NCBI RefSeq assembly: GCF_963921235.1 | Contig: NC_086097.1 | Location: forward strand, 102,550,001 to 102,614,000 | DNA from: Mobula hypostoma | Lineage: Eukaryota | Direction: 5' to 3' | DNA length: 64,000 nucleotides | The notes under the pieces: generated by a model | Databases searched by the model: none | What the model saw: the letters and a program-made list of their open reading frames with translations, nothing else | Told to the model about the DNA's origin: nothing | Made by a program: the position numbers and the translations under genes | Shown here: in pieces, positions 1 through 64,000 of the stretch | Position numbering within the stretch: the first letter of the stretch is position 1 | Layout: each line of letters starts with the position of its first letter

Positions 1-19
1 TGAAGCCAATATGTAGCAG

Positions 20-930
20 CAAGGAGGGAATAAGTATTTAGCAAGTCAGGCAGCATCTGTGGAGGGGAATAAACAGTCGATGGTTTGGGCTGAACCCTTC
101 ATCAAGGGAAGGGGACGGAAGCTAGAATAAGAAACGGGGGGGGGGGAGGAAGGAGTGCAAGCTGGAAAGGTGACAGATGTAGAGAAAACTGCATTAACAG
201 CACCAGGTTAATTGATGAACCCAACAGTTGCAAGTGAAGTGTTGCTTCTGGTAACTCCTGCCCTTGAAAGGACTGTTTGGGTCCCTAAATGATGGTGAGA
301 GAGGAGGTGTAGATCTAATGGTGAGACCTGACATAGATTTTGGGATTGCTTAATTGAGCACCTTCGTTCTGTTCACTACAAAAGGCAAGATATCCTGGTG
401 GTTACCTCTACCACAATGTCTCCAAACTATGTTTGGAAGAGAAACACAGCATTTTCAGCCTGGGTAGTCTCAATTTCTCTTGACTTCCAATAATTTCTTC
501 CCTATTCCTCCTCGCTTTTTCCAAGACCCTTTCTGATTACCCTCTCATCCTTCTCCTGCCCATCATCTCCTTTTGGTTTCCCTCCCCCTTCCCATTCCAT
601 GGGTTGCTGGGTAGTCCCCTCCTATTAGATTCCTTCAGTACTTTGCCTCTTCCACCTATTCCTTTCCAGCTTCTTAATCCTCTGTCCCCCACCCATCCAC
701 CTTCCCCCTCTCCTGGCCTCACCTATCACCTTTCCAACTTGCACTTCTTCTTTCTCTCCCCTCCCCCCTTATCTTATTCAGCTTCTGTCCTCTTCCTTTC
801 TAGTCCTGATGAAGGGTCTAAGCCTGAAATGCCAGCAATTTATTCCTGTCCATAGATAATGCCTGACTTGCCAAGTTCTTCCAGTCTTTTGTGTGTGTGT
901 TGCTTCGGATTTCCAGCATCTCTTGTATTT
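20..930. mobile_element. Degenerate Penelope-like element: inverted (-) fragment then (+) 3' fragment, each with a decayed hammerhead motif (~73-108 minus, ~802-835 plus)
   Basis: Pyrimidine-rich 3' region, AGTCCTGATGAAGGGTCT..CCTGAAA, and the terminal GGATTTCCAGCATC shared with the 12341-14130 element. Boundaries approximate. Confidence 0.65.
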
Positions 931-1389
931 GAGTAATTCTTAAGTTAATGGACAGAATCTAATCAAGTAGGCTGGTTTTTCCTTGGTGGTGCTGGGAGTA
1001 TGTTGTTTTAGGGATGCTTTCTTACAAGTAAATGGGTAGTGTTCCACCACACTTGGGAGGAAGCAGATGATTAATCTATTGGGCCTTTCTATTTGAAGAT
1101 GGTTGTGTTGTCTATGGCACAAAACCGCAGGTGCTGGAATCTGGAGGGACTCACGGCAGGCCGTGGTTTAAGTAACTGGGTTCCTCCAGCAGATTATTGC
1201 CTTGGGTACTCAACTCAATTTTGAGGCTGCAAATAATTACACTTGAAAACTTCATCCTCATTTCCAAACAATATTGTGAAGTTTTGAAATGTACTTCACA
1301 AGTGCAAGCTCCTTGCTTTTCATGACTTAGTGAAATCAGTGTGGAGCATGATAATATGCTAGGGCATTTTGAGATTTAGAATGTAGTAG

Positions 1390-2727
1390 TGCTGGGTCTC
1401 TTGAAGAATATTAAGGTGGATAATTCTCCTGTGCCTGATGTGATTATACCCCAAGATAGTCAGAGAACCAAGAGGTGAGATTGCTAGGATTTTAACCAAA
1501 ATCTGTCGTCTCTATCTACAGTGAAGTCCCAGAGGACTGTTGAAGTACCCTAATGTTGCTTTGTTCAGGAAGGGAAATGGGGATAATCCTAGAAATCATA
1601 GACCAGTTCGTCATACATCAATGGGAAACTATAGGAGAGAATTCTTTAAAGTAGGATTTATGAGCATTGAGAAAACCATGGCCTAATTAGCGGCAGTTGG
1701 CATGACTTTGTTGTGGGATAAGTTTGTGTCTTACTAATGAGTTTTTTTTTAAAGAGATGATCAATGTAGGTAGAACAGTGAAAGTTGTCCATGTGGATTT
1801 TGGTAAGGCATTTGAAAGTGCTTTAATGCAGGCTCATCCAGAAGATAAAGGTGCATGGGATCCACAGTGATGGCCATTTGGATTCAGAATTGACCTTCCC
1901 ATGGTAGACAGGGTAGTGGTTGATAGTTTATATGCTAGCTAAAAGGTTTGATTAATTGGATGTTTGACTAGTGGTATTCTGCAGGGATTTGTACTGAGAC
2001 TGCTGCTGTTTGAGATAGAAATGACTTGATGAAAATGTGCATGGGCGTATGAGCAAGTTTGCAGTTGACAGGATGGTTGGTAGCATTGTAGATGGTGTAG
2101 AAGGTTGCGAAAGAATACAGTGGGATATAGATCAGTTGCAGGTGTGGGTGGACAGACAGTTTAATCCCTTTGGTATTGCACTTGGGGAGGTGGACTGTAA
2201 AGGGGATGCTCAGCAACACTGATGTATAGAGGGATCTTGGAGTCCAAGTCCGTATCTCCATGGAAGTTTATAGTGTGGTAAAGGTGGTGAATGGCATGTT
2301 TGCTTTTATTGAGGTATTGAGTTCAGAGTTCAAGTTGCGTTGCAGTTTTATAAAACTTCAGGCTGCATTGTATTCAATTCTGGTTGCTCCATTACAGGAA
2401 GAACATGGAAGAGGTGTACCAGAATGCTGCCTAAGGATAAGTGCTTTCAATATAGGTTGGACAAACCAGGGTTATTTTCTCTGGTGCAAAGGAGGCTGAG
2501 GGAAGACCTGATGAGTTTATAAAAGTTACAGGCATAGACAAGTTAGACAGTTGGTATCTTTTTCCCAGGGTTGAAATACCTAATGCTAGAGGGCAGGTAT
2601 TTAATGTGAAAGTAGAAAAGTTCAGAGATGTGCAAGGTATGTTTTTTTAAAAGAGTGGTGGGTGTGTGAAACGTGCTGCCCATGGTGATGGTAGAACCAG
2701 GCAGAGGTATTTAAGAGTGTATTGGAT
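1390..2727 (+). mobile_element. Degenerate CR1-like LINE (RT and 3' region), interrupted by an RTE; resumes at ~4965-5090
   Basis: Typical CR1 ORF2 remnants (GGATTTTGGTAAGGCATTTGA; CAGGCTGCATTGTATTCAATTCTGG). No long ORF. Start approximate. Confidence 0.7.
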
Positions 2728-4964
2728 CATCATCAGCAGGTGCCATGCCCAGTTTGAGCTTTGACTGCCATGGCCCACACACTCTTGTTTCGGGTCAAGT
2801 GGATCAATTCATTGGTATTCATTTCCAGTTGTCTGGCCGCTGTCTCCATCATCATTTGTCTTTGTCTTCTTCTTGCTTTCTTCCCTTCATTCTTGCCCAT
2901 AATTACCATGCATTCCAACTCCTCTTTCCTAATCACATGTCCAATGAAGTTGTGTTGCCTTTTCATGTTCTCATACATTATTTCTCTTTTTGTGTTTGCT
3001 CTGTTCATGACATCCTCGTTAGATACTCGTATTATCCAACATTCTGAGCTATATAACATAACTGGATAAATGTAACTTTTCAGTACTCTGAGGTGGGTTG
3101 TCATGCCTACTTTAGTATTGGTCAGTATACTCTTCATTCTCGTAAAGGTGTTTTTTGCCATCCCTATTCTTCTTTTGATATCCAAGTCGCACCTGCCATC
3201 TGATGTCACCCAGCTTCCTAAGCAGCAAAAGTTCTGTACTTGTTTTATATCTTCCCCATTTATTCTCAGCCTGCACATAGGATTCTCCTTCTTTTTGGAT
3301 ATCACCATACATTCTGTCTTTTTGCAATTGATAGATAGACCTATTTTTGTACTTTCTTCAACAATTATATCAATTAAGTGCTGTACTTTCAATTAACACA
3401 ACGTCATCTGCATATCTGAAATTATTGATGTTTTCACTGCCAACTTTGATTCCCAAGATGTCTCCTATTTTTTGTGATATTGTTTCACTGTACACATTAA
3501 ATACATAAGGGGAGAAAACACACCCTTGTCTAATGCCTCTCTTGATTTTCGTAAACTGACTCACTTCTCCATCTATTCTTACAGCGGCAGTTTGTTCCCA
3601 GAACAGATTTCTGATTAGGCGGAGGTCTTTCGAATCTAGATCTAGAGTTTTTTGTAATATTTCAAATAACTTATTGTGCTTCACTTTATCAAATGCTTTT
3701 GTGTAGTCAATAAAACAAACAATTCTTTTTGCACTTGAATAGCTCGTTTTGATAGTATGCTTAACATCAATATTGCGTTTCTTGTACCTTTCTCTTTCAC
3801 AAAACCACATTGTTCTTTGCCTATTTCAGCTTGTATCTTCAGCTCTTGTCATCAAAATTCTTGGAAGTATCTTGGTAATACGACTCATTAAAATTATGGT
3901 CCTATGTAATTCACATTCTATTGCTCCAGCTTTCTTAGGAAGAGTGATAAGTACTGATTTTTTTTTTCATCTCTTCTGGTATTATTCCAGTCTCATAAAT
4001 GCCATTGATTAAATCAGTGAGTTTTTCAATTCCATAATCTTCAAGGGTGATAATTTGTTCTGTTACTAATTCATCAGGACCTGCTGCATTTTCTTTCTTC
4101 ATCTTATTTATTGCATTATGAACTTCAGATTTTGAAATACTTGGACCTTCAATATTTTTCTTAATTTCTGGTTTTTCGCCTTGATCGTCTTCAAAGAATT
4201 CCTGAATATACTCAGTCCATGTGTTCATAATCTCATCTTTTTTCATGATACTGGTACTGTCCTTTGCTTTCAAACATCCACCTGAAGAACAGAGGAGCTA
4301 TTTACCAGTGATATTCTTGATTTATTGATGTAACCTTTTTGGATCAGTAATGGGGATTCTTTCTATTTGCTTACATTCCTGGTTTAACCATTCTTCTTTG
4401 GGTTTTTGACATAAGCTTTTAACTTTTTTATCTAAGGACTTATATTCTATAGAATTTGCTTTCTTCCGTCTCCTTTCTTCCATTAGATTTTTGATTTTAT
4501 CTGCCATCCATTTATTCTTTGTGTTTTTTTTCTTTTTTGGGAATCACTGACTGCTGATTCTACCAAGGCATCCTTTAGAGAGTTAAATTTCATTTCTACA
4601 TGATTGCTATCATCTTCAACAGATTCTATTTCTAGACGTGCAAATGGTCAAGGGATTGTTCAGGTTTTTGCTTCTTTAGTTTTTTAGGTATTACTTTTAC
4701 ATGACATACTAGGTTATGGTCACTATTACAGTCTGCACCTGGATATGTTTTGCATTGAGTCACTGAGTTTCTAAATCTTTGGTTTATAGTAATAAAGTCA
4801 ATTTGATTTCTCATGTTATCACCTGGACTTTTCCAGGTCCACAAGTGTCTTAGATAGTTTTTAAAGTAGGTATTCATAATGACCTGATTATTCATCTTGC
4901 ACCATTCTACCCATTTCTCACCTCTTTCATTTCTTTCCCCTAGTCCAAATTTTCCCATGATATC
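2728..4964 (-). mobile_element. 5'-truncated RTE-clade (BovB-like) LINE with frameshifted EN/RT
   Basis: ORF pieces GKFGLGERNERGE..TWKSPGD..RNQIDFI..YPGADCNSDH, CFIDYTKAFD, GIRQGC, NNFRYADD. (TGA)n tail at the 3' end. Candidate TSD TTGGAT at 2722-2727 / 4965-4970. Confidence 0.9.
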
Positions 4965-5722
4965 TTGGATAGTTATGAGAATATGCAGTATATGGACAGA
5001 TAGGTTCACATGCAGGCAGAAGGCATTAGGTAGCTTAGCACAGTGATGTGGCCTAAAGTGCATCCTGTACTGTTCTGGTCTCCAGTATGACTCTTTACGC
5101 AGTGATGCAGCCAGGAGCTTGGCAATGTACATATCGAGCTAAGTGCTACCATTGCAGAGTCACAGGAACCTCTGTGGTGTTTCCACTCTGAAACACAAGA
5201 TTTTGTTCATTTGACAATGATCATTTCATTGTTATGTTTTGACTTTTTATTGTTTGAATGGTAAGCAAAGATCTCAGTCAAAAATGGTACACAAATGTAA
5301 TCTTTTTAATAGTCTATTTTCATGTCCCAAAAATGGGCATTGCACTTGTTTCTGAATTTCTGTTATGTGTAGTCAAGCCACCAAAACCTGTGGTATTTTG
5401 TAATGTATTTTGAGTATTGCAAATAAGAGCTGAGACAAATATAAAAATGATGACAAGTAAACTGAAGAATACAAGTAGCAGAATTGCATGCTTCAATAGA
5501 ATCTTTGGCTAGAGGTTAAATGAGAGCAATATAAAATTTAATGGAAGTATTCAAAGTTGAAGGGAGGAGAAACATTTAGTGGCAAGGATATAGATGATCA
5601 AGGTTCATAAAATTTAAGTAATTGGTAAAATTAGAGGAAATTGTTTTTGCCTTATGATCTGAAAGGCTGGGTAGGTAGAAGCAGTTTCAGTTGCATCTTC
5701 TAAAGTGGTGTTGAATAAATAC

Positions 5723-5855
5723 CTGACGAAGGGTCTCGGCCCGAAACGTCAACTGTACCTCTTCCTAGAGATGCTGCCTGGCCTGCTGCGTTCACGAGCA
5801 ACTCTTATGTGTGTTGCTTGAAATTCCAGCATCTGCAGATTTCCTCGTGTTTGCA
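5723..5855 (+). mobile_element. Short PLE terminal-repeat insertion beginning at the hammerhead core (CTGACGAAGGGTCTCGGCCCGAAACGTC)
   Basis: Exact 12-bp TSD TTGAATAAATAC at 5711-5722 and 5856-5867. Sequence is shared with other PLE ends in the window. Confidence 0.85.
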
Positions 5856-6035
5856 TTGAATAAATACTTGAGCAGTTACACGCTGTAGGGATTGGATTAT
5901 GGGATTAATTGAGCAGCTTTATCAAGGATCTGAATGTGGATCAGCAGCCACATGCTGTTGTTCTGTGACTGATTATGATGTTTGACACATGACCATATTT
6001 TAACACTAGGCTTGTATCTTTTTTTTTCTTTACAG

Positions 6036-6114
6036 AGACTGTGCAATAGATCTTACTTGTGTACTATGCATGGACTGTTTCCAAAACAGTGTTCACCGAA
6101 ATCATCGGTACAAG
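6036..6114 (+). CDS. UBR1: UBR1 E3 ligase internal exon (~human exon 3), UBR-box zinc finger: (R)[26 protein letters not shown]
   Basis: Polypyrimidine tract + tacAG acceptor and AAG|GTATTT donor. 79 nt, phase 2->0. Translation matches the recalled UBR1 UBR box ([27 protein letters not shown]) better than UBR2. Confidence 0.95.
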
Positions 6115-6829
6115 GTATTTGTCCTATCTTTTTTGTTTTATTGTTTTTATACTTGAACGATAGCTGTTTCTAGAAAATTTTTAGCAGTTCTTTTTAGTTA
6201 GTGGAAGTATTTGAATGGGGATTGGGCGGTAGAAATCATCATGTAGGTTTTGTGCATAAGGTTGATTTTGCATTGCTAGCTATACTAGCATTGTTTCAGG
6301 CCTTGTAATGTTGCTAGTTTCAGAATATAGACTTTGTTTCTTGTTGTTCTGTCCTAATCAGAAAGCTGTGTAATTGGAGAGCAACTTGGTGATTTGATAT
6401 CACTTTCCTTCTGGGTGGTAAAGGGTAAGGGCTGGGCATTGCAGACGAAGACTTGCAGGAATTTTCAGTGGCATGTCTGAGTAGTTTCATATATACTTGG
6501 CTTTCTGCCTCTGATCTGTTATTACTGAGAATCATTAGGGAATATTAATAGCAGGCAAACTGCTCCTGACCCGTCCATGACCTGATTTTCTTGTGACAAG
6601 GATAGTACAGGAAGGAAAAACCTGTTTAGTATATTATTACAGCAGAGTTTTAGAGACTGAGCATGCTGTCCTTTGGATTGGACAAATGACAAAAATCAAT
6701 TTCTTTGTTTTGTGATGAGTTGCATGTTGAATCTGTGCCACACTTGAAAGATTGTAATGTATTATTGGACTGGTGACATGTCAGGAACACTCAGTTTTCT
6801 ACTGCCAGGTAGACTGAGGTGATGTTGAT

Positions 6830-7460
6830 ATTGAGGAAGATCATCTTGGGTTACATAATATTATTGGTCAGTTGATAAATTGGGTAGAGCATCGGCAGAT
6901 GAAATCCAATCTGATATATTTTGAGAAACCAAATAAGAGTAGGGTTAACAGTAATTTGTAGGCTTCTAGAGAGTTGAACAGAGGAACATTGTACAAGTCA
7001 AAGGACCCCTAAACATGGCAACAGTTAGTGGTGAAGAGGGCATACGGGCTAATAGACATCATTGGCCAGTGTGGAGAATATCAAGGTCATGGTAAACTTC
7101 ATAAAACTTCAGTTAGGCTTCATTTGGAGTACTGTGTGCAATTCTGCTTGCTGCATGGTAGAAAGGATGCAGTTGCTCAGAAGAAGATTATAGAAGTGAT
7201 TTTCCAGTCTGTTGCCTGGGCTGGATTATTTTATCTATGAGGAGAGATTGGATAGGTTGGTTTTGTTTTCATTGGAGCAGAGGAGTGGAAAGGCACCTGA
7301 ATGAGGTAAACAAAAATCTGAATGGCGAAAATGAGAAAAAATTTCTTACCATCTCTCCAAATGCAGGTATCTGGAAATAGAGGGCATTGGTGTAAGGTGA
7401 AGAATTAAAAGGGATCTTAAGTCCCACCTTTTATCTCAATGTAGTTAATGATCTTCAGTT
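6830..7460 (+). mobile_element. Degenerate CR1-like LINE 3' fragment
   Basis: ORF 7028-7240 contains the CR1 motif LHKTSVRLHLEYCVQF. Boundaries approximate. Confidence 0.7.
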
Positions 7461-8054
7461 CAAATTGAAAATTAAATGCTTGCATTGTTACAGAAATTGA
7501 TCTTGTTAGGAATGGAGATGAAGATTTAAGTATATAGAACATAGAACAGTTGCTATAGGGTCCTTTGGCCCACAATGTTGTGCTGATACTCCAAGATCAA
7601 TTTAACTCTTCCCTCCCACGTAGCTCATAATCTCTATTTCATCTATGTACCTAGTTAAGTTTCTTAAATATCTCTAATATATCTACCTCTACCAACAACC
7701 TTGGCAGCTCATTCCACAAACCTACCCATCCCTACAAAAAAAACTTACCTCTGACATCCCTTCTACACTTTTCACCAAACAGCTTAGTTATGCCCCTTGT
7801 ATGAACCATTTTTGCCCTGGGGAAAAGTCTTTGGCTGTCCAGTCTTATCTATGCCTCTTATACTCTATCAAGCCGCTTCTCATCCTCCTCTCCAGAGAAA
7901 AGTCCTAGCTCTCGCAATCTATCCTCATATGACATACTCTCTAATCCAGAGAGTATCCTGGTGAATCTCCTCTGCACCCTGTCAAACTTCCACATCCTTC
8001 CTATAGTGAGGTGACTGGAACTGAACTAAACACAATCCAAGTGTGGTCTAACCA

Positions 8055-8714
8055 CAGACATCCCACCTCTCCTGGAAGTTCCGGGAGTCTCCTGCATATT
8101 AATAGTGGCTCCCTGATGCCCGCAAATTATATACAATATCCCGGAAATCAATTTTTTTGAGAGTAAGCGAGAGAGTGCGAGAGCATGAGAGAGAGCGACC
8201 ACGAGAGAGGGAGCGTGAGAGAGAGAGAGAGCGCGCGCGTGCCATGGCAGTGTGTTCCAAAAAAATATAAAACGTATGTCACCCCAGACTACCCTAAAGT
8301 GTACCCCTGCCTAATAGGGGTCAAAAATAGTGACAGTGTTGCTCGCTGCACTGTTGGCAACAGTGACTATTCTATCTCCCATGGTGGGTTAAGACTGTTA
8401 AAGACATGTTGAGGTGAGTTGAGTAGGTGTCATTCGTTCATTAGCTTAGCTAATGTTATTTAAACTAAACACGAGGAAATCTGCAGATGCTAGAATTTCA
8501 AACATCACACATAAAAATTGCTGGATAGATGCTGCCTGGCCTGCTGCATTCACCAGCAACTTTTATGTGTGTTGCTTGTTATTTAAACTAGCTGGCTAGC
8601 TGCTAAAGAGCTACTCTATTGCAGACATCCCACCTCTCCGGGAAGTTCCGGGAGTCTCCCGCAAATTGATGGTGCTACCTCCCTGAAATGAGTTTTTGCG
8701 GGGTGGAATGTCTG
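8055..8714 (+). mobile_element. Non-autonomous DNA transposon with a BED-finger-like transposase remnant (hAT-like?)
   Basis: TIRs CAGACATCCCACC / GGTGGAATGTCTG and TSD TAACCA (8049-8054, 8715-8720). Peptide ARCTVGNSDYSISHGG. The left terminus is duplicated internally at ~8622. Confidence 0.75.
8468..8576. mobile_element. Inverted-structure PLE terminal-repeat insertion nested in the DNA transposon
   Basis: 14-bp TSD TGTTATTTAAACTA at 8454-8467 and 8577-8590. Head-to-head arms of the PLE terminal repeat. Confidence 0.8.
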
Positions 8715-9301
8715 TAACCAGCATTTTATAGAGAAACAACATTACCTAGTGGCTTCTGAACAGAGGAACAGGCCCTTTGCCCCATGCGACCCTTTTGAAT
8801 TCCTCCATTGTATTTGCCTCCCCTACCATCCATGGCAGTGCGTTTCAAATGCCTACCATTTGTCAAATATTGGTATTTGTTGTCTAAATTCTGTTTGGGG
8901 CCCAAGGATTGAGACTGGAGATTTTGTGGTGAAATAGAGATCTTTTGTATCCATTTGAAAGCAGATAGGGCTTTAGTCTTTATAGAAAATTATTTCTTTT
9001 TGCAAAAAGCTTTCAATATTAAAAAAAAATCCACAAGTCAATTTCAGAAAGCCAAAATGGCATGATAAATACGGTAAAACTCTGATAAAATACATTGTTT
9101 GAAAAATCCCAATGGAATGGCAGTGGTTTCACTGAGCTGTTTCTCCTGCTTCTATTTCAGCTCACCAGGGAACTGTCTCTAGAACTCTAAGCATCCTGGA
9201 TTCATTGCAAAATTTATTATACTATCTTTGACTCAATTTTGAACATGTACTGAGGTATTAATAGTAATATCCCAATGTTTGGAATATGAGAATATCCAAT
9301 A

Positions 9302-11024
9302 CAAGTTGAGCTAACCTTTCTGCAAACCTCAGAATCCAAAATTATTTTGAGCACTGACATGATGCCACAATTGAAAATTCCACAAGGCACTGGTAAGGTT
9401 CCCAGGCGCTGTGCAGGTTCTGAGATACTTCTTACATACTTCTCTGAGTGGCACCTTGTTGGTGCCAGTTCGTTTTCAGTAGTCATCACAGCCTGATTTT
9501 CATGCATCACTCAATGATTACCATGTGTTTTATACCTATTCCATGCCTGTGCTGTAAAGTTATTGTTGAAAATGTCAAAAAGGCCTGCATTTATCCTTAT
9601 GGGTAATAGTGGTAAAAGAGGAAGCATTTATGGTTATAACACAAAGTCAAGTTGTTGGAAAAACTTGACAGTTGTGTAAATGTGAACCACCTGACGGAGT
9701 ATAGTGTTGGATTGACCACCACCTACAACCGGAAGGAACACAAGGAAAAAAACTGTTAGTTTCATGCTGGAAGTAATATACAGAATTTAAGGAAAAATAG
9801 AAAAACACTGCATATAATGAAAAATGATCTCGATTGTGTATTGAAAGAGTGGATTTGTCAACGTTGGAGTGAACATATGCCTCTTAACAGTCGTGAAACA
9901 AGTAATGATCTATCGCGATAAACTGAAAATTGAGGTAATTGTGAATATTCAACAGGTTGGTTGCAGAAATTTAAGGAAAGGCATGTATCATGAAGCAACA
10001 GAGAAATTGAAGGGTTAGAGCAGTGTACATTCATACAGAACAAGAAATCATGTCAGTTATAAAATAAAAGAAAGATTGTTATGACAAAAACTCTGAATGA
10101 AACATAAGACTGGAAGAAACATTTGGGGGGAAAAAAAGTCATTCAGCACAGTGCCGCCTCATTGTGAGAGCATCTGCTTTCAGGTCCCTCAACCACTTCT
10201 GATGTCCTCTTCACGATGATGTATTCTCTCCCTCAAGTTTCTCAGACCTGATGTAGTTGTAGTGTTTGATGCTGTAATTATCTCTTTTGGTAATTACAGA
10301 ACATATTATTTTTGCATGAAGTCTGAATTTCATCTCCACAAAAAATCCCATGTTTGAGTGTACCATGACCAGCATCATTATTGCATTAAAATAAAATGTT
10401 GACTTTTCTCCACAGTCTTCATTGAATTTAATTACAGGTAAATGTAATTTTTTGTATTTACACCATACATAAAACCTTTTTTTTAAAAAAGGTAAAATAC
10501 GGATACAGTGTACTTTTTAATCAAACTCTGACTGCATTGTTGGTGGAGGCTGAAAGCCTGCCGTTGTTGATCAACAGCTGATTCAGGTATTCTCCCGATG
10601 CTGCCCTGCACACATTATATCTTCATTACATTAATGGTATGTAACAATTTTTACTGTTAATACATATGTGTGATGAACAAGTCTAAGACAAAGACTGCTT
10701 ACTGGTAGCACATAAATTCAGTCCGACATGATGGTGATGCCAAACAGCCGCTGACTGTCCACCTAGGCAGTGAGGAAGAGATGGCTTACTTTTCTGATGG
10801 TTCATTGTACACGTTATTTCATGCACAAAATTATTTTTAAAAACAATATAGACTACCTTCACGCTATATGTACAAGCTGTGCATAAATGTAAATGGATAT
10901 CATGACTTGTGTCCCATCCCCAAACTGTCTCATTATATAGATGCAAATATTTCAAAATCTGAAAAAATCTGGAATCCAAAACACTTCTGGCCCCAAACAT
11001 TTTGGAAAAGTGGTACTCAACCTG
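9302..11024 (+). mobile_element. Tigger/pogo (Tigger4/jerky-like) internally deleted DNA transposon
   Basis: TA|CAAGTTGAG ... CTCAACCTG|TA. Decayed CENP-B-type HTH remnants (KVKLLEKLD, LDCVLKEWICQR, STGWLQKFKERH). Confidence 0.8.
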
Positions 11025-11280
11025 TACCAGCAAAGTCTGAACGTGTGGGATTACCAATCTTGCTGCAATTATTGGATTCTAATTCTCAAGTAAACCATAT
11101 ATAACTAAGGAACAAGGGGATCTCAGGCTCTGAGTTTGTGCAGACGTAGTCGTTCCTTTTTTGGTATCGTATCTATGTTGAAATATGTTAATGTCAGTAA
11201 GATCCTGCCATTTTTCTAACTGGTTTTCTTGAAGCAGGTATTATTACAGTAGTCAATACATGGTATGGTTTTGTGTTTAG

Positions 11281-11388
11281 ATGAATTCTTCCCCTGGAGG
11301 AGGTTTTTGTGACTGTGGTGATATTGAAGCCTGGAAGACTGGACCAACGTGTATAAAGCATGAACGCAGTCCATCTGAGGACATAAAG
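11281..11388 (+). CDS. UBR1: UBR1 exon (~exon 4), C-terminal half of UBR box: [36 protein letters not shown]
   Basis: tttAG acceptor, AAG|GTAAGA donor. 108 nt, phase 0->0. Contains the [14 protein letters not shown] signature. Confidence 0.95.
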
Positions 11389-11914
11389 GTAAGATTCTTT
11401 GTACAGTATTCTGTCTTCATTATTTGGTGCTTGGTGTTTTGGTGATTAAGTAAGACTGGATGGTTACTGATTGAAAGTATCCCTTGAAAGTATTCTTGGT
11501 ACATATTGGCACTAAATGACATGTGTAGGAAAAGAGAAGAAGAGAGAATTTAGAGAGTTAGTTAGAGTGCAGAAAAGTAGGACTTCCAACCATTGAGGTT
11601 ACTGCCCACTGTTTTGTAAATGGCAAAACTTGCCATGTAGTCAGAAACAGAGCTCTTCACTTCAGTTTAAAGCTGAGGATTAAAGGAGGGTCTAGTGAAT
11701 GATGTGTAATAAAATTTTTAAAAATTCACACATTCACTAGCAGGTATAATGTTATAGGGCTTTTCTTGAGACAAGGCTCTTGTATGGACCGTGTTAAGTA
11801 GACCACTTGATAGGGATGTGCTGATGGCAAAGATTCTAGTAAAGGGCATTGGAAAAATACTTCCCAGAAGTTTTTCAATATTGTGATTCAGTGATACAAT
11901 TTTTAAGATTAATT

Positions 11915-12217
11915 TTATTTGTCACATGTACATTGAAGCATAGTGAAATGCATCATTTGCATCAGATCGGCAAGGGTTATGCTGGGTAGCTCGCAAATAT
12001 CGCCATACTTCCGGTGCCAACGTAGCATGACCACAACTTAATGATGCTAATTGAACGTCTTTTGCAATGTGGGAGGAAACCAGAGCACCAGGAGGAAATC
12101 CACAGTCACGGAGAACGTACAAACTTCTTACAGGCAATGCCATTGGGAATTAAACCCCAGCTGGTGAAAGCTGGTGCTGTAAGGTGATGTGCTAATCACT
12201 ATGCTACCATGTTGCCC
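11915..12217 (-). mobile_element. tRNA-derived V-SINE (HE1-like)
   Basis: Minus strand has a tRNA-like head (GGTAGCATAGTGATTAGCAC...GGTTTAATTCCC) followed by the V-domain GTTTGTACGTTCTCCGTG..GTGCTCTGGTTTCCTCCCACA. Boundaries approximate. Confidence 0.75.
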
Positions 12218-12340
12218 TTATCATCAACAATGGAAAACTCTGGAAACCAGTTAGCAGTTCAACAGCATTTTAATGCAATGTTAATGTTTTGGATGAAAGA
12301 CCCTTCATTTGAACTAGGACAGAAGTGTGTTTTAAGATGC

Positions 12341-14130
12341 CTCAACTCAGTTTAATCTCCCGGATTCAATTCTTTCCTACCTACATCCATGACTCTTCAC
12401 GCACTCTTGATCTTAATGATTTCAAGTTTGTTGCCCCGATCGTCTTATTTTCACTATGGATGTCCAGTCCCTACACACCTCTATCTCCCATCAAGAATGC
12501 CTGAAAGCTCTCTGCTTTCAGGACACCAGAACCAAGCAGTTCCCCTCAACCACCACTCTCCTCCATCTGGTGGAACTCTCAATAATTTCTCCTTCATCTC
12601 CTCTCATTTCCTTCATACATAGTGGTGTAGCCATTTTGCATGGTTCCCAGCTATGCCTGCCGTTTTGTTGGCTCTGTGGAACAGTCCATGTTCCAGGCCG
12701 ACACTGGTATCACTCCCTAACTGTTCCTATGCTGCCTTGACAACTGCATTGGTGCTGCTTCCTGCACCCATGCTGAGCTCGTCAACATCATCAACTTTGC
12801 CTCCAACTTGCTCCCTGCCTTCAAATTTACCTGGTCCATTTCCCTCCTCTTTCTTGATCTCTCTGTCTCTATTTCTGGAGGTGTCTTATCTACTAGTATC
12901 TTTTTTAAACCCACTGATTGTCACAGCTTTTGGACTATACCTGTTCCTACCTTGCTACTTGCAAAGATACCATACCCATTCTCTCAATTCCTGTGCGCCA
13001 TCTCGTCTGCTCTCAGGACGAGGCTTTTCATTCCAGAACTCATGAGATGTCCTCCTTCAAAGAAAGAGGCTTTCCTTGCTCCAACATCAACTCTGCCTTC
13101 ATCCACATCTCTTCCATTTCGTGCACGTCTGTCCTCACCCCCATCCACCTGCCACCCCACCAGGAATAGGGTTCCATTTGTCCTCACCAACCACCCATCA
13201 GCCTCGGCATCCAGTACATAATTCTCCGTTACTTCCGCTGTCTCCAGTGGGACCCCACCACCAAGCACGTTTCCCTCCTGCCCTACTTTCCGCAGAGACT
13301 GCTCCCTACATATCTCCCTTGTCCATTCGTTCCTCCCCATTGATCACCCTTTAGGCACCTGTCCTTGCAAGTGGAACAAGTGTCACACTTGTCCCTACAC
13401 CACCTCCCTCATTACCATTCAGAGCCCCAAACCTTCCTTCTAGGTGAGGTGATGCTTCACCTGTGAGTCTGTTGAGGGCATCATCTGTATCCGGTGATCC
13501 TGTTATGGCCTCCTGCGTTTCAGTGAGACCCGATGTAGAGTGGGAGACCGCTTCACAGAGCACCTATGCTCCATCTGCCAGAAAAAGTGGCATCTCCTAG
13601 TACCCTCCTGTGCTGTCATGATGAGACCACACTCAGGTGGGAGGAACAACATCTTGTATTCTGTCTGGATAGCCTCCAACGTGATGGCATAGGCATGTCT
13701 CAAACTCTAGTAATTCTCTCTCTTCCCCACCCCCCTCACCATTCCCCATTCCTATTTTTCTCTCCTCTCACATTATCTCCTTACCTGACCACCTCTGGTA
13801 CTCTGATCCCTTCTCTTTCTTCCATAGCCTTCTGTCCTCTCCTATCAGACTTCCCCCTTCACCAACCCTGTATCTCTTTTCACCAATCGACTTCCCCCCC
13901 TCTCCTGGTTTCACCTATTGCTTACTACCTTGTACTACTTTCTCTCCTCCTCCACCCACCCCCACCTTCTTACTGACTTCTCATCTTTTTTTCTCTGGTC
14001 CTGCTGATGTCTCTGCCCAAAATGTCGACTGTATGATTTTCCATAGATGCTGCCTGGTCTTCTGAGTTCCTTCTGCATTTTGTATATGTTGTTTGGATTT
14101 CCAGCATCTGCAGATTGTCTCTTGTTTGTA
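12341..14130 (+). mobile_element. 5'-truncated Penelope-like retroelement (RT + GIY-YIG remnants), pseudogenised
   Basis: MDVQSLHTSISHQECLKAL, FKFTWSIS..FLDLSVSISG..LST..F.KPTD and CSQDEAFH motifs. GIY-YIG-type region at ~13440-13570. Decayed hammerhead at ~13996-14031. TSD TTTAAGATGC at 12331-12340 / 14131-14140. Confidence 0.88.
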
Positions 14131-14608
14131 TTTAAGATGCTGAGAAGGTAGGACAAAGGATAGATAAATAGGACAAGGGTTAGATAGAACAAATGGAATA
14201 GTTATGATGTGGTGAAGCTGGGATTGCCATGGGGGTAAGTTAAAGAGATCATCTGGCCAGTAGTTAAGGGGACAGTAAGAGGGAGACTATGAACAAAAGC
14301 TATGAAATTGGCGAGTAAGAATACACAGAAAGATAAAAATTGCAAAATACTAACCTATTGGACGTGCACAGCAGATTAGGATATGATAATGGAGAGAAAT
14401 ACTTAAGTAGAAGTGGCCAGAGAAACAGAAAATAAGTTACTTGAATTTGATGGTAACTTGATAGCACTCCTAGGATCTATTACCAGCTCACTAATACCTG
14501 AGTTTAAATAGCAATTAAGCAATCAAGCACACGAGCATTAATAGAAGGAACATACATCAAAGTTGCTGGTGAACGCAGCAGGCCAAGCAGCATCTATAGG
14601 AAGAGGTG

Positions 14609-14646
14609 CAGTCGACGTTTCAGGCCGAGACCCTTCGTCAGGACTA
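14609..14646 (-). ncRNA. Minimal type I hammerhead ribozyme motif in a Penelope-like terminal repeat (intact core)
   Basis: Minus strand reads UAGUC-CUGACGA-A-GGGU(CUCG)GCCU-GAAA-C-GUC^GACUG. It has CUGANGA and GAAA cores, stem I UAGUC/GACUG, a 4-bp stem II, a GUC cleavage triplet and palindromic ACGU in place of stem III. Confidence 0.75.
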
Positions 14647-14760
14647 ACTGAAGGAAGAGTGAGTAAGGGATATGAAAGTTGGAGGGGGAGAGGGAGATCC
14701 AAAATGATAGGAGAAGACAGGAGGGGGAGGGATAGAGCCGAGAGCTGGACAGGTGATAGG

Positions 14761-15618
14761 TGTGACGAGAATACACATAAAATTAAGATGTTTGCTGGCC
14801 TGGGTTAGCATCAGTGACATCAACAAGTGGTCTGCCACCTGCCCTCAGGGGAAGGAGAGATAAGGAACAATGGAGCAGCGTCTGGAGATGTGTAATGAAG
14901 GAACGGGGGAGAGAGAGCTGTCTGGAGCGGCTCCCCCTTTGAACCCTGAACTGTTTGAAGTGGTGGACAGGCGATGCCCCAGCAGGGGGATAAAAAGGGA
15001 CAGGTTCGCTAAGGCAGGACACACGCCACCCGAGGTAACGAGACCCTGGAAGCGGTGCGCCTCTCACGAGTGGGTGAGAAGTACCAGACAACGACCAGGG
15101 TGGAAAGGTACGATCAGCGGGAACCCAGTGTGTGTCCGCCCTTGCCTGGGTGCCGGGTTCACTGCAGAGGATCGACTGCATCTGGAGGAGGGGTCACAGT
15201 CGGTGACCTCAGGTGACATCACCAAGGACCCGCCCAAAATTGCTTGTGAGCAATCTCGCCGGTCTGTGAGTGAAGCCGTTCTGAATGATCAGTTGTTCCT
15301 GTTCTATCTCTCTCTTCCCCCACGTTGTCCATCGCCATGGCAACGATTACTGCGAACTGAACTACTAACTGGACTGAACTTTGAGTCACTTTTAAATTTG
15401 GTCATTTACCCCTAGACAACGATAGAGCTTGATTGATGCTGTTAATCTTAATTCTGTGCACATGTGTGCTTATCATCGCTGAACTGTTGCATTTATTACC
15501 CTTTCGATTACTGTGTTGCTTGTTTCTTTAATAAAACTTTCTTAGTTCTAGTACTCCAGACTCCAACTGAGTGATCCATTTCTGCTGGTTTGGCAACCTA
15601 GTTACGGGGTACGTAACA
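14761..15618 (+). mobile_element. Solo LTR (Gypsy-like), 858 bp
   Basis: TGTGACG ... CGTAACA termini, 4-bp TSD TAGG/TAAG, AATAAA at ~15530. Confidence 0.8.
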
Positions 15619-17304
15619 TAAGCAAAAGGGGATACGAGAGGATCATGGGACAGGAGGTCCGGGAAGAAAGACGAGGGGGGGGTGACCCAGAGGATGGGCA
15701 AGAGGTATATTCAGAGGGACAGAGGGAGAAAAAGGAGAGAAAGAATGTGTGCATAAAAATGAGTAACAGATGGGGTACGAGGGGGAGGAGAAGGATGTTC
15801 ATTGATGTCCGCCTGACTGTTCTGCCATTCAGTAAGGCTATGGATGACATTTTATCTCGGCACCACTTTCCTTCAGCAACCACCAATTCCTGATTTCAAT
15901 ATCTTAATGTATTGATCTGTCTTCAATATACTTGATGACCAAGCGTCCATTCACGGGTAGAAAGTGCTAAAGATTCACCACTGTCTGGATTAAGACATAT
16001 TCTATCATTAGACTTGAATGACTATGTTGAGACAGTTTTCTGATTCTAGACACCCCTAGCATCTTGCCTGTCAAGCCCTATTTGATTATTTCATTGAGCT
16101 CACCCCGTTCTCTTAAACACTATAGAATTTACAGGATGTTTAATTTCTCCCCGGAATCAATTCAATGAATATTGATGACACTCTGTTGCAAATGTATTCA
16201 TGCTTTGGTGGGGAGATTGTAGCACTACATAATGTCTCATAAGAGTCTGATACAATTGGAGTCAGATATCCCTATTCATGTATTCTTGTCCTTTGACAGT
16301 AAAAGCCAAAATATCATTGGTCTTTCTAATTGCTGCATGGTAATTTTCAGTGATTCAAGTATAAGGGTACTCTGAACCCTCAGTACACCTTTCAAACTTT
16401 CAGTATTTAAATACACATTACACTTTTTTCTCTCAAAGCGAATGACATCATACTTTGCATTATTTATTATTTTGCATGTTCTGAGCCCACACATTTAACC
16501 TATCCATATCTCCCAAAAGTCTCTGCATCCTCAGTCCATACAGCTGTAGTTTGGTATCAGCAGCAAAACTAGGAATTCTTAAGTTCAAGTTTGATTGTCA
16601 TTCAACTGTACAGGTAAATAAAGCCAAATGAAGCTGTGTTCCTCAGGGGCCAAGGTGGAAATCACAGAAGCACAGTAACACACAGTACATATAGAACATG
16701 TAATTATGAAAGCAGTAAAGCATAGTTACAAAAAATAGTCCAAATCCTTGTGTGTCAAGGCCTGTAGATTGGTGTATGGATATTGTCATGGAGCTATGTT
16801 TCTGCAAACACAAGCCTGCAGCAGTTGCCATCACATACTCATGCAGACACAAACACAACCCAGCTTGTCTTCTACCAACTGAACACTGGAGGGGCCAACC
16901 CCAACGCAGTACAGAATTCAGTCAGCTCTGGCGTCTCCTTATCCTGCGGTTGCAATAGGTGACCCCAAGGCAAAAAAGGCCTGTTCTGCGTCACAACCAA
17001 GGCTACATTGTTCCCCTGCCGTCAGCGACGCTAATGAAGCAGTGAATCAGACTTGGAACATTCTACATTACCAATGTCCGACAGTGTCTTGTGATCTCAA
17101 TAAAAACATCCAAGGCAATCATTCCATTTGTTGGGTCACTCAGTGCATCTGAAGTCCCTAGGTGGCTGAAACAGGCTACAACGTGGTTCAGCTACCTTGC
17201 TGTTGAGCAACTCAATAGACTTACACTACTTGGTGTTCTTGTGATTGGTCTTTTTTTTTTAAAAAAAGACCAGGGATGATCAATTGCAGCTTTAGAGAGG
17301 CTGC

Positions 17305-20161
17305 TGTAACTTCACATTTATGCGAGAAACTTATTTCTACCAACGTCTCCGTATATGTGTCCAAAACTCAGTTATGCGAGGAGCACCGCTTTCCCGCCAA
17401 TACAAGTCACGTGCGCGCCCCTCACAATCTCACTCCCGCCACTCTTGCATTGGTTTTGGCAAGGTGTGGATGCGTGATCTTGCGCTCTTAAACTTTTGTT
17501 GGTTTTACCTACGGTGCAGTGATTTGTGCTTGAAACATTTAACTATGCCTCCTCAGCGTCTGATGTCATGTCCTGGGCCATCAGCCGTGCGGCAGAGAAC
17601 CGCTTTAACACTTGAAAAAAAGTTGGAAATTATAAACAGCACAGCATCAGCTGAAGGTAACACAGCTCTGGGTCGCTACTGCCGGGAGCAGAATCTTGCC
17701 TTTAAAGTTATTTTGTTGCTTGACAGTGCACCAGCCCATCCTAAACATTTGGACAGCATTCATCCTAACGTAACAGTGCGTTTCCTGCCGCCTAACACGA
17801 CATCGCTGATTCAACCACTCGACCAAGGTGTGATCCACATTCAAGGCGTTTTTTTTTACGGAGAACTATCTCTCAGATGCTGCAAGCAACAGATGATTTT
17901 GAAAATCCCAGGAGTTTACCAATGGCGTGGGAATGGTGGAAGTTGGAACACTTGGCACAAATGGCGATGGACGTGGACCCAAGTTTAGAATGGAGTCAGC
18001 ATTTCAGTCGTTCCCTGCTGTCAACCCTTCTTCCCTACAAGCAAATTTATGCTGGAAAACAAAATGCTGCCAAAGAAACAACCCTTACCACTTTCTTCAA
18101 GTCGGTGTCATCTCCTGCTGCTGGCAGATCTAAGAGTTCTGTGGGTCTTCTCTCATCCCTTGCTGTGCTTGATATGATCCTGACGACAGTAACCATCCAC
18201 CTTATCTGTGTAAAGCTGCCCGACACCACAACAACCACTCATCTCCCGGAGCGAACACACCTGCCACTGTTGATGAGTACTATACACCCTAGGATGTTAA
18301 CTTTCTATGATTTATTACATTGAATATTACTGTAAATTGATGAAATATAATACAAATGTTGCCTTGTGGTACTGCTTTTGTGTCGTATTGGTGTGAAAAT
18401 GAATAAATTACAGATACAGGTTTCCCCGCTATCCGAAGGTAGAGCGTTCCTATGAAATGGTTCGTAAACCGAATATCGTAAAGCGAAGAAGCAATTACCA
18501 TTTATTTATATGGGAAAAATTTGTGAGTGTTCACAGGCCCAAAAATGACCTACCAAATCATGCCAAATAACACATAAAACCTAAAATAACAGTAACATAT
18601 AGTAAAAGCAGGAATTGTATAATAAATACACAGCCTATATAAAGTAGAAATACTTTTCCACAATCATTGCCGGCACTGTTCGCCGTAGCGAAAATCTCAC
18701 GCAAGCGCTGTCGGCAAAAGCGCACTTTCCAGTAACCTTTAAGCTATGAAGCTGCCAAATCATACCAAATAACACGTAAAAATACACAGCCGATATAAAG
18801 TAGAAATAATGTATGTACAGTGTAGTATCACTTACGGGAATCGGGAAGACAGCGAGCATACTCATGATGGTGTGCTAGGCTGAGTCGTCGAAGGTTGGGG
18901 TGGTGCAGTGGCCCCCACCCTCCGGGCAGCGAACCGATCCCGATCCACGAAGCACGCAAGAGTACAGCGGTGGCCGGGATGCACCCAGCACATCTTTAAG
19001 AAAACAGCCGAAATAAACAAGCTAATTAATTAGGTGCCGCCGGCACGTAATTGTCAGCCCAGATCAGAGGCGATTGCCAATTGTGTCGCCTCTGATCTGG
19101 GCTGACAATTACATGCTGGGCGGCACCTAATTAATTAGCATGTTTATTTCGGCTTTTTTCTTAAAGATGTGCTGTGTACCTCCCGGCTACCGCTGCATTC
19201 TCTGCGAATCGGTATCTGTCTGCGGCCCGGAGGTTGTGGTGTTGGGACACTGGGGTGTCGTCTGTTTCCATTAGGGCAGGCGGGTCATCTTCTATGACTG
19301 CCTGCCTCTGTCGAAGGTTGAGGTTTGTTGTCTGCTGTGGCTGATGTGGAAGGCTTGAAAAACGACAGTATGCTTGACTGCTGAGCCTCGCGCATTTTTC
19401 TATCATACAGGTCTTCGTAAGCAATCAAAGCATCTTGCAAGTATCCCCTAAACCGACATACCCTTTCAAAATTAAAGTCGTACTTTATCATTGCAGCGAA
19501 AATCTCACGCAGTTGCTTCATGTTCAGTTCCTGGACAACTTCACTTTCACTACTGCATTCGGTTTGGATTGTTATCCTTTCCTCTTCCAATTGCAACAGC
19601 TCTTTATCTATCAGTTCTTGGTCATGGGATACCAAAACCTCTTCAACATCATCTTCATCAACTTGCACAACCCAAACTCACTTTGTCCTTACTTCGTTCA
19701 CCACGATCAAAAAGCTTAATTATGTCTAGTTTTACTTTAAGTGCAACACCCTTACGAGCTCTTTCAGGCTTTTCCAAAACCTTAGAACTCATTTTGCAAA
19801 CGGATGCTCACAGGCACGTGTTTAAGCAATGCCGGCAAGAATGCAGTTCTGAATCCGGGAGAGAATGGCTGCTCGGGCCGTGTGCTGACTTTTTTTTTCG
19901 TGCGCTGCTTTTTCTGCGCGCTGCCTTTTTTCGTAACAATGAAAACACCTGTTAGCGAAAACGGGTAACTAATGTAGGTCTTCGTAACAATGAGGTTTCA
20001 TAAAGCGAATGTTCAAAAAGCAGGGGACACCTGTAAAACCTATTTAGGAAGCCCGCTGGAACGCAGCCCTATTTTCTCCATTTAAGTAATTACTCACATT
20101 ATGCGATTTCATATTATGCGTCGACTGCGAGGAACGTATCCCCCGAGGATAGGGTGTACTG
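17305..20161 (+). mobile_element. Internally deleted Tigger/pogo element, copy 1 (left TIR eroded), host of a nested Tigger
   Basis: LTLEKKLEII HTH start fused to LLLDSAPAHP..FLPPNTTSLIQPLDQGVI DDE motifs. Right end GATAGGGTGTACTG. Homologous to 37834-39140. Confidence 0.85.
18417..20033 (-). mobile_element. Nested Tigger-type non-autonomous transposon with a long internal palindrome
   Basis: TA|CAGGTTTCCCC ... GGGGACACCTG|TA. The empty site is visible in the second copy at ~37940. Transposase C-terminal remnant VDEDDVEEVL..HDQEL (ORF 19285-19668). Confidence 0.88.
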
Positions 20162-22744
20162 TGAAAAATTTGCATATTGTCTAGTCAGATAGTGTCATTA
20201 CAATGGTGCATTGAGGTTGTTCAAGATAAACCAATAAGAATGCAGGTTAAAGTATTACAGCGAAGTGAGTACAGTGCATGAAGGCTAAGGTGAAAGGTCA
20301 CAATGAGGTAGATTGTTAGGACAAGAGTCCATCTTATTGCACCAGGTAAGCATTCAGTAGTCTTGTAGCTGGGCAGAAGCTGCCCTTGAGCATGGTGGTA
20401 CATGCTTTCAGGCTTTTGTATCTTCTGCATGATGGTAAAGAGGAGAAAAGAGAATTACTGGCGTGGGTGAGGTTTGATTATATAGGCTGGTTTACTGACA
20501 GTGAGAACTACAGACAGTGCATGGAAGGGAAGCTGGCTTCTGTGAAGTGCCAAGGTATGTCCACAACACTATAGCTTCTTGCACATATGGGCAAGAGCAA
20601 TTCAAATAAATGTATTATCAAAGTTCTGGACAGTATGTCACTATGTACTACCCTGAAATTCATTTTCTTGCAGGCATTCACAAGCAGAACAAAGAAATAC
20701 AATAGAATCAATGAAAAACACAAAGATAAACAGCAAATGTATTTATAGTTTATTTTTTGTACGAGCAAAATAATTAATGTGAGAACATGAGTTGTAGAGT
20801 CCTTGAAAGTGAGTCCGGAGCAGCAGGAAAGACTAGTGTGTGAATTAATTTATCAGATAATTTTTTTTTACTAATTCTCGCCTGTTGTCAATTCCCACTC
20901 CCACTGATTGTTCCTTCAATCTTTCTGTCAGGCTGGAAGCCTGTCACCAGATCTGTCTCTTGTAAGATGCAGCTTAAAACCTACCTTTGACTAAGCGTTA
21001 ACATTGGAACATCCTGAAAATACAAGTTATATACACAACTTATAGCTGTATGATGTATCAGTAGACGAGATATACTTTTGCTACTATGTGTTGCAGATCA
21101 GATTAAGTTGGTGATTGCAGATGGGCAAGTGCTTCTGTAGTTGGAACTACCTGGAGGGAAATTCCTCATGTATCTGATGTGTGCAAGTTTCCAAGCACCT
21201 CACGAACCCCTCTATCAGTATTAGTGTTCCAATTTAACAATTTGGTTGCTTCTTCTCAGATTACTGAAATAACTAAATTGAAAACTGGTAATTCTACACA
21301 TGAAGTCCCATTCAATTTGCATCCACTTAAACAGCTGTTATCTCCTTATCTCAATCCCTCAATGCTACTGCTTTGAATTCCTCTCTGACGTGTAAGAACG
21401 AGCATTTTTATCACACCTCAAACAAGTGTAATAATTGAAGAAATTCTGTAGAGATGAGGAATAAATTGTGATGGATGATAGAAAGGGATAATGCTTGTTG
21501 GTGCTGTCTGGTAACTTCATTTTCTTTGAATTCTACTCGAATAGCTTTGATTTTAGATTGAAGCTTAATCTACAATGGTGAATTGGTAGAGTAGAATGAT
21601 AGAAATATTAATTGACAATAACCAAGATTTTGCATGGTTTCAGCTTTGGTGTGTCCATGTAGCTTTAGGTTTTTTTTCCTTGCTTTCTTTTCTTCCTGAG
21701 AAATTGGCAGTGTTCCAGAGGACAATGAGTTAAACGCAGCTCTGAAATCAACTGGAGACACGTACTGTAAACACTTGAATCAGATTTTCCTGGAGTATTT
21801 CCCAGAGTGAAAATGTGAAGTAAACATTTGAGTTCATGCAGGTCGTGTTATGTGAATGGGTAGCAATGGCAATCTTTCTTTCATCAGTAATCAGTCTTGA
21901 TGCAATTTTTTTCAGATTTGTATGTTCCGAAGAATTTAGTTTACCAATGAAATGCTTGTCACTTTCAAATGAATATAGTTAATTTTCCTTACTTTAATCA
22001 AAAGATGACCAGAGAAATGATGTGGTCCAATTAAAGCAATAAGTTGATGAGTTTAAAATGAAAATGCAGCATGCTGAAAGTACTCGCCAGTTCTTTTCTA
22101 CATCCAAAATGCTACCTGATATTTGTAGGCATTGGTTAAATATCATATCCCTTGGAATCAGTTTCAAAGACCCACTCCTTTTTGGCTGCTTAGCCAATTA
22201 TTTTTTATCCAGCTTAAGTCCAGAAGGTGGGAAATTCACTAACTGCATAAAGTTTGATTCTATTTACAAATGAAGCAGCTCATATCAGAGTGCGGCAAAG
22301 TAGTCAAAATAAACTGATAAAGCAGTACCATGAGGTGGCTGTGATGATCTCCAACAAGCAAGAGTAACAGCCGACCATAAATTTTCAATGGCATTTGCAC
22401 CGAATCCTCTATCATTATCATCATCCTGGGGAGAAATTCAGCTAAACTGGCCATATAAATACTGTATATGCTATGGGTGTGACTCTCTACCTAGCACTTC
22501 CAAGCCTTTCCAACATCTAGAAGACACAAGTCAGTGATGTGGATGTGTTTGGATGAGTGTAGCTCCAACACTAACTGGACACCAACCAGTCAAAGCAGTC
22601 CACTTTATTGCTACCCTTTCATGCTAAATACTCTTCTCTTCACTACCAGTGTGCAACAGTTGTCGTGTGTGTACCAATTACAGGTACATTGTGATGAGAG
22701 CATCATTGATGAAACTTTTACTGAGCTGGTCAAGCCCATTGTGA

Positions 22745-25700
22745 CTGTTTCAGGAAGATGGGTGCTCATCAGGAAGAGTAATAGGAGTTGGCAGACAGTG
22801 CAGAGTTCCACTTTTTAACAGGTTTTCCACTCTTTAACAGGTTCCACCTTTTTAGATACCGTTGGGGTGTGGCAGTGGAGAGAGAATGATCTTTCAGGAG
22901 TTAGCAACAGCAATCAGGTCTCTTGTACTGTGAGTGGCTTAGAGGGGAGTTGTGCAGTCAGGCGATGATATTGCTAACAGGGGTGCACCATTACCCCAAC
23001 TCTGCCATTTTCATTGCAACCATTCTTTACCTCACTGGCCGAGACATCCCACAAGGAGTTCAGATTCTGTATAGGGCAGAAGGGGTGGGGGCTCCTAACC
23101 TTAACAGTTTCAAGGCAAAGAGCAAGGTGTCAACTACTTCCATCATGGAGCTCCAATATGCAGATGATAACACCATCATAGCTCATCCTGAGGAGGATCT
23201 GCCGTGCATAATGGATGCTTTTGCCAGAGCATACAAACTCCTGGGACTTGATCTAAATATCAAGAAAACCAAAGCCCTGCACCAATTGAACTCCTAAACC
23301 TCCAACCATCCAAGTTGACAACATCCCTCTGGAGAACACTGATAATTTCCCATATCTTGGCAGCCTTCATCCTTCAAGAGCCACCATTGAACTTGAAATA
23401 AATCACAGAACAGGCTGTGCGAGTGGAGCTTTTGCCAGGCTGAGAGAGTGTTTTTGAAGATCGGGATATCGAGACCAACACTAAGCTTCTGGTCTATAAA
23501 GCTGTAGTCCACCCCTCCCCCCCCCCCCAAACTATATGGAGCATAATCATGGACAGCCTACAGCAGGCACATTAAATCCCTAGAAAATTGCCATCAAAAT
23601 GCTTCTGAAAAATTGAGAGTTAGCTGGAAGAACATGTGTACTAACTCAGCCTCCTGGAGAAAACTAACATTAACTCCATAGCCACAATTGTGACTCAACA
23701 CCCATTGCAATGGGTTGGCCACATCATCCATATGCCTGACTCCCGCCTCCCTAAAACACTCCTGTTCAGCCAACTCAAGGATGTTAAGTGCACTGCTGGA
23801 GGGCAGCAAAAGCGGTTCAAAGGCAGTATCAAGACCCACCTGAGGAAGTGCCACATCAACCTGAATGGATGGGAGAAATTAGCACAGGAATGGGAAAGCT
23901 GGAAAAGGACTGTCTTTGAGCACTGAGATTAAGCGACTTCAACATAGGGAGAGACTGGGAAAGGCCCAACCAGGTACATCCACCACCACTTCTATGATAT
24001 ACACCTGCCAACACTGCAGTAGGACTTGTGGATCATGGATCGGCCTCTTCAATCATCTCAAGACCTTCAAGTGACCAGGAGAAGAATCATACTCAAACAT
24101 GAGTGATCACTGATGATTGCTAGCTCAATAGTGAGGAGGACAGATAGGAGATCCTGTGGCTACAGAAGAAATCCAGGATGGTGTGTTGCCTTCTGGGTGT
24201 GAGGGTCAAGCACGTGCCTGAGTGAATGCAAAATATTCTTGAGAAGAAGGGTGAAGTCAGAGGTCATTTTACATATTGGTACAAGTTACGTAGGTTTCCT
24301 CAAGGGATGAATTTTGGGAGGTAAGTAAGAAGTTAAGAAGCGGGTCTTCAAGGGTGGTGATCTTGCAATTACTCACAGTGCCATCTGTTAATAAGGTCAG
24401 AAATGCTAAGTTTAGCCAGATAAATGCATGTCTGAGAAGCTGGTGCAGGAAGCAGGAATTTTGGTTCTTGGACTATTCTTGGATCTCTTCTGGGTTAGAG
24501 GTGATCTGTACAAGGCAGTCGAGTTGCACTTGAACCAGAGATGGACTAATATTCTTGCAAGGAAATTTGTTAGTGTTATATGGGAGGGATTAAGCTAGAT
24601 TGGTGTGTGTGGAGCTGGGATTATGAGCAGGAACAAGTCATGGGTTAACGAGGTAGCCAACAAATATAGTTATATTAAGTGGGGTTCAGTGAAGCCAGAG
24701 AAAGAATACTCAGTTAAACTTCACTTATTTCAATACACAAAGCTTAGCAGGTAAGGTTGATGAACTTGGAGTAAAATCTCTGAGAGCAATTGGCTCTGGC
24801 GACTGGGGTGTTACAACCAAAACAGAAACATAGCTGAGGGAAGGGCAGGATTGGCAGCTCACTGTTCTGAGGTGCAGATTCTACAGCCATGACAGAGATA
24901 CAGGTAAGCGAGGGAGGATATTGCCTTTTTCATAAGGGAGGAGGTAACAGCAGTACTTGCAGGACAACGTGAGCCCATGTGGGAGAATGTATAAGCACGA
25001 AGGGAAGGGCCGCTCCAGTGGATGAGGTAGAATTTTGAAATATATTTAGGAAAGTTTCCGTGCTACTAGGAAGGGTGGAATACCGGACTAGCTCTTAGCG
25101 AATGAGCAGACCAAATAACTGAAGTGGCATTTAAGGAGCACTTTTGCTCTGGTGACCATATTCTATTTGTTTTAAGATGGAATGGAAGAGGATAGGACAA
25201 GTTATGTTCCTAAATTTCCCTCTGGGGATCAATAAAGTATTTTATTATTTGTGGGCCAAAGAGCCTGTACTGTGCTGTAGGTTTCTTAAATTGGAGCAGG
25301 GCTAACTCAGGGGGGAAAAGCAGGATCCAGCAGGTGGGAACTGAGTGCAATATGTATTTCTGTGCAGCTAAGTATAGATTTTGGAAAGTCAATCAAGCAT
25401 AGGACTTAAATTATGAATGGTAGGACAAAAGTATTTGGAATAGGGCCTATGAGTACAGGTGCATATTTGATTGAAACTGTCACAGGTAGTCAAATTGGGA
25501 GAAGGGTGTTTAGCTCGCTGTATTTCATCAGTCAGGGTATTGATTATAGGAGTTGGGATACATGTAGTTGTGTAAGTCATTGGTGTGGCTGCACTTGAGG
25601 TACTATGTACAATTTTAGTCATTCTATTATAGGGAAGATGGTATACTGGAAATAGTATGGAAAAATAATTACAAGTATGTTGCTAGGATGAGAAGACCTG

Positions 25701-26090
25701 AATTATAGAGGGGATTTGGCTCAGCTAAATCATCATTCCTTGGGATGTTGGAGAATGAAGGGCAACCTTGTAGAAGTGTTTAAACTTGTGAGGGGTATGG
25801 TTGAGGTGAGTTGTAACAGTCTTTTCCTCTGGATTTGAGAGCCAAAACATAGGTTTTATGGTGAGTGGAGAAAGATTTAAAGGGGACCTTTTTCGCACAG
25901 TGGTGAATATATGAATAAGCTACCAGAGGAAGAGGTTGAGACAGGTACAACAGCATCATTTACTAGATGCACAGAAGAGAAGAGCTTAAAGAAATATGGG
26001 CTGAATGCAGGAAATTGGAGCACCGTGATCACATGGACTGATTGGAGTGAAAGGCCTGTATCTGTGCGTTATTACTCTATGACCTTGGCT
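22745..26090 (+). mobile_element. Old, internally deleted CR1-like LINE (ORF1 esterase-like, EN and 3' remnants)
   Basis: GGATGGTGTGTTGCCTTCTGGGTG ORF1-type motif, EN-type TGGCAGCTCACTGTTC motif, CR1 3' end at 25400-26090. Boundaries approximate. Confidence 0.6.
22975..24115 (+). mobile_element. 5'-truncated RTE-type LINE (RT C-terminus + C2H2-like tail) inserted in CR1
   Basis: ELQYADD..IAH..EDL..MDAFARAYKLLGL.LNIKKTK; LQWVGHIIHMPDSRLPKTLLFSQL..GGQQKRFK. Boundaries approximate. Confidence 0.85.
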
Positions 26091-27336
26091 ACTGTGACAT
26101 AATCTCTTCAACCCAGGAATTCTGTACCTGGAAGGGCAAAGTCAGTAAGCAGAAAGGAAAACCACCTTCAGGTTCCCCTCCAAGTCAGTCCATCTTGATT
26201 TATAAACAAATTGCTGTTTCTCCGTAGTCATTGGTTCTGAATCCTAGAACTGTTTAGTCAATAGCACCATGGGAACACTTTCATGAGAAGATCCGCAGCT
26301 ATTCAAGAGGGTGGCTCATCACCACCACCTTTAGGGAAGTTAGAGTTGGGCAAATAAATGCTAACCTTGCTGGCAATACTCACATCATGAAAAATAAATG
26401 ACTACCCCAACAAGAGATGGTATGTCTGCAACTGTACATAGTTGTGAATATCCAGTGATTCAGTTTCAGGTAGTTGTCAGACAGATAGATAGGTAGATGG
26501 AGTTGGTCGATAAGACGGTTGGTGATGAAGCCTTCCTGATATCAAGAGGGAATTTCTGTTCTATATCATCCATTGGAGAAGTAGTGTGATTATATTAAAC
26601 CATTGGAGAAATTGAAAAAGGTTTTGTGATGTAGAGCAGGATATCGTCACTGGACTTGAGAAAGTCAACATTTTGACAAGAAGGGATTTGCAGCAAGATC
26701 AGTGGTGTAGAAGAACCTAAAGTACAAGTGGGAAACTTCACGGAGACTGCAGGTACAATCACCAGGGGATGTTAGAGTATATTATGATTTCCCACATTTT
26801 TTTTTGCAGGGTTTTTGAGTTTAGTTTAGGCTGCCTGGTTGCTGTTTGAAGTGACTGCCTCAGTCTTGACTCCACTTCTTAGATTTGGCATTTATCAGTG
26901 ATAATATAGAGTTTATTGATGCCTTGTTTGTTCTTGTAGCCTTAGCAAACTTTGACAGATCTGTATTCCACAGGTAGTCTTGAATTAACTATAAGCAAAA
27001 GATCTGTTGGATGGTCCTGAGATATGCACTCCATGTGAATCTGCTTAGACGGTAAGCCAGTTTGATCAAGGTTTTGTTGGTCCTGTGTGACCAAGCAAAA
27101 GTGGAAGTTGTTAAATCTAACCTAACTTTCACAGCCACTGGATAATAGGTGTCTGATGACACCACAGTTGCTGGCTAAATCAATGTTGGTGATGAATTGG
27201 TGTATAGGAGGAAATTCGATAATCAGGTTGGATGGTGCCACAGCAACAATATCTCCCTCAATGTCAGCAAAACTAGCTGATTATTGACTACAGGAGAGAG
27301 AACTTACTGATCCATGAGCCAGTCCTCATTAGATAT

Positions 27337-28119
27337 AGTCATAGTCATACTTTATTGATCCCGGGGGAAATTGGTTTTCGTTACAGTTGCACCATAAATA
27401 ATTAGTAATAATACCATAAATAATTAAATAGTAATATGTAAATTATGCCAGGAAATCAGTCCAGGACCAGCCTATTGGCTCAGGGTGTCTGACCCTCCAA
27501 GGGAGGATTTGTAAAGTTTGATGGCCACAGGCAGGAATGACTTCCTATGACGCTCTGTGTTTCATCTCAGTGGAATGAGTCTCTGGCTGAATGTACTCCT
27601 GTGCCCAAACAGTCCATTATGTAGTGGATGGGAGACATTGTCCAAGATGGCATGCAACTTGGACAGCATCCTCTTTTCAGACACACCGTCAGAGAGTCCA
27701 GTTCCATCCCCACAACATCACTGGCCTTACGAATGAGTTTTGATTCTGTTGGTGTCTGCTACCCTCAGCCTGCTGCCCCAGCACACAACAGCAAACATGA
27801 TTGCACTGGCCACCACAGACTTGTAGAACATCCTCAGCATTGTCCGACAGATGTTAAAGGACCTCAGCCTCCTCAGGAAATAGAGACGGCTCTAACCCTT
27901 CTTGTAGACAACCTCAGTGTTCTTTGACCAGTCCAGTTTATTGTCAATTCGTATCCCCAGATATTTGTAATCCTCCACCATGTCCACACTGACCCCCTGG
28001 ATGGAAACAGGGGTCACTGGTACCTTAGCTCTCCTCAGGTCTATCACCAGCTCCTTAGCCTTTTTCACATTAAGCTGCAGATAATTCTGCTCACACCATG
28101 TGACAAAGTTTCCAACCGC
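27337..28119 (-). mobile_element. Rex1/Babar-like LINE 3' fragment, copy A, inserted in an older LINE (~27150-28805, +)
   Basis: (ATGACT)n tail and TSD AGATAT (27331-27336 / 28120-28125). Closely similar to the copies at 34572 and 45233. Confidence 0.85.
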
Positions 28120-29329
28120 AGATATCAGAGCTGGAGAGGATAAGTAATTTTATACTGCTTGGCATTATCACATCAGGATCTGTCCAAGGACCAGCCCATT
28201 AAGTGCCATTTCAAAGAAGATACGATAGCTTCTACTTAAAGTTTGTGCAGATTTGTCTATCATCAAAAACTTTGACAAACTTCTATAGATGCACAGTGGA
28301 TTGTTCTAACTGCTTACATCACTGCCTGGTGTGGAAAGGGCAATGCTCAAGAACAGAAATGCCTAGAAAAGTGCTGGTTACAGCCCAGACCATCACAGGA
28401 AATGTCCTCCCACTATTGAGAAAGCTTACAAGGAGCCTTGCCACAAGGCAGCATCTATCTTCAAGGACAGCTACCTTCCGGGCCATGCTGTCTTCTAGTT
28501 ACCATTGGGAAGGAGGTGCAGTAGCTTTGAGTTCCACACCAACAAGTTCAGCAACTGTTATTACCCTAGGACCATCAGGTTCCTGAACCAATGTGGATAA
28601 CTTCACTCACCCAAACTGTGGACTCACTTTCAAGGACTCTACAACTGGCGTTCTCAGTATTGTATTTGCTCAGTTTGTCATTCTTTGTAGTTTTTCATTG
28701 GTTTTACTGTATTTCTTTGCCCTCCTATGAATGCCTGCAAGAAAATGAAACGCAGGGTAGTGTATGGTGACATGTACTTTGACAATAAATTAACTTTGAA
28801 CTTTGATCTCGTGCTCAAGACTGCAGTACTTCAGTTGCTGAAAGTACTCAATGTAACTCGAGGAGCATATGTTCTATGAGAAATGGTTAATGCTGAGAGT
28901 GGTTATTTTTGTTTTGAGGTCAGCAGTTTATTGTGGAACATGATGCGTGTGCAGATTATCCCATCAAATTGCTAACTAATTTGCCTGGTAAATGTTGGAG
29001 CTAAGATTACAGAACTGATCTACTTTGTTCTTATTTTGTGTACAACGTGACATGGCTGCTGTTTTTTATCTAGCTAATTGAACTTGATGCTTGCTTCAAA
29101 AAATAAGCTCCCTATGGCCTTGCAAATCATCTCATGAGGTACAAATACAATGCAGATCCCAAATAGTGTGCTGAGTGTCAGATCTTATTGTCTGATTTCC
29201 AACATTGACCCTGCCCTAAAATCATTTGGTCCATTTCTGTCTCTCCTTTCTCAATCTCTCTGCCTCTATCTCTGGAGACAGACTGTCTACTGCCATATTT
29301 TATTAACCTACAAATTTCCACGTTTATCT

Positions 29330-29965
29330 TGACTATACCTCTTCCCGCCCTGTGTCCTGTAAAAATGCTATTCCCTTTCCTTGATTCCTTCATCTCCACT
29401 GCATCTTTTCTTTGATGAGGCTTTTCTTTCCAGGACATCGAAGGTGTCCTCCTCCTTTAAAGAACAGTGTTTCCCTTCTCACCTTGCCCATCTCTTCCAT
29501 TTCCTAGACATGCGTGCTCACACCATCTTCTCGTTGCCTTAATGGGGATAGAGTTCTGTGTGTCCTCACGTAACACCCCAAGAGCATCTGCATCATTCTC
29601 TGCAACTTTCATTAGCTCTTCAACAGGGTCTTGCCACCAGACACATCTTTACCCTCTTCCCCCCCCCCCTCACCAGCTACTCTCTACTTTCTACACTCTT
29701 TTCATGATTTCCTTGTCCATTTATCCTTCCCCACTAATGTCCCTCCAGGCATATTTCCTTGCAAACGACAGAAATGCTACACCTCCTCCCTTACCCCCAT
29801 TCATGGTCCAAAGCAGCCCTTCCAGGTGAGGCAACACTTTACATACAAATCTATCGTGGGTATCTATTGTATCTGATGCTCCTAATGCAGCTTTCTAGTA
29901 TTGGTGAGACCCAACATAAATTGGTAATCGCCTTGCCAAGCATTCCAGCTCCATCAGCCAAAAGC
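29330..29965 (+). mobile_element. Degenerate Penelope-like element fragment (RT end / GIY-YIG start)
   Basis: PGIFPCKRQKCYT..IHGPKQPFQVRQHFT.KS.VGIYCI and IGETQHKL. Boundaries approximate. Confidence 0.75.
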
Positions 29966-31058
29966 TTCATATCCTAAAGTTAAGTACATAATTGCACTGC
30001 CTTCCCTGTCCAAAAGAGAGGATTTTCTATATTCTGCATTCCTGTATGCAGTGCAAGAATTGTGTGCCCATTGCACCTTTGCACTGACTATCCCAGCTAA
30101 TAATTGGTAATTAAAATCATCCAAGGTTCAAAGTACTTTATACAACCTTCAGATTCATTTCCTTACTGGCAGCTATGAGACAAAGAACACCAGTAGAACC
30201 CATTAAAAACAAAAGGAGACAGTCAAACAACCAATGTGCAAAGAGAAAAATACAAATTCTGCAAACAATAAAGCAAGCAAACAGCATTCATAACTGAAGT
30301 TCACAACACCAGGCATCACTGCTGCTGGTCTAGCAGAGTTGAGCAAACTTAAACTTGACTCCCCAACTAATTCAACCCGGCTAAGTGCTTAAATCATCCT
30401 AACAGTGGGTTGTTTCTTGCCCATGGACTTGGGCTTCGCTTCCTCGATAAGGCCAGTACCTGACCTTTCCAATTTGGCTCATCTCTTAAATCAATCAAAC
30501 CTTTGTGCCAAAAGTTAAGGACTGTTCACAGATCTGATAGAAATAAGCTTTGAACACACAATGCTGCAAACAACTCATTTAATTGCCAAGTTACTAAAAG
30601 TGGTACTCGTCTTGGAAACACGCCTGGGTCCCTCTAACTGCAGCGCCCCATTCCACAGTGTCAGTTGTGACCTGACCTGTGGTTAGTCCAAATGCAAGAG
30701 ACCTCACCAGCGGTGTGCTCATTTTTTTTTAATATACTCTGGTCACTTCTCTCTGACCCCACCTGGGTCGATCCTTTGTCCAGCTCAACCCATCACGTGA
30801 CCATTACCTTGGGCACTACAGGCCTAGGTCTGCAGAGACAATACCTTGGTCACCCAGCACCCAGGTCACCCTTCCCCAACACATCACACATTTGGTCCCA
30901 GCAATTGTTCCTTGGGCTCTCTGACTGACATTGGACCTTTCCACACCTCACTTTGCCTCCATCTGTTCCAGCACCTCTAGCCTGGACACGCTATGACCAT
31001 CCTGCCCCAGCAAGACTCCAGCCACAGCACGAAAGAGCCAGATCACAAAGGCAATTCA

Positions 31059-32015
31059 GGCTATGTCCACATTACGCCAGATAATTTTGAAAACGAAGCT
31101 TTTTCTCTTCGTTTTGAGCTTCTATCCACACTGAAACGATGTTTTCGGCCCCCGAAAATGGAGATTTTCAGAAACTGTCTCCAGAGTGAATAAATCTGAA
31201 AACGCCTAATATCCTTGCAGTGTGAACGGGGTAACCGGAGCTTTTTAAAACCACTGTCATGACGTGCCGGAACAGATGGCGACAGAGCGGCATTTCATTG
31301 TCATCTTCTTCTTATTATTACTACTTTACTGTCGCCAAAAGATACTAGAGCGATATCATCACAGCGATATTTGATTCTGCGCTTCACAGAACTTAACAAT
31401 TTCAGAACAGATGGCAACAAGACTGAAGCCAGAAGAGTTAGAAATGTACTCACCAAATACTTTGACCCATAGTGAATAAATAAGTATACTCACTTTGCCC
31501 TGTTTTCTGTCCTTACTTGTATGAAGGTGGTTTACCTACTTATGCAAGTACTTCTCTGATAATAGATGTGTAACAGCCTAAGGTAACATTGTATGGAAAT
31601 ACAAGATAACACTGATGCAGACATGTTTTATACATTTAACAAGGTGCTTTATTAATGCAACAGTTAGTCAGTTTTTCAGTGTTCGTCGTCAGCCAGGTCA
31701 TACTGTCCGTGAATTCCCTGTCGGTCGCCTCCATACGCTCCAGTATTTGTTTTAGTTTTAAGTCCTCCTGCGCGAGAGCCAAGAGCAATTCCTTTTAAGT
31801 TTTTCTACTCTGTAACTGGACAAATGCATACCAAGTATACCGTTTCCTCTTTGCTTGTTTTCTGTGTATCCTGTGCATGCCCAGTAGGAGGAGATTCACC
31901 CAAATATCCGTCTAATGTGGACAGAGATATTTTGAAAAACACTTGGTGTGGAGGGCTGTTGTTTTTACTCAAAACCGGCATTTTCAAAACTATCTGGCAT
32001 AGTGTGGAGATAGCC
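31059..32015. mobile_element. PIF/Harbinger non-autonomous element
   Basis: TIRs GGCTATGTCCACA / TGTGGAGATAGCC and 3-bp TSD TCA/TCA. Confidence 0.85.
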
Positions 32016-32448
32016 TCAGCTCAACTCTGACAGGAAGCTACAGGTCACAGTTTGCAGCAATTGTTTACCAGAAAAAGTGTGAATAGCGAAGTATTTAGTT
32101 GCCTTCTTTGTTTCATTGACCACCAGAAAGTTGCCGCTCAAACTAGTGAGTAGCACTATTTTAAACCAGAAGACACCAGGACATACCATCTTTAATTACC
32201 CACAAAGTTAATTTAAGACTGCACATGAATAAAATATGATGCACCCCACAATGTAGTTACAATCATATTACAAAATAGAGTATCCTAATACAATATATGA
32301 TCTACACACATTTACACATCTCCATTACTAATGGAATATTCTGCCCTGTGTGGCGGGAAAGCACCATAAAGCCAACGCATTATAAGAATATAAAGGCATT
32401 GAAGTGCGCACACTCAGTGCAGTGACAGCAGAATGACAAGGCAATAGT

Positions 32449-32475
<27 letters not shown>
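32449..32475. repeat. (TG)n microsatellite
   Basis: Directly visible. Confidence 0.95.
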
Positions 32476-32479
<4 letters not shown>

Positions 32480-32740
32480 GCGCATGTGTACAGAGTGTGT
32501 GTACTAAGCGTTCTCCATAATAATTGTCATATGTACCAAGAATACAATGAAAAGCTTTAGTTGCTGTGCAATTCAGACCAATCATTCCAGACATAGTATG
32601 TGGAGATAGTAAAATCACGCAGAATATGGTGTTACAGTTACAGAGGACATGATGTGTAGCTAAGACAAAGTGCAGTTGGAAGAGGTATAGCAGCTGCCGC
32701 ATCAGTGCTAAGCGTCAGGAAAAAAAATGTTCATTTAGAT

Positions 32741-32819
32741 CGGGGTTCCCAACCTGGGGTCCACAGACCCCTCGGTTAACGGTAAGGGTCCTTGGCATAA
32801 CAAAGTTTGGGAACCCTTG
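32741..32819. mobile_element. ~80-bp hAT-type MITE (second copy at 53730-53809)
   Basis: GGGGTTCCCAACC / TTTGGGAACCCTTG termini and 8-bp TSD ATTTAGAT/ATTTATAT. Confidence 0.7.
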
Positions 32820-33208
32820 ATTTATATGACAACAACACTGGTAAGCTATTGATAGGGGAGGACAGTTGGAAGTGGAGCAACAAATGTTAGTGGTGTGTAA
32901 TCAGAAGAGAGCAAAAGTGTGAATGAAAAGGTAAACTAGTATGAATCAAACCAAGTATCTTTGTAATTGTGAAGCAGACAGGTGGTGAAAGAAAAATACC
33001 ATTGTGTGGCAGAGCGCCCCAGGATGAATTGAAGTGGGAGCATATTTCAGGGCTTATGATAACTATAATACATTTTAACAGTTATGTTATCAACTGATCC
33101 ACAAAACTGCTTTGTCATGGAAAATGATCTGTGTTGGAATTCTTGTACAAAAGTAAAAAAAATTTGCAATCTATGTTTATTCTAAATACTGGATTTGTGT
33201 TTCCATAG

Positions 33209-33339
33209 AATCCTGCGAGCCAATTACCTGTAGGTGTGGCTGAACGAGCCCAAGACTTGTTCACTATTATATTCATGTATATTGTGGACATGCTGATTTG
33301 GACAGAGGACAAAGAGCTGCATCCAAGACTGCAACCAAG
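33209..33339 (+). CDS. UBR1: UBR1 exon (~exon 5): NPASQLPVGVAERAQDLFTIIFMYIVDMLIWTEDKELHPRLQP(R)
   Basis: ccatAG acceptor, AAG|GTATAT donor. 131 nt, phase 0->2, compatible with both neighbours. Resembles the recalled UBR1 segment [21 protein letters not shown]. Confidence 0.9.
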
Positions 33340-34571
33340 GTATATGATGTGAAATGTCCATTTTATCACTAACATGCTGATAATTGAAAGTACAAGAATA
33401 GGAGAATCGTGAATAGGAGTTGGCCATCCAGCCCTTTCTGCTTGATCTGTTTATTAAGATCGTGTCCTATTCCCATATTTTCCTGCCCTATCCCCATATC
33501 CTTTTATTCCCTAAATGTCAAGAAATCTGACGTGAATGAACCCAATGACTGAACTTCTACAGCCTTCCAAGTAGAGAATGCCAAAGGTTCACCACCCTCT
33601 GAGTGAAGAAATTTCTCTTCATCTGACTGCAACCCCTAACTTTATTCTCCTCAATTACTAGGATTGTTCTCCCTGCAACCAGTCCATTGAGTCCTGTAAG
33701 GTTCAATGAGATTACTTGCTCTAAATTAAGGAGAATATAGACCTGTTTGTTCAGGTTCTCAGAAGGCAAGTTTCTACGGGTATCGGTGGAATCAAGGTAG
33801 TGAATCTTCATCTCATTCCTCCTTTAGCATTGGCAAGGAGAAAAATATTATGCACAACACTCCATGTGCTGTATGACCAAGCCGTATACAATTGCAATAC
33901 GAGATATTTTTTTACTGGAGGTAGGAGACCAAAGATGCTGGAATTTGGAACAACAGACTATCTGCTGGAAGAACTCAGCAGGTAAAGCTGCATCTGTGGG
34001 AAGTAAGGAGTTGTAGATGAGTCCTGATGCAGGATTTCAACTGAAAACATCAGCATTTCCGTTCCTCCCACAGATCAAATCAAAATAAATTCAAATCAAG
34101 TTTAATTGTCATCCATACTATTGGTGGATTCAGCCGAACAAGACAACATTCCTCTGGAGCCAAGGTGCAAAAACATACATGTGCATTCAGTAACGAGAAA
34201 GGGAAAAAAAAAGATCATGATCACATAAGAAAACACATTTTAGTCCAAGACCCTGAGTGGCAAACCCTGCAAATTGACGGTTCCCAGCAGTCCAGCTTGC
34301 AATTCCACCAGTCCAATACTGGAGGGCAGTACTGACGGGAGAGGCCATTCCCAGATGCCACACTACAACACAAACCGGTGGCTTGAGACCTAGTCCTCGC
34401 GACAACCAGATAATGCTGTTGCCTCGCTGCCTGTCTTACCACCAAACAAGGGAAGTAGGCCTGGGGCAATCAACGTCCAGCAAGGCCTTGCAATTGTAAA
34501 AGAAACATCCAAGACAGTCACTGACAGTTTCATTACACACTGCTTTTGTGCCAACTCTAGTGCATCTGAGT

Positions 34572-35308
34572 AGTAGACTAAGGAGCTGGTGGTAGACCTG
34601 AGGAGAGCTAAGGTACCGGTGACCCCTGTTTCCATCCAGGGGGTCAGTGTGGATGTGGTGGAGGATTACAAATACCTGCGGATACAAATTGACAATAAAC
34701 TGGACTGGTCAAAGAACACTGAGGCTGTCTACAAGAAAGGTCAGAACCATCTCTATTTCCTGAGGAGACTGAGGTCCTTTAACATCTGCTGGACGATGCT
34801 GAGGATGTTCTACGGGTCTGTGGTGGCCAGTGCAATCATGTTTGCTGTTGTGTGCTGGGGCAGCAGGCTGAGGGTAGCAGACACCATCAGAATCAACAAA
34901 CTCATTCGTAAGGCCAGTGATGTTGTGGGGATGGAACTGGACTCTCTGACGGTGGTGTCTGAAAAGAGGATGCTGTCCAAGTTGTATGCCATCTTGGTCA
35001 ATGTCTCCCATCCACTACATAATGTACTGGGTGGGCACGGGAGTACATTCAGCCAGAGACTCATTCCACCGAGATGCAGCACAGAGCGTCATAGGAAGTC
35101 ATTCCTGCCTGTGGCCATCAAACTTTACAACTCCTCCCTTGGAGGGTCAGACATCCTGAGCCAATAGGCTGGTCCTGGACTTATTTCCTGGCATTATTTA
35201 CATAATACTATTTAATTATTTATGGTTTTATTACTATTTATTATTTATGGTGCAACTGTAACGAAAACCAATTTCCCCCGCGATCAGTAAAGTATGTCTA
35301 TGACTATA
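34572..35308 (+). mobile_element. Rex1/Babar-like LINE 3' fragment, copy B
   Basis: ORF 34589-35167 (YKYL..IDNKLDWSKNT..KKGQ..LYFLRRLRSF..HPLH..SFLPVAIKLYN). Tail AAAGTATGTCTATGACTAT. Confidence 0.88.
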
Positions 35309-36224
35309 GGCAGCAGGCTGGTCCCTACCCAAGTCAGCTCTTCCCAACAGCCCGTCCCAAATCCCTCAACCCGATGGACCAACACACCTTCTCCGAACTG
35401 CTGGCCAGCTCTCATGACAACCCAGCCGGCTTCTCTGAACAATGAGCAGCCCACTGATGCAGCAGACCTGCTATACACATAGTTATTGGAGTTGAGAATA
35501 GATGCAGGTGCTGCTCACCGTATTTAATTCTTTCAGCAGATTGTTTGGTGCTCAACAGTTCTTTACGGCTAAACTTAAATCCTCTCATGAAGGCAAACAG
35601 AATTTTTATCTTAATTGCCTGCTGTATCTGCAGATTAGATTTCAATGACTTGTGTACAGGTCCGTATAAACATTATTTTATTTATATATATCTTTATAAA
35701 ATGTACTCTGCATTTCTGTTTGTGCACTAAAGTGAATGGTCTCAAATTGTTCCACATTATATTCCATCTGCTATATTCTCCCCACTTAGTTTCTCTGTAC
35801 CATCTTGATGAGTCACAATATCCTTCTCACCACAATTCCATGTAAGTAAATTTAGAAATGTGACATTTGGTTCCCTTTGGCCGAATTGATTGTGAATAGC
35901 TGGGGCCCCAAACAACAGTAGCACTGCCCCAGTAGTCCCAGCCTCCCAATCAGAGAGAAACCGGTTTATTATTTCTCTTTGCTTTTACGATTGAATGTGG
36001 TAGTCAGATCTGTCATGCAGGAAATTGAGTTTCAGGCTGGATACAGTTTATTACACACCAAAAAGGGTTACAAAGGAAAACATCAATGCAAAAGCAGTTT
36101 ATTTCACTGAATGCATTCAGTTTTATTGACTGAACTCTATTAGATTACTTGGCCTATGGAGAGAAATCCAGTAAACATAACCAAAAGGAACAAGCTGAGT
36201 TTATGGTCTGGAAATTGGAAATGG

Positions 36225-36400
36225 ACAGAATGCCGGAGGAACTCAGCAGGTCAGGCAGTATCTATGGAAAAGTGTAAACGTCGACGGTTTGGGTGTTTCC
36301 AGTCCTGAAGAAGGGTCTCAGCCCAAAATTTACACTATTTCCTCTTTCCCATAGATGCTGCCTGACCTGCTGAGTTCCTCCAGTGTTTTGTGTGTGTTGT
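36225..36400. mobile_element. Inverted PLE terminal-repeat unit with a decayed hammerhead (CAGTCCTGAAGAAGGGTCTCAGCCCAAAA)
   Basis: Head-to-head arms GGAGGAACTCAGCAGGTCAGGCAG / CTGCCTGACCTGCTGAGTTCCTCC. Boundaries approximate. Confidence 0.75.
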
Positions 36401-37833
36401 GAAATGCAGTTCAAAGCTGTTACAGAGAATGAATTCAAAACACGAATGTTGGAAATGTCCTATAGATCAGGCAATATTCATCGAGAGAGTTCAAGTTTAT
36501 TGTCATTCTACTGTACACATATACAACCAAGCAAAACAGTATTTGTTGCATCATGGTGCTCCCACACAACATATATCAACTATAGCACATAAGCCAAAAT
36601 ATTATACTATAAGTTAATTAAAATATAATTCAAAATACATGTAATAAAGTACAGCACAGGTAAACAGCTCGCTAGCCGAGTGATGAGATTTCGGTGGTGG
36701 CTGGTTATTCATTAGTCTCACAGCCTGAAGGAAGAAGCTGTTACCCATTCTGGCAGTCCTAATGCTGGTGCTCCTGTACCACCTCCCTAAAGGTCGTGGG
36801 TCAAAGAGATAGTGGGATGGGGTGGTAGGGGTCCTCAACAATGCTTTGGGCCCTCCATCTGCCACACTCCCCAAAAAATGTCATAAATAAAGGGTGGGGA
36901 GGAGGGAGATGCCAGTGTTCCTCTCGGCGGTTTTTGCTATAGGATCTTGCAATCCAATGCCTTGCAGCTTCTGTACCATGCAATGATGCAGCCAGACGGG
37001 ACCTTCTCCCTGGTGCTCCTGGAGAAAGTTGTTAGAATGGGGGTAGGGAGCCTTGCACAAAGGGAAAACTAAGTTGTTATTGTTATAGGTTGATAAATTT
37101 GCAGCAGAACTGACTGGATAATAAGCCGCTTGAGGAACATCACCGTGCCTTCCATACGGCCTTCAAGTCTAAGCTCAAATTAAACAATATCAGATTTCAC
37201 TGTTTGTATCTAGATGCAGTACGTTGAGGTAGTAAGAAGGTAAACAATGCAGAATATTGTTGCAGTTACAGTGAAAGTGTAGTGTAGACAGGCAAATGAA
37301 AAAGTTGGAAGATGTATAGCAGCTGCAGTACCAGTGCTGGATGGCAGGAGCCCAAACAAGTTCATTTACATGAACAGCACCACTGTTATGCTATTGACGG
37401 AGGAGGAAGCAGCAGCATAGTTGGAGGTATATCTGTGCTGTGGGTTAACCAGCTGTAATATTAACATCCCACACTCGGCTATCTGATCTGCTCAACATTT
37501 CCGATATTACCCCTTTTATTCTCCACAACACTGCTGAGTACCGGCATGTGAGATCTTGCAATCCTTTCTAGTTAAATCAAAAACCTCTACAAAAGGGGTC
37601 GGCTTATACAAAGGTAGCATAAAAATGTCACTTTTTTAAACCTTGAAAATGGGGGTTCGGCTTATACTCCGGGCTGGCTTATACTCCGGAATATATGGTA
37701 ATTGTTTTCTTGTGTCACTTGCTTCAATGAGAGGATAACTGGTTGGATCATTATCCATGCTCTGTTGATTTCTGCAAAGGAGAGCGAAATGATTGTTACC
37801 CTGGATGTGATGCAACATAAAAAACACAATAAG

Positions 37834-39140
37834 TACACCCTATGCGGGGGATACGTTCCTCGCAGTTGACGCATAATGTGAAATCGCATAATGTGAATTA
37901 TTTAAAAAGAGAAAATAGTGCGGGTTTTCTAAATATGCTTTATCTGTAATTTATTCACATTTTCATACCAATACGACACAAAAGCAGTACTACAAGACAT
38001 TTGTATTATATTTCATCAATTTATGGTAATATTCAGTGTAGTAAATCATAGAAAGTTAACATCCTAGGGTGTATAGTACTTACCAACAGTGGCAGGTGTG
38101 TTCGCTCCGGGAGATGAGTGGTTGTTGTGGTGTCGGGCAGCTTTACATGGATAAGGTGGATGGTTGTGGTCGTCAGGATCATATCAAGCACAGCAAGGGG
38201 TGAAGGAAGACTCACAGAACTCTTAGAACTGCCAGCAGAAGGTGTTACTGATTTGAAGAAAGTGGTGAGGGTTGTTTGCTTGGCAGCATTTTGTTTTAAA
38301 TTTGTTTGTAGGGAAGAAGGGTTGACAGCAGGGAATGACTGAAATGCTGACTCCATTCTAAACATGGGTCCATGTCCATCACCATTTGTGCTAAGTGTTC
38401 CGACTTCCAGCATTCCCTCACCATGGGTAAACTCCTGGGATTTTCAAAATCGTCTGTTGCTTGCAGCATCTGAGAGATAGTTCGCGGTAAAAAAATACGC
38501 ATGCCTTGAATGTGGATTACACCTTGGGTGAGTGGTTGAATCAGTGATGTTGTGTTAAGCAGCAGGAAACGCACTGTTATGTTAGAATGAATACTGTCCA
38601 AATGTTTAGGATGGGTTAGCGCATTGTCAAGCAACAAACTAACTTTAAAGGCAAGATTCTGTTCCTGGCAGTAGTGTCCCAGAGCTGTGTTACCTTCAGC
38701 TGATGCTGCGCTGTTTATAATTTCCAACTTTTTTCAAGTGTTAAAGCGGTTCTCTGCCGCTCAGCTGACGGCCCAGGACATGACATCGGACGCTTAGGAG
38801 GCATAGTTAAATATTTCAAGCGCAAAATCACTGCACCGTAGGTTAAACCAACAGAAGTTTAAGATCGCGCATCCACACCTTGCCAAAACCAATGCGAGAG
38901 TGGCAGGAGAGAGATTGTGAGGTGCACGCGCACCTGATTTGTATTGCGGGAAAGCAGTGCTTCTTGTACCAAAGGTGAGACTGTGAGGTGTGCGCACTTG
39001 ACTTGTATTGGCGGGAAGGCAGTGCTCTTCGCATAACTGTGAATTTTGGACGCATATAACGAGACGTTGGTACAAATAGGTTCTTCACATAACTGTGAAG
39101 CTGCATTGTCTGAAGACGCATATAACGAGGATAGGGTGTA
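37834..39140 (-). mobile_element. Internally deleted Tigger/pogo element, copy 2
   Basis: TACACCCTAT ... ATAGGGTGTA termini. Same HTH/DDE deletion junction as copy 1 (EIINSAASAEGNTALG). Confidence 0.85.
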
Positions 39141-39304
39141 TAAAGAACACAATTAAAAACATTTTTTTAAATTAAATGCAATCGTGAACAATAGCCATAT
39201 CAGAAATGCTGATCAAGTCAGCTAATTCCCAAAGAGAACTCTGATAGGCTAATCAGATGGTTCACTGCTGCTCAGCAATAGAACACAAAAAAATCACGTA
39301 CAAT

Positions 39305-39975
39305 TAACGTAAGATACATAAGATTAATTTATATAGATAAACTGATCATATGTACATAAAGTGACACTTGGTTACACGGGTGTCTGTACATAAGGTGACT
39401 GACAGGAAATGATAAAGTATTGATGGTAGGATAATGGGTGGAGGTGTTGATCGGCCTACGGCTTAGGGAAGAAACTGATTTTGAGTCTGGTGTCCTGGCA
39501 TGGATGCTGCATAGGCTGTTCCCTGGTAGGAGAGGGGGCAAACAGTCATGACCAGGATGGGTGGGATCCTTTAATGATAATGCTGGCCTTCTTGTGGCAT
39601 CTTTTTGTATATAGGTCGTTGATGGCAGGTAGGCAGGTGCCAGTGGTGTATTGGGCAGTTTCAACTCCCTGTTTCCCTGTTTCTCTGTTTCTAAAGCACT
39701 CCTGTCCACTGCAGTGTGGTTTTGTAGCATGTCAGGATGTTCCTTACTGGATATGAAGAAGATGGTGAATATTGGTGTGCATGGCCTTCTGAGAAAGTGG
39801 AGGCATTGGTGTGCTTTCTTGACTGTGGAGTTTGTGTTCTGGGACTGAGATGTTGTGGGAGATGTGCTGTTCCTGGGTTTGAAACTGCTTGCCATCTGCC
39901 CTGCTGTGCTGCCGATGTGAAGGGGGGTGTGGTTTTCCTGAAGTCAATGACCATCTCCTTTGTCTTGTTGACACT
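39305..39975 (-). mobile_element. Old Rex1/L2-type LINE 3' fragment
   Basis: MVIDFRK.. and VKKAHQCLHFLRR motifs, KDPTHPGH. Boundaries approximate. Confidence 0.7.
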
Positions 39976-40609
39976 ATTCCTATTAGGACTGTAGGAATAT
40001 CGATACTAGAAGTTAATCATCTGTTTAGGAGGGACCTGATTGTTTGGGGAAAATGAGAGTGATTACAAAAAAATACCAGCCTTTCCAGGACATACAGTGA
40101 ATTAGTGATTTTTTTAAAAACTGGAATTTATACTGTAAAGCTCATAGAACTATTTTTAAAATTATTCTTGCTAAGTTATTTTTTATGTACAGTCCTGCTT
40201 GAGAATGTTGTAAACTTTATCAAACCCATCTGTGGTAGTTTGCAGATTCCACTCTGATCTCATCAGCTACCTCAGAACCCACAAGGCTGAAGTGGAGACA
40301 AAATCTTGAGGGTCTCCCTAAGAAAGGGCATCCTAGTGAAATCTTGATTTTGTGCATAAGAATCTTGATCAATACTGAAAAGCAATTCATTTCAAAGTTG
40401 ACAAACATCAGTAATTTGAAGTTCAAGAGGTCAAATTTAAAAGTACATTTATTATTGAAGTATGTATGCTATATATAGCTTTGAGAGTCATCTCCTTACA
40501 AGAATCTGCAAAACAAAGAAACCTAACAGAACCCATTAAAGACTGTCAAGCACTCAATGTGCAGGGGGAAAAACAACTCATGCACACCAAAAAGTATGCA
40601 AATAAAATT

Positions 40610-41240
40610 TAAAAGACAGATTCTGCAGATACTGGAAATCCAAGCAATTCACACAAAATGCTGGAGGAACTCGGGTGGTCAGGCAGCATCTCTGGAAATG
40701 AACAGTTGACCTTCCAGGCCGAGACCTACCTTCAGGACTGGAAAAGGGGAAGTCCCCAGAATAAAGTGGTGGGAAGAGGGGAAGGAGGATAGTGAGAAGG
40801 CCTTGGGTGAAGCCAGGAGGTGGGAAAGGTAAACAGCTAGAGAGGAAGGAATTTGATAGGAGAGGAGAGTGGACTATAGGAGAAAGGGAACGAGGAGAGG
40901 ACCCAGTGGAGGCGATAGGCAGGTGAGATGAGGTAAAAGGCCTGAGTGGGGAATAAAAGAAGAGGGGAGGGCAGGGATAAATGTTTTTCCTGGAGTGAGA
41001 AATCAATTTTCATGTGTCAGGTTGGATGCTACATAGATGGAATATAAGGTGTTGTTCTTTCACCCTGAGAGTAACCTCATCGTGACACAGGAGACCATGG
41101 ATAGACATATTGTAATGGGAATTGGAATTAAAATGTTTGCCACCAGAAAGTTCTGCTTTTGACAGATGGAGTGGAGGAGCTCGACAAAGTAGTCCTCCAA
41201 ATTTTCAATGGGTCTCATCAATGTAGAGGAGGCTGTATCA
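40610..41240 (-). mobile_element. Penelope-like element 3' fragment with decayed hammerhead (~40703-40741)
   Basis: Same terminal repeat and purine/pyrimidine-rich 3' region as the other PLEs. Boundaries approximate. Confidence 0.7.
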
Positions 41241-42613
41241 GGAGCGCTTTATCCAATCATAGAGAAGTACGACATAGAAACAGGCCCTTTGGCCCATCTA
41301 GACTATGCCAAAGCCATTTAAACTGCTCACTCCCAACAATCTGCACCAAGACCATAACTCTCCATATGCCTATTATTTATGTACCTATCCAGATTTTTCT
41401 TATACATTGAAATCGAGCTCACATGGGCCACTTGTGGCAGCTCAGTCCACGCTCTCATGACTCTGAGTGAAGAAGTTTCCACTCATATTCCCCTTAACCT
41501 TTTCACCTTTTAGCCTTAACCCATGATCTCTGGTTGTAGTCCCACAAAACCCCAGTGGAAAAAAGCCTGCTAATATTTACCCTATATGTGCCCCTCATAA
41601 TTTTGTATCGCTCTATCAAATCTCTCAATCTTCTACATTCTGAAGAATACAGTCCTAACCTATTCAATCTTTCCTTATAACTCAGGTCCTCCGGTCCTGG
41701 CAGCATCCATGTAAAATTTCTCTGCACTCTTTCAAAGTTGTTTACATCTTTCCTGTAGGTAGGTGACCAAAACTGCACACAGTACTCCAAATTAGGCCTC
41801 ACCAATGTCTTATGCAACTTCATAATATCCCATTTTCTGTTTGCAATACATTGATTATTGAGGACCAGTGTGCCAAAAGCTTTCTTTATGACCCATCTAC
41901 CACTTCCAACAAATTATGTACCTGTATTCCCAGATCCCTTTGTTCTACCACATTCCTCAGTGCCCTGCCGTTCACTGTGTTCCTGGTTGGTCCTGCTGAA
42001 GTGCAAAACCTCACACTGGTCTACATTAAATTCCACCTGCCATTTCTCAGCCCATTTTTCCAGCCTTCCTCACTGTCCACTGCTCCCCCACTCTTGGTGT
42101 CATCTGCAAATTTGCTGATCTAGTTAACCACGTTATCATCCAGATGATTGATATAGGTGACAAACAACAAAGAGCCCAGCACCAATCCCTGTGGTACACC
42201 ACTAATTGGAGGCCTCCAGACAGAGGGGCAACTCTCTACGACCACTCTGTGGCTTCTCCCACAAAGCCACTGTCTAATCCAATTTACTACCTCATCCTGA
42301 ATGCCATGCGACTGAACTTCCTTGATCAGCCTCCTATGCGGGACATTGTCAAATGCCTTACTAAAGTCCAGGTAGACAACACCCACTGCCTTGTCTTCAT
42401 GCACTTTCCTGGTAACTTGCTTGGGGGAAAAAAAAACCTAAGATTGGTTAAACATGACCTACCATACACAAAACCATGCTGCTATCCTTAGTCAGTCCAT
42501 GTCTATCTAAATACTTGTGTATTCAGTCCTTAGAATACCTTACAATAACTTTCCCACTACTGATGTCAGATCACTGGCCTATAATTTTATGGTTTCTGTT
42601 TAGAGCCTTTTTC

Positions 42614-43018
42614 TTTTTTTTTTAAATTTTATTTTTATTTGGATAAGGAGTTCACAATTATTATGTACTTTTTTCACACATATAACCTTTTCCATTTTTT
42701 TATATGTATAAAACCACAATTATTTATACATTCTTAAGTACACATTGAGATGATATAAAAGCAAAATAAACATTTAAATAGATAATTATGTACTGTGGTA
42801 AATCTAACCTATTAGGCTAAGTAATGAAATTAGTTGTTAAGAAAAATGGTAATAATAGTTTCCATACAACCCTTCTGGACCATTTCCACTGGTCCAAAAT
42901 GTTGCATACAAGCCTATATACCAACCATTGTAGGTGTTTATATCCCAATTTGTTCGTGCTTGTTCCTGCCCGCAGACATAATTATCCAATCCCTATGTAC
43001 TTATTTACTTAATTTTTC
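42614..43018 (-). mobile_element. 5'-truncated L1 3'UTR copy, same family as the element at 58259-64000
   Basis: Nearly identical to 58262-58668 (a few substitutions). Poly-T tail. Candidate TSD/microhomology TTTTTC. Confidence 0.9.
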
Positions 43019-43369
43019 AAACAGCAGAACAACATTGGCTATCTTCAATCATGTGGTATCTCTCCTGTTGTTAAGGAGGTTTTAAATATCTTTGCTAAGG
43101 CCCCAGTAATTTCTACACTTGCCTCCCGTAGAGTCCGAGGGAACACCTTGTTAGGCCCTGGGGATTTATCCACCCTGATTTGCCTCAGGGTAGCAAAACA
43201 TCTCCTCCTCTGTAATTGGTACAGGGTCCACGAAGTTGATGATGTTTTTCCTCAATTCTATAGACTCTGTAATTGTCTCCCGAGTAAATACAGATGCAAA
43301 GTGTTCATTTAAGATCTTCTCCCATCTGTTGTGGCTTCACACATGGATTACCATTCTGGGCTTCCAGAG

Positions 43370-43897
43370 CAGGGGTCACCAACGTTTTTTGCACTGCGGA
43401 CCGGTTTAATATTGACAATATTCTTAATATTCTTGCAGACCAGCCGACCGGGGTGGGGGGGGTGGAAATGTGTGGGTGCGTGTTCAAGTAGGGTTGCCAA
43501 CTTTCTCACTCCCAAATAAGGGACAAAAGTACCAGTCAAATACGGGAGGCTTGTGTTTACCTCGAGAAAGACTACCATAACCATGAAGCCTTGTGCGGGC
43601 ACCTGTGTGCACATGCGGGTAGGTGCCGATTTTTTTCCTACAAATCGATTTTGGCTTAATCTTCCCGATTCTATTAAGCGAAACTACACTGTACATACAT
43701 TATTTCTACTTTATATAGGCTGTGTATTTATCATATCATTTCTGCTTTTACTATATGTTAGTGTTATTTTAGGTTTTATGTGTTATTTGGTATGACTTGG
43801 TAGGTTATTTCAAGTTCAACAGTGCATGACAGGGAATGAGGAAAGGTGCAGCTGACTCATGTTGTTGCCTTTGCTGCCCAGTGGTTGGGGACCGCTG
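43370..43897. mobile_element. hAT-Charlie-type MITE
   Basis: CAGGGGTCACCAAC ... GTTGGGGACCGCTG and perfect 8-bp TSD TTCCAGAG. Confidence 0.9.
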
Positions 43898-45232
43898 TTC
43901 CAGAGGACCAATTTTGTACCTAGTGATCCTATTGCTCTTAATGTACCTATAGAATCCCATGGGATTCTCCGTTACCTTGTCTGCTGGAGCAACTTCATGC
44001 CTTCTTTAGACTTCCTGATTACTTTTTTAAGTGCTTTCTTGTAATGCATAAGCAGCTCATTTGTTCCTACTTGCTGAGACCTGCTGTGCATCTTTTTTTT
44101 CCTAAACAAGGGTCTCAACTTCTATTGAAAACCAAGTTTTCTTATAGCTATTATCTTTACCTTTTATTCGGACAGGCACGTGCAAGCTTTGTAGTCTCAA
44201 AATTTTGTTTTTGAAGGTCTCCCACTTACCAAGTACACCCTTGCTAGAAAGCGGCCTGTCCCAATCCACACTTGACAGATAAAGACCCTAAGACGGTAAG
44301 ACATGGGAGCAGAATTAGGCCATTCATCCCATTGAGTCTGCTCCGCCATTTCATCATTGTTGATCCTGGATCCCACTCAATCCCATACACCTGCCTTCTT
44401 GCCATATCCTTTGATGGCTCTGGGTACCCCCACCATAGTAAACATCCTCTCCACATCCACCTTATCTAGTCCTTTCAACATCTGGTAGGTTTCAATGAGA
44501 TTTCCCTGCACCCCCCCCCCCCGGCATTCTTCAAAATTCTAGTGAGTACAGGCCCAAAGCTGCCAAACACTCGTATGTTAACCCCTTCATTTCCAGAATC
44601 ATCCTTGTGAACCTCCTCTGGACACTTTCCAGTGACAACATATCTTCTCTGAAATATGGGGCCCAAAACTGTTGACAGTACTGCAAGTGTGGTTTGACTA
44701 GTGTCTTATAAAGCCTCAGCATTGTCTCCTTGCATTTATATTCTATTCCCTTGAAGTAAATGCTAACGTTGCATTTGCCGCCTTTACTACAGACTCAACC
44801 TGTGAATTAACCTTCTGGGAGTCTTGCACGAGGACACCTAAGTCACTCTGCACCTCTGATGTTTGAATTTTCTCCCCATTTATATAATAGTCTGCATTAT
44901 TCTTCCATCATCTAAATCACTGACAAAAAATGTAATAAGTAGCGGTCCCAATACTGGCCCCTGAGGAACACCACTAGTCACTGGCAACCAACCAGAAAAG
45001 GCCACCTTTATTTCTTCTCACTACCTCCTGCCTGTCAGCCATTCCTTTATCCGTGCTACTATCGTTCCTGAAACGCCATGGGACTTTATCTTGTCAAACA
45101 GCCTCAAGTGTGGCACCTTATCAAATGCCTTCTGAAAATCTAAGTAAATGACATCTACTGCCTCTCCTTTGGTTACCTGCTTGTCACTTCCTTAAAGAAC
45201 AGATTTGTCAGGCAAGATTTCCCTTTACAGAC

Positions 45233-45860
45233 TCATAGTCATAGTCATACTTTATTGATCCTGGGGGAAATTGGTTTTCATTACAGTTGCACCATAAATA
45301 ATTAAATAGTAATATGTAAATTATGCCAGGAAATAAGTCCAGGACCAGCCTATTGGCTCAGGGTGTCTGACCCTCCAAGGCAGGAGTTGTAAAGTTTGGT
45401 GGCCACAGGCAGGAATGACTTGCTATGACGCTCAGTATTGCATCTCGGTGGAATGAGTCTCTGGCTGAATGTACTCCTGTGCCCAACCAGTCCATTATGT
45501 AGTGGATGGGAGACATTGTCCAAGATAGCATGCAACTTGGACAGCATCCTCTTTTCAGGCACCACCGTGAGAGAGTCCAGTTCCATCCCCACAACACCAC
45601 TGGCCTTATGAATGAGTTTGTTGATTCTGATGGTGTCTGCTACCCTCAGCCTGCTGCCCCAGCACACAACAGCAAACATGATTGCACTGGCCACCACATA
45701 CTCATAGAACATCATCAGCATCATCTGGCAGATGTTAAAGGACCTCAGTCTCCTCAGGAAATAGAGACGGCTCTGACCCTTCTTGTAGACAGCCTCAGTG
45801 TTCTTTGACCAGTCCAGTTTATTGTCAATTCGTATCCCCAGGTATTTGTAATCCTCCACC
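45233..45860 (-). mobile_element. Rex1/Babar-like LINE 3' fragment, copy C
   Basis: ORF 45350-45862 homologous to copy B, with (ATGACT)n tail. Confidence 0.88.
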
Positions 45861-47505
45861 ATGCTGACTTTGACTTGTTATATCATTAGTCTCCAAGTAC
45901 CTTGAAACCTCATCCTTAATAATAAACTCCAACACTTTCCCAACCACTGAGATTAGGCTAACTGGCCTATAATTTCCTTTCTTTTGTCTTCCTCCCTTCT
46001 TAAAGAGTGGAGTGACATTTGCAATTTTCCAGTCCTCTGGGAGCATGCCAGAATCAAATGATTCTTGAAAAATCATGACCAATGCATCCATTATCTCTTT
46101 AGCAACCTCTCTCAGGACTCTGGGATGTAATCAGTCTGGTCCAGGTGACTTGTCCACCAGAAAACCTTTGAGTTTGCCTTTCATGCTTTCCTTTGTAATA
46201 GCAATGGCACTCACTCCTGCTCCCTGACACTCACGGACCTCTGGAACACTGCTAGTGTCTTCCACAGTGAAGACTGATTAAGTTAATCTTTTTCCCCCAT
46301 TACTACCTCACCAGCATCATTTTACAGGGGTCCAGTATCAACTTTCACCTCCCTTTTACTCTCTATAGAACTGAAAATACTGTTAGTATCCTGCTTTGTA
46401 TTAGTGGCTAGTTTGCCCTCATATTTCATCTTTTCCCTTGTAGCTTTTTTAGTTGCTTTTTGTTGAATTTTAAAAGCTTCCCAATTATCCATCTTCCCAC
46501 TCACCTTTGCTACCTTATATGGCCTTTCTTTGGCTTTTATGCAGTCTTATGCAGTACCCTTGTCAATCACGGTTGCCAACCCTGTCATTTGAGAACAACT
46601 ATTTCTGTGGGACATATCTGTTTTGCACCTTGTTAACTATTCCCAGAAACTTCAGCCACCTCTGCTCTGCCGTCATCCCCACCAGTATGCTCCTCCAATC
46701 CACCTGGGCAAGCTTCTCTCTTATGCCTCTGTAACTCCCTTTATCCCATTGCGATACTGATACATGTGAGTTATGCTTCTCCTTCTCAAACTGCAGTATG
46801 AATTCAATCATATGATCACTGTCTCCCAAGGGATCCTTTATGCTAAGCTCCCTAAAAGGATCTGGGTTATTACACGACATCCAATCTAAGATGGCCTTGC
46901 TCCAAGTGGCTCTAAAAAGCCATCTAATCGGCTTTCCTTCGCTTATGATCTGACACCGACCTGATTTTCCCTATCTCCTTGCATAATGAAGTCCCCATTA
47001 CAATTGTGACATTACCCTTATTACATGCGTTTTCCAGCTCCCTTTGCAATCTCAATTCTACATGGTGGCTGTTATTTGGAGGCCTATATATGATTTCCCA
47101 CAAAGGATATTTTTACCCTTGCAGTTTCTAAACTCCACCCACAAAGATTCAACAATCTCTGGCCCTATGTCACCTTTCTAAAGATGTAATTCCATCTCTT
47201 ACTAACAGAGCCACACCACTGCCTGTCCTTTCGATACAAAGTATAATCTCTGGTGTTAAGCTCTCAACAATGGCCTTCTTTCAGCTAGGACTCAGTGATG
47301 CCCACGACATACAGTCCAATCTGTAATTGCTCCACGAGTTTGTCCACCTTATTCTGAATGCTATTTGCGTTTATATACAGCACCTTCAGTCCTGCATTCT
47401 TCACCTTTTTGAATTTTGTCTCCATGGTACAATTTAACTCTTTGCTCTGTTTGTTTGCATTGTACCCAGTCATTGGCTTGTTCTTCCTTGCATTCATGTT
47501 ACACC

Positions 47506-48193
47506 TGTAGCCTCCTGGTAAGCCTCAGGCTCGCTCAGCTCACTTTCGTCTGGGGGAGCAGCCTTCGGCCCCGCCAAACTGGGTAATCAAGTTTGTGTGG
47601 ATGCCATGTGATGTACCCCACACCGCCAATTAACAGACAGCACACAATGTACGATTTACAGATTACACTTTATAGATCTTACTGGAACTATGTAATTAAT
47701 CGAGATACAATATAAAAGGTGCCAAACTTAATCAGAGTTCAACCATTTTGTGCTCAACCGTTGGAGCTCAATTAATGGAGTCTTCCTTCCACCATTTGAT
47801 CTCCTCCGACCTCCTCGACCTGCCGCCTGGGACCAACCACAGTGGTTGACCAGAGTGCGTCCAGCACGTTCTTCCTCTTCGGTTCTCTTCCCAAAAAGCC
47901 CTGGGCTTCGGACTCCCTCTTGGGTCTGATCCTCGCCCAGTTTACAGCATCTCTCTCATCGCGTCTCCTGTCTCTGTCCCCATCGCGCCTTCTGCCCAAA
48001 GCCTGCGAAAACAATAGCTTACAGACACACAAGAAAGAATAACATCTATCCCAATTGGTTAGCAAATTAATACAATTCTCGTTATCAGTAATTATAACCC
48101 AAACAAGCTGCTACTGCTAACTCAGCAGTTAACATTACAGAGGAGCCATTTTATTAGCCTTAGCAAATAACATGAAAGAAGAAACCACTTACA
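47506..48193. mobile_element. Solo LTR, 688 bp
   Basis: TGTA ... TACA termini and 4-bp TSD CACC/CATC. The host CR1 is continuous across it. Confidence 0.7.
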
Positions 48194-49045
48194 CATCCAT
48201 CATCTACTTATAAAACTGCTGGCACACCCTCAGCTCCCTCCTACTGATTCCCATCCTGTACCATAGAAGTTTAAACCACCTCCATTTTGAATACAATTAA
48301 AATAGGTCTTTCTCCAATTTAGAACCTCAACCCATGGATCAGACCTATCTTTTTCCATATTTGCTTTGAAGTTGATGGCATTATGATCACCAGATGCAAA
48401 ATGTTCCCCTGCACAAACTTCTGTCACCTGCCCTGTCTCTTTCCTTAATCACAGATCCAGTATCGCACATGCTGTCGTTGGGACTTGCATGTACTGATGA
48501 AGGATGCTTTCCTGAACACATTTGACAAATTGTATCCCATCTAGTCTTTTTACATTATAGGATTCCCAGTGGAAAGTTATAATCACCTACTACTATAACA
48601 GCCTTCTTTCAATCGGCTACGATCTCTTTACAAAGTTGTTACTCTAAATCCCTTGGACTGGCTGTGTAATAGCATTGTGTTAACCCCTACACTACCATGC
48701 TGCCCCCATCTTCCATTCTATAAATAAATTCATAAAAACTGTAGGGTTCAGTTTTTCTTTCAAATGCAAGTATTAAGATCTCAGAACCACAGAAGTATTT
48801 ATTGTTTATTAATTAGTAAAAAATGCAGTAGGCGACATCTGATTCTCTGATTAGTGCTGTCTAATAGAGGAGTCTGGAAATTTAAATGTGCTGTCAGTGG
48901 TAGAGGATTCCATAGCTTTGGGCAGAGAAGTCAGCTAATGTCTTGTACTATGCTTGCCAATTTTGTCTAGTAATGATAATTGATGACAATCTGAATAAAA
49001 TGTGTTGATGCAAAGTCTTACTCTTGTGCTTTTTATCCCCCAAAG

Positions 49046-49184
49046 GGAGAAGTTGGACTCTTATTTCTGTTTGCTGTTTAATGATAAGCAGCCTTTGTTT
49101 GACCACATAATTTACTTGCTCCAGCGGGCATTAGACTGTTCACAAAAAGAAGCACAGAATTACGCTGCCTTGATAGATAGAGAG
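49046..49184 (+). CDS. UBR1: UBR1 exon (~exon 6), ClpS-like N domain: (R)EKLDSYFCLLFNDKQPLFDHIIYLLQRALDCSQKEAQNYAALIDRE
   Basis: ccccaaAG acceptor, GAG|GTAAGT donor. 139 nt, phase 2->0. YxCxLFND...DHxIYxLQRALDC matches UBR1. Confidence 0.93.
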
Positions 49185-49578
49185 GTAAGTGCTGTTTGCT
49201 GTTGTGGACTCTTGTGTAAACAAGTTTGTATAGAACTTTCTCTATATTAACATGAAGAAATATTCATACCAAAAAAGTTTAGTTAAGCTGGCAAAGGTTG
49301 GGAAAGAGAGTGTACATTGAAGCTTAGAGTGATAATTATACAGCATAGGCTTTAAAACTGAAGACTTAGCCATCAATGTGGGGTCAAAAATGTCCAATTG
49401 ACTAGATTTAGAAGATTGCAGAATTCTCACAGTTTAGAGATTTGGATAGGGTGTCAATACCAAAAAAAAATACAAGCACGAGACTGGATTATATTCTTCG
49501 CTTTCTTTTCTTGTGCAGAAAAACAAACAGGCTTGGATCTTGAATAGGAAAATTAGGAAATATGTAAGATAGGAAATA

Positions 49579-51819
49579 CAGTCGGCCCTCCTTATCCACG
49601 GATTCAACCAACCGTGGATCGAAAATATTTGAAAAAAAATTCCAGCAAGTTCCAAAAAGCAAAACTTGAATTTGCCGTGCGCCAAGCACTACGCTTAATC
49701 CACGTGAATGAAGTGATGTGTAGGCATGCCCTGCTGTAGCCTCCCGCCATTTCACAGATCCTCAGTCTCTCTCCAGCACTCATTGTTTGAGCATTGTTGG
49801 CCTTGCTACTTGTGTTGTGTGCCCCCTTTGTTTCTGTGAAAGAATGGCTCTTAAAAAGCAATTAAGTGGTCAAAGCAATTCCTCTGAGGCCAAGAGAGAG
49901 TGTAAAGTGCTATCTCTCGCTAAGAAAATAAAAATCTTAGATCTTTTGAAAAGTGGCATGTCACTCGCCGAAGTGGGCCGTAAAGTCGGTAAGAATGAAT
50001 CGAGCATTCGCACAATAAAGCAGAAAGAAGGTGAAATTCATGGAAGTGTTAGTGCTACCCCTACAATGGCAAAAATGGTCTCTCTGGTTCGTGATAAAGT
50101 GCTTGCGAAGACTGAGAAAGCATTAGGTATGTGGCTGGAGGACATGTCACAGAAGCATATCCCTGTTGATGGCAAAATTATGCGTAAAAAAGCATTTAGC
50201 CTCTATGAGCACCACTGTGAGGGGGTTGAGGAGAGCGAGAGGAAGGAGTTTCTAAGGGTAGTAAGGGATGGCTGGCTAGCTATGTAAAGTGCTACAGCCT
50301 CAAGAACTTAAAGATCACGGGAGAATCGGCATCGACTGATGCTGAGGCAGCATCAGCGTTCCCAGAAGAGCTCAAGAAACTCATAGAAGAGAAAGGCTAC
50401 CTTTCAGAGCAGGTCTTCAATTGTGATGAAACAGGCTTGTTCTGGAAGAAGATGCCCAATTGTACCTACATCCATAAGAGTGCCAAGCAGGTCCTGGGGT
50501 TCAAGGCCTGGAAAGATCGTCTTACTCTGGTGCTGTGTGGCAGTGCAGCCAGTCACATGATCAAGCCAGGACTCGTCTACCGAGCAAACAATCCCCGGGC
50601 CCTTAAGAACAAAAACAAAAATTGCCTACCTGTGTTCTGGCAACACAACAAGAATGCTTGGGTGACAGCGATCTTGTTCTTGGTATGGTTCCACCAGTGC
50701 TTCATTCCTGAAGTGAAGAAATACTTCGAAGAGAAGGGGCTGCCATTCAAGGTCCTCATAATTGACAATGCTCCTGGCCATCCCCAATCTCTCTGCTTTG
50801 CTGAGGATAACGTGGAAGTGATGTTCCTGCCTCCTAACACTACGTCACTGCTGCAGCCACTTGATCAAGGCATCATCAAGTGCATTAAGGCGACTTGCAC
50901 CCTCCTCACCTTCGGGGGGATTTGGGCTGTCCTTGATGCTAACCCTGACTGCAGCATCGTGGATTTATGAAAGAGCTTCAGAATTGCAGATGCAATTGTG
51001 CTTATTGCAGAGGCTGTAGACACCCTAAAGCCTGAAACAGTCAATATATGTTGGAAGCTATTATGGAGTGAGGTAGTCAATGATTTCAGGGGCTTCCCCA
51101 CTATTGATGTAGAAGTCAGGAATATCTTGAATGTTGGAAGAGAAGTTGGTGGGGAAGGCTTCTCTGACATCGAGGACGATGTCAAGGAACACATAGAAGA
51201 GCATAGAGAAAACCTTACCGACGAGGAACTCGAAGATCTGCTGAAATCCTCTACGGATGATGATGCAGAAGATTTAGCGGACGCAGAGTCATCAATTTGG
51301 ACTCTTGAAAAATTTGCAGCAGTTTTTCAACAGGTGCAAGTGTTAAAGGATATGATCCTTGAGTACGGTCTTTTGATGGAACAAAGCCTCCGTGTCACCC
51401 GAGGGATAACAACATGCCTACAACCACTGCAAGATTTGTTTGATGATGCAAAGAAAAAAGAAAAAACAGCTTCCTATAACAGTGTTTCTAACTAAAGCAT
51501 CTGTAACTATGAAGCCTCGACCTTCAACGCTTGAAGATCCTCATCCCTCAACCTCCACAGATCCTGACATTAGTATTATTGAGCCTCTTCCAATACGTCA
51601 TTGTTCCCTAAACAATACAGTATAATGACTATTTACATAGCACTTACATTGTATTAGGTATTATAAGTAATCTAGAGATGATTTAAAGTATGCGGGAGGA
51701 TGTACGTAGGTTATATGCAAATACTACGCCATTTTATATAAGGGACCTGAGCATCCGCGGATTTTCGTGTCCGTGGTGGGTCCTGGAACCAATCCCCCAC
51801 GGGTACCGAGGGACGACTG
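49579..51819 (+). mobile_element. Full-length Tigger/pogo transposon with a disrupted transposase (~49844-51600)
   Basis: TA|CAGTCGGCCCTC ... GAGGGACGACTG|TA. CENP-B-type HTH, FNCDETGLFWK, DNAPGHP and LQPLDQG motifs. Frameshift at ~50255, TGA at 50968, frameshift at ~51460. Confidence 0.93.
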
Positions 51820-52372
51820 TACCTGGAAAACTCAGGTCAGGCAGCATCTGTGGAAAGAGAAATAGTTTATTGGGTCCAATAATGTAACTGAGGAAGTCTG
51901 ATGAGGAGTCTTTGGACTGAAATATTAGTTGTTTCCCTTTTCAGAAATGCAATCTGATATGCTTAGATTGTCCAGCATTTTCTATTTTTATCTCTGGATT
52001 AAGACTTCTGAACTGACCCTTGTGACACACTTTATATAGTCTCTATCCTTGCCTTCCTTGTCTGCATGAAATTTTTGTCATACTTTTCAAGTCTCCTTTA
52101 CTCAAAATATGAAGTATCTACCATGATAGATTTCTGCATACTTGTGTAAAATAATGCACATAAGCACAAACATTAGCCAGCAGCTTAAGAAGTATTACCT
52201 TGAGAGAGATCTGATCACTTAATCTGGAATAAGCTGTTTGTAGTATTAGTAAAATAGCAAATAATTGTGTACTGCAATTTGCTTCTATATTGAGTCATGT
52301 GTACTTATTGTTTTTTTTGTTTCATTGCAATATAGATCTTTTCAGTTTGGCAGTTTTGTGTTTCTTCTCTAG

Positions 52373-52435
52373 GGTCGTAGAGCTGTAAAACATGGAACAT
52401 TGCTTTCGTGTCAAGAAACAAAGCTTGAAGTTTTT
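52373..52435 (+). CDS. UBR1: UBR1 exon (~exon 7): GRRAVKHGTLLSCQETKLEVF
   Basis: tctctAG acceptor, TTT|GTAAGT donor. 63 nt, phase 0->0. GRRAVK motif as in UBR1. Confidence 0.93.
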
Positions 52436-53147
52436 GTAAGTAGTACCATTTTTTTGCACTATGCATCCAACACACATTGTTTAAGATAACTGCTCAACAG
52501 CTGTAGGAACAACCCTATTTTGCAACATGGCAGTGATTTAATAGAAATCAGTGATGCATGCCATGAAACAAAATTATCATAATATTTCTTGGCTGATCGG
52601 CCCCTTTGACAAATACCTAGTTACCTTTTGGTTTTCTGTGAGGAGAAATAGACATAAAGTGGTCACTAATGAATCCCAGGAAGAATTCTTCAAGATGCTG
52701 TGATGTACAGAATGAATTATCACAAGGAGTAAATGAGACAAGGAGACGCATTTAAGGAGAAGCTGGAGGGAGATGCATAAGGGTGTAAAGTTAAATGTAA
52801 TTTGCTAAATTATTAATGCATGTATGCATTTCTAAATGACAATAAAAGAGGACTGAGTGTTCTCATAATCTAAATGAAAAGCGGTGGGAGAATGAAAAAA
52901 GCACATGTAAACCAAACAGGCTGATTCATGATCTTATGGAGAACATGTTGTCAGTACTCAGATCAAGCAGCAGTTGAAGGAAGATGCAGATTGATATTTC
53001 AGATTGCTGACATTTGATATATGAATGAATTGCTGAGTAGTTACTACTATTGTAACAATAGCACTGATACAACTAATAAATTCTTTTAAATGTTTTTGGG
53101 CAATCTGAGGAGAGTATTACAATGTTTATTGCGAATTTTTCTTCCAG

Positions 53148-53271
53148 AATATTTTAGACAGTGTCTTGCAGTCACCTCTTCATGTTGAGATTCTTCACTC
53201 AAGTGTTGTATCCCATCAGGCATTTGCTTTGCGTCTTCTCTCCTGGCTCAGCCAGCTTATTGGTCGTTCGG
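53148..53271 (+). CDS. UBR1: UBR1 exon (~exon 8): NILDSVLQSPLHVEILHSSVVSHQAFALRLLSWLSQLIGRS, ending at a GC donor
   Basis: cttccAG acceptor. PLHVExLHS..HQxFALRL matches UBR1. 124 nt if the donor is G|GCAAGT. Confidence 0.88.
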
Positions 53272-53375
53272 GCAAGTACAAAACTTTGGCTGAATCTTTT
53301 TTTAAAAGAAAGGTGTTGCAATAATTATGGGTAATTTTAATCTTTACATAAGTTGGCATGTATGTATTCAGTGTA

Positions 53376-53576
53376 ACACACACAAAATGCTGAAAGAACT
53401 CAGCAGGCCAAAGAGCATCTGTGGAAAAAAGTACAGCTGACGAGTCCTGCTGAAGGATTTTGGCCCGAAGCGTCAACAGTACATTTTTCCACAGATGCTG
53501 CCTGGCCTGCTGAGTTCCTCCAGCATTTTGTCTGTGTTGCTCGGATTTCCAGCGTCTGCAGGTTTTCTCTTGTTTG
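53376..53576. mobile_element. Inverted PLE terminal-repeat unit with decayed hammerhead, ~105 nt downstream of exon 8
   Basis: 13-bp TSD TGTATTCAGTGTA (53363-53375 / 53577-53589) and long inverted arms. Confidence 0.85.
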
Positions 53577-53859
53577 TGTATTCAGTGTAGATTTTTATTA
53601 GAATATGCTGTTCAATCAACTAGACAACAGAATACTTTAAATCAGCTCATCTGCAATTAAACAGGGTGGTTAATTAATGATCTTACAGAAAAATGGGAAT
53701 GCTTAAAAACCAACAAAGAATACCTAACAAAGGAGTTCCTAACCTGGGGTCCACGGACGCCTCAGTTAATGGTAGGGGTTCATGACGTGAAAAAGATTGA
53801 GAACCCCTGGTCTAACAGAAAGTAGAGTGTGAAAGTAGATTATCAGGATAACCTAGAAA

Positions 53860-55310
53860 ATAGAACATAGAAAATCTACAGCACATTACAGGCCCTTTGT
53901 CCCACAACGTTGTGCCAACCATGTAACCTACTCCAGAAGCTGCCTAGAATTTCCCTACTACATAATCCTCTATTTTTCTAAGCTCCATGTACCTATCTAA
54001 GAATCTCTTAAAAGACACTATTTTTTCCGCCTCTACCTTCACTAGCAGTGCATTCCACACAACCCACCATTCTGTGGGCACGTGGCCAAGTGGTTAAGGC
54101 ACTGGACTAGCGACCTGAAGGTCGTGAGTTCAAGCCCCAGCCGAGGCAACGTGTTGTGTCCTTGAGCAAGGCACTTAACTACACATTGCTCTGCGACGAC
54201 ACTGGTGCCAAGCTGTATGGGTCCTAATGCCCTTCCCTTGAACAACATTGGTGTTGTGGAAAGGGGAGACTTGCAGCATGGGCAACTGCTGGTCTTCCAT
54301 ACAACCTTGCCCAGGCCTGCGCCCTGGAGAGTGAAGACTTTCCAGGTGCAGATCCATGGTCTCGCAAGACTAACGGATGCCTTTTATACCACTCTGTGGA
54401 AAAACTTACCTCAGACATACCCCCCGTACCTACTTCCAAGCACCTTAAAACTATGCCCCCTTTTGTTAGCCATTTCAGCCCTGGAAAAAAAGCCTCTGGC
54501 TATCTATACGATCAATGCCTCTCATCATCTTAAGCACCTCTATCAGGTCACCTCTCATCCTTCATCACTCCAAGGAGAAAAGGCCAAGTTCAGTCAACCT
54601 ATTCTCATAAGGCATGCTTTCCAATCCAGGCAACAGCCTTGTAAAACTCCTCTGCACTCTTTATAGCGTCCACATCCTTCCTGCAATGAAGTGATCAGAA
54701 CTGAACACAGTACTCCAGTAACTAAGGTCTTATATAACTGTAACATTACCTCACGGCTGATGAAAGCCAACACACCATACACCTTCTTAACAACACAGTC
54801 AACCTGCACAGCAGCTTTGAGTGTCCTCTGCACACGGACCCCAAGATCTCGCTGATTCTCCACGCTGCCAAGAGTCTTACCATTATTATTATATTCTGTC
54901 TTCAAATTTGACCTACCAAGGTGAGCCACTTCACACTTATCTGTGTTGAACTCCACCTGCCACTTCTCAGCCCAGTTCTGCATCCTATCAATGTGTCTTC
55001 AACACCTCCAGCTTTTGTATTATCAACAAACTTACAAAGCACCCTTCTACTTCCTTATCCAGGTCATTTATAAAAATCACAAAGAGGAGGGGTCTCAGAA
55101 CAGATCCCTTCAGAACACCACTGATCACCGTCCTCCATGCAGAATACGAACCATCCACAACCATCCTTTGCCTTCTGTGGTCAAGCCAATTCTGGATCCA
55201 CAAAGCAAGGTCTCCGTGGATCCCATGCCTCATTACTTTCTGAGGCTCACATTGGGAACCTTATCAAATGTTTTACTACATCCACTGCTGTACCTTCATC
55301 AATGTGTTTT
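53860..55310 (-). mobile_element. CR1-like LINE 3' portion, interrupted by a SINE
   Basis: [42 protein letters not shown]-type tail. Boundaries approximate. Confidence 0.85.
54078..54387 (+). mobile_element. Young tRNA-derived SINE with Pol III A and B boxes
   Basis: A box TGGCCAAGTGG, B box GAGTTCAAGCC, 12-bp TSD ACCA(T/C)TCTGTGG at 54066-54077 / 54388-54399. Confidence 0.85.
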
Positions 55311-56062
55311 GTTACATCTAGGAGAAAAAAAAACTACCAGCAAGAGTAGATAACAAATGGTAGCTCCATTAAATATTGGACGCTTTGAGAGCAAGACTGA
55401 ATAGATAATGGTAGAAAATAAGGAAATGGAGATTTTAAACAAATCCTATGTATCTGTCTTCATGGTGGAAGACTCTTCTTCCCGAATAAAATCAGGGTAA
55501 AAGGGAGGAATAAGAAAATTGGGCAAATTGTTATTAAGAAAGCTATAGGGATTACGGACTGTCAACCTCAGAAGTGGCTGCCACAATGATAGGTGCACTT
55601 GTGATTTTCCAAAGTTTCTTAATTCTGGAAAGATCAAACTGGAATGGAAAATTCCAAGTGTATCTCTTGAATAATGTTGAACCATTGTAAAGAAAGGTCA
55701 GTTTAGAACAAGTACAGAACATATTGGAAATACTGAACAGGCAGTATTTTTTAGAGGAAGAAACAGTTAACATATGATGGTCTTTCATCAGAACTGGGAA
55801 AAATTAGAAGCAATTTTTAAGTAGAGCAGAAGGGGCTAAGAGGTGGATTGGGAATGTGGGAAGAATGAAAGGGTAGGTCTATGATGGTGTGGAGAACTGG
55901 AGAGACAGTAAGTGATATCACAGGCCAGCAGAGCATGGTAAAGGTCCATGTGGAAATTGTGCAAGTATGAGTGCAACCTGAAATAGAAGTGTGGAAATAG
56001 ATGAAATATGATAGAGGGTCCTGTCAACTGTGGTAGAAGGGAAACCAAAATTCATTAAGGAA

Positions 56063-56186
56063 CACACACAAAATGCTGGAGGAACTCAGCAGGCCAGGCA
56101 GCATCTATGGGAAAAAAATACAATTGATATGTTGGGCCAAGTCCATGTGTTGCTTGGATTTCCAGCATCTGCAGATTCTGTTTGCG
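56063..56186. mobile_element. Inverted PLE terminal-repeat unit
   Basis: 12-bp TSD TTCAT(T/G)AAGGAA at 56051-56062 / 56187-56198. Confidence 0.75.
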
Positions 56187-56643
56187 TTCATGAAGGAAGG
56201 TATTTTAGAGGTACCTATGGGAAAGTCTCATATTTGGAGTAGATGGGCAGAAGAACTGAATGACCCCAGTGGAATCATTACAGGAGAAAGATGGGATTGT
56301 CAAATTAGATGTGGGAGAGTAAGCTTGTTTGTAATGGATATTTGATTGAGTGGGTTGGGCTTTTGTTCATCAGATTTGAGAAGAGTCAGACACATCTTAT
56401 TGAAACTTAAGTTTCTAAAAGGACTTAGTTGATATGAAGAGGAAGTTTTCTCCATTCAAGAGGGAATCTGGGACTGGGGCAAAGCTTCAGAATAAGAGAT
56501 CACCCATTTAGGAAAAGAGGATGAGGAGGATTTTCTCCTCTCAAAGGATCTGTGAATCTTTGGAGATTTTTACCATAGATGTGGGGCTGAAGTCGAAGTC
56601 AGATCACTTACCATTTTATTCAGTGGTGGAACATGCTCAAGAG

Positions 56644-57849
56644 CAGGGGTCCCCAACCTTTTTTGCACTGCGGACCGGTTTCATATTGACAATATTCTTG
56701 CGGTCCTGCGGGGGGAGTTGGGGGGGGGGTAGGGTTGCCAACGGACGAGAGTAGAGCCAAATACGTTGTTTACACAAAGAGACTACAGTGACCATGAAGC
56801 CTTGCGCGGGCACCAGTGCGCATGCGTGCTTTGCGTATGCGTGTACGTGCCGATGTTTTCCACAAATCATTTCTGTCCATTCTGTTCGGTTGGGGGGTGA
56901 GTGTTAATCACGACTGGAATATAGGTGATAAGTGGCTAATACACTCAATTACGTTTCTAAAAGGGTTTATCTAACGAATTTAATATTAAACGCAGCACAT
57001 ATTTTACTCGTGTGAATACAGTAATAAGTCAATTATCGGGGAGGACGGGAGCTTGAAGTAAGTGTTGAACAAACTTCCAGTAGAAGTGGTAGAAGCAGGT
57101 TCGATATTATTTAAAGTTAAATTGGATAGGAATATAGACAGGAAAGGAATGGGGGTTATGGGCTGAGTGCAGGTCGGTGGGACTTGGTGAGAGTAGCATT
57201 CGGCACGGACTAGAAGGGCAGAGATGGCCTGTTTCTGTGCTGTAATTATTATATGGTTATATAAGTAAGTCAATAGCATCATAACATTTTAAGTAACTTT
57301 TGGATATTAAACACACAGGACATATTTTCCCTGTATGAACATATAAAATCATTGCAACGCACTAATATCGCTGAATCAGTGGGAGCCCTGGGCTTGTTTC
57401 CCTGCAACAAGATGGTCCTATCGAGGGGTGATGGGAGACGGCGATACTCGAAGGGGGTTCCTTATGTCCAGTCTATTCCGCAATTAGTTTTCCTTGCATT
57501 CATTGCAGAGATATGTTGGAAATGGAAGCAACATTTTCAGTGCTTTTGTGGCTATCTCAGAATATTTAGCCTTGACTTTGATTCAGAATGCCGGCAGAGA
57601 TGTTATGTCAAACATACTTTTCAGCCCGCCGTCATTTGCAAGCTCGAGGAGTTGATCTTCTTCCCGCGCTGACATGGATGACGTGCGGGTAATGACCTCG
57701 TGTGTGTAATGGCTCAACAGTGGGCGTGACTGGGAATGAGGAAAGGTGCAGCTGACTCGTATCACTAAATCATATCGTTTCCTCGCGGCCCAGTAGCGCA
57801 TGCTTTGCGGCCCGGTACTGGTCCGTGGCCCAGTGGTTGGGGACCGCTG
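56644..57849 (-). mobile_element. hAT-Charlie non-autonomous element with a transposase dimerisation-domain remnant; contains a CR1 3' fragment at ~57045-57262
   Basis: CAGGGGTCCCCAACC ... GGTTGGGGACCGCTG, 8-bp TSD CTCAAG(A/G)G, and SAREEDQLLELANDGGLKSMF on the minus strand. Confidence 0.88.
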
Positions 57850-58812
57850 CTCAAGGGTATCAGGATGAAGGGTCTCAGCCTGATACGTTGATGGTACTCT
57901 TTTCTATAAATGCTACCTGGCCTGATGAGTTCCTCCAACACTTTGTGTGTTGTGTCTGTTGTCTTCAAACGCTTGCAAGTTTCCATGACCTTTATAATGA
58001 CATGTGTGAAAGAGATTTGCAAACTTGTATTTCTATTAATACTGTCTCTTAGACCATCACTGGTGATCAATAGTTTAGGCCCAACATAATGCACTGCCAG
58101 ACTGACATGAATATCTTAAGAAATGTCTGCCTATTTCTGTTAATAAATAGCTTCAGCCTGAAATTTTGTGATAAGTTAGGTACTCAAAGTTGCACCCAGT
58201 CCAAAATCTTTTATCTGGCTGTGTGAAACTTTATTGGGGTATATATTATCCACTAATCTATTTATTTTTTTTTAATTTTATTTTTATTTGGATAAGGAAT
58301 TCACAATTATCATGTACTTTTTTCACACATATAACCTTTTCCATTTTTTATATGTATAAAACTACAATTATTTATACATTCTTAAGTACACATTGAGATG
58401 ATATAAAAGGAAAATAAACATTTAAATAGATAATTATGTACTGTGGTAAATCTAACCTATTAGGCTAAGTAATGAAATTAGTTGTTAAGAAAAATGGTAA
58501 TAATAGTTTCCATACAACCCTTCTGGACCATTTCCACTGGTCCAAAATGTTGCATACAAGCCTATATACCAACCATTGTAGGTGTTTATATCCCAATTTG
58601 TTCGTGCTTGTTCCTGCCCGCAGACATAATTATCCAATCCCTATGTACTTATTTACTTAATTTTTTCATTTTTTTTTTATCCCTTTCCCAAATCTTTCCC
58701 TTTACTTTGTTAATTCTCTATTTTCCAAAAAAAACAAACATTTAGACTAGGGGTGCTTACGTTAGCAATATTACTGTGTTGATGAGAAGAGCAATATAAA
58801 TCATTAGGAGAG

Positions 58813-61800
58813 TCATCTAAAGTCTGCTCGCATTGGGGTTATATATTCAATCCATTTATTCCAGATTTGATAAAATTTTTCTTTTTGAGTTCTCAGGGAG
58901 TAAGTCAACTTTTCCATTTTAAATATTTCCAAGATAATTTCATACCAATCTTCTAATGTAGGTGGTATTGGATTTAGCCATTTTCTAGTGATTGATTTCT
59001 TACTTGCCGCTAAGAGGGCCTGCAACAACTTTATATCTTCCTTCTGTTCAAGGAACAATACATGCCCCAAATAGAGCGTCTCAAAGTTCAGAGGTATCTG
59101 GGACCTAAGTACCTTAACTAATGTTCTATGAATACCTTCCCAAAATAGACTTAATTTAGGGCAATCCCAGAAAATATGAAAATGATTTGCCTCCTTGGAG
59201 TCGCACCTTCTCCAACACATCACATTTGTATCTTTATATTTTTCCTGATATGGGGTCTTGAAGTATCTTATAATGTTTTTCCAACAATGTTCTCTCCAAG
59301 TCAAAGAATTAGTCGAGGACCATTGAAAGCTGCAGATTTCCCCCCAAGCCTCCTCTGAAAGTACCAACCCCGCTTCTTTCTCCCACTTCTCTTTAATATA
59401 CAGTGTATTTACATTTTTAGCATGGGAGAGTGCATTATATGGGCGAGAAACTGATTTACTAGGTATTGAACTGCAAGCCAAATTCAGAATCTTGAAAAAT
59501 TCTAATTCTACTGTTGATAGGTCTGTATATCTACAACTCTGGTTAACATAGTTTCGTATTTGAAGGTACCTAAAAAAGTCATTATGTTCTAGGCCATGTT
59601 TGTCCTGCAGGATTTGGAAACTTTGTAATACTCTTTTATCTATAAATGAGAGGTAGGTTGTAAGACCTTTCTTTATCCATAGCTCAAATCTTTTATCTCC
59701 TCTGTTGGGAAGGAATTCGGTATCATATGCACACCATCTAAAGAGTTTTAACATGTTATTAATTCCACATGAATTAACCACCTTCTGCCATACTTTTAAT
59801 GTAAGATTTATCCAAGCATTATTAAATCTTTCCAACTGGGCCATCAATCCTTTGTCAGCTATTGAGGCCTGAAGAGGAAAACTGTTAACTAATCCAAATT
59901 CTATTTCCTTCCATCTAGCCTTATATTCCCTATTACACCAATATAACAGAGGGGTTATCTGTGAGGCATAAAAATAATTTCTCAGGCAAGGAAGAACCAT
60001 ACCTCCTCCTTCCTTCCCTAACTGTAAGGTGTTATATCGAATTCTAGGTTTCCTTCCTTGCCAAATGAAGCGGGAAATCCATTTGTCCCATTCCCTGAAT
60101 TGATTATCATCCACCTCCACTGGTAAAGTACAGAAAAGATATAATAACCGAGGAAGAATATTCATTTTTATAGTATTTATCCTTGAATTTAAACTTAAAA
60201 AGGGGATAAGATTCCATCTATGCATATCTGCTTTTATCTCTGAGATTAATGGCCCATAATTTACCTGTGACAGTGTTGAAAGATCCTTTGGCAGGGTTAT
60301 TCCTAAATATTTTAATGATTTAGCTTCCCACTTAAGATCGTATGTATCCTGCAATTTTTTGGATGGTGTATAATTTAGGGACATAACCTGCGTTTTCTTT
60401 ACATTTATTTTATAACCTGATATTTTCCCAAAGTCATCCAACAGTGTAAACAATCCTATAAATGATTTTTCTGGTTCACTCAGATAGACCAAACATCATC
60501 TGCGAATAACGCCACTTTCTGTTCAATCCCTGCCACCTTGATACCTTTTACGATTTCGCTCTGTCTTATTAGTTGGGCAAGCGGTTCAATATATAGCGCA
60601 AAAAGGAGAGGAGAAATTGGGCATCCCTGTCTAGTGCCTCTCTCTAAAATGAAGGAGTCAGAGAGGTCCCCATTTATCTTAATTCGGGCTGTAGGGCTGT
60701 CATATAGAGTCTGAATTACTTTAATAAACCTTTCTTGAAAGCCGAATCTTCCTAACACTCTGTATAGGAATGCCCAACTAACCGAATCAAAAGCTTTCTC
60801 AGCGTCCAATCCTACTACCATTGTCTCTGTCTCGTTCTTATTAACCTGTTCTAATATGTGCAGAGTTCTCCTTATGTTGTCCTGTGTTTGTCTTTGTTGA
60901 ATAAATCCAGTCTGGTCTAAATGGATTAGGCCAGGTAAAAGCTTTTCCAATCTGCGCGCTAATATAGATGTAAATAGTTTGTAATCTAAATTAAGAACAC
61001 TATTGGCCGATAATTGCCACATTCTAGTTTATCTTTACCCTCTTTAGGAATAACTGAAATAATCGCTTCTCTCCAGGAAGGTGGAGTTTCTCCTCTCTGC
61101 AAGATCCAATTAAAGGTGTTAAGTAGTAATGGGGCTAACTGTGTCTTCAGGGACTTGTACCACTCTGAGGTAAACCCATCAGAGCCCGGGGACTTTCCAG
61201 CCTTTAACCTAGAGATGGCCACGTTCAGTTCTTTGACAGTTACTGGTTCTAATAAACTTTCATTTTGTAAATCTGTAAGTTTAGGTAGATCTAAAAAATT
61301 CAATACACTGTCTATATAGGGCTCATTGGGGTCCGGGGTTAGGAGTACAGCTCTCGATAATATGTTTCAAAACTCTCTTGAATTTTCCCTATTGTACTCT
61401 CCACAAGCTTTGTCTTTGGACTCTTTATTTTATGAATTGTATTGTCTGCTTGTTGTTTTCGTAATTTATATGCTAATAATCTAGCTGATTTACCTCCTAC
61501 TTCATAATTCTTTTGTCTCAGGTAAAGAAAATTTCTTTGAGTTTCCAACGTATAAATATCATCAATTTCACTTTGCAATTTCCTAATTTCCTGTTTTCGA
61601 TTTGAATTATTTTTGTTGCTATCTACAACTTGAAGTTGTTTTAATTTTCCTTGAAGGTCTGCTAATTTTTGTGCATTGATTTTTTTCATGTGAGTAGTAA
61701 TGGAAATAATTTTCCCTCTCAGTACAGCTTTCAATGTATCCCATAAAATCACTGGTGATGTTTCTCCCGTGTCATTAAGGTCTAGATATTCTTTGATTTC

Positions 61801-62598
61801 TCCCCTTAATCTCTCCATTACTTTTGGGTTATTGAGTATATGTGAGTTTAGCCTCCATAGTGTTTTCCTCATTTTCCTTTCCAGGATTAGAGACATAGAG
61901 ACTGGGCTATGATCCGACAGATCAATTGTTGCAATATTACAGTTTTTTATCCTGAGTCTATCTGTATTAAAGATAAAGAAATAGTCTATCCTTGAATAGG
62001 CTGAATGAGGGAAAGAGTAATATGTATAATCTTTACTAGTAGGGTGTAATTCCCTCCAGACATCTATAATTCCCAACTCCTCCATCAATGAATTCACTTT
62101 CCGAGTCAGAGGTTTATTCTGAGTAACTATTCTTGAAGAATCTAATATAGGATTTAATCTAATATTAAAATCCCCTCCACAAATTACTACCCCTCGAGAA
62201 CTGACCATTAGGTCAAAAATGTGTCTATAAAATGACCATTCACTACCTGGAGGAGCATAAACATTCAGCAATGTTATTTCTGTACCTTCTATTCTTCCTG
62301 TGATTTTTACAAACCGTCCTTCTTTGTCTCTAGTCTCTGAAATATGTTCATAATTAAGAGTACTTGATATTAAAGTAGCTACCCCTCTTTTGTGACTCAA
62401 TTTATATGATGAATAAAATACATGCTTAAAGCCCATTCTTTTTAATTTTCCATGTTCAGATTGGCTCATATGTGTTTCCTGGAGGAAAGCTATTTGTGCC
62501 CTCTCTTTTTTCAATTTAGACATAATCTTATTTCTTTTAATTGGATTCAAAACCCCATTAACATTATAGGAAATTATTTTTACCAATTCAGTTTGCAT
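58813..62598 (-). pseudogene. L1 ORF2p (APE endonuclease, RT, C-terminal Cys/His region) with three frameshifts and one stop
   Basis: [68 protein letters not shown]. Confidence 0.92.
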
Positions 62599-63044
62599 TT
62601 TTCTCCAGTAGAAAAAAAGCACTCTCCTTTTCTAACCAAACAGTAAGCAATCCCTTCTCAACAGTAAACCAAGACATATAACCACACCCTAGACATTTCT
62701 GAACGTATAACATTTGAAAATTTTTCCCGACTTCCCACAGTGAGGCCTGAGCTCCGACCCGCCTCAGTTCAGAGGGATAACCTCTATCTTCACCCTGTGT
62801 TAGAGGGCCCTCAGCAGTTTGAATAATCATAGAGAATTTTCTCCTATTTATGTCTCGACCATATTGCTATCATTCAAGTTATTCCGCCTAGTTTATTTTC
62901 AGTTACCAGTTTTCATTTTACTTTTAAGTCCAATTTACTCTTTTCAGTCAATTCTCTTAATTAATCTGTATTCTCTGTACATTCGCGTCTGAATATTTGC
63001 AGCTTTTCCTTGTAGTTTGACACTCTGGTTCGAGTGGAGAGTCC

Positions 63045-63938
63045 TCACCCCACTAACTGCCACGACTTCTGCCGAATCCTCTCCAGTAGCGACTCCGGTT
63101 GGGTGATAGCTTTAATAGGTAGTCCCCGGTCCGCCAGGTCCAACGTTGCCTCTTCCACCGTAGCGTAAGTTTTTGTCCCTTCGTCGTAAAAGACTCTCAG
63201 CCGAGCTGGATACAGGGTCTGGAATCTGATGTTGTTTTCCTTCAGGACTCTCCGTGTTTCCGTATATTCTTTCCATCTGGCAAGAATCCCCGGTGCGTAG
63301 TCGTGGTCTAAACTGATTTTGCAGTTGTTCCACATGAAACCTTTCTTTTGCCATGCTCTTTTAAGCACCTCTTCCTTCGTTCTGTAACTGAGAAATCTGA
63401 TCAGAATCGATCTGGGCTGGGCGCCTGCCGGAGGCTGTGGTGCCAACGCGCGGTGAGCCCTTTCTATCTGTAGGTCTTTTGCAGCCGGTATATCAAGGTT
63501 CTCTCTGAGCAGCCTCTCCACGAAGGGAATCATCAATCCGGGTTTTCCTTCGGGAACTCCGTAGATCCTCACATTTTCCCTTCTCGAGCGGCCTTCCCGA
63601 TCCACCAGCTTCCACTGGAGCTGGTCTTGTAGCTTCAGCATTTCTGCTATCACTTCCTCGGCGTTCCGTAGCTTCTCCTCAATACCAACAATCCTCGCTT
63701 CGGCTTCATCTATCTGCGAGTTAGTTTTTACTATTTCTCCTTTAATATCTTCCAGCTGTTTGCTGTTATCTTGTCGGAACTCGCAAATCTCTCCGAGAAT
63801 CAAAGACAGAGTCACCGATTCCCCCTCATTATCTCCGTCCTGGCTTGCCATGGGGGAGCTAGGCCCGTTGCCTTGCTGCATCTCTTTATGTTTATCAGCC
63901 TTCGAAGCGGACTTTTTATTCTTGTTCTTAGACATCAT
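63045..63938 (-). CDS. L1 ORF1p (coiled coil + RRM + CTD), open, 297 aa
   Basis: RSRRENVRIYGVPEG, IERAHR, PRSILIRF and YPARLRV motifs. Confidence 0.9.
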   Translation of the reverse strand: MMSKNKNKKSASKADKHKEMQQGNGPSSPMASQDGDNEGESVTLSLILGEICEFRQDNSKQLEDIKGEIVKTNSQIDEAEARIVGIEEKLRNAEEVIAEMLKLQDQLQWKLVDREGRSRRENVRIYGVPEGKPGLMIPFVERLLRENLDIPAAKDLQIERAHRALAPQPPAGAQPRSILIRFLSYRTKEEVLKRAWQKKGFMWNNCKISLDHDYAPGILARWKEYTETRRVLKENNIRFQTLYPARLRVFYDEGTKTYATVEEATLDLADRGLPIKAITQPESLLERIRQKSWQLVG

Positions 63939-64000
63939 CTTTGCCCCTTTTATTAATATAGTTATGCAATATTAAGTATTCGTCTAAATTCGATTTTGGG

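Follow-up and report, generated by a model that had tools for sequence, protein, structure and literature searches.

The PLE family in the window

The window, i.e., the whole stretch of 64,000 nucleotides from Mobula hypostoma that was analysed, contains 13 loci that belong to a single Penelope-like element (PLE) family, from about 95 to 1790 nt in size (Table 1), and this one window is the sample for all counts of copies, junctions and tree groups given here. Four short insertions (copies A–D, of 133, 109, 201 and 124 nt, respectively) had been singled out in a preliminary description of the DNA, and their positions and flanking repeats (exact repeats of 12, 14 and 13 bp in A–C, and 12 bp including one mismatch in D) were recovered as claimed. 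The same is true of the AT-richness of these duplications, the A+T content being 69–86% in all four TSDs of 12–14 bp compared with 59% across the window. A chance control of 2000 random sites with the same slop of ±6 nt gave a TSD-like repeat with a score of at least 9 at 3/2000 sites and of at least 12 at 1/2000.

The four insertions had been taken for units consisting of the PLE terminal repeat only. This holds for copy A, a plain single terminal copy, but not for B, C and D, which are fold-backs of two oppositely oriented arms arranged head-to-head; copy C, when folded, is one long DNA hairpin (z = −9.9, 0/200 shuffles equally stable). Given their differences in length, start points and subfamily, A–D do not represent a single unit in several copies.

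Eight more family loci, absent from the earlier list, were found in the window. Copy E is interrupted by a nested TG..CA element (14762–15618) and has a possible 7-bp TSD, AGAAGGA (14543–14549/15789–15795); residues 373–422 of the protein P0001 match 15789–15646 at this copy with 84% identity. Four public runs with three organism labels were used, as assembled contigs only and with one run, X1, possibly being the window's own source, and contigs of two other organism labels depart from the window exactly at 14549, the edge of copy E. The left end of locus 1 coincides with the window edge, and the plus arm of locus G is interrupted by a nested element. No clear TSD was seen in the flanks of locus H, and none was found when looked for in those of locus K; in total, TSDs were found at 5/13 loci, with a sixth (E) doubtful.

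Table 1. Family loci and TSDs in the window; signed positions are counted from C3 of the hammerhead core (+1).
Feature	Position	Strand	Description
Locus 1	8..931		older head-to-head pair; minus arm about 8–330, tailed plus arm about 321–931
Copy A	5723..5855	+	single 5′-truncated PLE end with tail; start +1 (C3 of hammerhead core); subfamily 2
Copy A TSD	5711–5722 / 5856–5867		12 bp, exact
Copy B TSD	8454–8467 / 8577–8590		14 bp, exact
Copy B tailed arm	8468..8524	-	about +73 to outer 3′ end; without hammerhead
Copy B inverted arm	8525..8576	+	tail-less; about +45 to inner terminus
Coding PLE	12341..14130	+	5′-truncated, decayed EN+ PLE; many stops and frameshifts
Coding PLE TSD	12331–12340 / 14131–14140		10 bp, exact
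Copy E	14550..15788	-	PLE end of about 380 nt, tail-less; subfamily 2
Locus F	29198..29976	+	internal PLE fragment without terminal module
Locus G	33918..34075		old fold-back; tailed minus arm 33918–34019, plus arm 34020–34075
Locus H	36180..36402		old fold-back; eroded tailed minus arm, tail-less plus arm from about -10
Locus I	40612..41260	-	tailed, at least 650 nt; 5′ side adjoins another repeat
Locus J	51823..52000		eroded fold-back; plus arm start -4
Copy C TSD	53363–53375 / 53577–53589		13 bp, exact
Copy C inverted arm	53376..53442	-	tail-less; +25 to inner terminus
Copy C tailed arm	53443..53576	+	-4 to outer end; hammerhead core mutated
Copy D TSD	56051–56062 / 56187–56198		12 bp, 1 mismatch
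Copy D inverted arm	56063..56144	-	tail-less; +10 to inner terminus
Copy D tailed arm	56145..56186	+	about +88 to outer end; scarcely more than tail
Locus K	57864..57955	+	single tail-less arm of about 95 nt; start near +3

The parent element

The coding PLE retains the RT from its middle, a CX4CxxC linker (CKWNKCHTC) before the GIY-YIG domain, a pyrimidine-rich 3′ UTR and a minimal hammerhead; the latter is mutated (C3 at 14001) and is followed by the inner terminus near 14093 and a tail that extends to 14130. As had been claimed, this copy has an exact 10-bp TSD and shares its outer 3′ end with A–D within about 5 nt. Searched alone, its three ORF pieces gave no Pfam match, and tblastn aligned 12364–13697 to the ray proteins P0009, P0001 (E 4e-73) and the full-length P0016 (residues 409–825). 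All three proteins carry RVT_1 and GIY-YIG matches, those in P0001 and P0009 lying below the Pfam cut-off. The cysteine pair of the CCHH motif between GIY and YIG, the histidines being outside the scoring, was found in P0001 and in 106/132 homologous proteins, and is decayed but still readable in the coding PLE, while the CX2-5CxxC linker is present in 105/106 homologs bearing the core. Judged from its sequence, the parent is an RT/GIY-YIG (EN+) PLE. The linker before GIY-YIG is described as defining Neptune/Nematis-type clades and as absent from Penelope/Poseidon (PMC8557442), and by the linker alone the parent would be assigned to the Neptune/Nematis type.

Fold-back geometry and the two termini

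Fold-backs make up 7/13 loci in the window and 3/4 among A–D. All six tail-less arm ends (B, C, D, E, H, K) lie at most about 5 nt apart, defining an inner terminus, and the tail is the 36–40 nt between this terminus and the outer 3′ end. In 4/4 fold-backs whose two ends can both be read (B, C, D, H), the tail is present on one end and missing from the other. B, C and D each have their two arms enclosed by a single pair of TSDs, and each is therefore one event. PLE insertions with an inverted 5′-truncated copy and a 30–40 bp tail on one end have been described (PMC8557442), as have an inverted pLTR with a 31-bp tail and 8–10 bp TSDs (PMC3846280), and hammerhead pairs 100–700 bp apart on opposite strands that were ascribed to truncated PLEs (PMC4209133). 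The combination of fold-back, tail and TSD in B, C and D is this published PLE insertion signature. With the anole element PAc, two RT start sites were shown in vitro to bound the tail, both strands were cleaved at AT-rich sites and hammerhead cutting was dispensable (PMC11167929); the inner and outer ends seen here match these two start sites.

Both ends were also followed in the public runs. A loose end at 14083 was present in 4/4 runs (585/547/378/72 contigs, among the ends listed); the contig consensus completes the inner terminus there and then becomes AT-rich, and as 14083 is a mutated spot of the reference copy, these contigs are a mixture of true ends and alignment breaks. Loose ends at 14127 and 14129 were likewise found in 4/4 runs (588+999/567+945/417+729/75+143 contigs, among the ends listed), and the joint of an inverted to a direct arm in 3/4 runs (8/10/7/0 contigs, among the joints listed).

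By inspection, the microhomology at the junctions is 0–2 nt. The junctions of B, C, D, H and J all differ, and C and G have the same blunt joint (+25|-4), an identity that counts against the explanation preferred below.

Hammerhead, 5′ ends and subfamilies

A complete, foldable type I hammerhead was found in 0/4 of A–D. Copy A has all core letters intact and lacks the 5′ strand of helix I (0 bp), B has no hammerhead sequence, and D has a part of the motif, in its inverted arm only; of 10 motifs scored, copy E is the only one with an intact core and a 5-bp helix I. A search of Rfam at E values of up to 5 matched no hammerhead, which is weakly informative for minimal motifs. None of the 19 arms starts at the hammerhead cut site (+29). 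Six of them (A, both arms of C, the inverted arm of D, E and the coding copy) continue through this site, from which it follows that their templates were uncut.

The arm 5′ ends cluster at the upstream edge of the hammerhead, with 6/19 between -10 and +3 and three exactly at -4. Three nulls gave p values of 0.0014, 0.009 and 0.0095, whereas the most cautious null gave 0.15; with the eroded loci G, J and K omitted, p was 0.45. Such a cluster is unexpected under random truncation and in this respect speaks against the preferred explanation. Of the five copies that keep the stretch before helix I, four (I, H, locus 1, E) have a pyrimidine tract there with CAG or TAG at its end, the exception being the coding copy, and the D. 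virilis intron is reported to end at the equivalent place upstream of helix I (PMC4209133).

In a tree of 11/15 aligned arms (leaving out the tailed arms of B and D and the minus arms of H and G), A and B form subfamily 2 together with the ~380-nt copy E (support 100/99), and C and D fall in an unresolved group that also contains the coding copy. One of eight inner branches is well supported. The label "short" requires three changes on this tree, at least two of them forced by a single starred branch; 320/500 shuffles were as low, and 0/200 bootstrap trees had only one change. The short copies do not form the separate clade considered in the preliminary description, since short TSD-flanked copies occur in two subfamilies beside longer ones, and the sizes of the loci in the window largely run as the continuum that it had set against a family of discrete short units.

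Proposed two-nick priming and the alternatives

The explanation favored here, to which a probability of roughly 80% is given, is that A–D are ordinary 5′-truncated products of target-primed reverse transcription by an abundant EN+ PLE and not a separate family. The GIY-YIG enzyme, proposed because A–D and the coding copy have a common 3′ end, would nick both strands of AT-rich DNA 10–14 nt apart and thereby give rise to the TSD; cleavage of both strands has been seen in vitro with PAc (PMC11167929). One nick would then prime a cDNA at the outer start site, leading to the tailed arm, as suggested by the outer end that A–D share with the coding copy. In B, C and D, where the geometry is observed, the other nick would presumably prime a second cDNA at the inner site, 36–40 nt upstream, resulting in the inverted, tail-less arm. 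Because the sequences of the arms overlap, their synthesis would call for a pair of RNA molecules or for a single RNA copied twice, which fits the predicted PAc dimer. Both cDNAs would stop after 40–135 nt and become joined head to head, microhomology being slight or absent as the observed junctions indicate, followed by repair along a putative route. In A and the coding copy, second priming would be absent and the cDNA joined straight to the target. The hammerhead would be a passenger in the pLTR, on a template that was not cleaved at this site.

Of the two readings offered in the preliminary description, 5′ truncation by the PLE enzyme thus stands once the inverted arm is added, while the other, a retrozyme-like family in which the PLE enzyme copies, in trans, a short and perhaps circular RNA released by the hammerhead, is not supported for A–D and is regarded as highly improbable. 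It could draw on the core letters retained in A, on TSDs of more than 4 bp in animal retrozymes (PMC7229834), and on the PLE-related tandem hammerhead repeats, with dispersed monomers, that have been reported from vertebrates, a single chondrichthyan among them (bioRxiv 10.64898/2026.07.22.740005). However, the 7 TRF rows of the window include no tandem array of the unit (masters elsewhere in the genome being possible), a same-strand hammerhead follows within 400 nt of 0/9 tails, and no arm starts at the cut site. Helix I with an intact core is impossible in A–D and possible only in the longer copy E, and the arms are colinear with the PLE end, unpermuted and without sequence of their own; moreover, 3/4 of the insertions are inverted pairs and their lengths (109, 124, 133, 201) reveal no common unit.

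Little more credit is given to MITE- or SINE-like fold-back masters, i.e., a short hairpin composite that is transcribed and re-copied as a unit. The joint common to C and G would suit this, as would the non-autonomous PLE derivatives of Chlamydomonas (PMC8557442) and the rotifer pLTRs that alone sufficed for mobilisation in trans (PMC3846280), but C and G show a likeness of 64% and differ in which arm has the tail, the other junctions all differ, and 947 joints beyond those listed suggest many junctions. Equally unlikely, or slightly more so, is shrinkage after insertion, where longer insertions later lost their middle, either by recombination of direct pLTRs to a solo pLTR in the old TSD (A) or by deletion at the palindrome centre (B, C, D). 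Long inverted repeats are unstable, which favors such losses, and the TSD alone is unable to separate the two routes. Solo pLTRs and microhomology-mediated deletions are known from rotifer PLEs (PMC3846280); against this, the microhomology at the junctions is minimal and a 5-nt direct repeat (helix I) in C and G was left unused. Shrinkage also leaves the two fixed termini unexplained and can therefore only add to two-nick priming.

Within two-nick priming, the cluster of 5′ ends may keep a weaker reading open, that of a preferred short size. A stronger version, thought possible but rather doubtful, is that the short size is built in: many cDNAs would be run-off ("strong-stop-like") products and each fold-back the footprint of a PLE dimer. 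Priming would occur within the 5′ pLTR of a full-length PLE RNA, at the tail, and synthesis would run to the 5′ end of this RNA or to a splice junction located at the upstream edge of helix I. This draws on the 6/19 arm starts, on the CAG/TAG-ended tract and on PAc, which primes internally on a pLTR–ORF template (PMC11167929). If so, genomic 5′ ends would map the element's start or splice site, a fold-back would record the use of both target nicks for priming by a PLE dimer, at the two RT start sites, and rays would provide tens of thousands of natural products for tests of how PLE insertion proceeds in its later, unsolved steps.

As they stand, A–D add one more host to a known PLE insertion pattern, which in itself matters little. 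The formation of inverted pLTRs and the completion of PLE insertion are still open (PMC11167929, PMC8557442), and both two-nick priming and run-off could be examined without bench work from termini, junctions and 5′ ends collected across the genome. The useful point is the scale, since the family combines clean 10–14 bp TSDs with a very large number of copies; in one run, 142,365 contigs align to 2.65 kb, which is not a copy number. For annotators, there is a warning that hairpin-shaped, TSD-flanked pieces of this kind can be mistaken for MITEs, SINEs or retrozymes.

Comparison with known systems

In L1 twin priming, which works alike, both target nicks prime cDNA and a 5′ inversion inside one TSD results, the two pieces coming from non-overlapping parts of one RNA. 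The copies described here, by contrast, have overlapping arms, the second of which begins at a fixed site.

The animal non-LTR retrozymes are similar in being short and non-coding, with a pLTR-related type I hammerhead (Cervera and de la Peña 2020, PMC7229834), and in having TSDs of more than 4 bp and probably being inserted by PLE enzymes (PMC7229834; Li, Clavereau and Pollet 2026, bioRxiv 10.64898/2026.07.22.740005). As described in these sources, they are head-to-tail repeats of two or more successive units with a complete hammerhead per unit and 170–400 nt linear and circular RNAs, whereas the copies here are single or head-to-head, A–D have no foldable hammerhead and there is no common unit. 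The minimal type I hammerheads described from metazoan PLEs (Cervera and De la Peña 2014, PMC4209133) resemble those here in having a short helix I, an extra base before helix II and a small palindromic helix III region, and occur mostly as single dispersed motifs with some opposite-strand pairs; sharks and rays are not among the hosts named in the parts of that report relied on here, and in the window 1/10 motifs has both core and helix I.

In PAc (Poseidon, Anolis carolinensis; Frangieh et al. 2024, PMC11167929), too, a tail is bounded by two termini, which lie downstream of a minimal hammerhead; AT-rich targets and an uncleaved template are further features in common. It differs in that the element here has the CX2-5CxxC linker missing from Penelope/Poseidon, and head-to-head joining of two cDNAs is not among the PAc results drawn on here. 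The EN+ PLEs with inverted pLTR and tail (Arkhipova et al. 2013, PMC3846280; Craig et al. 2021, PMC8557442) share the inverted truncated copy placed head-to-head, the 30–40 bp tail on one end, the single enclosing TSD and the solo pLTRs. The present insertions differ from them in host, a cartilaginous fish, in TSDs of 10–14 bp as opposed to 8–10 bp in the rotifer examples (PMC3846280), and in that both arms are very short (40–135 nt), so that the pLTR makes up the whole insert.

Structure of the short insertions

The four short insertions A–D both work like and are Penelope-like element (PLE) insertions, with an inverted terminal module (pLTR) and a tail, the latter being the 36–40 nt between the inner and outer 3′ termini. 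Their boundaries and target-site duplications (TSDs), and the TSD of the coding copy of the parent type, were confirmed as given in the preliminary description; in a control allowing identical slop, the score of the weakest observed TSD was reached at 3 of 2000 random sites. The same description had treated the sequence between the TSDs as one unit, which self-comparison and arm mapping did not bear out, the layout of the arms (stretches of the module) differing from insert to insert (see the table). Positions within the module are numbered from C3 of the hammerhead core CUGANGA (+1); on this scale the predicted cut follows +28, the inner terminus falls at about +93 to +97 and the outer end at about +131. 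What recurs per insert is one TSD, an AT-rich target, two fixed termini and head-to-head arms that overlap in sequence, and by inspection the arm junctions show 0–2 nt of overlap or filler. Copy C folds as a single hairpin (z −9.9).

PLE loci (in order of size) and neighbouring features; arm positions follow the module numbering
Feature	Position	Length (nt)	Layout or content	TSD (bp)	Clustered arm start
K	57864–57955	about 95			about +3
B	8468–8576	109	tailed arm from about +73, minus strand; inverted arm from about +45	14, exact	
D	56063–56186	124	inverted arm from +10; tailed arm from about +88	12, one mismatch	
A	5723–5855	133	single arm, +1 to outer end	12, exact	+1
G	33918–34075	at least 155	plus arm interrupted by another repeat, start 34076		−4
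J	51823–52000	at least 160			−4
C	53376–53576	201	inverted arm from +25; tailed arm from −4	13, exact	−4
H	36180–36402	about 220			about −10
E	14550–15788	about 380	interrupted by nested TG..CA element	7, doubtful	
I	40612–41260	at least 650			
F	29198–29976	about 780	internal piece		
Locus 1	8–931	about 930			
Coding copy	12341–14130	1790	decayed RT + GIY-YIG element	10	
Nested element in E	14762–15618	857	TG..CA ends; possible 4-bp duplication TAGG/TAAG		
Short exon	6037–6099 (+)		UBR box (PF02207), E 6e-4, below Pfam's cut-off		
LINE	about 58265–63971 (−)		nearly full-length; ORF1-like frame, AP endonuclease (PF03372), RT pieces		
Second copy of LINE 3′ end	42616–42988		96–98% alike		
Truncated LINE-like copies	27335–28061, 34575–35308, 45235–45874		three copies, 93–97% alike; ALKBH8_N match in the copy at 34577		
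Pogo/Tigger-type DNA transposon pieces	17296–18652, 37845–39105, 49724–51760		DDE_1 match at 50230–50967, E 1e-28		
Inverted repeat	18959–19201		83-nt arms		

Each of the six arms without a tail (in B, C, D, E, H and K) ends within about 5 nt of the others in the alignment and terminus table, at a point 36–40 nt inside the outer end, and in B, C, D and H the tail is present on one end and absent from the other. The TSDs of the three fold-back inserts, i.e., those with two arms head to head (8454, 53363 and 56051), read T...A, and those of the two single-arm inserts (5711 and 12331) read T...C in element orientation; with n=5, priming at the second nick may be limited to primers ending in A.

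Evidence from public contigs

Contigs from four public runs were compared at 80% likeness with the stretch 12200–14850, which lies apart from A, B, C and D. Among the 24 of 6473 loose ends listed, both PLE termini were represented in 4/4 runs, with mixed AT-rich letters following each of them, one run (X1) being possibly the window's own source; the loose end at 14083 falls where the reference copy carries mutations. The joint of an inverted to a direct arm was found in 3/4 runs among the 15 of 962 joints listed, and these 15 included none that skipped the coding PLE, as an empty site would; its left junction is spanned by one contig of organism label C. Also among the joints listed, those from 14114, 14116 and 14129 to 14549 (in three runs, with 1–12 contigs for each row and run) link a tail on the plus strand to the point where an inverted arm begins. 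This tail-to-tail arrangement, absent from the window, reflects either genuine nesting or an artefact of mapping. The depth of contigs over the PLE was left out of account, since it gives no ranking between parts of a stretch, and the loose end at 14645 was rejected as proof of a 5′ hotspot, the consensus there continuing into 3′ UTR sequence of other subfamilies.

Contigs of organism labels B and C (1274 and 1280 nt) track the window to 14549 and then continue for 825 and 911 unaligned letters, which is consistent with an empty site and fixes the edge of copy E, the far side lying beyond the compared stretch; a contig of organism label A runs into E. The distal part of E matches a read-through 3′ UTR in the ray protein P0001 at 84% (tblastn), and aligned alone it scores 54 against a shuffle maximum of 63, i.e., not above shuffles; the extent of E is based on exact contiguity together with tblastn. 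The nested element looks like a solo LTR.

Census, relationships and the parent element

The window holds 13 PLE loci, comprising seven head-to-head pairs, five single arms and one internal piece, and a TSD was found at five of them, not counting the doubtful one of E. A weak PLE match near 51200–51310 was discarded as a chance match inside a DNA transposon. The only well-supported clade (100/99) unites A, B and E, which are 89–92% alike, and C and D group with the coding copy in a poorly resolved region of the tree. The idea that the short copies form a clade of their own found no support, as the label "short with TSD" takes three changes on the tree and 320 of 500 shuffled labels took no more. 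Motif scans for further copies with flanks gave no match in contigs of metagenomes, prokaryote genomes or viruses, and a literature search largely outside subscription journals found no publication on this PLE family in rays.

The coding copy spans residues 409–825 of an 889-aa homolog, so that it is itself 5′-truncated. Among proteins it is closest to those of Mobula hypostoma and Hypanus sabinus (42–54% identity), which makes the host a ray-like cartilaginous fish, and its linker is CX2-5CxxC, as in Neptune/Nematis-type PLEs, the class assignment resting on this linker. Pfam matched none of three window ORF pieces, one reading frame used as query for an overlap of the terminal module with the ORF start gave no match, and neither did blastp of all six module frames against stored proteins. 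About 15 nt downstream of the hammerhead cut site, at 14029–14042 and likewise in other copies (e.g., 53484–53497), a pyrimidine run ending in YAG is followed by ATG; this stretch resembles a second splice acceptor site or, alternatively, a start codon. Read-through PLE sequence occurs within several ray host-gene models (P0002, P0006).

Surrounding sequence

The window is intron-rich animal DNA, and the short exon suggests that the region probably lies within a UBR1/UBR2-type gene. The LINE is young, given the likeness of its 3′ end to the second copy. The inverted repeat is probably a MITE; its centre resembles Rfam mir-2329 as a hairpin only, well under the gathering score.

Hammerhead motif and arm starts

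A minimal type I hammerhead is known from PLE pLTRs (PMC4209133), and the motif in the window is of this kind. The call is based on helix pairing in E, the only one of 10 motifs scored to retain both core and helix I. Insertion A retains the core, but begins at C3 and is therefore without the 5′ strand of helix I. A loose hammerhead pattern gave nine matches in the window versus 9.1 expected, a count that in itself is no evidence, and Rfam at E up to 5 returned three matches, none a hammerhead. Folding of whole-arm RNA was not clearly better than shuffles for either E (z 0.81) or A (z −1.91, 11 of 200 shuffles). None of the 19 arms starts at the hammerhead cut product; several extend across the cut site, which indicates that the RNA templates were uncut.

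Six of the 19 arm starts fall within 13 nt along the upstream border of helix I, a width picked post hoc with the data already seen. The scan statistic gave p 0.0014 with log-uniform lengths, 0.009 with a fitted log-normal, 0.0095 with a uniform null from −100 to +95 and 0.15 with a null uniform across the observed span; dropping the eroded G, J and K leaves 3 of 14 starts (p 0.45). The clustering fits a template that begins or is spliced at the helix I edge, and also a stalling of the RT or an alignment bias in old copies; it is rather unlikely that run-off cDNAs mark an RNA 5′ end or a splice site. Copies C (53442/53443) and G (34019/34020) have an identical blunt head-to-head junction of +25 with −4, yet are 64% alike and bear their tails on opposite arms. 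As an origin of this junction, a snap-back at helix I was rejected, since it predicts a 5-nt overlap and 8 extra letters are present.

Insertion mechanism and comparison with known systems

The inverted-copy-plus-tail layout has been described for PLE insertions (PMC8557442, PMC3846280), and for PAc, the anole Poseidon element, PMC11167929 gives nicking of both strands, internal priming at two tail-bounding sites and a predicted dimer. In the insertions studied here, the two target nicks would each prime a cDNA, one at the outer start site and one at the inner, and the two short cDNAs would then be joined head to head. For head-to-head junctions, Arkhipova et al. 2013 (PMC3846280) instead prefer self-priming on an antisense template. 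The preliminary description had named extreme 5′ truncation as one of two readings, and this is the reading that is supported.

Its headline reading, a candidate retrozyme-like family, is not supported: non-LTR retrozymes have tandem units, a complete hammerhead and ends set by cleavage, whereas each of these was looked for and A–D show none, tandem units of the PLE end being absent throughout the window. An origin of animal retrozymes from pLTRs has already been proposed, in a survey whose genomes include one chondrichthyan (bioRxiv 10.64898/2026.07.22.740005), so that a genuine retrozyme in this window would still be another case of a published kind. In PAc, hammerhead mutants insert normally (PMC11167929), and the uncut templates found here agree with this.

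Follow-up and report, generated by a model that had tools for sequence, protein, structure and literature searches.

The question raised by this locus is whether 38 bases on its minus strand, read in an earlier note as an intact minimal hammerhead ribozyme in the terminal repeat of a Penelope-like element (PLE), are indeed such a motif and, if so, what the motif does, both here and in the elements from which this copy descends. We think it likely that they are an intact minimal type-I hammerhead motif in the 3' pseudo-LTR (pLTR) remnant of a young, 5'-truncated PLE copy, predicted to cut after GUC (between 14614 and 14613) weakly, and only with a second copy joined through ACGU or with the help of the PLE protein. 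The window, in what follows, is the whole 64-kb stretch of ray DNA that was analysed.

The 38 bases and the case for chance

Read directly, the minus strand from 14646 to 14609 is UAGUC-CUGACGA-A-GGGU-CUCG-GCCU-GAAA-CGUC-GACUG, and the parts of a type-I hammerhead fall exactly where they had been listed before:

14609..14646, minus strand: minimal hammerhead motif (direct reading of the strand, and the sole strict-descriptor match in the window)
14646-14642, minus strand: stem I, 5' strand, UAGUC
14641-14635, minus strand: core CUGACGA
14634, minus strand: unpaired A after A9
14633-14630, minus strand: stem II, GGGU
14629-14626, minus strand: stem II loop, CUCG
14625-14622, minus strand: stem II, GCCU, with U11.1 at 14622
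14621-14618, minus strand: GAAA box
14618-14615, minus strand: palindrome ACGU, without a loop, in place of the closed helix III of type I
14614 and 14613, minus strand: C17 and G1.1, with the predicted cut between them, after GUC
14613-14609, minus strand: stem I, 3' strand, GACUG

All 13 of the 13 conserved core letters of the hammerhead are kept (C3 U4 G5 A6 N7 G8 A9, G12 A13 A14, A15.1, U16.1 and H17). Stem I has five pairs, one of them U-G, and stem II has four, with a G-U at each end and the CUCG loop; an alternative register of stem II (A-U/G-C/G-C, with a 7-nt loop) is possible in this copy, and its pair 10.1-11.1 is G-U, unlike the conserved G-C. The cut predicted earlier between 14614 and 14613 agrees with the positions that the letters assign to C17 and G1.1, and stem III is, as had been said, no more than the palindrome ACGU. 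The extra A that had been noticed before stem II is there too, and PLE minimal hammerheads regularly have an unpaired nucleotide after A9 (PMC4209133). Among the sampled loci the 38-mer of the window is the commonest 38-mer of its family.

Could all this be a chance likeness within a repeat? The pattern CTGANGA-N8-20-GAAACGTC occurs twice in the window against 0.03 expected. A strict descriptor of the minimal hammerhead (core boxes, stem I, stem II, palindromic or complementary 15.2/16.2, and UH) matches the 64 kb once, at 14609..14646, and matches neither the reversed window nor any of 20 shuffles. In the 3.48-Gb genome the 28-base core CTGAYGAAGGGTCTCGGCCYGAAACGTC (Y at 7 and 11.1) has 27,736 + 27,850 = 55,586 exact matches and the reversed-pattern control has 0, which bears out the very large genome-wide family that the earlier note had foreseen. 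Every defining trait of the published PLE minimal hammerhead is present, moreover, and inside a PLE pLTR. What can be said for chance is that no Rfam hammerhead model scores the motif, whether at the gathering score or at E<=10, in a search with the whole 64 kb or with the 101 bases around it. Such silence is expected of a motif without a closed helix III, and the chance reading, to which we give next to no credence, is refuted by the pattern counts, the genome-wide exact matches and the descriptor controls. The curated hammerheads of Rfam, including Hammerhead_1 (RF00163), have the same core boxes and cut-site triplet, whereas the ray motif lacks their closed helix III and goes unreported at the thresholds tried.

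The weak Rfam matches that did appear (mir-2329-like, rli53, PrrB and the like) are sub-threshold and irrelevant. Elsewhere in the window, at 19049-19110, a 62-nt near-perfect palindromic hairpin reaches 51 bits against Rfam mir-2329 on both strands, where the gathering score is 90; it is probably a repeat-derived fold-back.

A broken copy and its parent element

Comparison of the surroundings by blastn with the window itself and with 30 genomic loci gave the layout of the repeat, and the copy that carries the motif proved to be a PLE fragment in two pieces:

14545..14760, minus strand: 3' pLTR-homologous part of the PLE fragment, made up of a CT-rich leader, the motif and a short-form 3' tail that ends at about 14545-14549
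14761..15617, no strand: unrelated insertion of about 857 bp, splitting the PLE fragment at a point 115 nt upstream of the motif
15618..15788, minus strand: upstream remainder of the PLE fragment (last part of the ORF and first part of the 3' UTR), 94.4% identical to positions 5745-5920 of locus L046

The first piece is 96.7% identical to L046 5916-6127 and, over 216 nt, 96.8% identical to the sister loci L009, L014 and L026. Colinearity with L046 is interrupted at 14760/15618, where the junctions overlap by 5 bases, and the sole other match of the insertion, at 75% and partial, is in L072. The copy is 5'-truncated at ~15788, beyond which comparison with the sampled genomic loci found no colinear PLE homology upstream, and it has neither the reverse transcriptase (RT) nor the upstream pLTR. 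The motif had been assigned to a Penelope-like terminal repeat, and in the full-length sisters that repeat is indeed the pLTR, of which the window copy keeps only the 3' homologous part. Since no other motif in the window passes the strict descriptor, this copy is without a partner in cis. It would seem to be an inert, dead-on-arrival fragment, and the intactness of its motif appears to reflect youth (~3% divergence) and not selection or function at the locus; an intact motif is what a neutral copy diverged by ~3% would show by chance.

The claim that a dozen relatives lie in the same 64 kb stands in so far as blastn finds them to be real repeat copies, but in every one of them the core has decayed or the 5' strand of stem I is missing. 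Several of these older sequences can be described individually:

5719..5819, plus strand: older-subfamily copy with both core boxes intact and C11.1, 5'-truncated inside stem I, with G1.1 changed to A
13114-14170, plus strand: older PLE copy, ~70-87% identical, with the end of its ORF at ~13114-13690
13995..14069, plus strand: decayed motif (~13995-14035) and tail of the older PLE copy
51891..51930, plus strand: hammerhead-like motif of a different old family, CUGAUGA-GG-AGUC-UUUG-GACU-GAAA-UAUU, with 3 of 4 stem I positions paired
53396..53525, no strand: old head-to-head inverted pair of the same repeat, with its junction at 53442/53443 and both motifs decayed

The exact 25-mer of the motif at 51891..51930 is unique in the genome. 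The older copy at 13114-14170, on the plus strand, meets the young copy tail-to-tail.

In its general form the repeat is a CT-rich leader followed by the motif and then by a tail of ~95 or ~140-165 nt. Longer copies have an ORF whose end lies ~300 nt upstream of the motif and which carries, by eye, a GVIY-x10-YIG sequence and a C-x4-C-x2-C linker, with a YIDD reverse-transcriptase region, again recognized by eye, further upstream. Against Pfam the full ORF scores 23.1 bits for RVT_1, under the cut-off of 29.6, with no match to GIY-YIG, and two ORF fragments matched no Pfam family; the nearest ESM-Atlas clusters of the full frame are animal RVT_1 + GIY-YIG proteins (score 0.97). The exact motif stands ~165 nt upstream of the ATG in 10 of the 19 loci that have an ORF start, and one-letter variants of it do so in 2 more. 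A 1043-aa open frame is present in each of three full-length loci (L166, L167 and L168). In L166 and L168 an exact motif stands on either side of it, both in the same orientation, at a spacing of 3514 and 3518 nt; in L167, a more complex locus, the two motifs are 4357 nt apart. The pseudo-LTRs of L166 and L168 are 734 nt long with 99.7% identity and 195 nt long with 99.5% identity, and the parent element looks recently active. Candidate loci at first look numbered 76,947 for the RT piece against 5,929 for the ORF start, and a 33-mer anchor in the tail has 78,402 exact matches in the genome.

Two other arrangements of the element were met among the sampled loci. On the reverse strand of L045, at 1861-5250, a 1130-aa chimeric frame runs from a LINE-like RT (FADD) in frame into a 5'-truncated PLE copy. 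L031 and L032 share a 3.6-kb unit (97% alike) in which inverted terminal copies of the PLE 3' end, ~870-930 nt long, surround a region without an RT frame, and this unit may have arisen by duplication or may be a non-autonomous derivative that has propagated.

Conservation, folding and the ends of insertions

With more than 55,000 exact cores, the family ranks among the largest collections of identical hammerhead motifs observed in a single genome. C11.1 is found in 9,280 of the exact cores, so that the remaining 46,306 (83%) have U11.1, as the window copy does, and in them the usually conserved pair G10.1-C11.1 is G-U. All six motifs that flank the three intact frames also have U11.1, and hence the proliferating lineage itself carries G-U at 10.1-11.1. 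Since C11.1-G12 is a CpG, U11.1 is probably a fixed deamination.

Variation within the family, and the points at which related families diverge from it, were taken from Logan contigs of 4 runs from four organisms, RNA- or DNA-derived, which were used for these two purposes only. In these contigs the block 14609-14645 is an island: related families diverge on both sides of it, most commonly with loose ends at 14609 and 14644/14645, and contig depth falls between motif and tail. Within the block just three variants, U11.1/C, C7/U and G1.1/A, reach at least 10% in at least one of the 4 runs. Other families keep the same architecture with different letters. Family B, with 30 exact copies in the genome, reads GGGU-UCCA-GUCC, and family C, with 4 exact copies, reads AGGU-CGUCA-ACCU with AGUU/AACU as stem I. 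Across families, changes on both sides of a pair are seen where C2.1-G1.1 is replaced by U-A and where 10.1-11.1 is G-C, G-U or A-U. An alignment of five rows has 92.6% of its cells paired, against 14-45% with slid partners, and four of its pairs change on both sides; family D, in which the register of stem II is shifted, was scored as partly unpaired in it. Strict-descriptor matches in the ~400 kb of sampled loci came from one family only and the other families were chosen by a core-box regex, so the conservation and covariation of core and stems that the earlier note had asked for are seen but, with five rows hand-picked in this way, are supportive and not strong. We infer that the motif has been kept by selection in the mother elements.

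Folding predictions are less favourable. The monomer has a minimum free energy of -11.0 kcal/mol as a rod in which G5-A6-C7-G8 pair with C15.2-G16.2-U16.1-C17, which buries both the catalytic core and the cut site, and the hammerhead-like fold of the monomer is predicted at -7.0 kcal/mol. For the dimer, a double hammerhead at -11.5 kcal/mol is set against an extended duplex, the predicted minimum, at -30.3 kcal/mol. Predicted folding would favour the inactive rod, on nearest-neighbour energies that ignore the tertiary contacts of hammerhead cores.

The 5' boundaries of insertions were determined in the first 100 tail-anchored copies along contig C1, with the anchor downstream of the cut site and no copy dropped, by alignment to 35 long references that were chosen solely by 5' extent, whether or not they had inverted arms. 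This alignment replaced an all-against-all estimate, which was confounded by the inverted arms. Boundaries near -207 are X-drop stops in a C-rich, indel-rich stretch and were binned as >70 nt. A boundary within 70 nt upstream of the cut site was found in 56 of the 100 copies. In 24 copies it lies at -38 to -28, the front edge of stem I, where ~7 would be expected from an even spread, and in 4 it lies at the cut site (-3 to +2), which is about the even-spread expectation. 5' ends accumulate at the motif's front edge and not at the cut site, which suggests that the RNA being copied is uncut. At the other end, every insertion in the 30 sampled loci runs 95-165 nt past the cut site, which means that the RNA that was copied had an uncut 3' motif. 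Of the minimal units inserted, 'hammerhead + tail' is the commonest, and there are two classes of 3' end, ~45 nt apart.

The hot spot of 5' boundaries, 28-38 nt upstream of the cut site, falls where ...CTTCCTTCAG meets TTAGTC, and the TCAGTT found there looks like an initiator. The place also resembles a splice acceptor (pyrimidine tract and CAG); copies that end at it have unrelated upstream flanks, which argues against splicing. Short 'hammerhead + tail' insertions at L005, L013 and L024 have target-site duplications of 12-15 bp, and at the 5' junction of some of them there are 7-15 nt of filler.

Insertions are also often folded back. An inverted arm lies within 311 nt in 35 of the 100 tail-anchored copies, and among the 17 pairs of adjacent anchors at most 1.5 kb apart (the same 100 copies, in the first 3.7 Mb of C1) 13 are head-to-head, 4 are direct and 0 are tail-to-tail. 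The junctions of close head-to-head pairs are mostly within or just upstream of the hammerhead, and priming of both cut DNA ends on the RNA tail would produce pairs of this head-to-head kind.

What, then, would the motif do in the mother elements? By analogy with the published class, two pLTR motifs, or motifs on separate transcripts, would pair through ACGU and swap stem I strands, and the swapped pairing would form two active sites that cut after GUC, probably aided by the PLE protein. Copying would take another route. Reverse transcription may start internally, in the tail, on uncut RNA and from both DNA ends, and would continue until it met the 5' end of the RNA or a barrier at the motif's front edge, where a stop would yield the many short 'hammerhead + tail' insertions and the head-to-head fold-backs. 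Most of the RNA that is reverse-transcribed would be uncut, with its 5' end apparently at the front edge. The genomic record suggests that cleavage is a minor or dispensable pathway, and it is likely that self-cleavage is both inefficient and dispensable for copying.

It could be argued instead that the motif is an efficient ribozyme in vivo, with paired pLTRs or copies in trans dimerizing and cutting the PLE precursor to unit length in a step essential to the life cycle, possibly by way of RNA circles. A role of this kind has been proposed in the published model (PMC4209133; PMC6765202), and intact frames flanked, at a spacing of 3.51 kb, by two exact motifs of the same orientation are in keeping with it, as are the conservation of the block across families with compensatory changes and the few copies (4/100) that start within 3 nt of the cut site. 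Moreover, an efficient ribozyme could leave the same traces, a conserved block and a motif retained in every full-length copy sampled, if its products did not serve as templates for insertion. Yet those few starts amount to roughly an even spread and not to a pile-up at the cut site, and the 95-165 nt that insertions carry beyond it mean that their 3' motif was uncut in the RNA that was copied. The most prolific subfamily has G-U at 10.1-11.1, predicted folding would disfavour the active form, and hammerhead mutants of PAc (Poseidon, Anolis) insert normally in vitro (PMC11167929), so that we regard an efficient and essential ribozyme as unlikely. If the chemistry is vestigial, on the other hand, the block may have been kept for a non-catalytic role, either as a site to which the PLE protein binds or as a promoter-proximal or 5'-end-defining element. 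This is a doubtful reading, if one to be entertained: the 5' boundaries of 24 of the 100 copies and most fold-back junctions lie at the front edge, the commonest minimal unit begins with the hammerhead, a rod-like hairpin is the predicted ground state, and the G-U variant has proliferated. A mere hairpin, however, needs neither the catalytic core letters nor GUC nor the palindrome, all of which have persisted both in the mother lineage and in other families, and the PAc motif does cleave with protein (PMC11167929).

It is tempting to speculate further that the ribozyme lies at the very 5' end of the element RNA. Transcription would start ~34 nt before the cut, at the initiator-like TCAGTT, and cleavage, by taking off a short capped leader, would switch the RNA from a capped, translatable form to an uncapped form. 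On this view the abundant 130-175-nt 'hammerhead + tail' insertions, like the fold-backs, would have been copied in full from short RNAs initiated in the pLTR and would be SINE-like parasites of the PLE machinery. We consider this quite improbable, and return to an inefficient motif, dependent on a second copy or on protein, as the preferred reading.

Comparison with known PLE hammerheads

The window motif belongs to a known class, the PLE minimal hammerheads of Cervera & De la Pena 2014 (PMC4209133), and is not a new idea; as these have been described since 2014, it adds little to ribozyme biology. In a full-text search of the literature, PLE hammerheads of cartilaginous fishes came up in no paper other than a 2026 preprint that has one chondrichthyan sample, and two supplement files of PMC4209133 do not mention shark, skate, Callorhinchus or Chondrichthyes.

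The 2014 description agrees with the ray motif on most points. Both have type-I topology with no helix III loop and a palindromic 15.1-15.2-16.2-16.1 tetranucleotide, CUGANGA and GAAA boxes, a U-H triplet (GUC), a short open helix I (4-5 bp), a loop-closed helix II, and an unpaired nucleotide between A9 and 10.1. In both, the motif is located in the pLTR of an element with RT and GIY-YIG, which for the ray holds at the level of the family and with putative domains, and in both there are thousands of copies per genome, mostly solitary and truncated and sometimes in close opposite-strand pairs. The pair G10.1-C11.1 is 'highly conserved' there, in contrast to the G-U of the window copy and of 83% of its family; as it is called highly conserved and not obligatory, membership in the class is kept. 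Helix II has 4 bp here and 7-8 bp in the Schistosoma families, and the 55,586 exact copies exceed the 4,000-9,000 motifs reported for coelacanth and Xenopus. The earlier note had said that PLEs carry minimal hammerheads with a palindromic stem III, proposed to cut as dimers; in the 2014 study such motifs cleave poorly in vitro and only as dimers or trimers (PMC4209133). The small PLE hammerhead variants of Lunse, Weinberg & Breaker (RNA Biol 2017, as summarised in PMC6765202) similarly have a short or absent stem III and are reported to cleave as dimers, as is predicted here.

Animal non-LTR retrozymes (PMC7229834; bioRxiv 10.64898/2026.07.22.740005) resemble the ray family in having type-I hammerheads from PLE pLTRs and short, non-autonomous units. 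They differ in that retrozymes are tandem arrays that give circular RNAs, whereas the short units of the ray are 5'-truncated or fold-back PLE insertions; the motif has no direct tandem partner in the window, and direct close pairs are rare in the sample of 100 copies (4 of 17 adjacent pairs). The hallmarks of endonuclease-positive PLEs listed in PMC8557442, namely pLTRs in partial tandem, adjacent inverted 5'-truncated copies, heavy 5' truncation and a one-sided tail of 30-40 bp, are all seen in the ray family as well.

An experimentally studied counterpart is the PAc hammerhead (Frangieh et al. 2024, PMC11167929), which cleaves with the element's protein and needs it; beyond the normal insertion of its mutants, no RNA-seq ends at the cut site are described there. 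In both elements the hammerhead is near the junction of pLTR and ORF, 3' ends are set by internal RT initiation in the 'tail', and there is no sign of cut RNA as template; PAc also uses both DNA strands, which fits the head-to-head insertions of the ray family. The PAc motif overlaps the ATG, whereas that of the ray lies ~165 nt upstream. Hammerhead-less PLE clades, for their part, proliferate well (PMC8557442). For transposon specialists the interest may be in the >55,000 exact cores, in the G-U pair of the most prolific lineage and in insertions whose 5' ends lie at the front edge of the ribozyme and not at its cut site, the latter two of which bear on the question whether PLE hammerheads are needed for retrotransposition.
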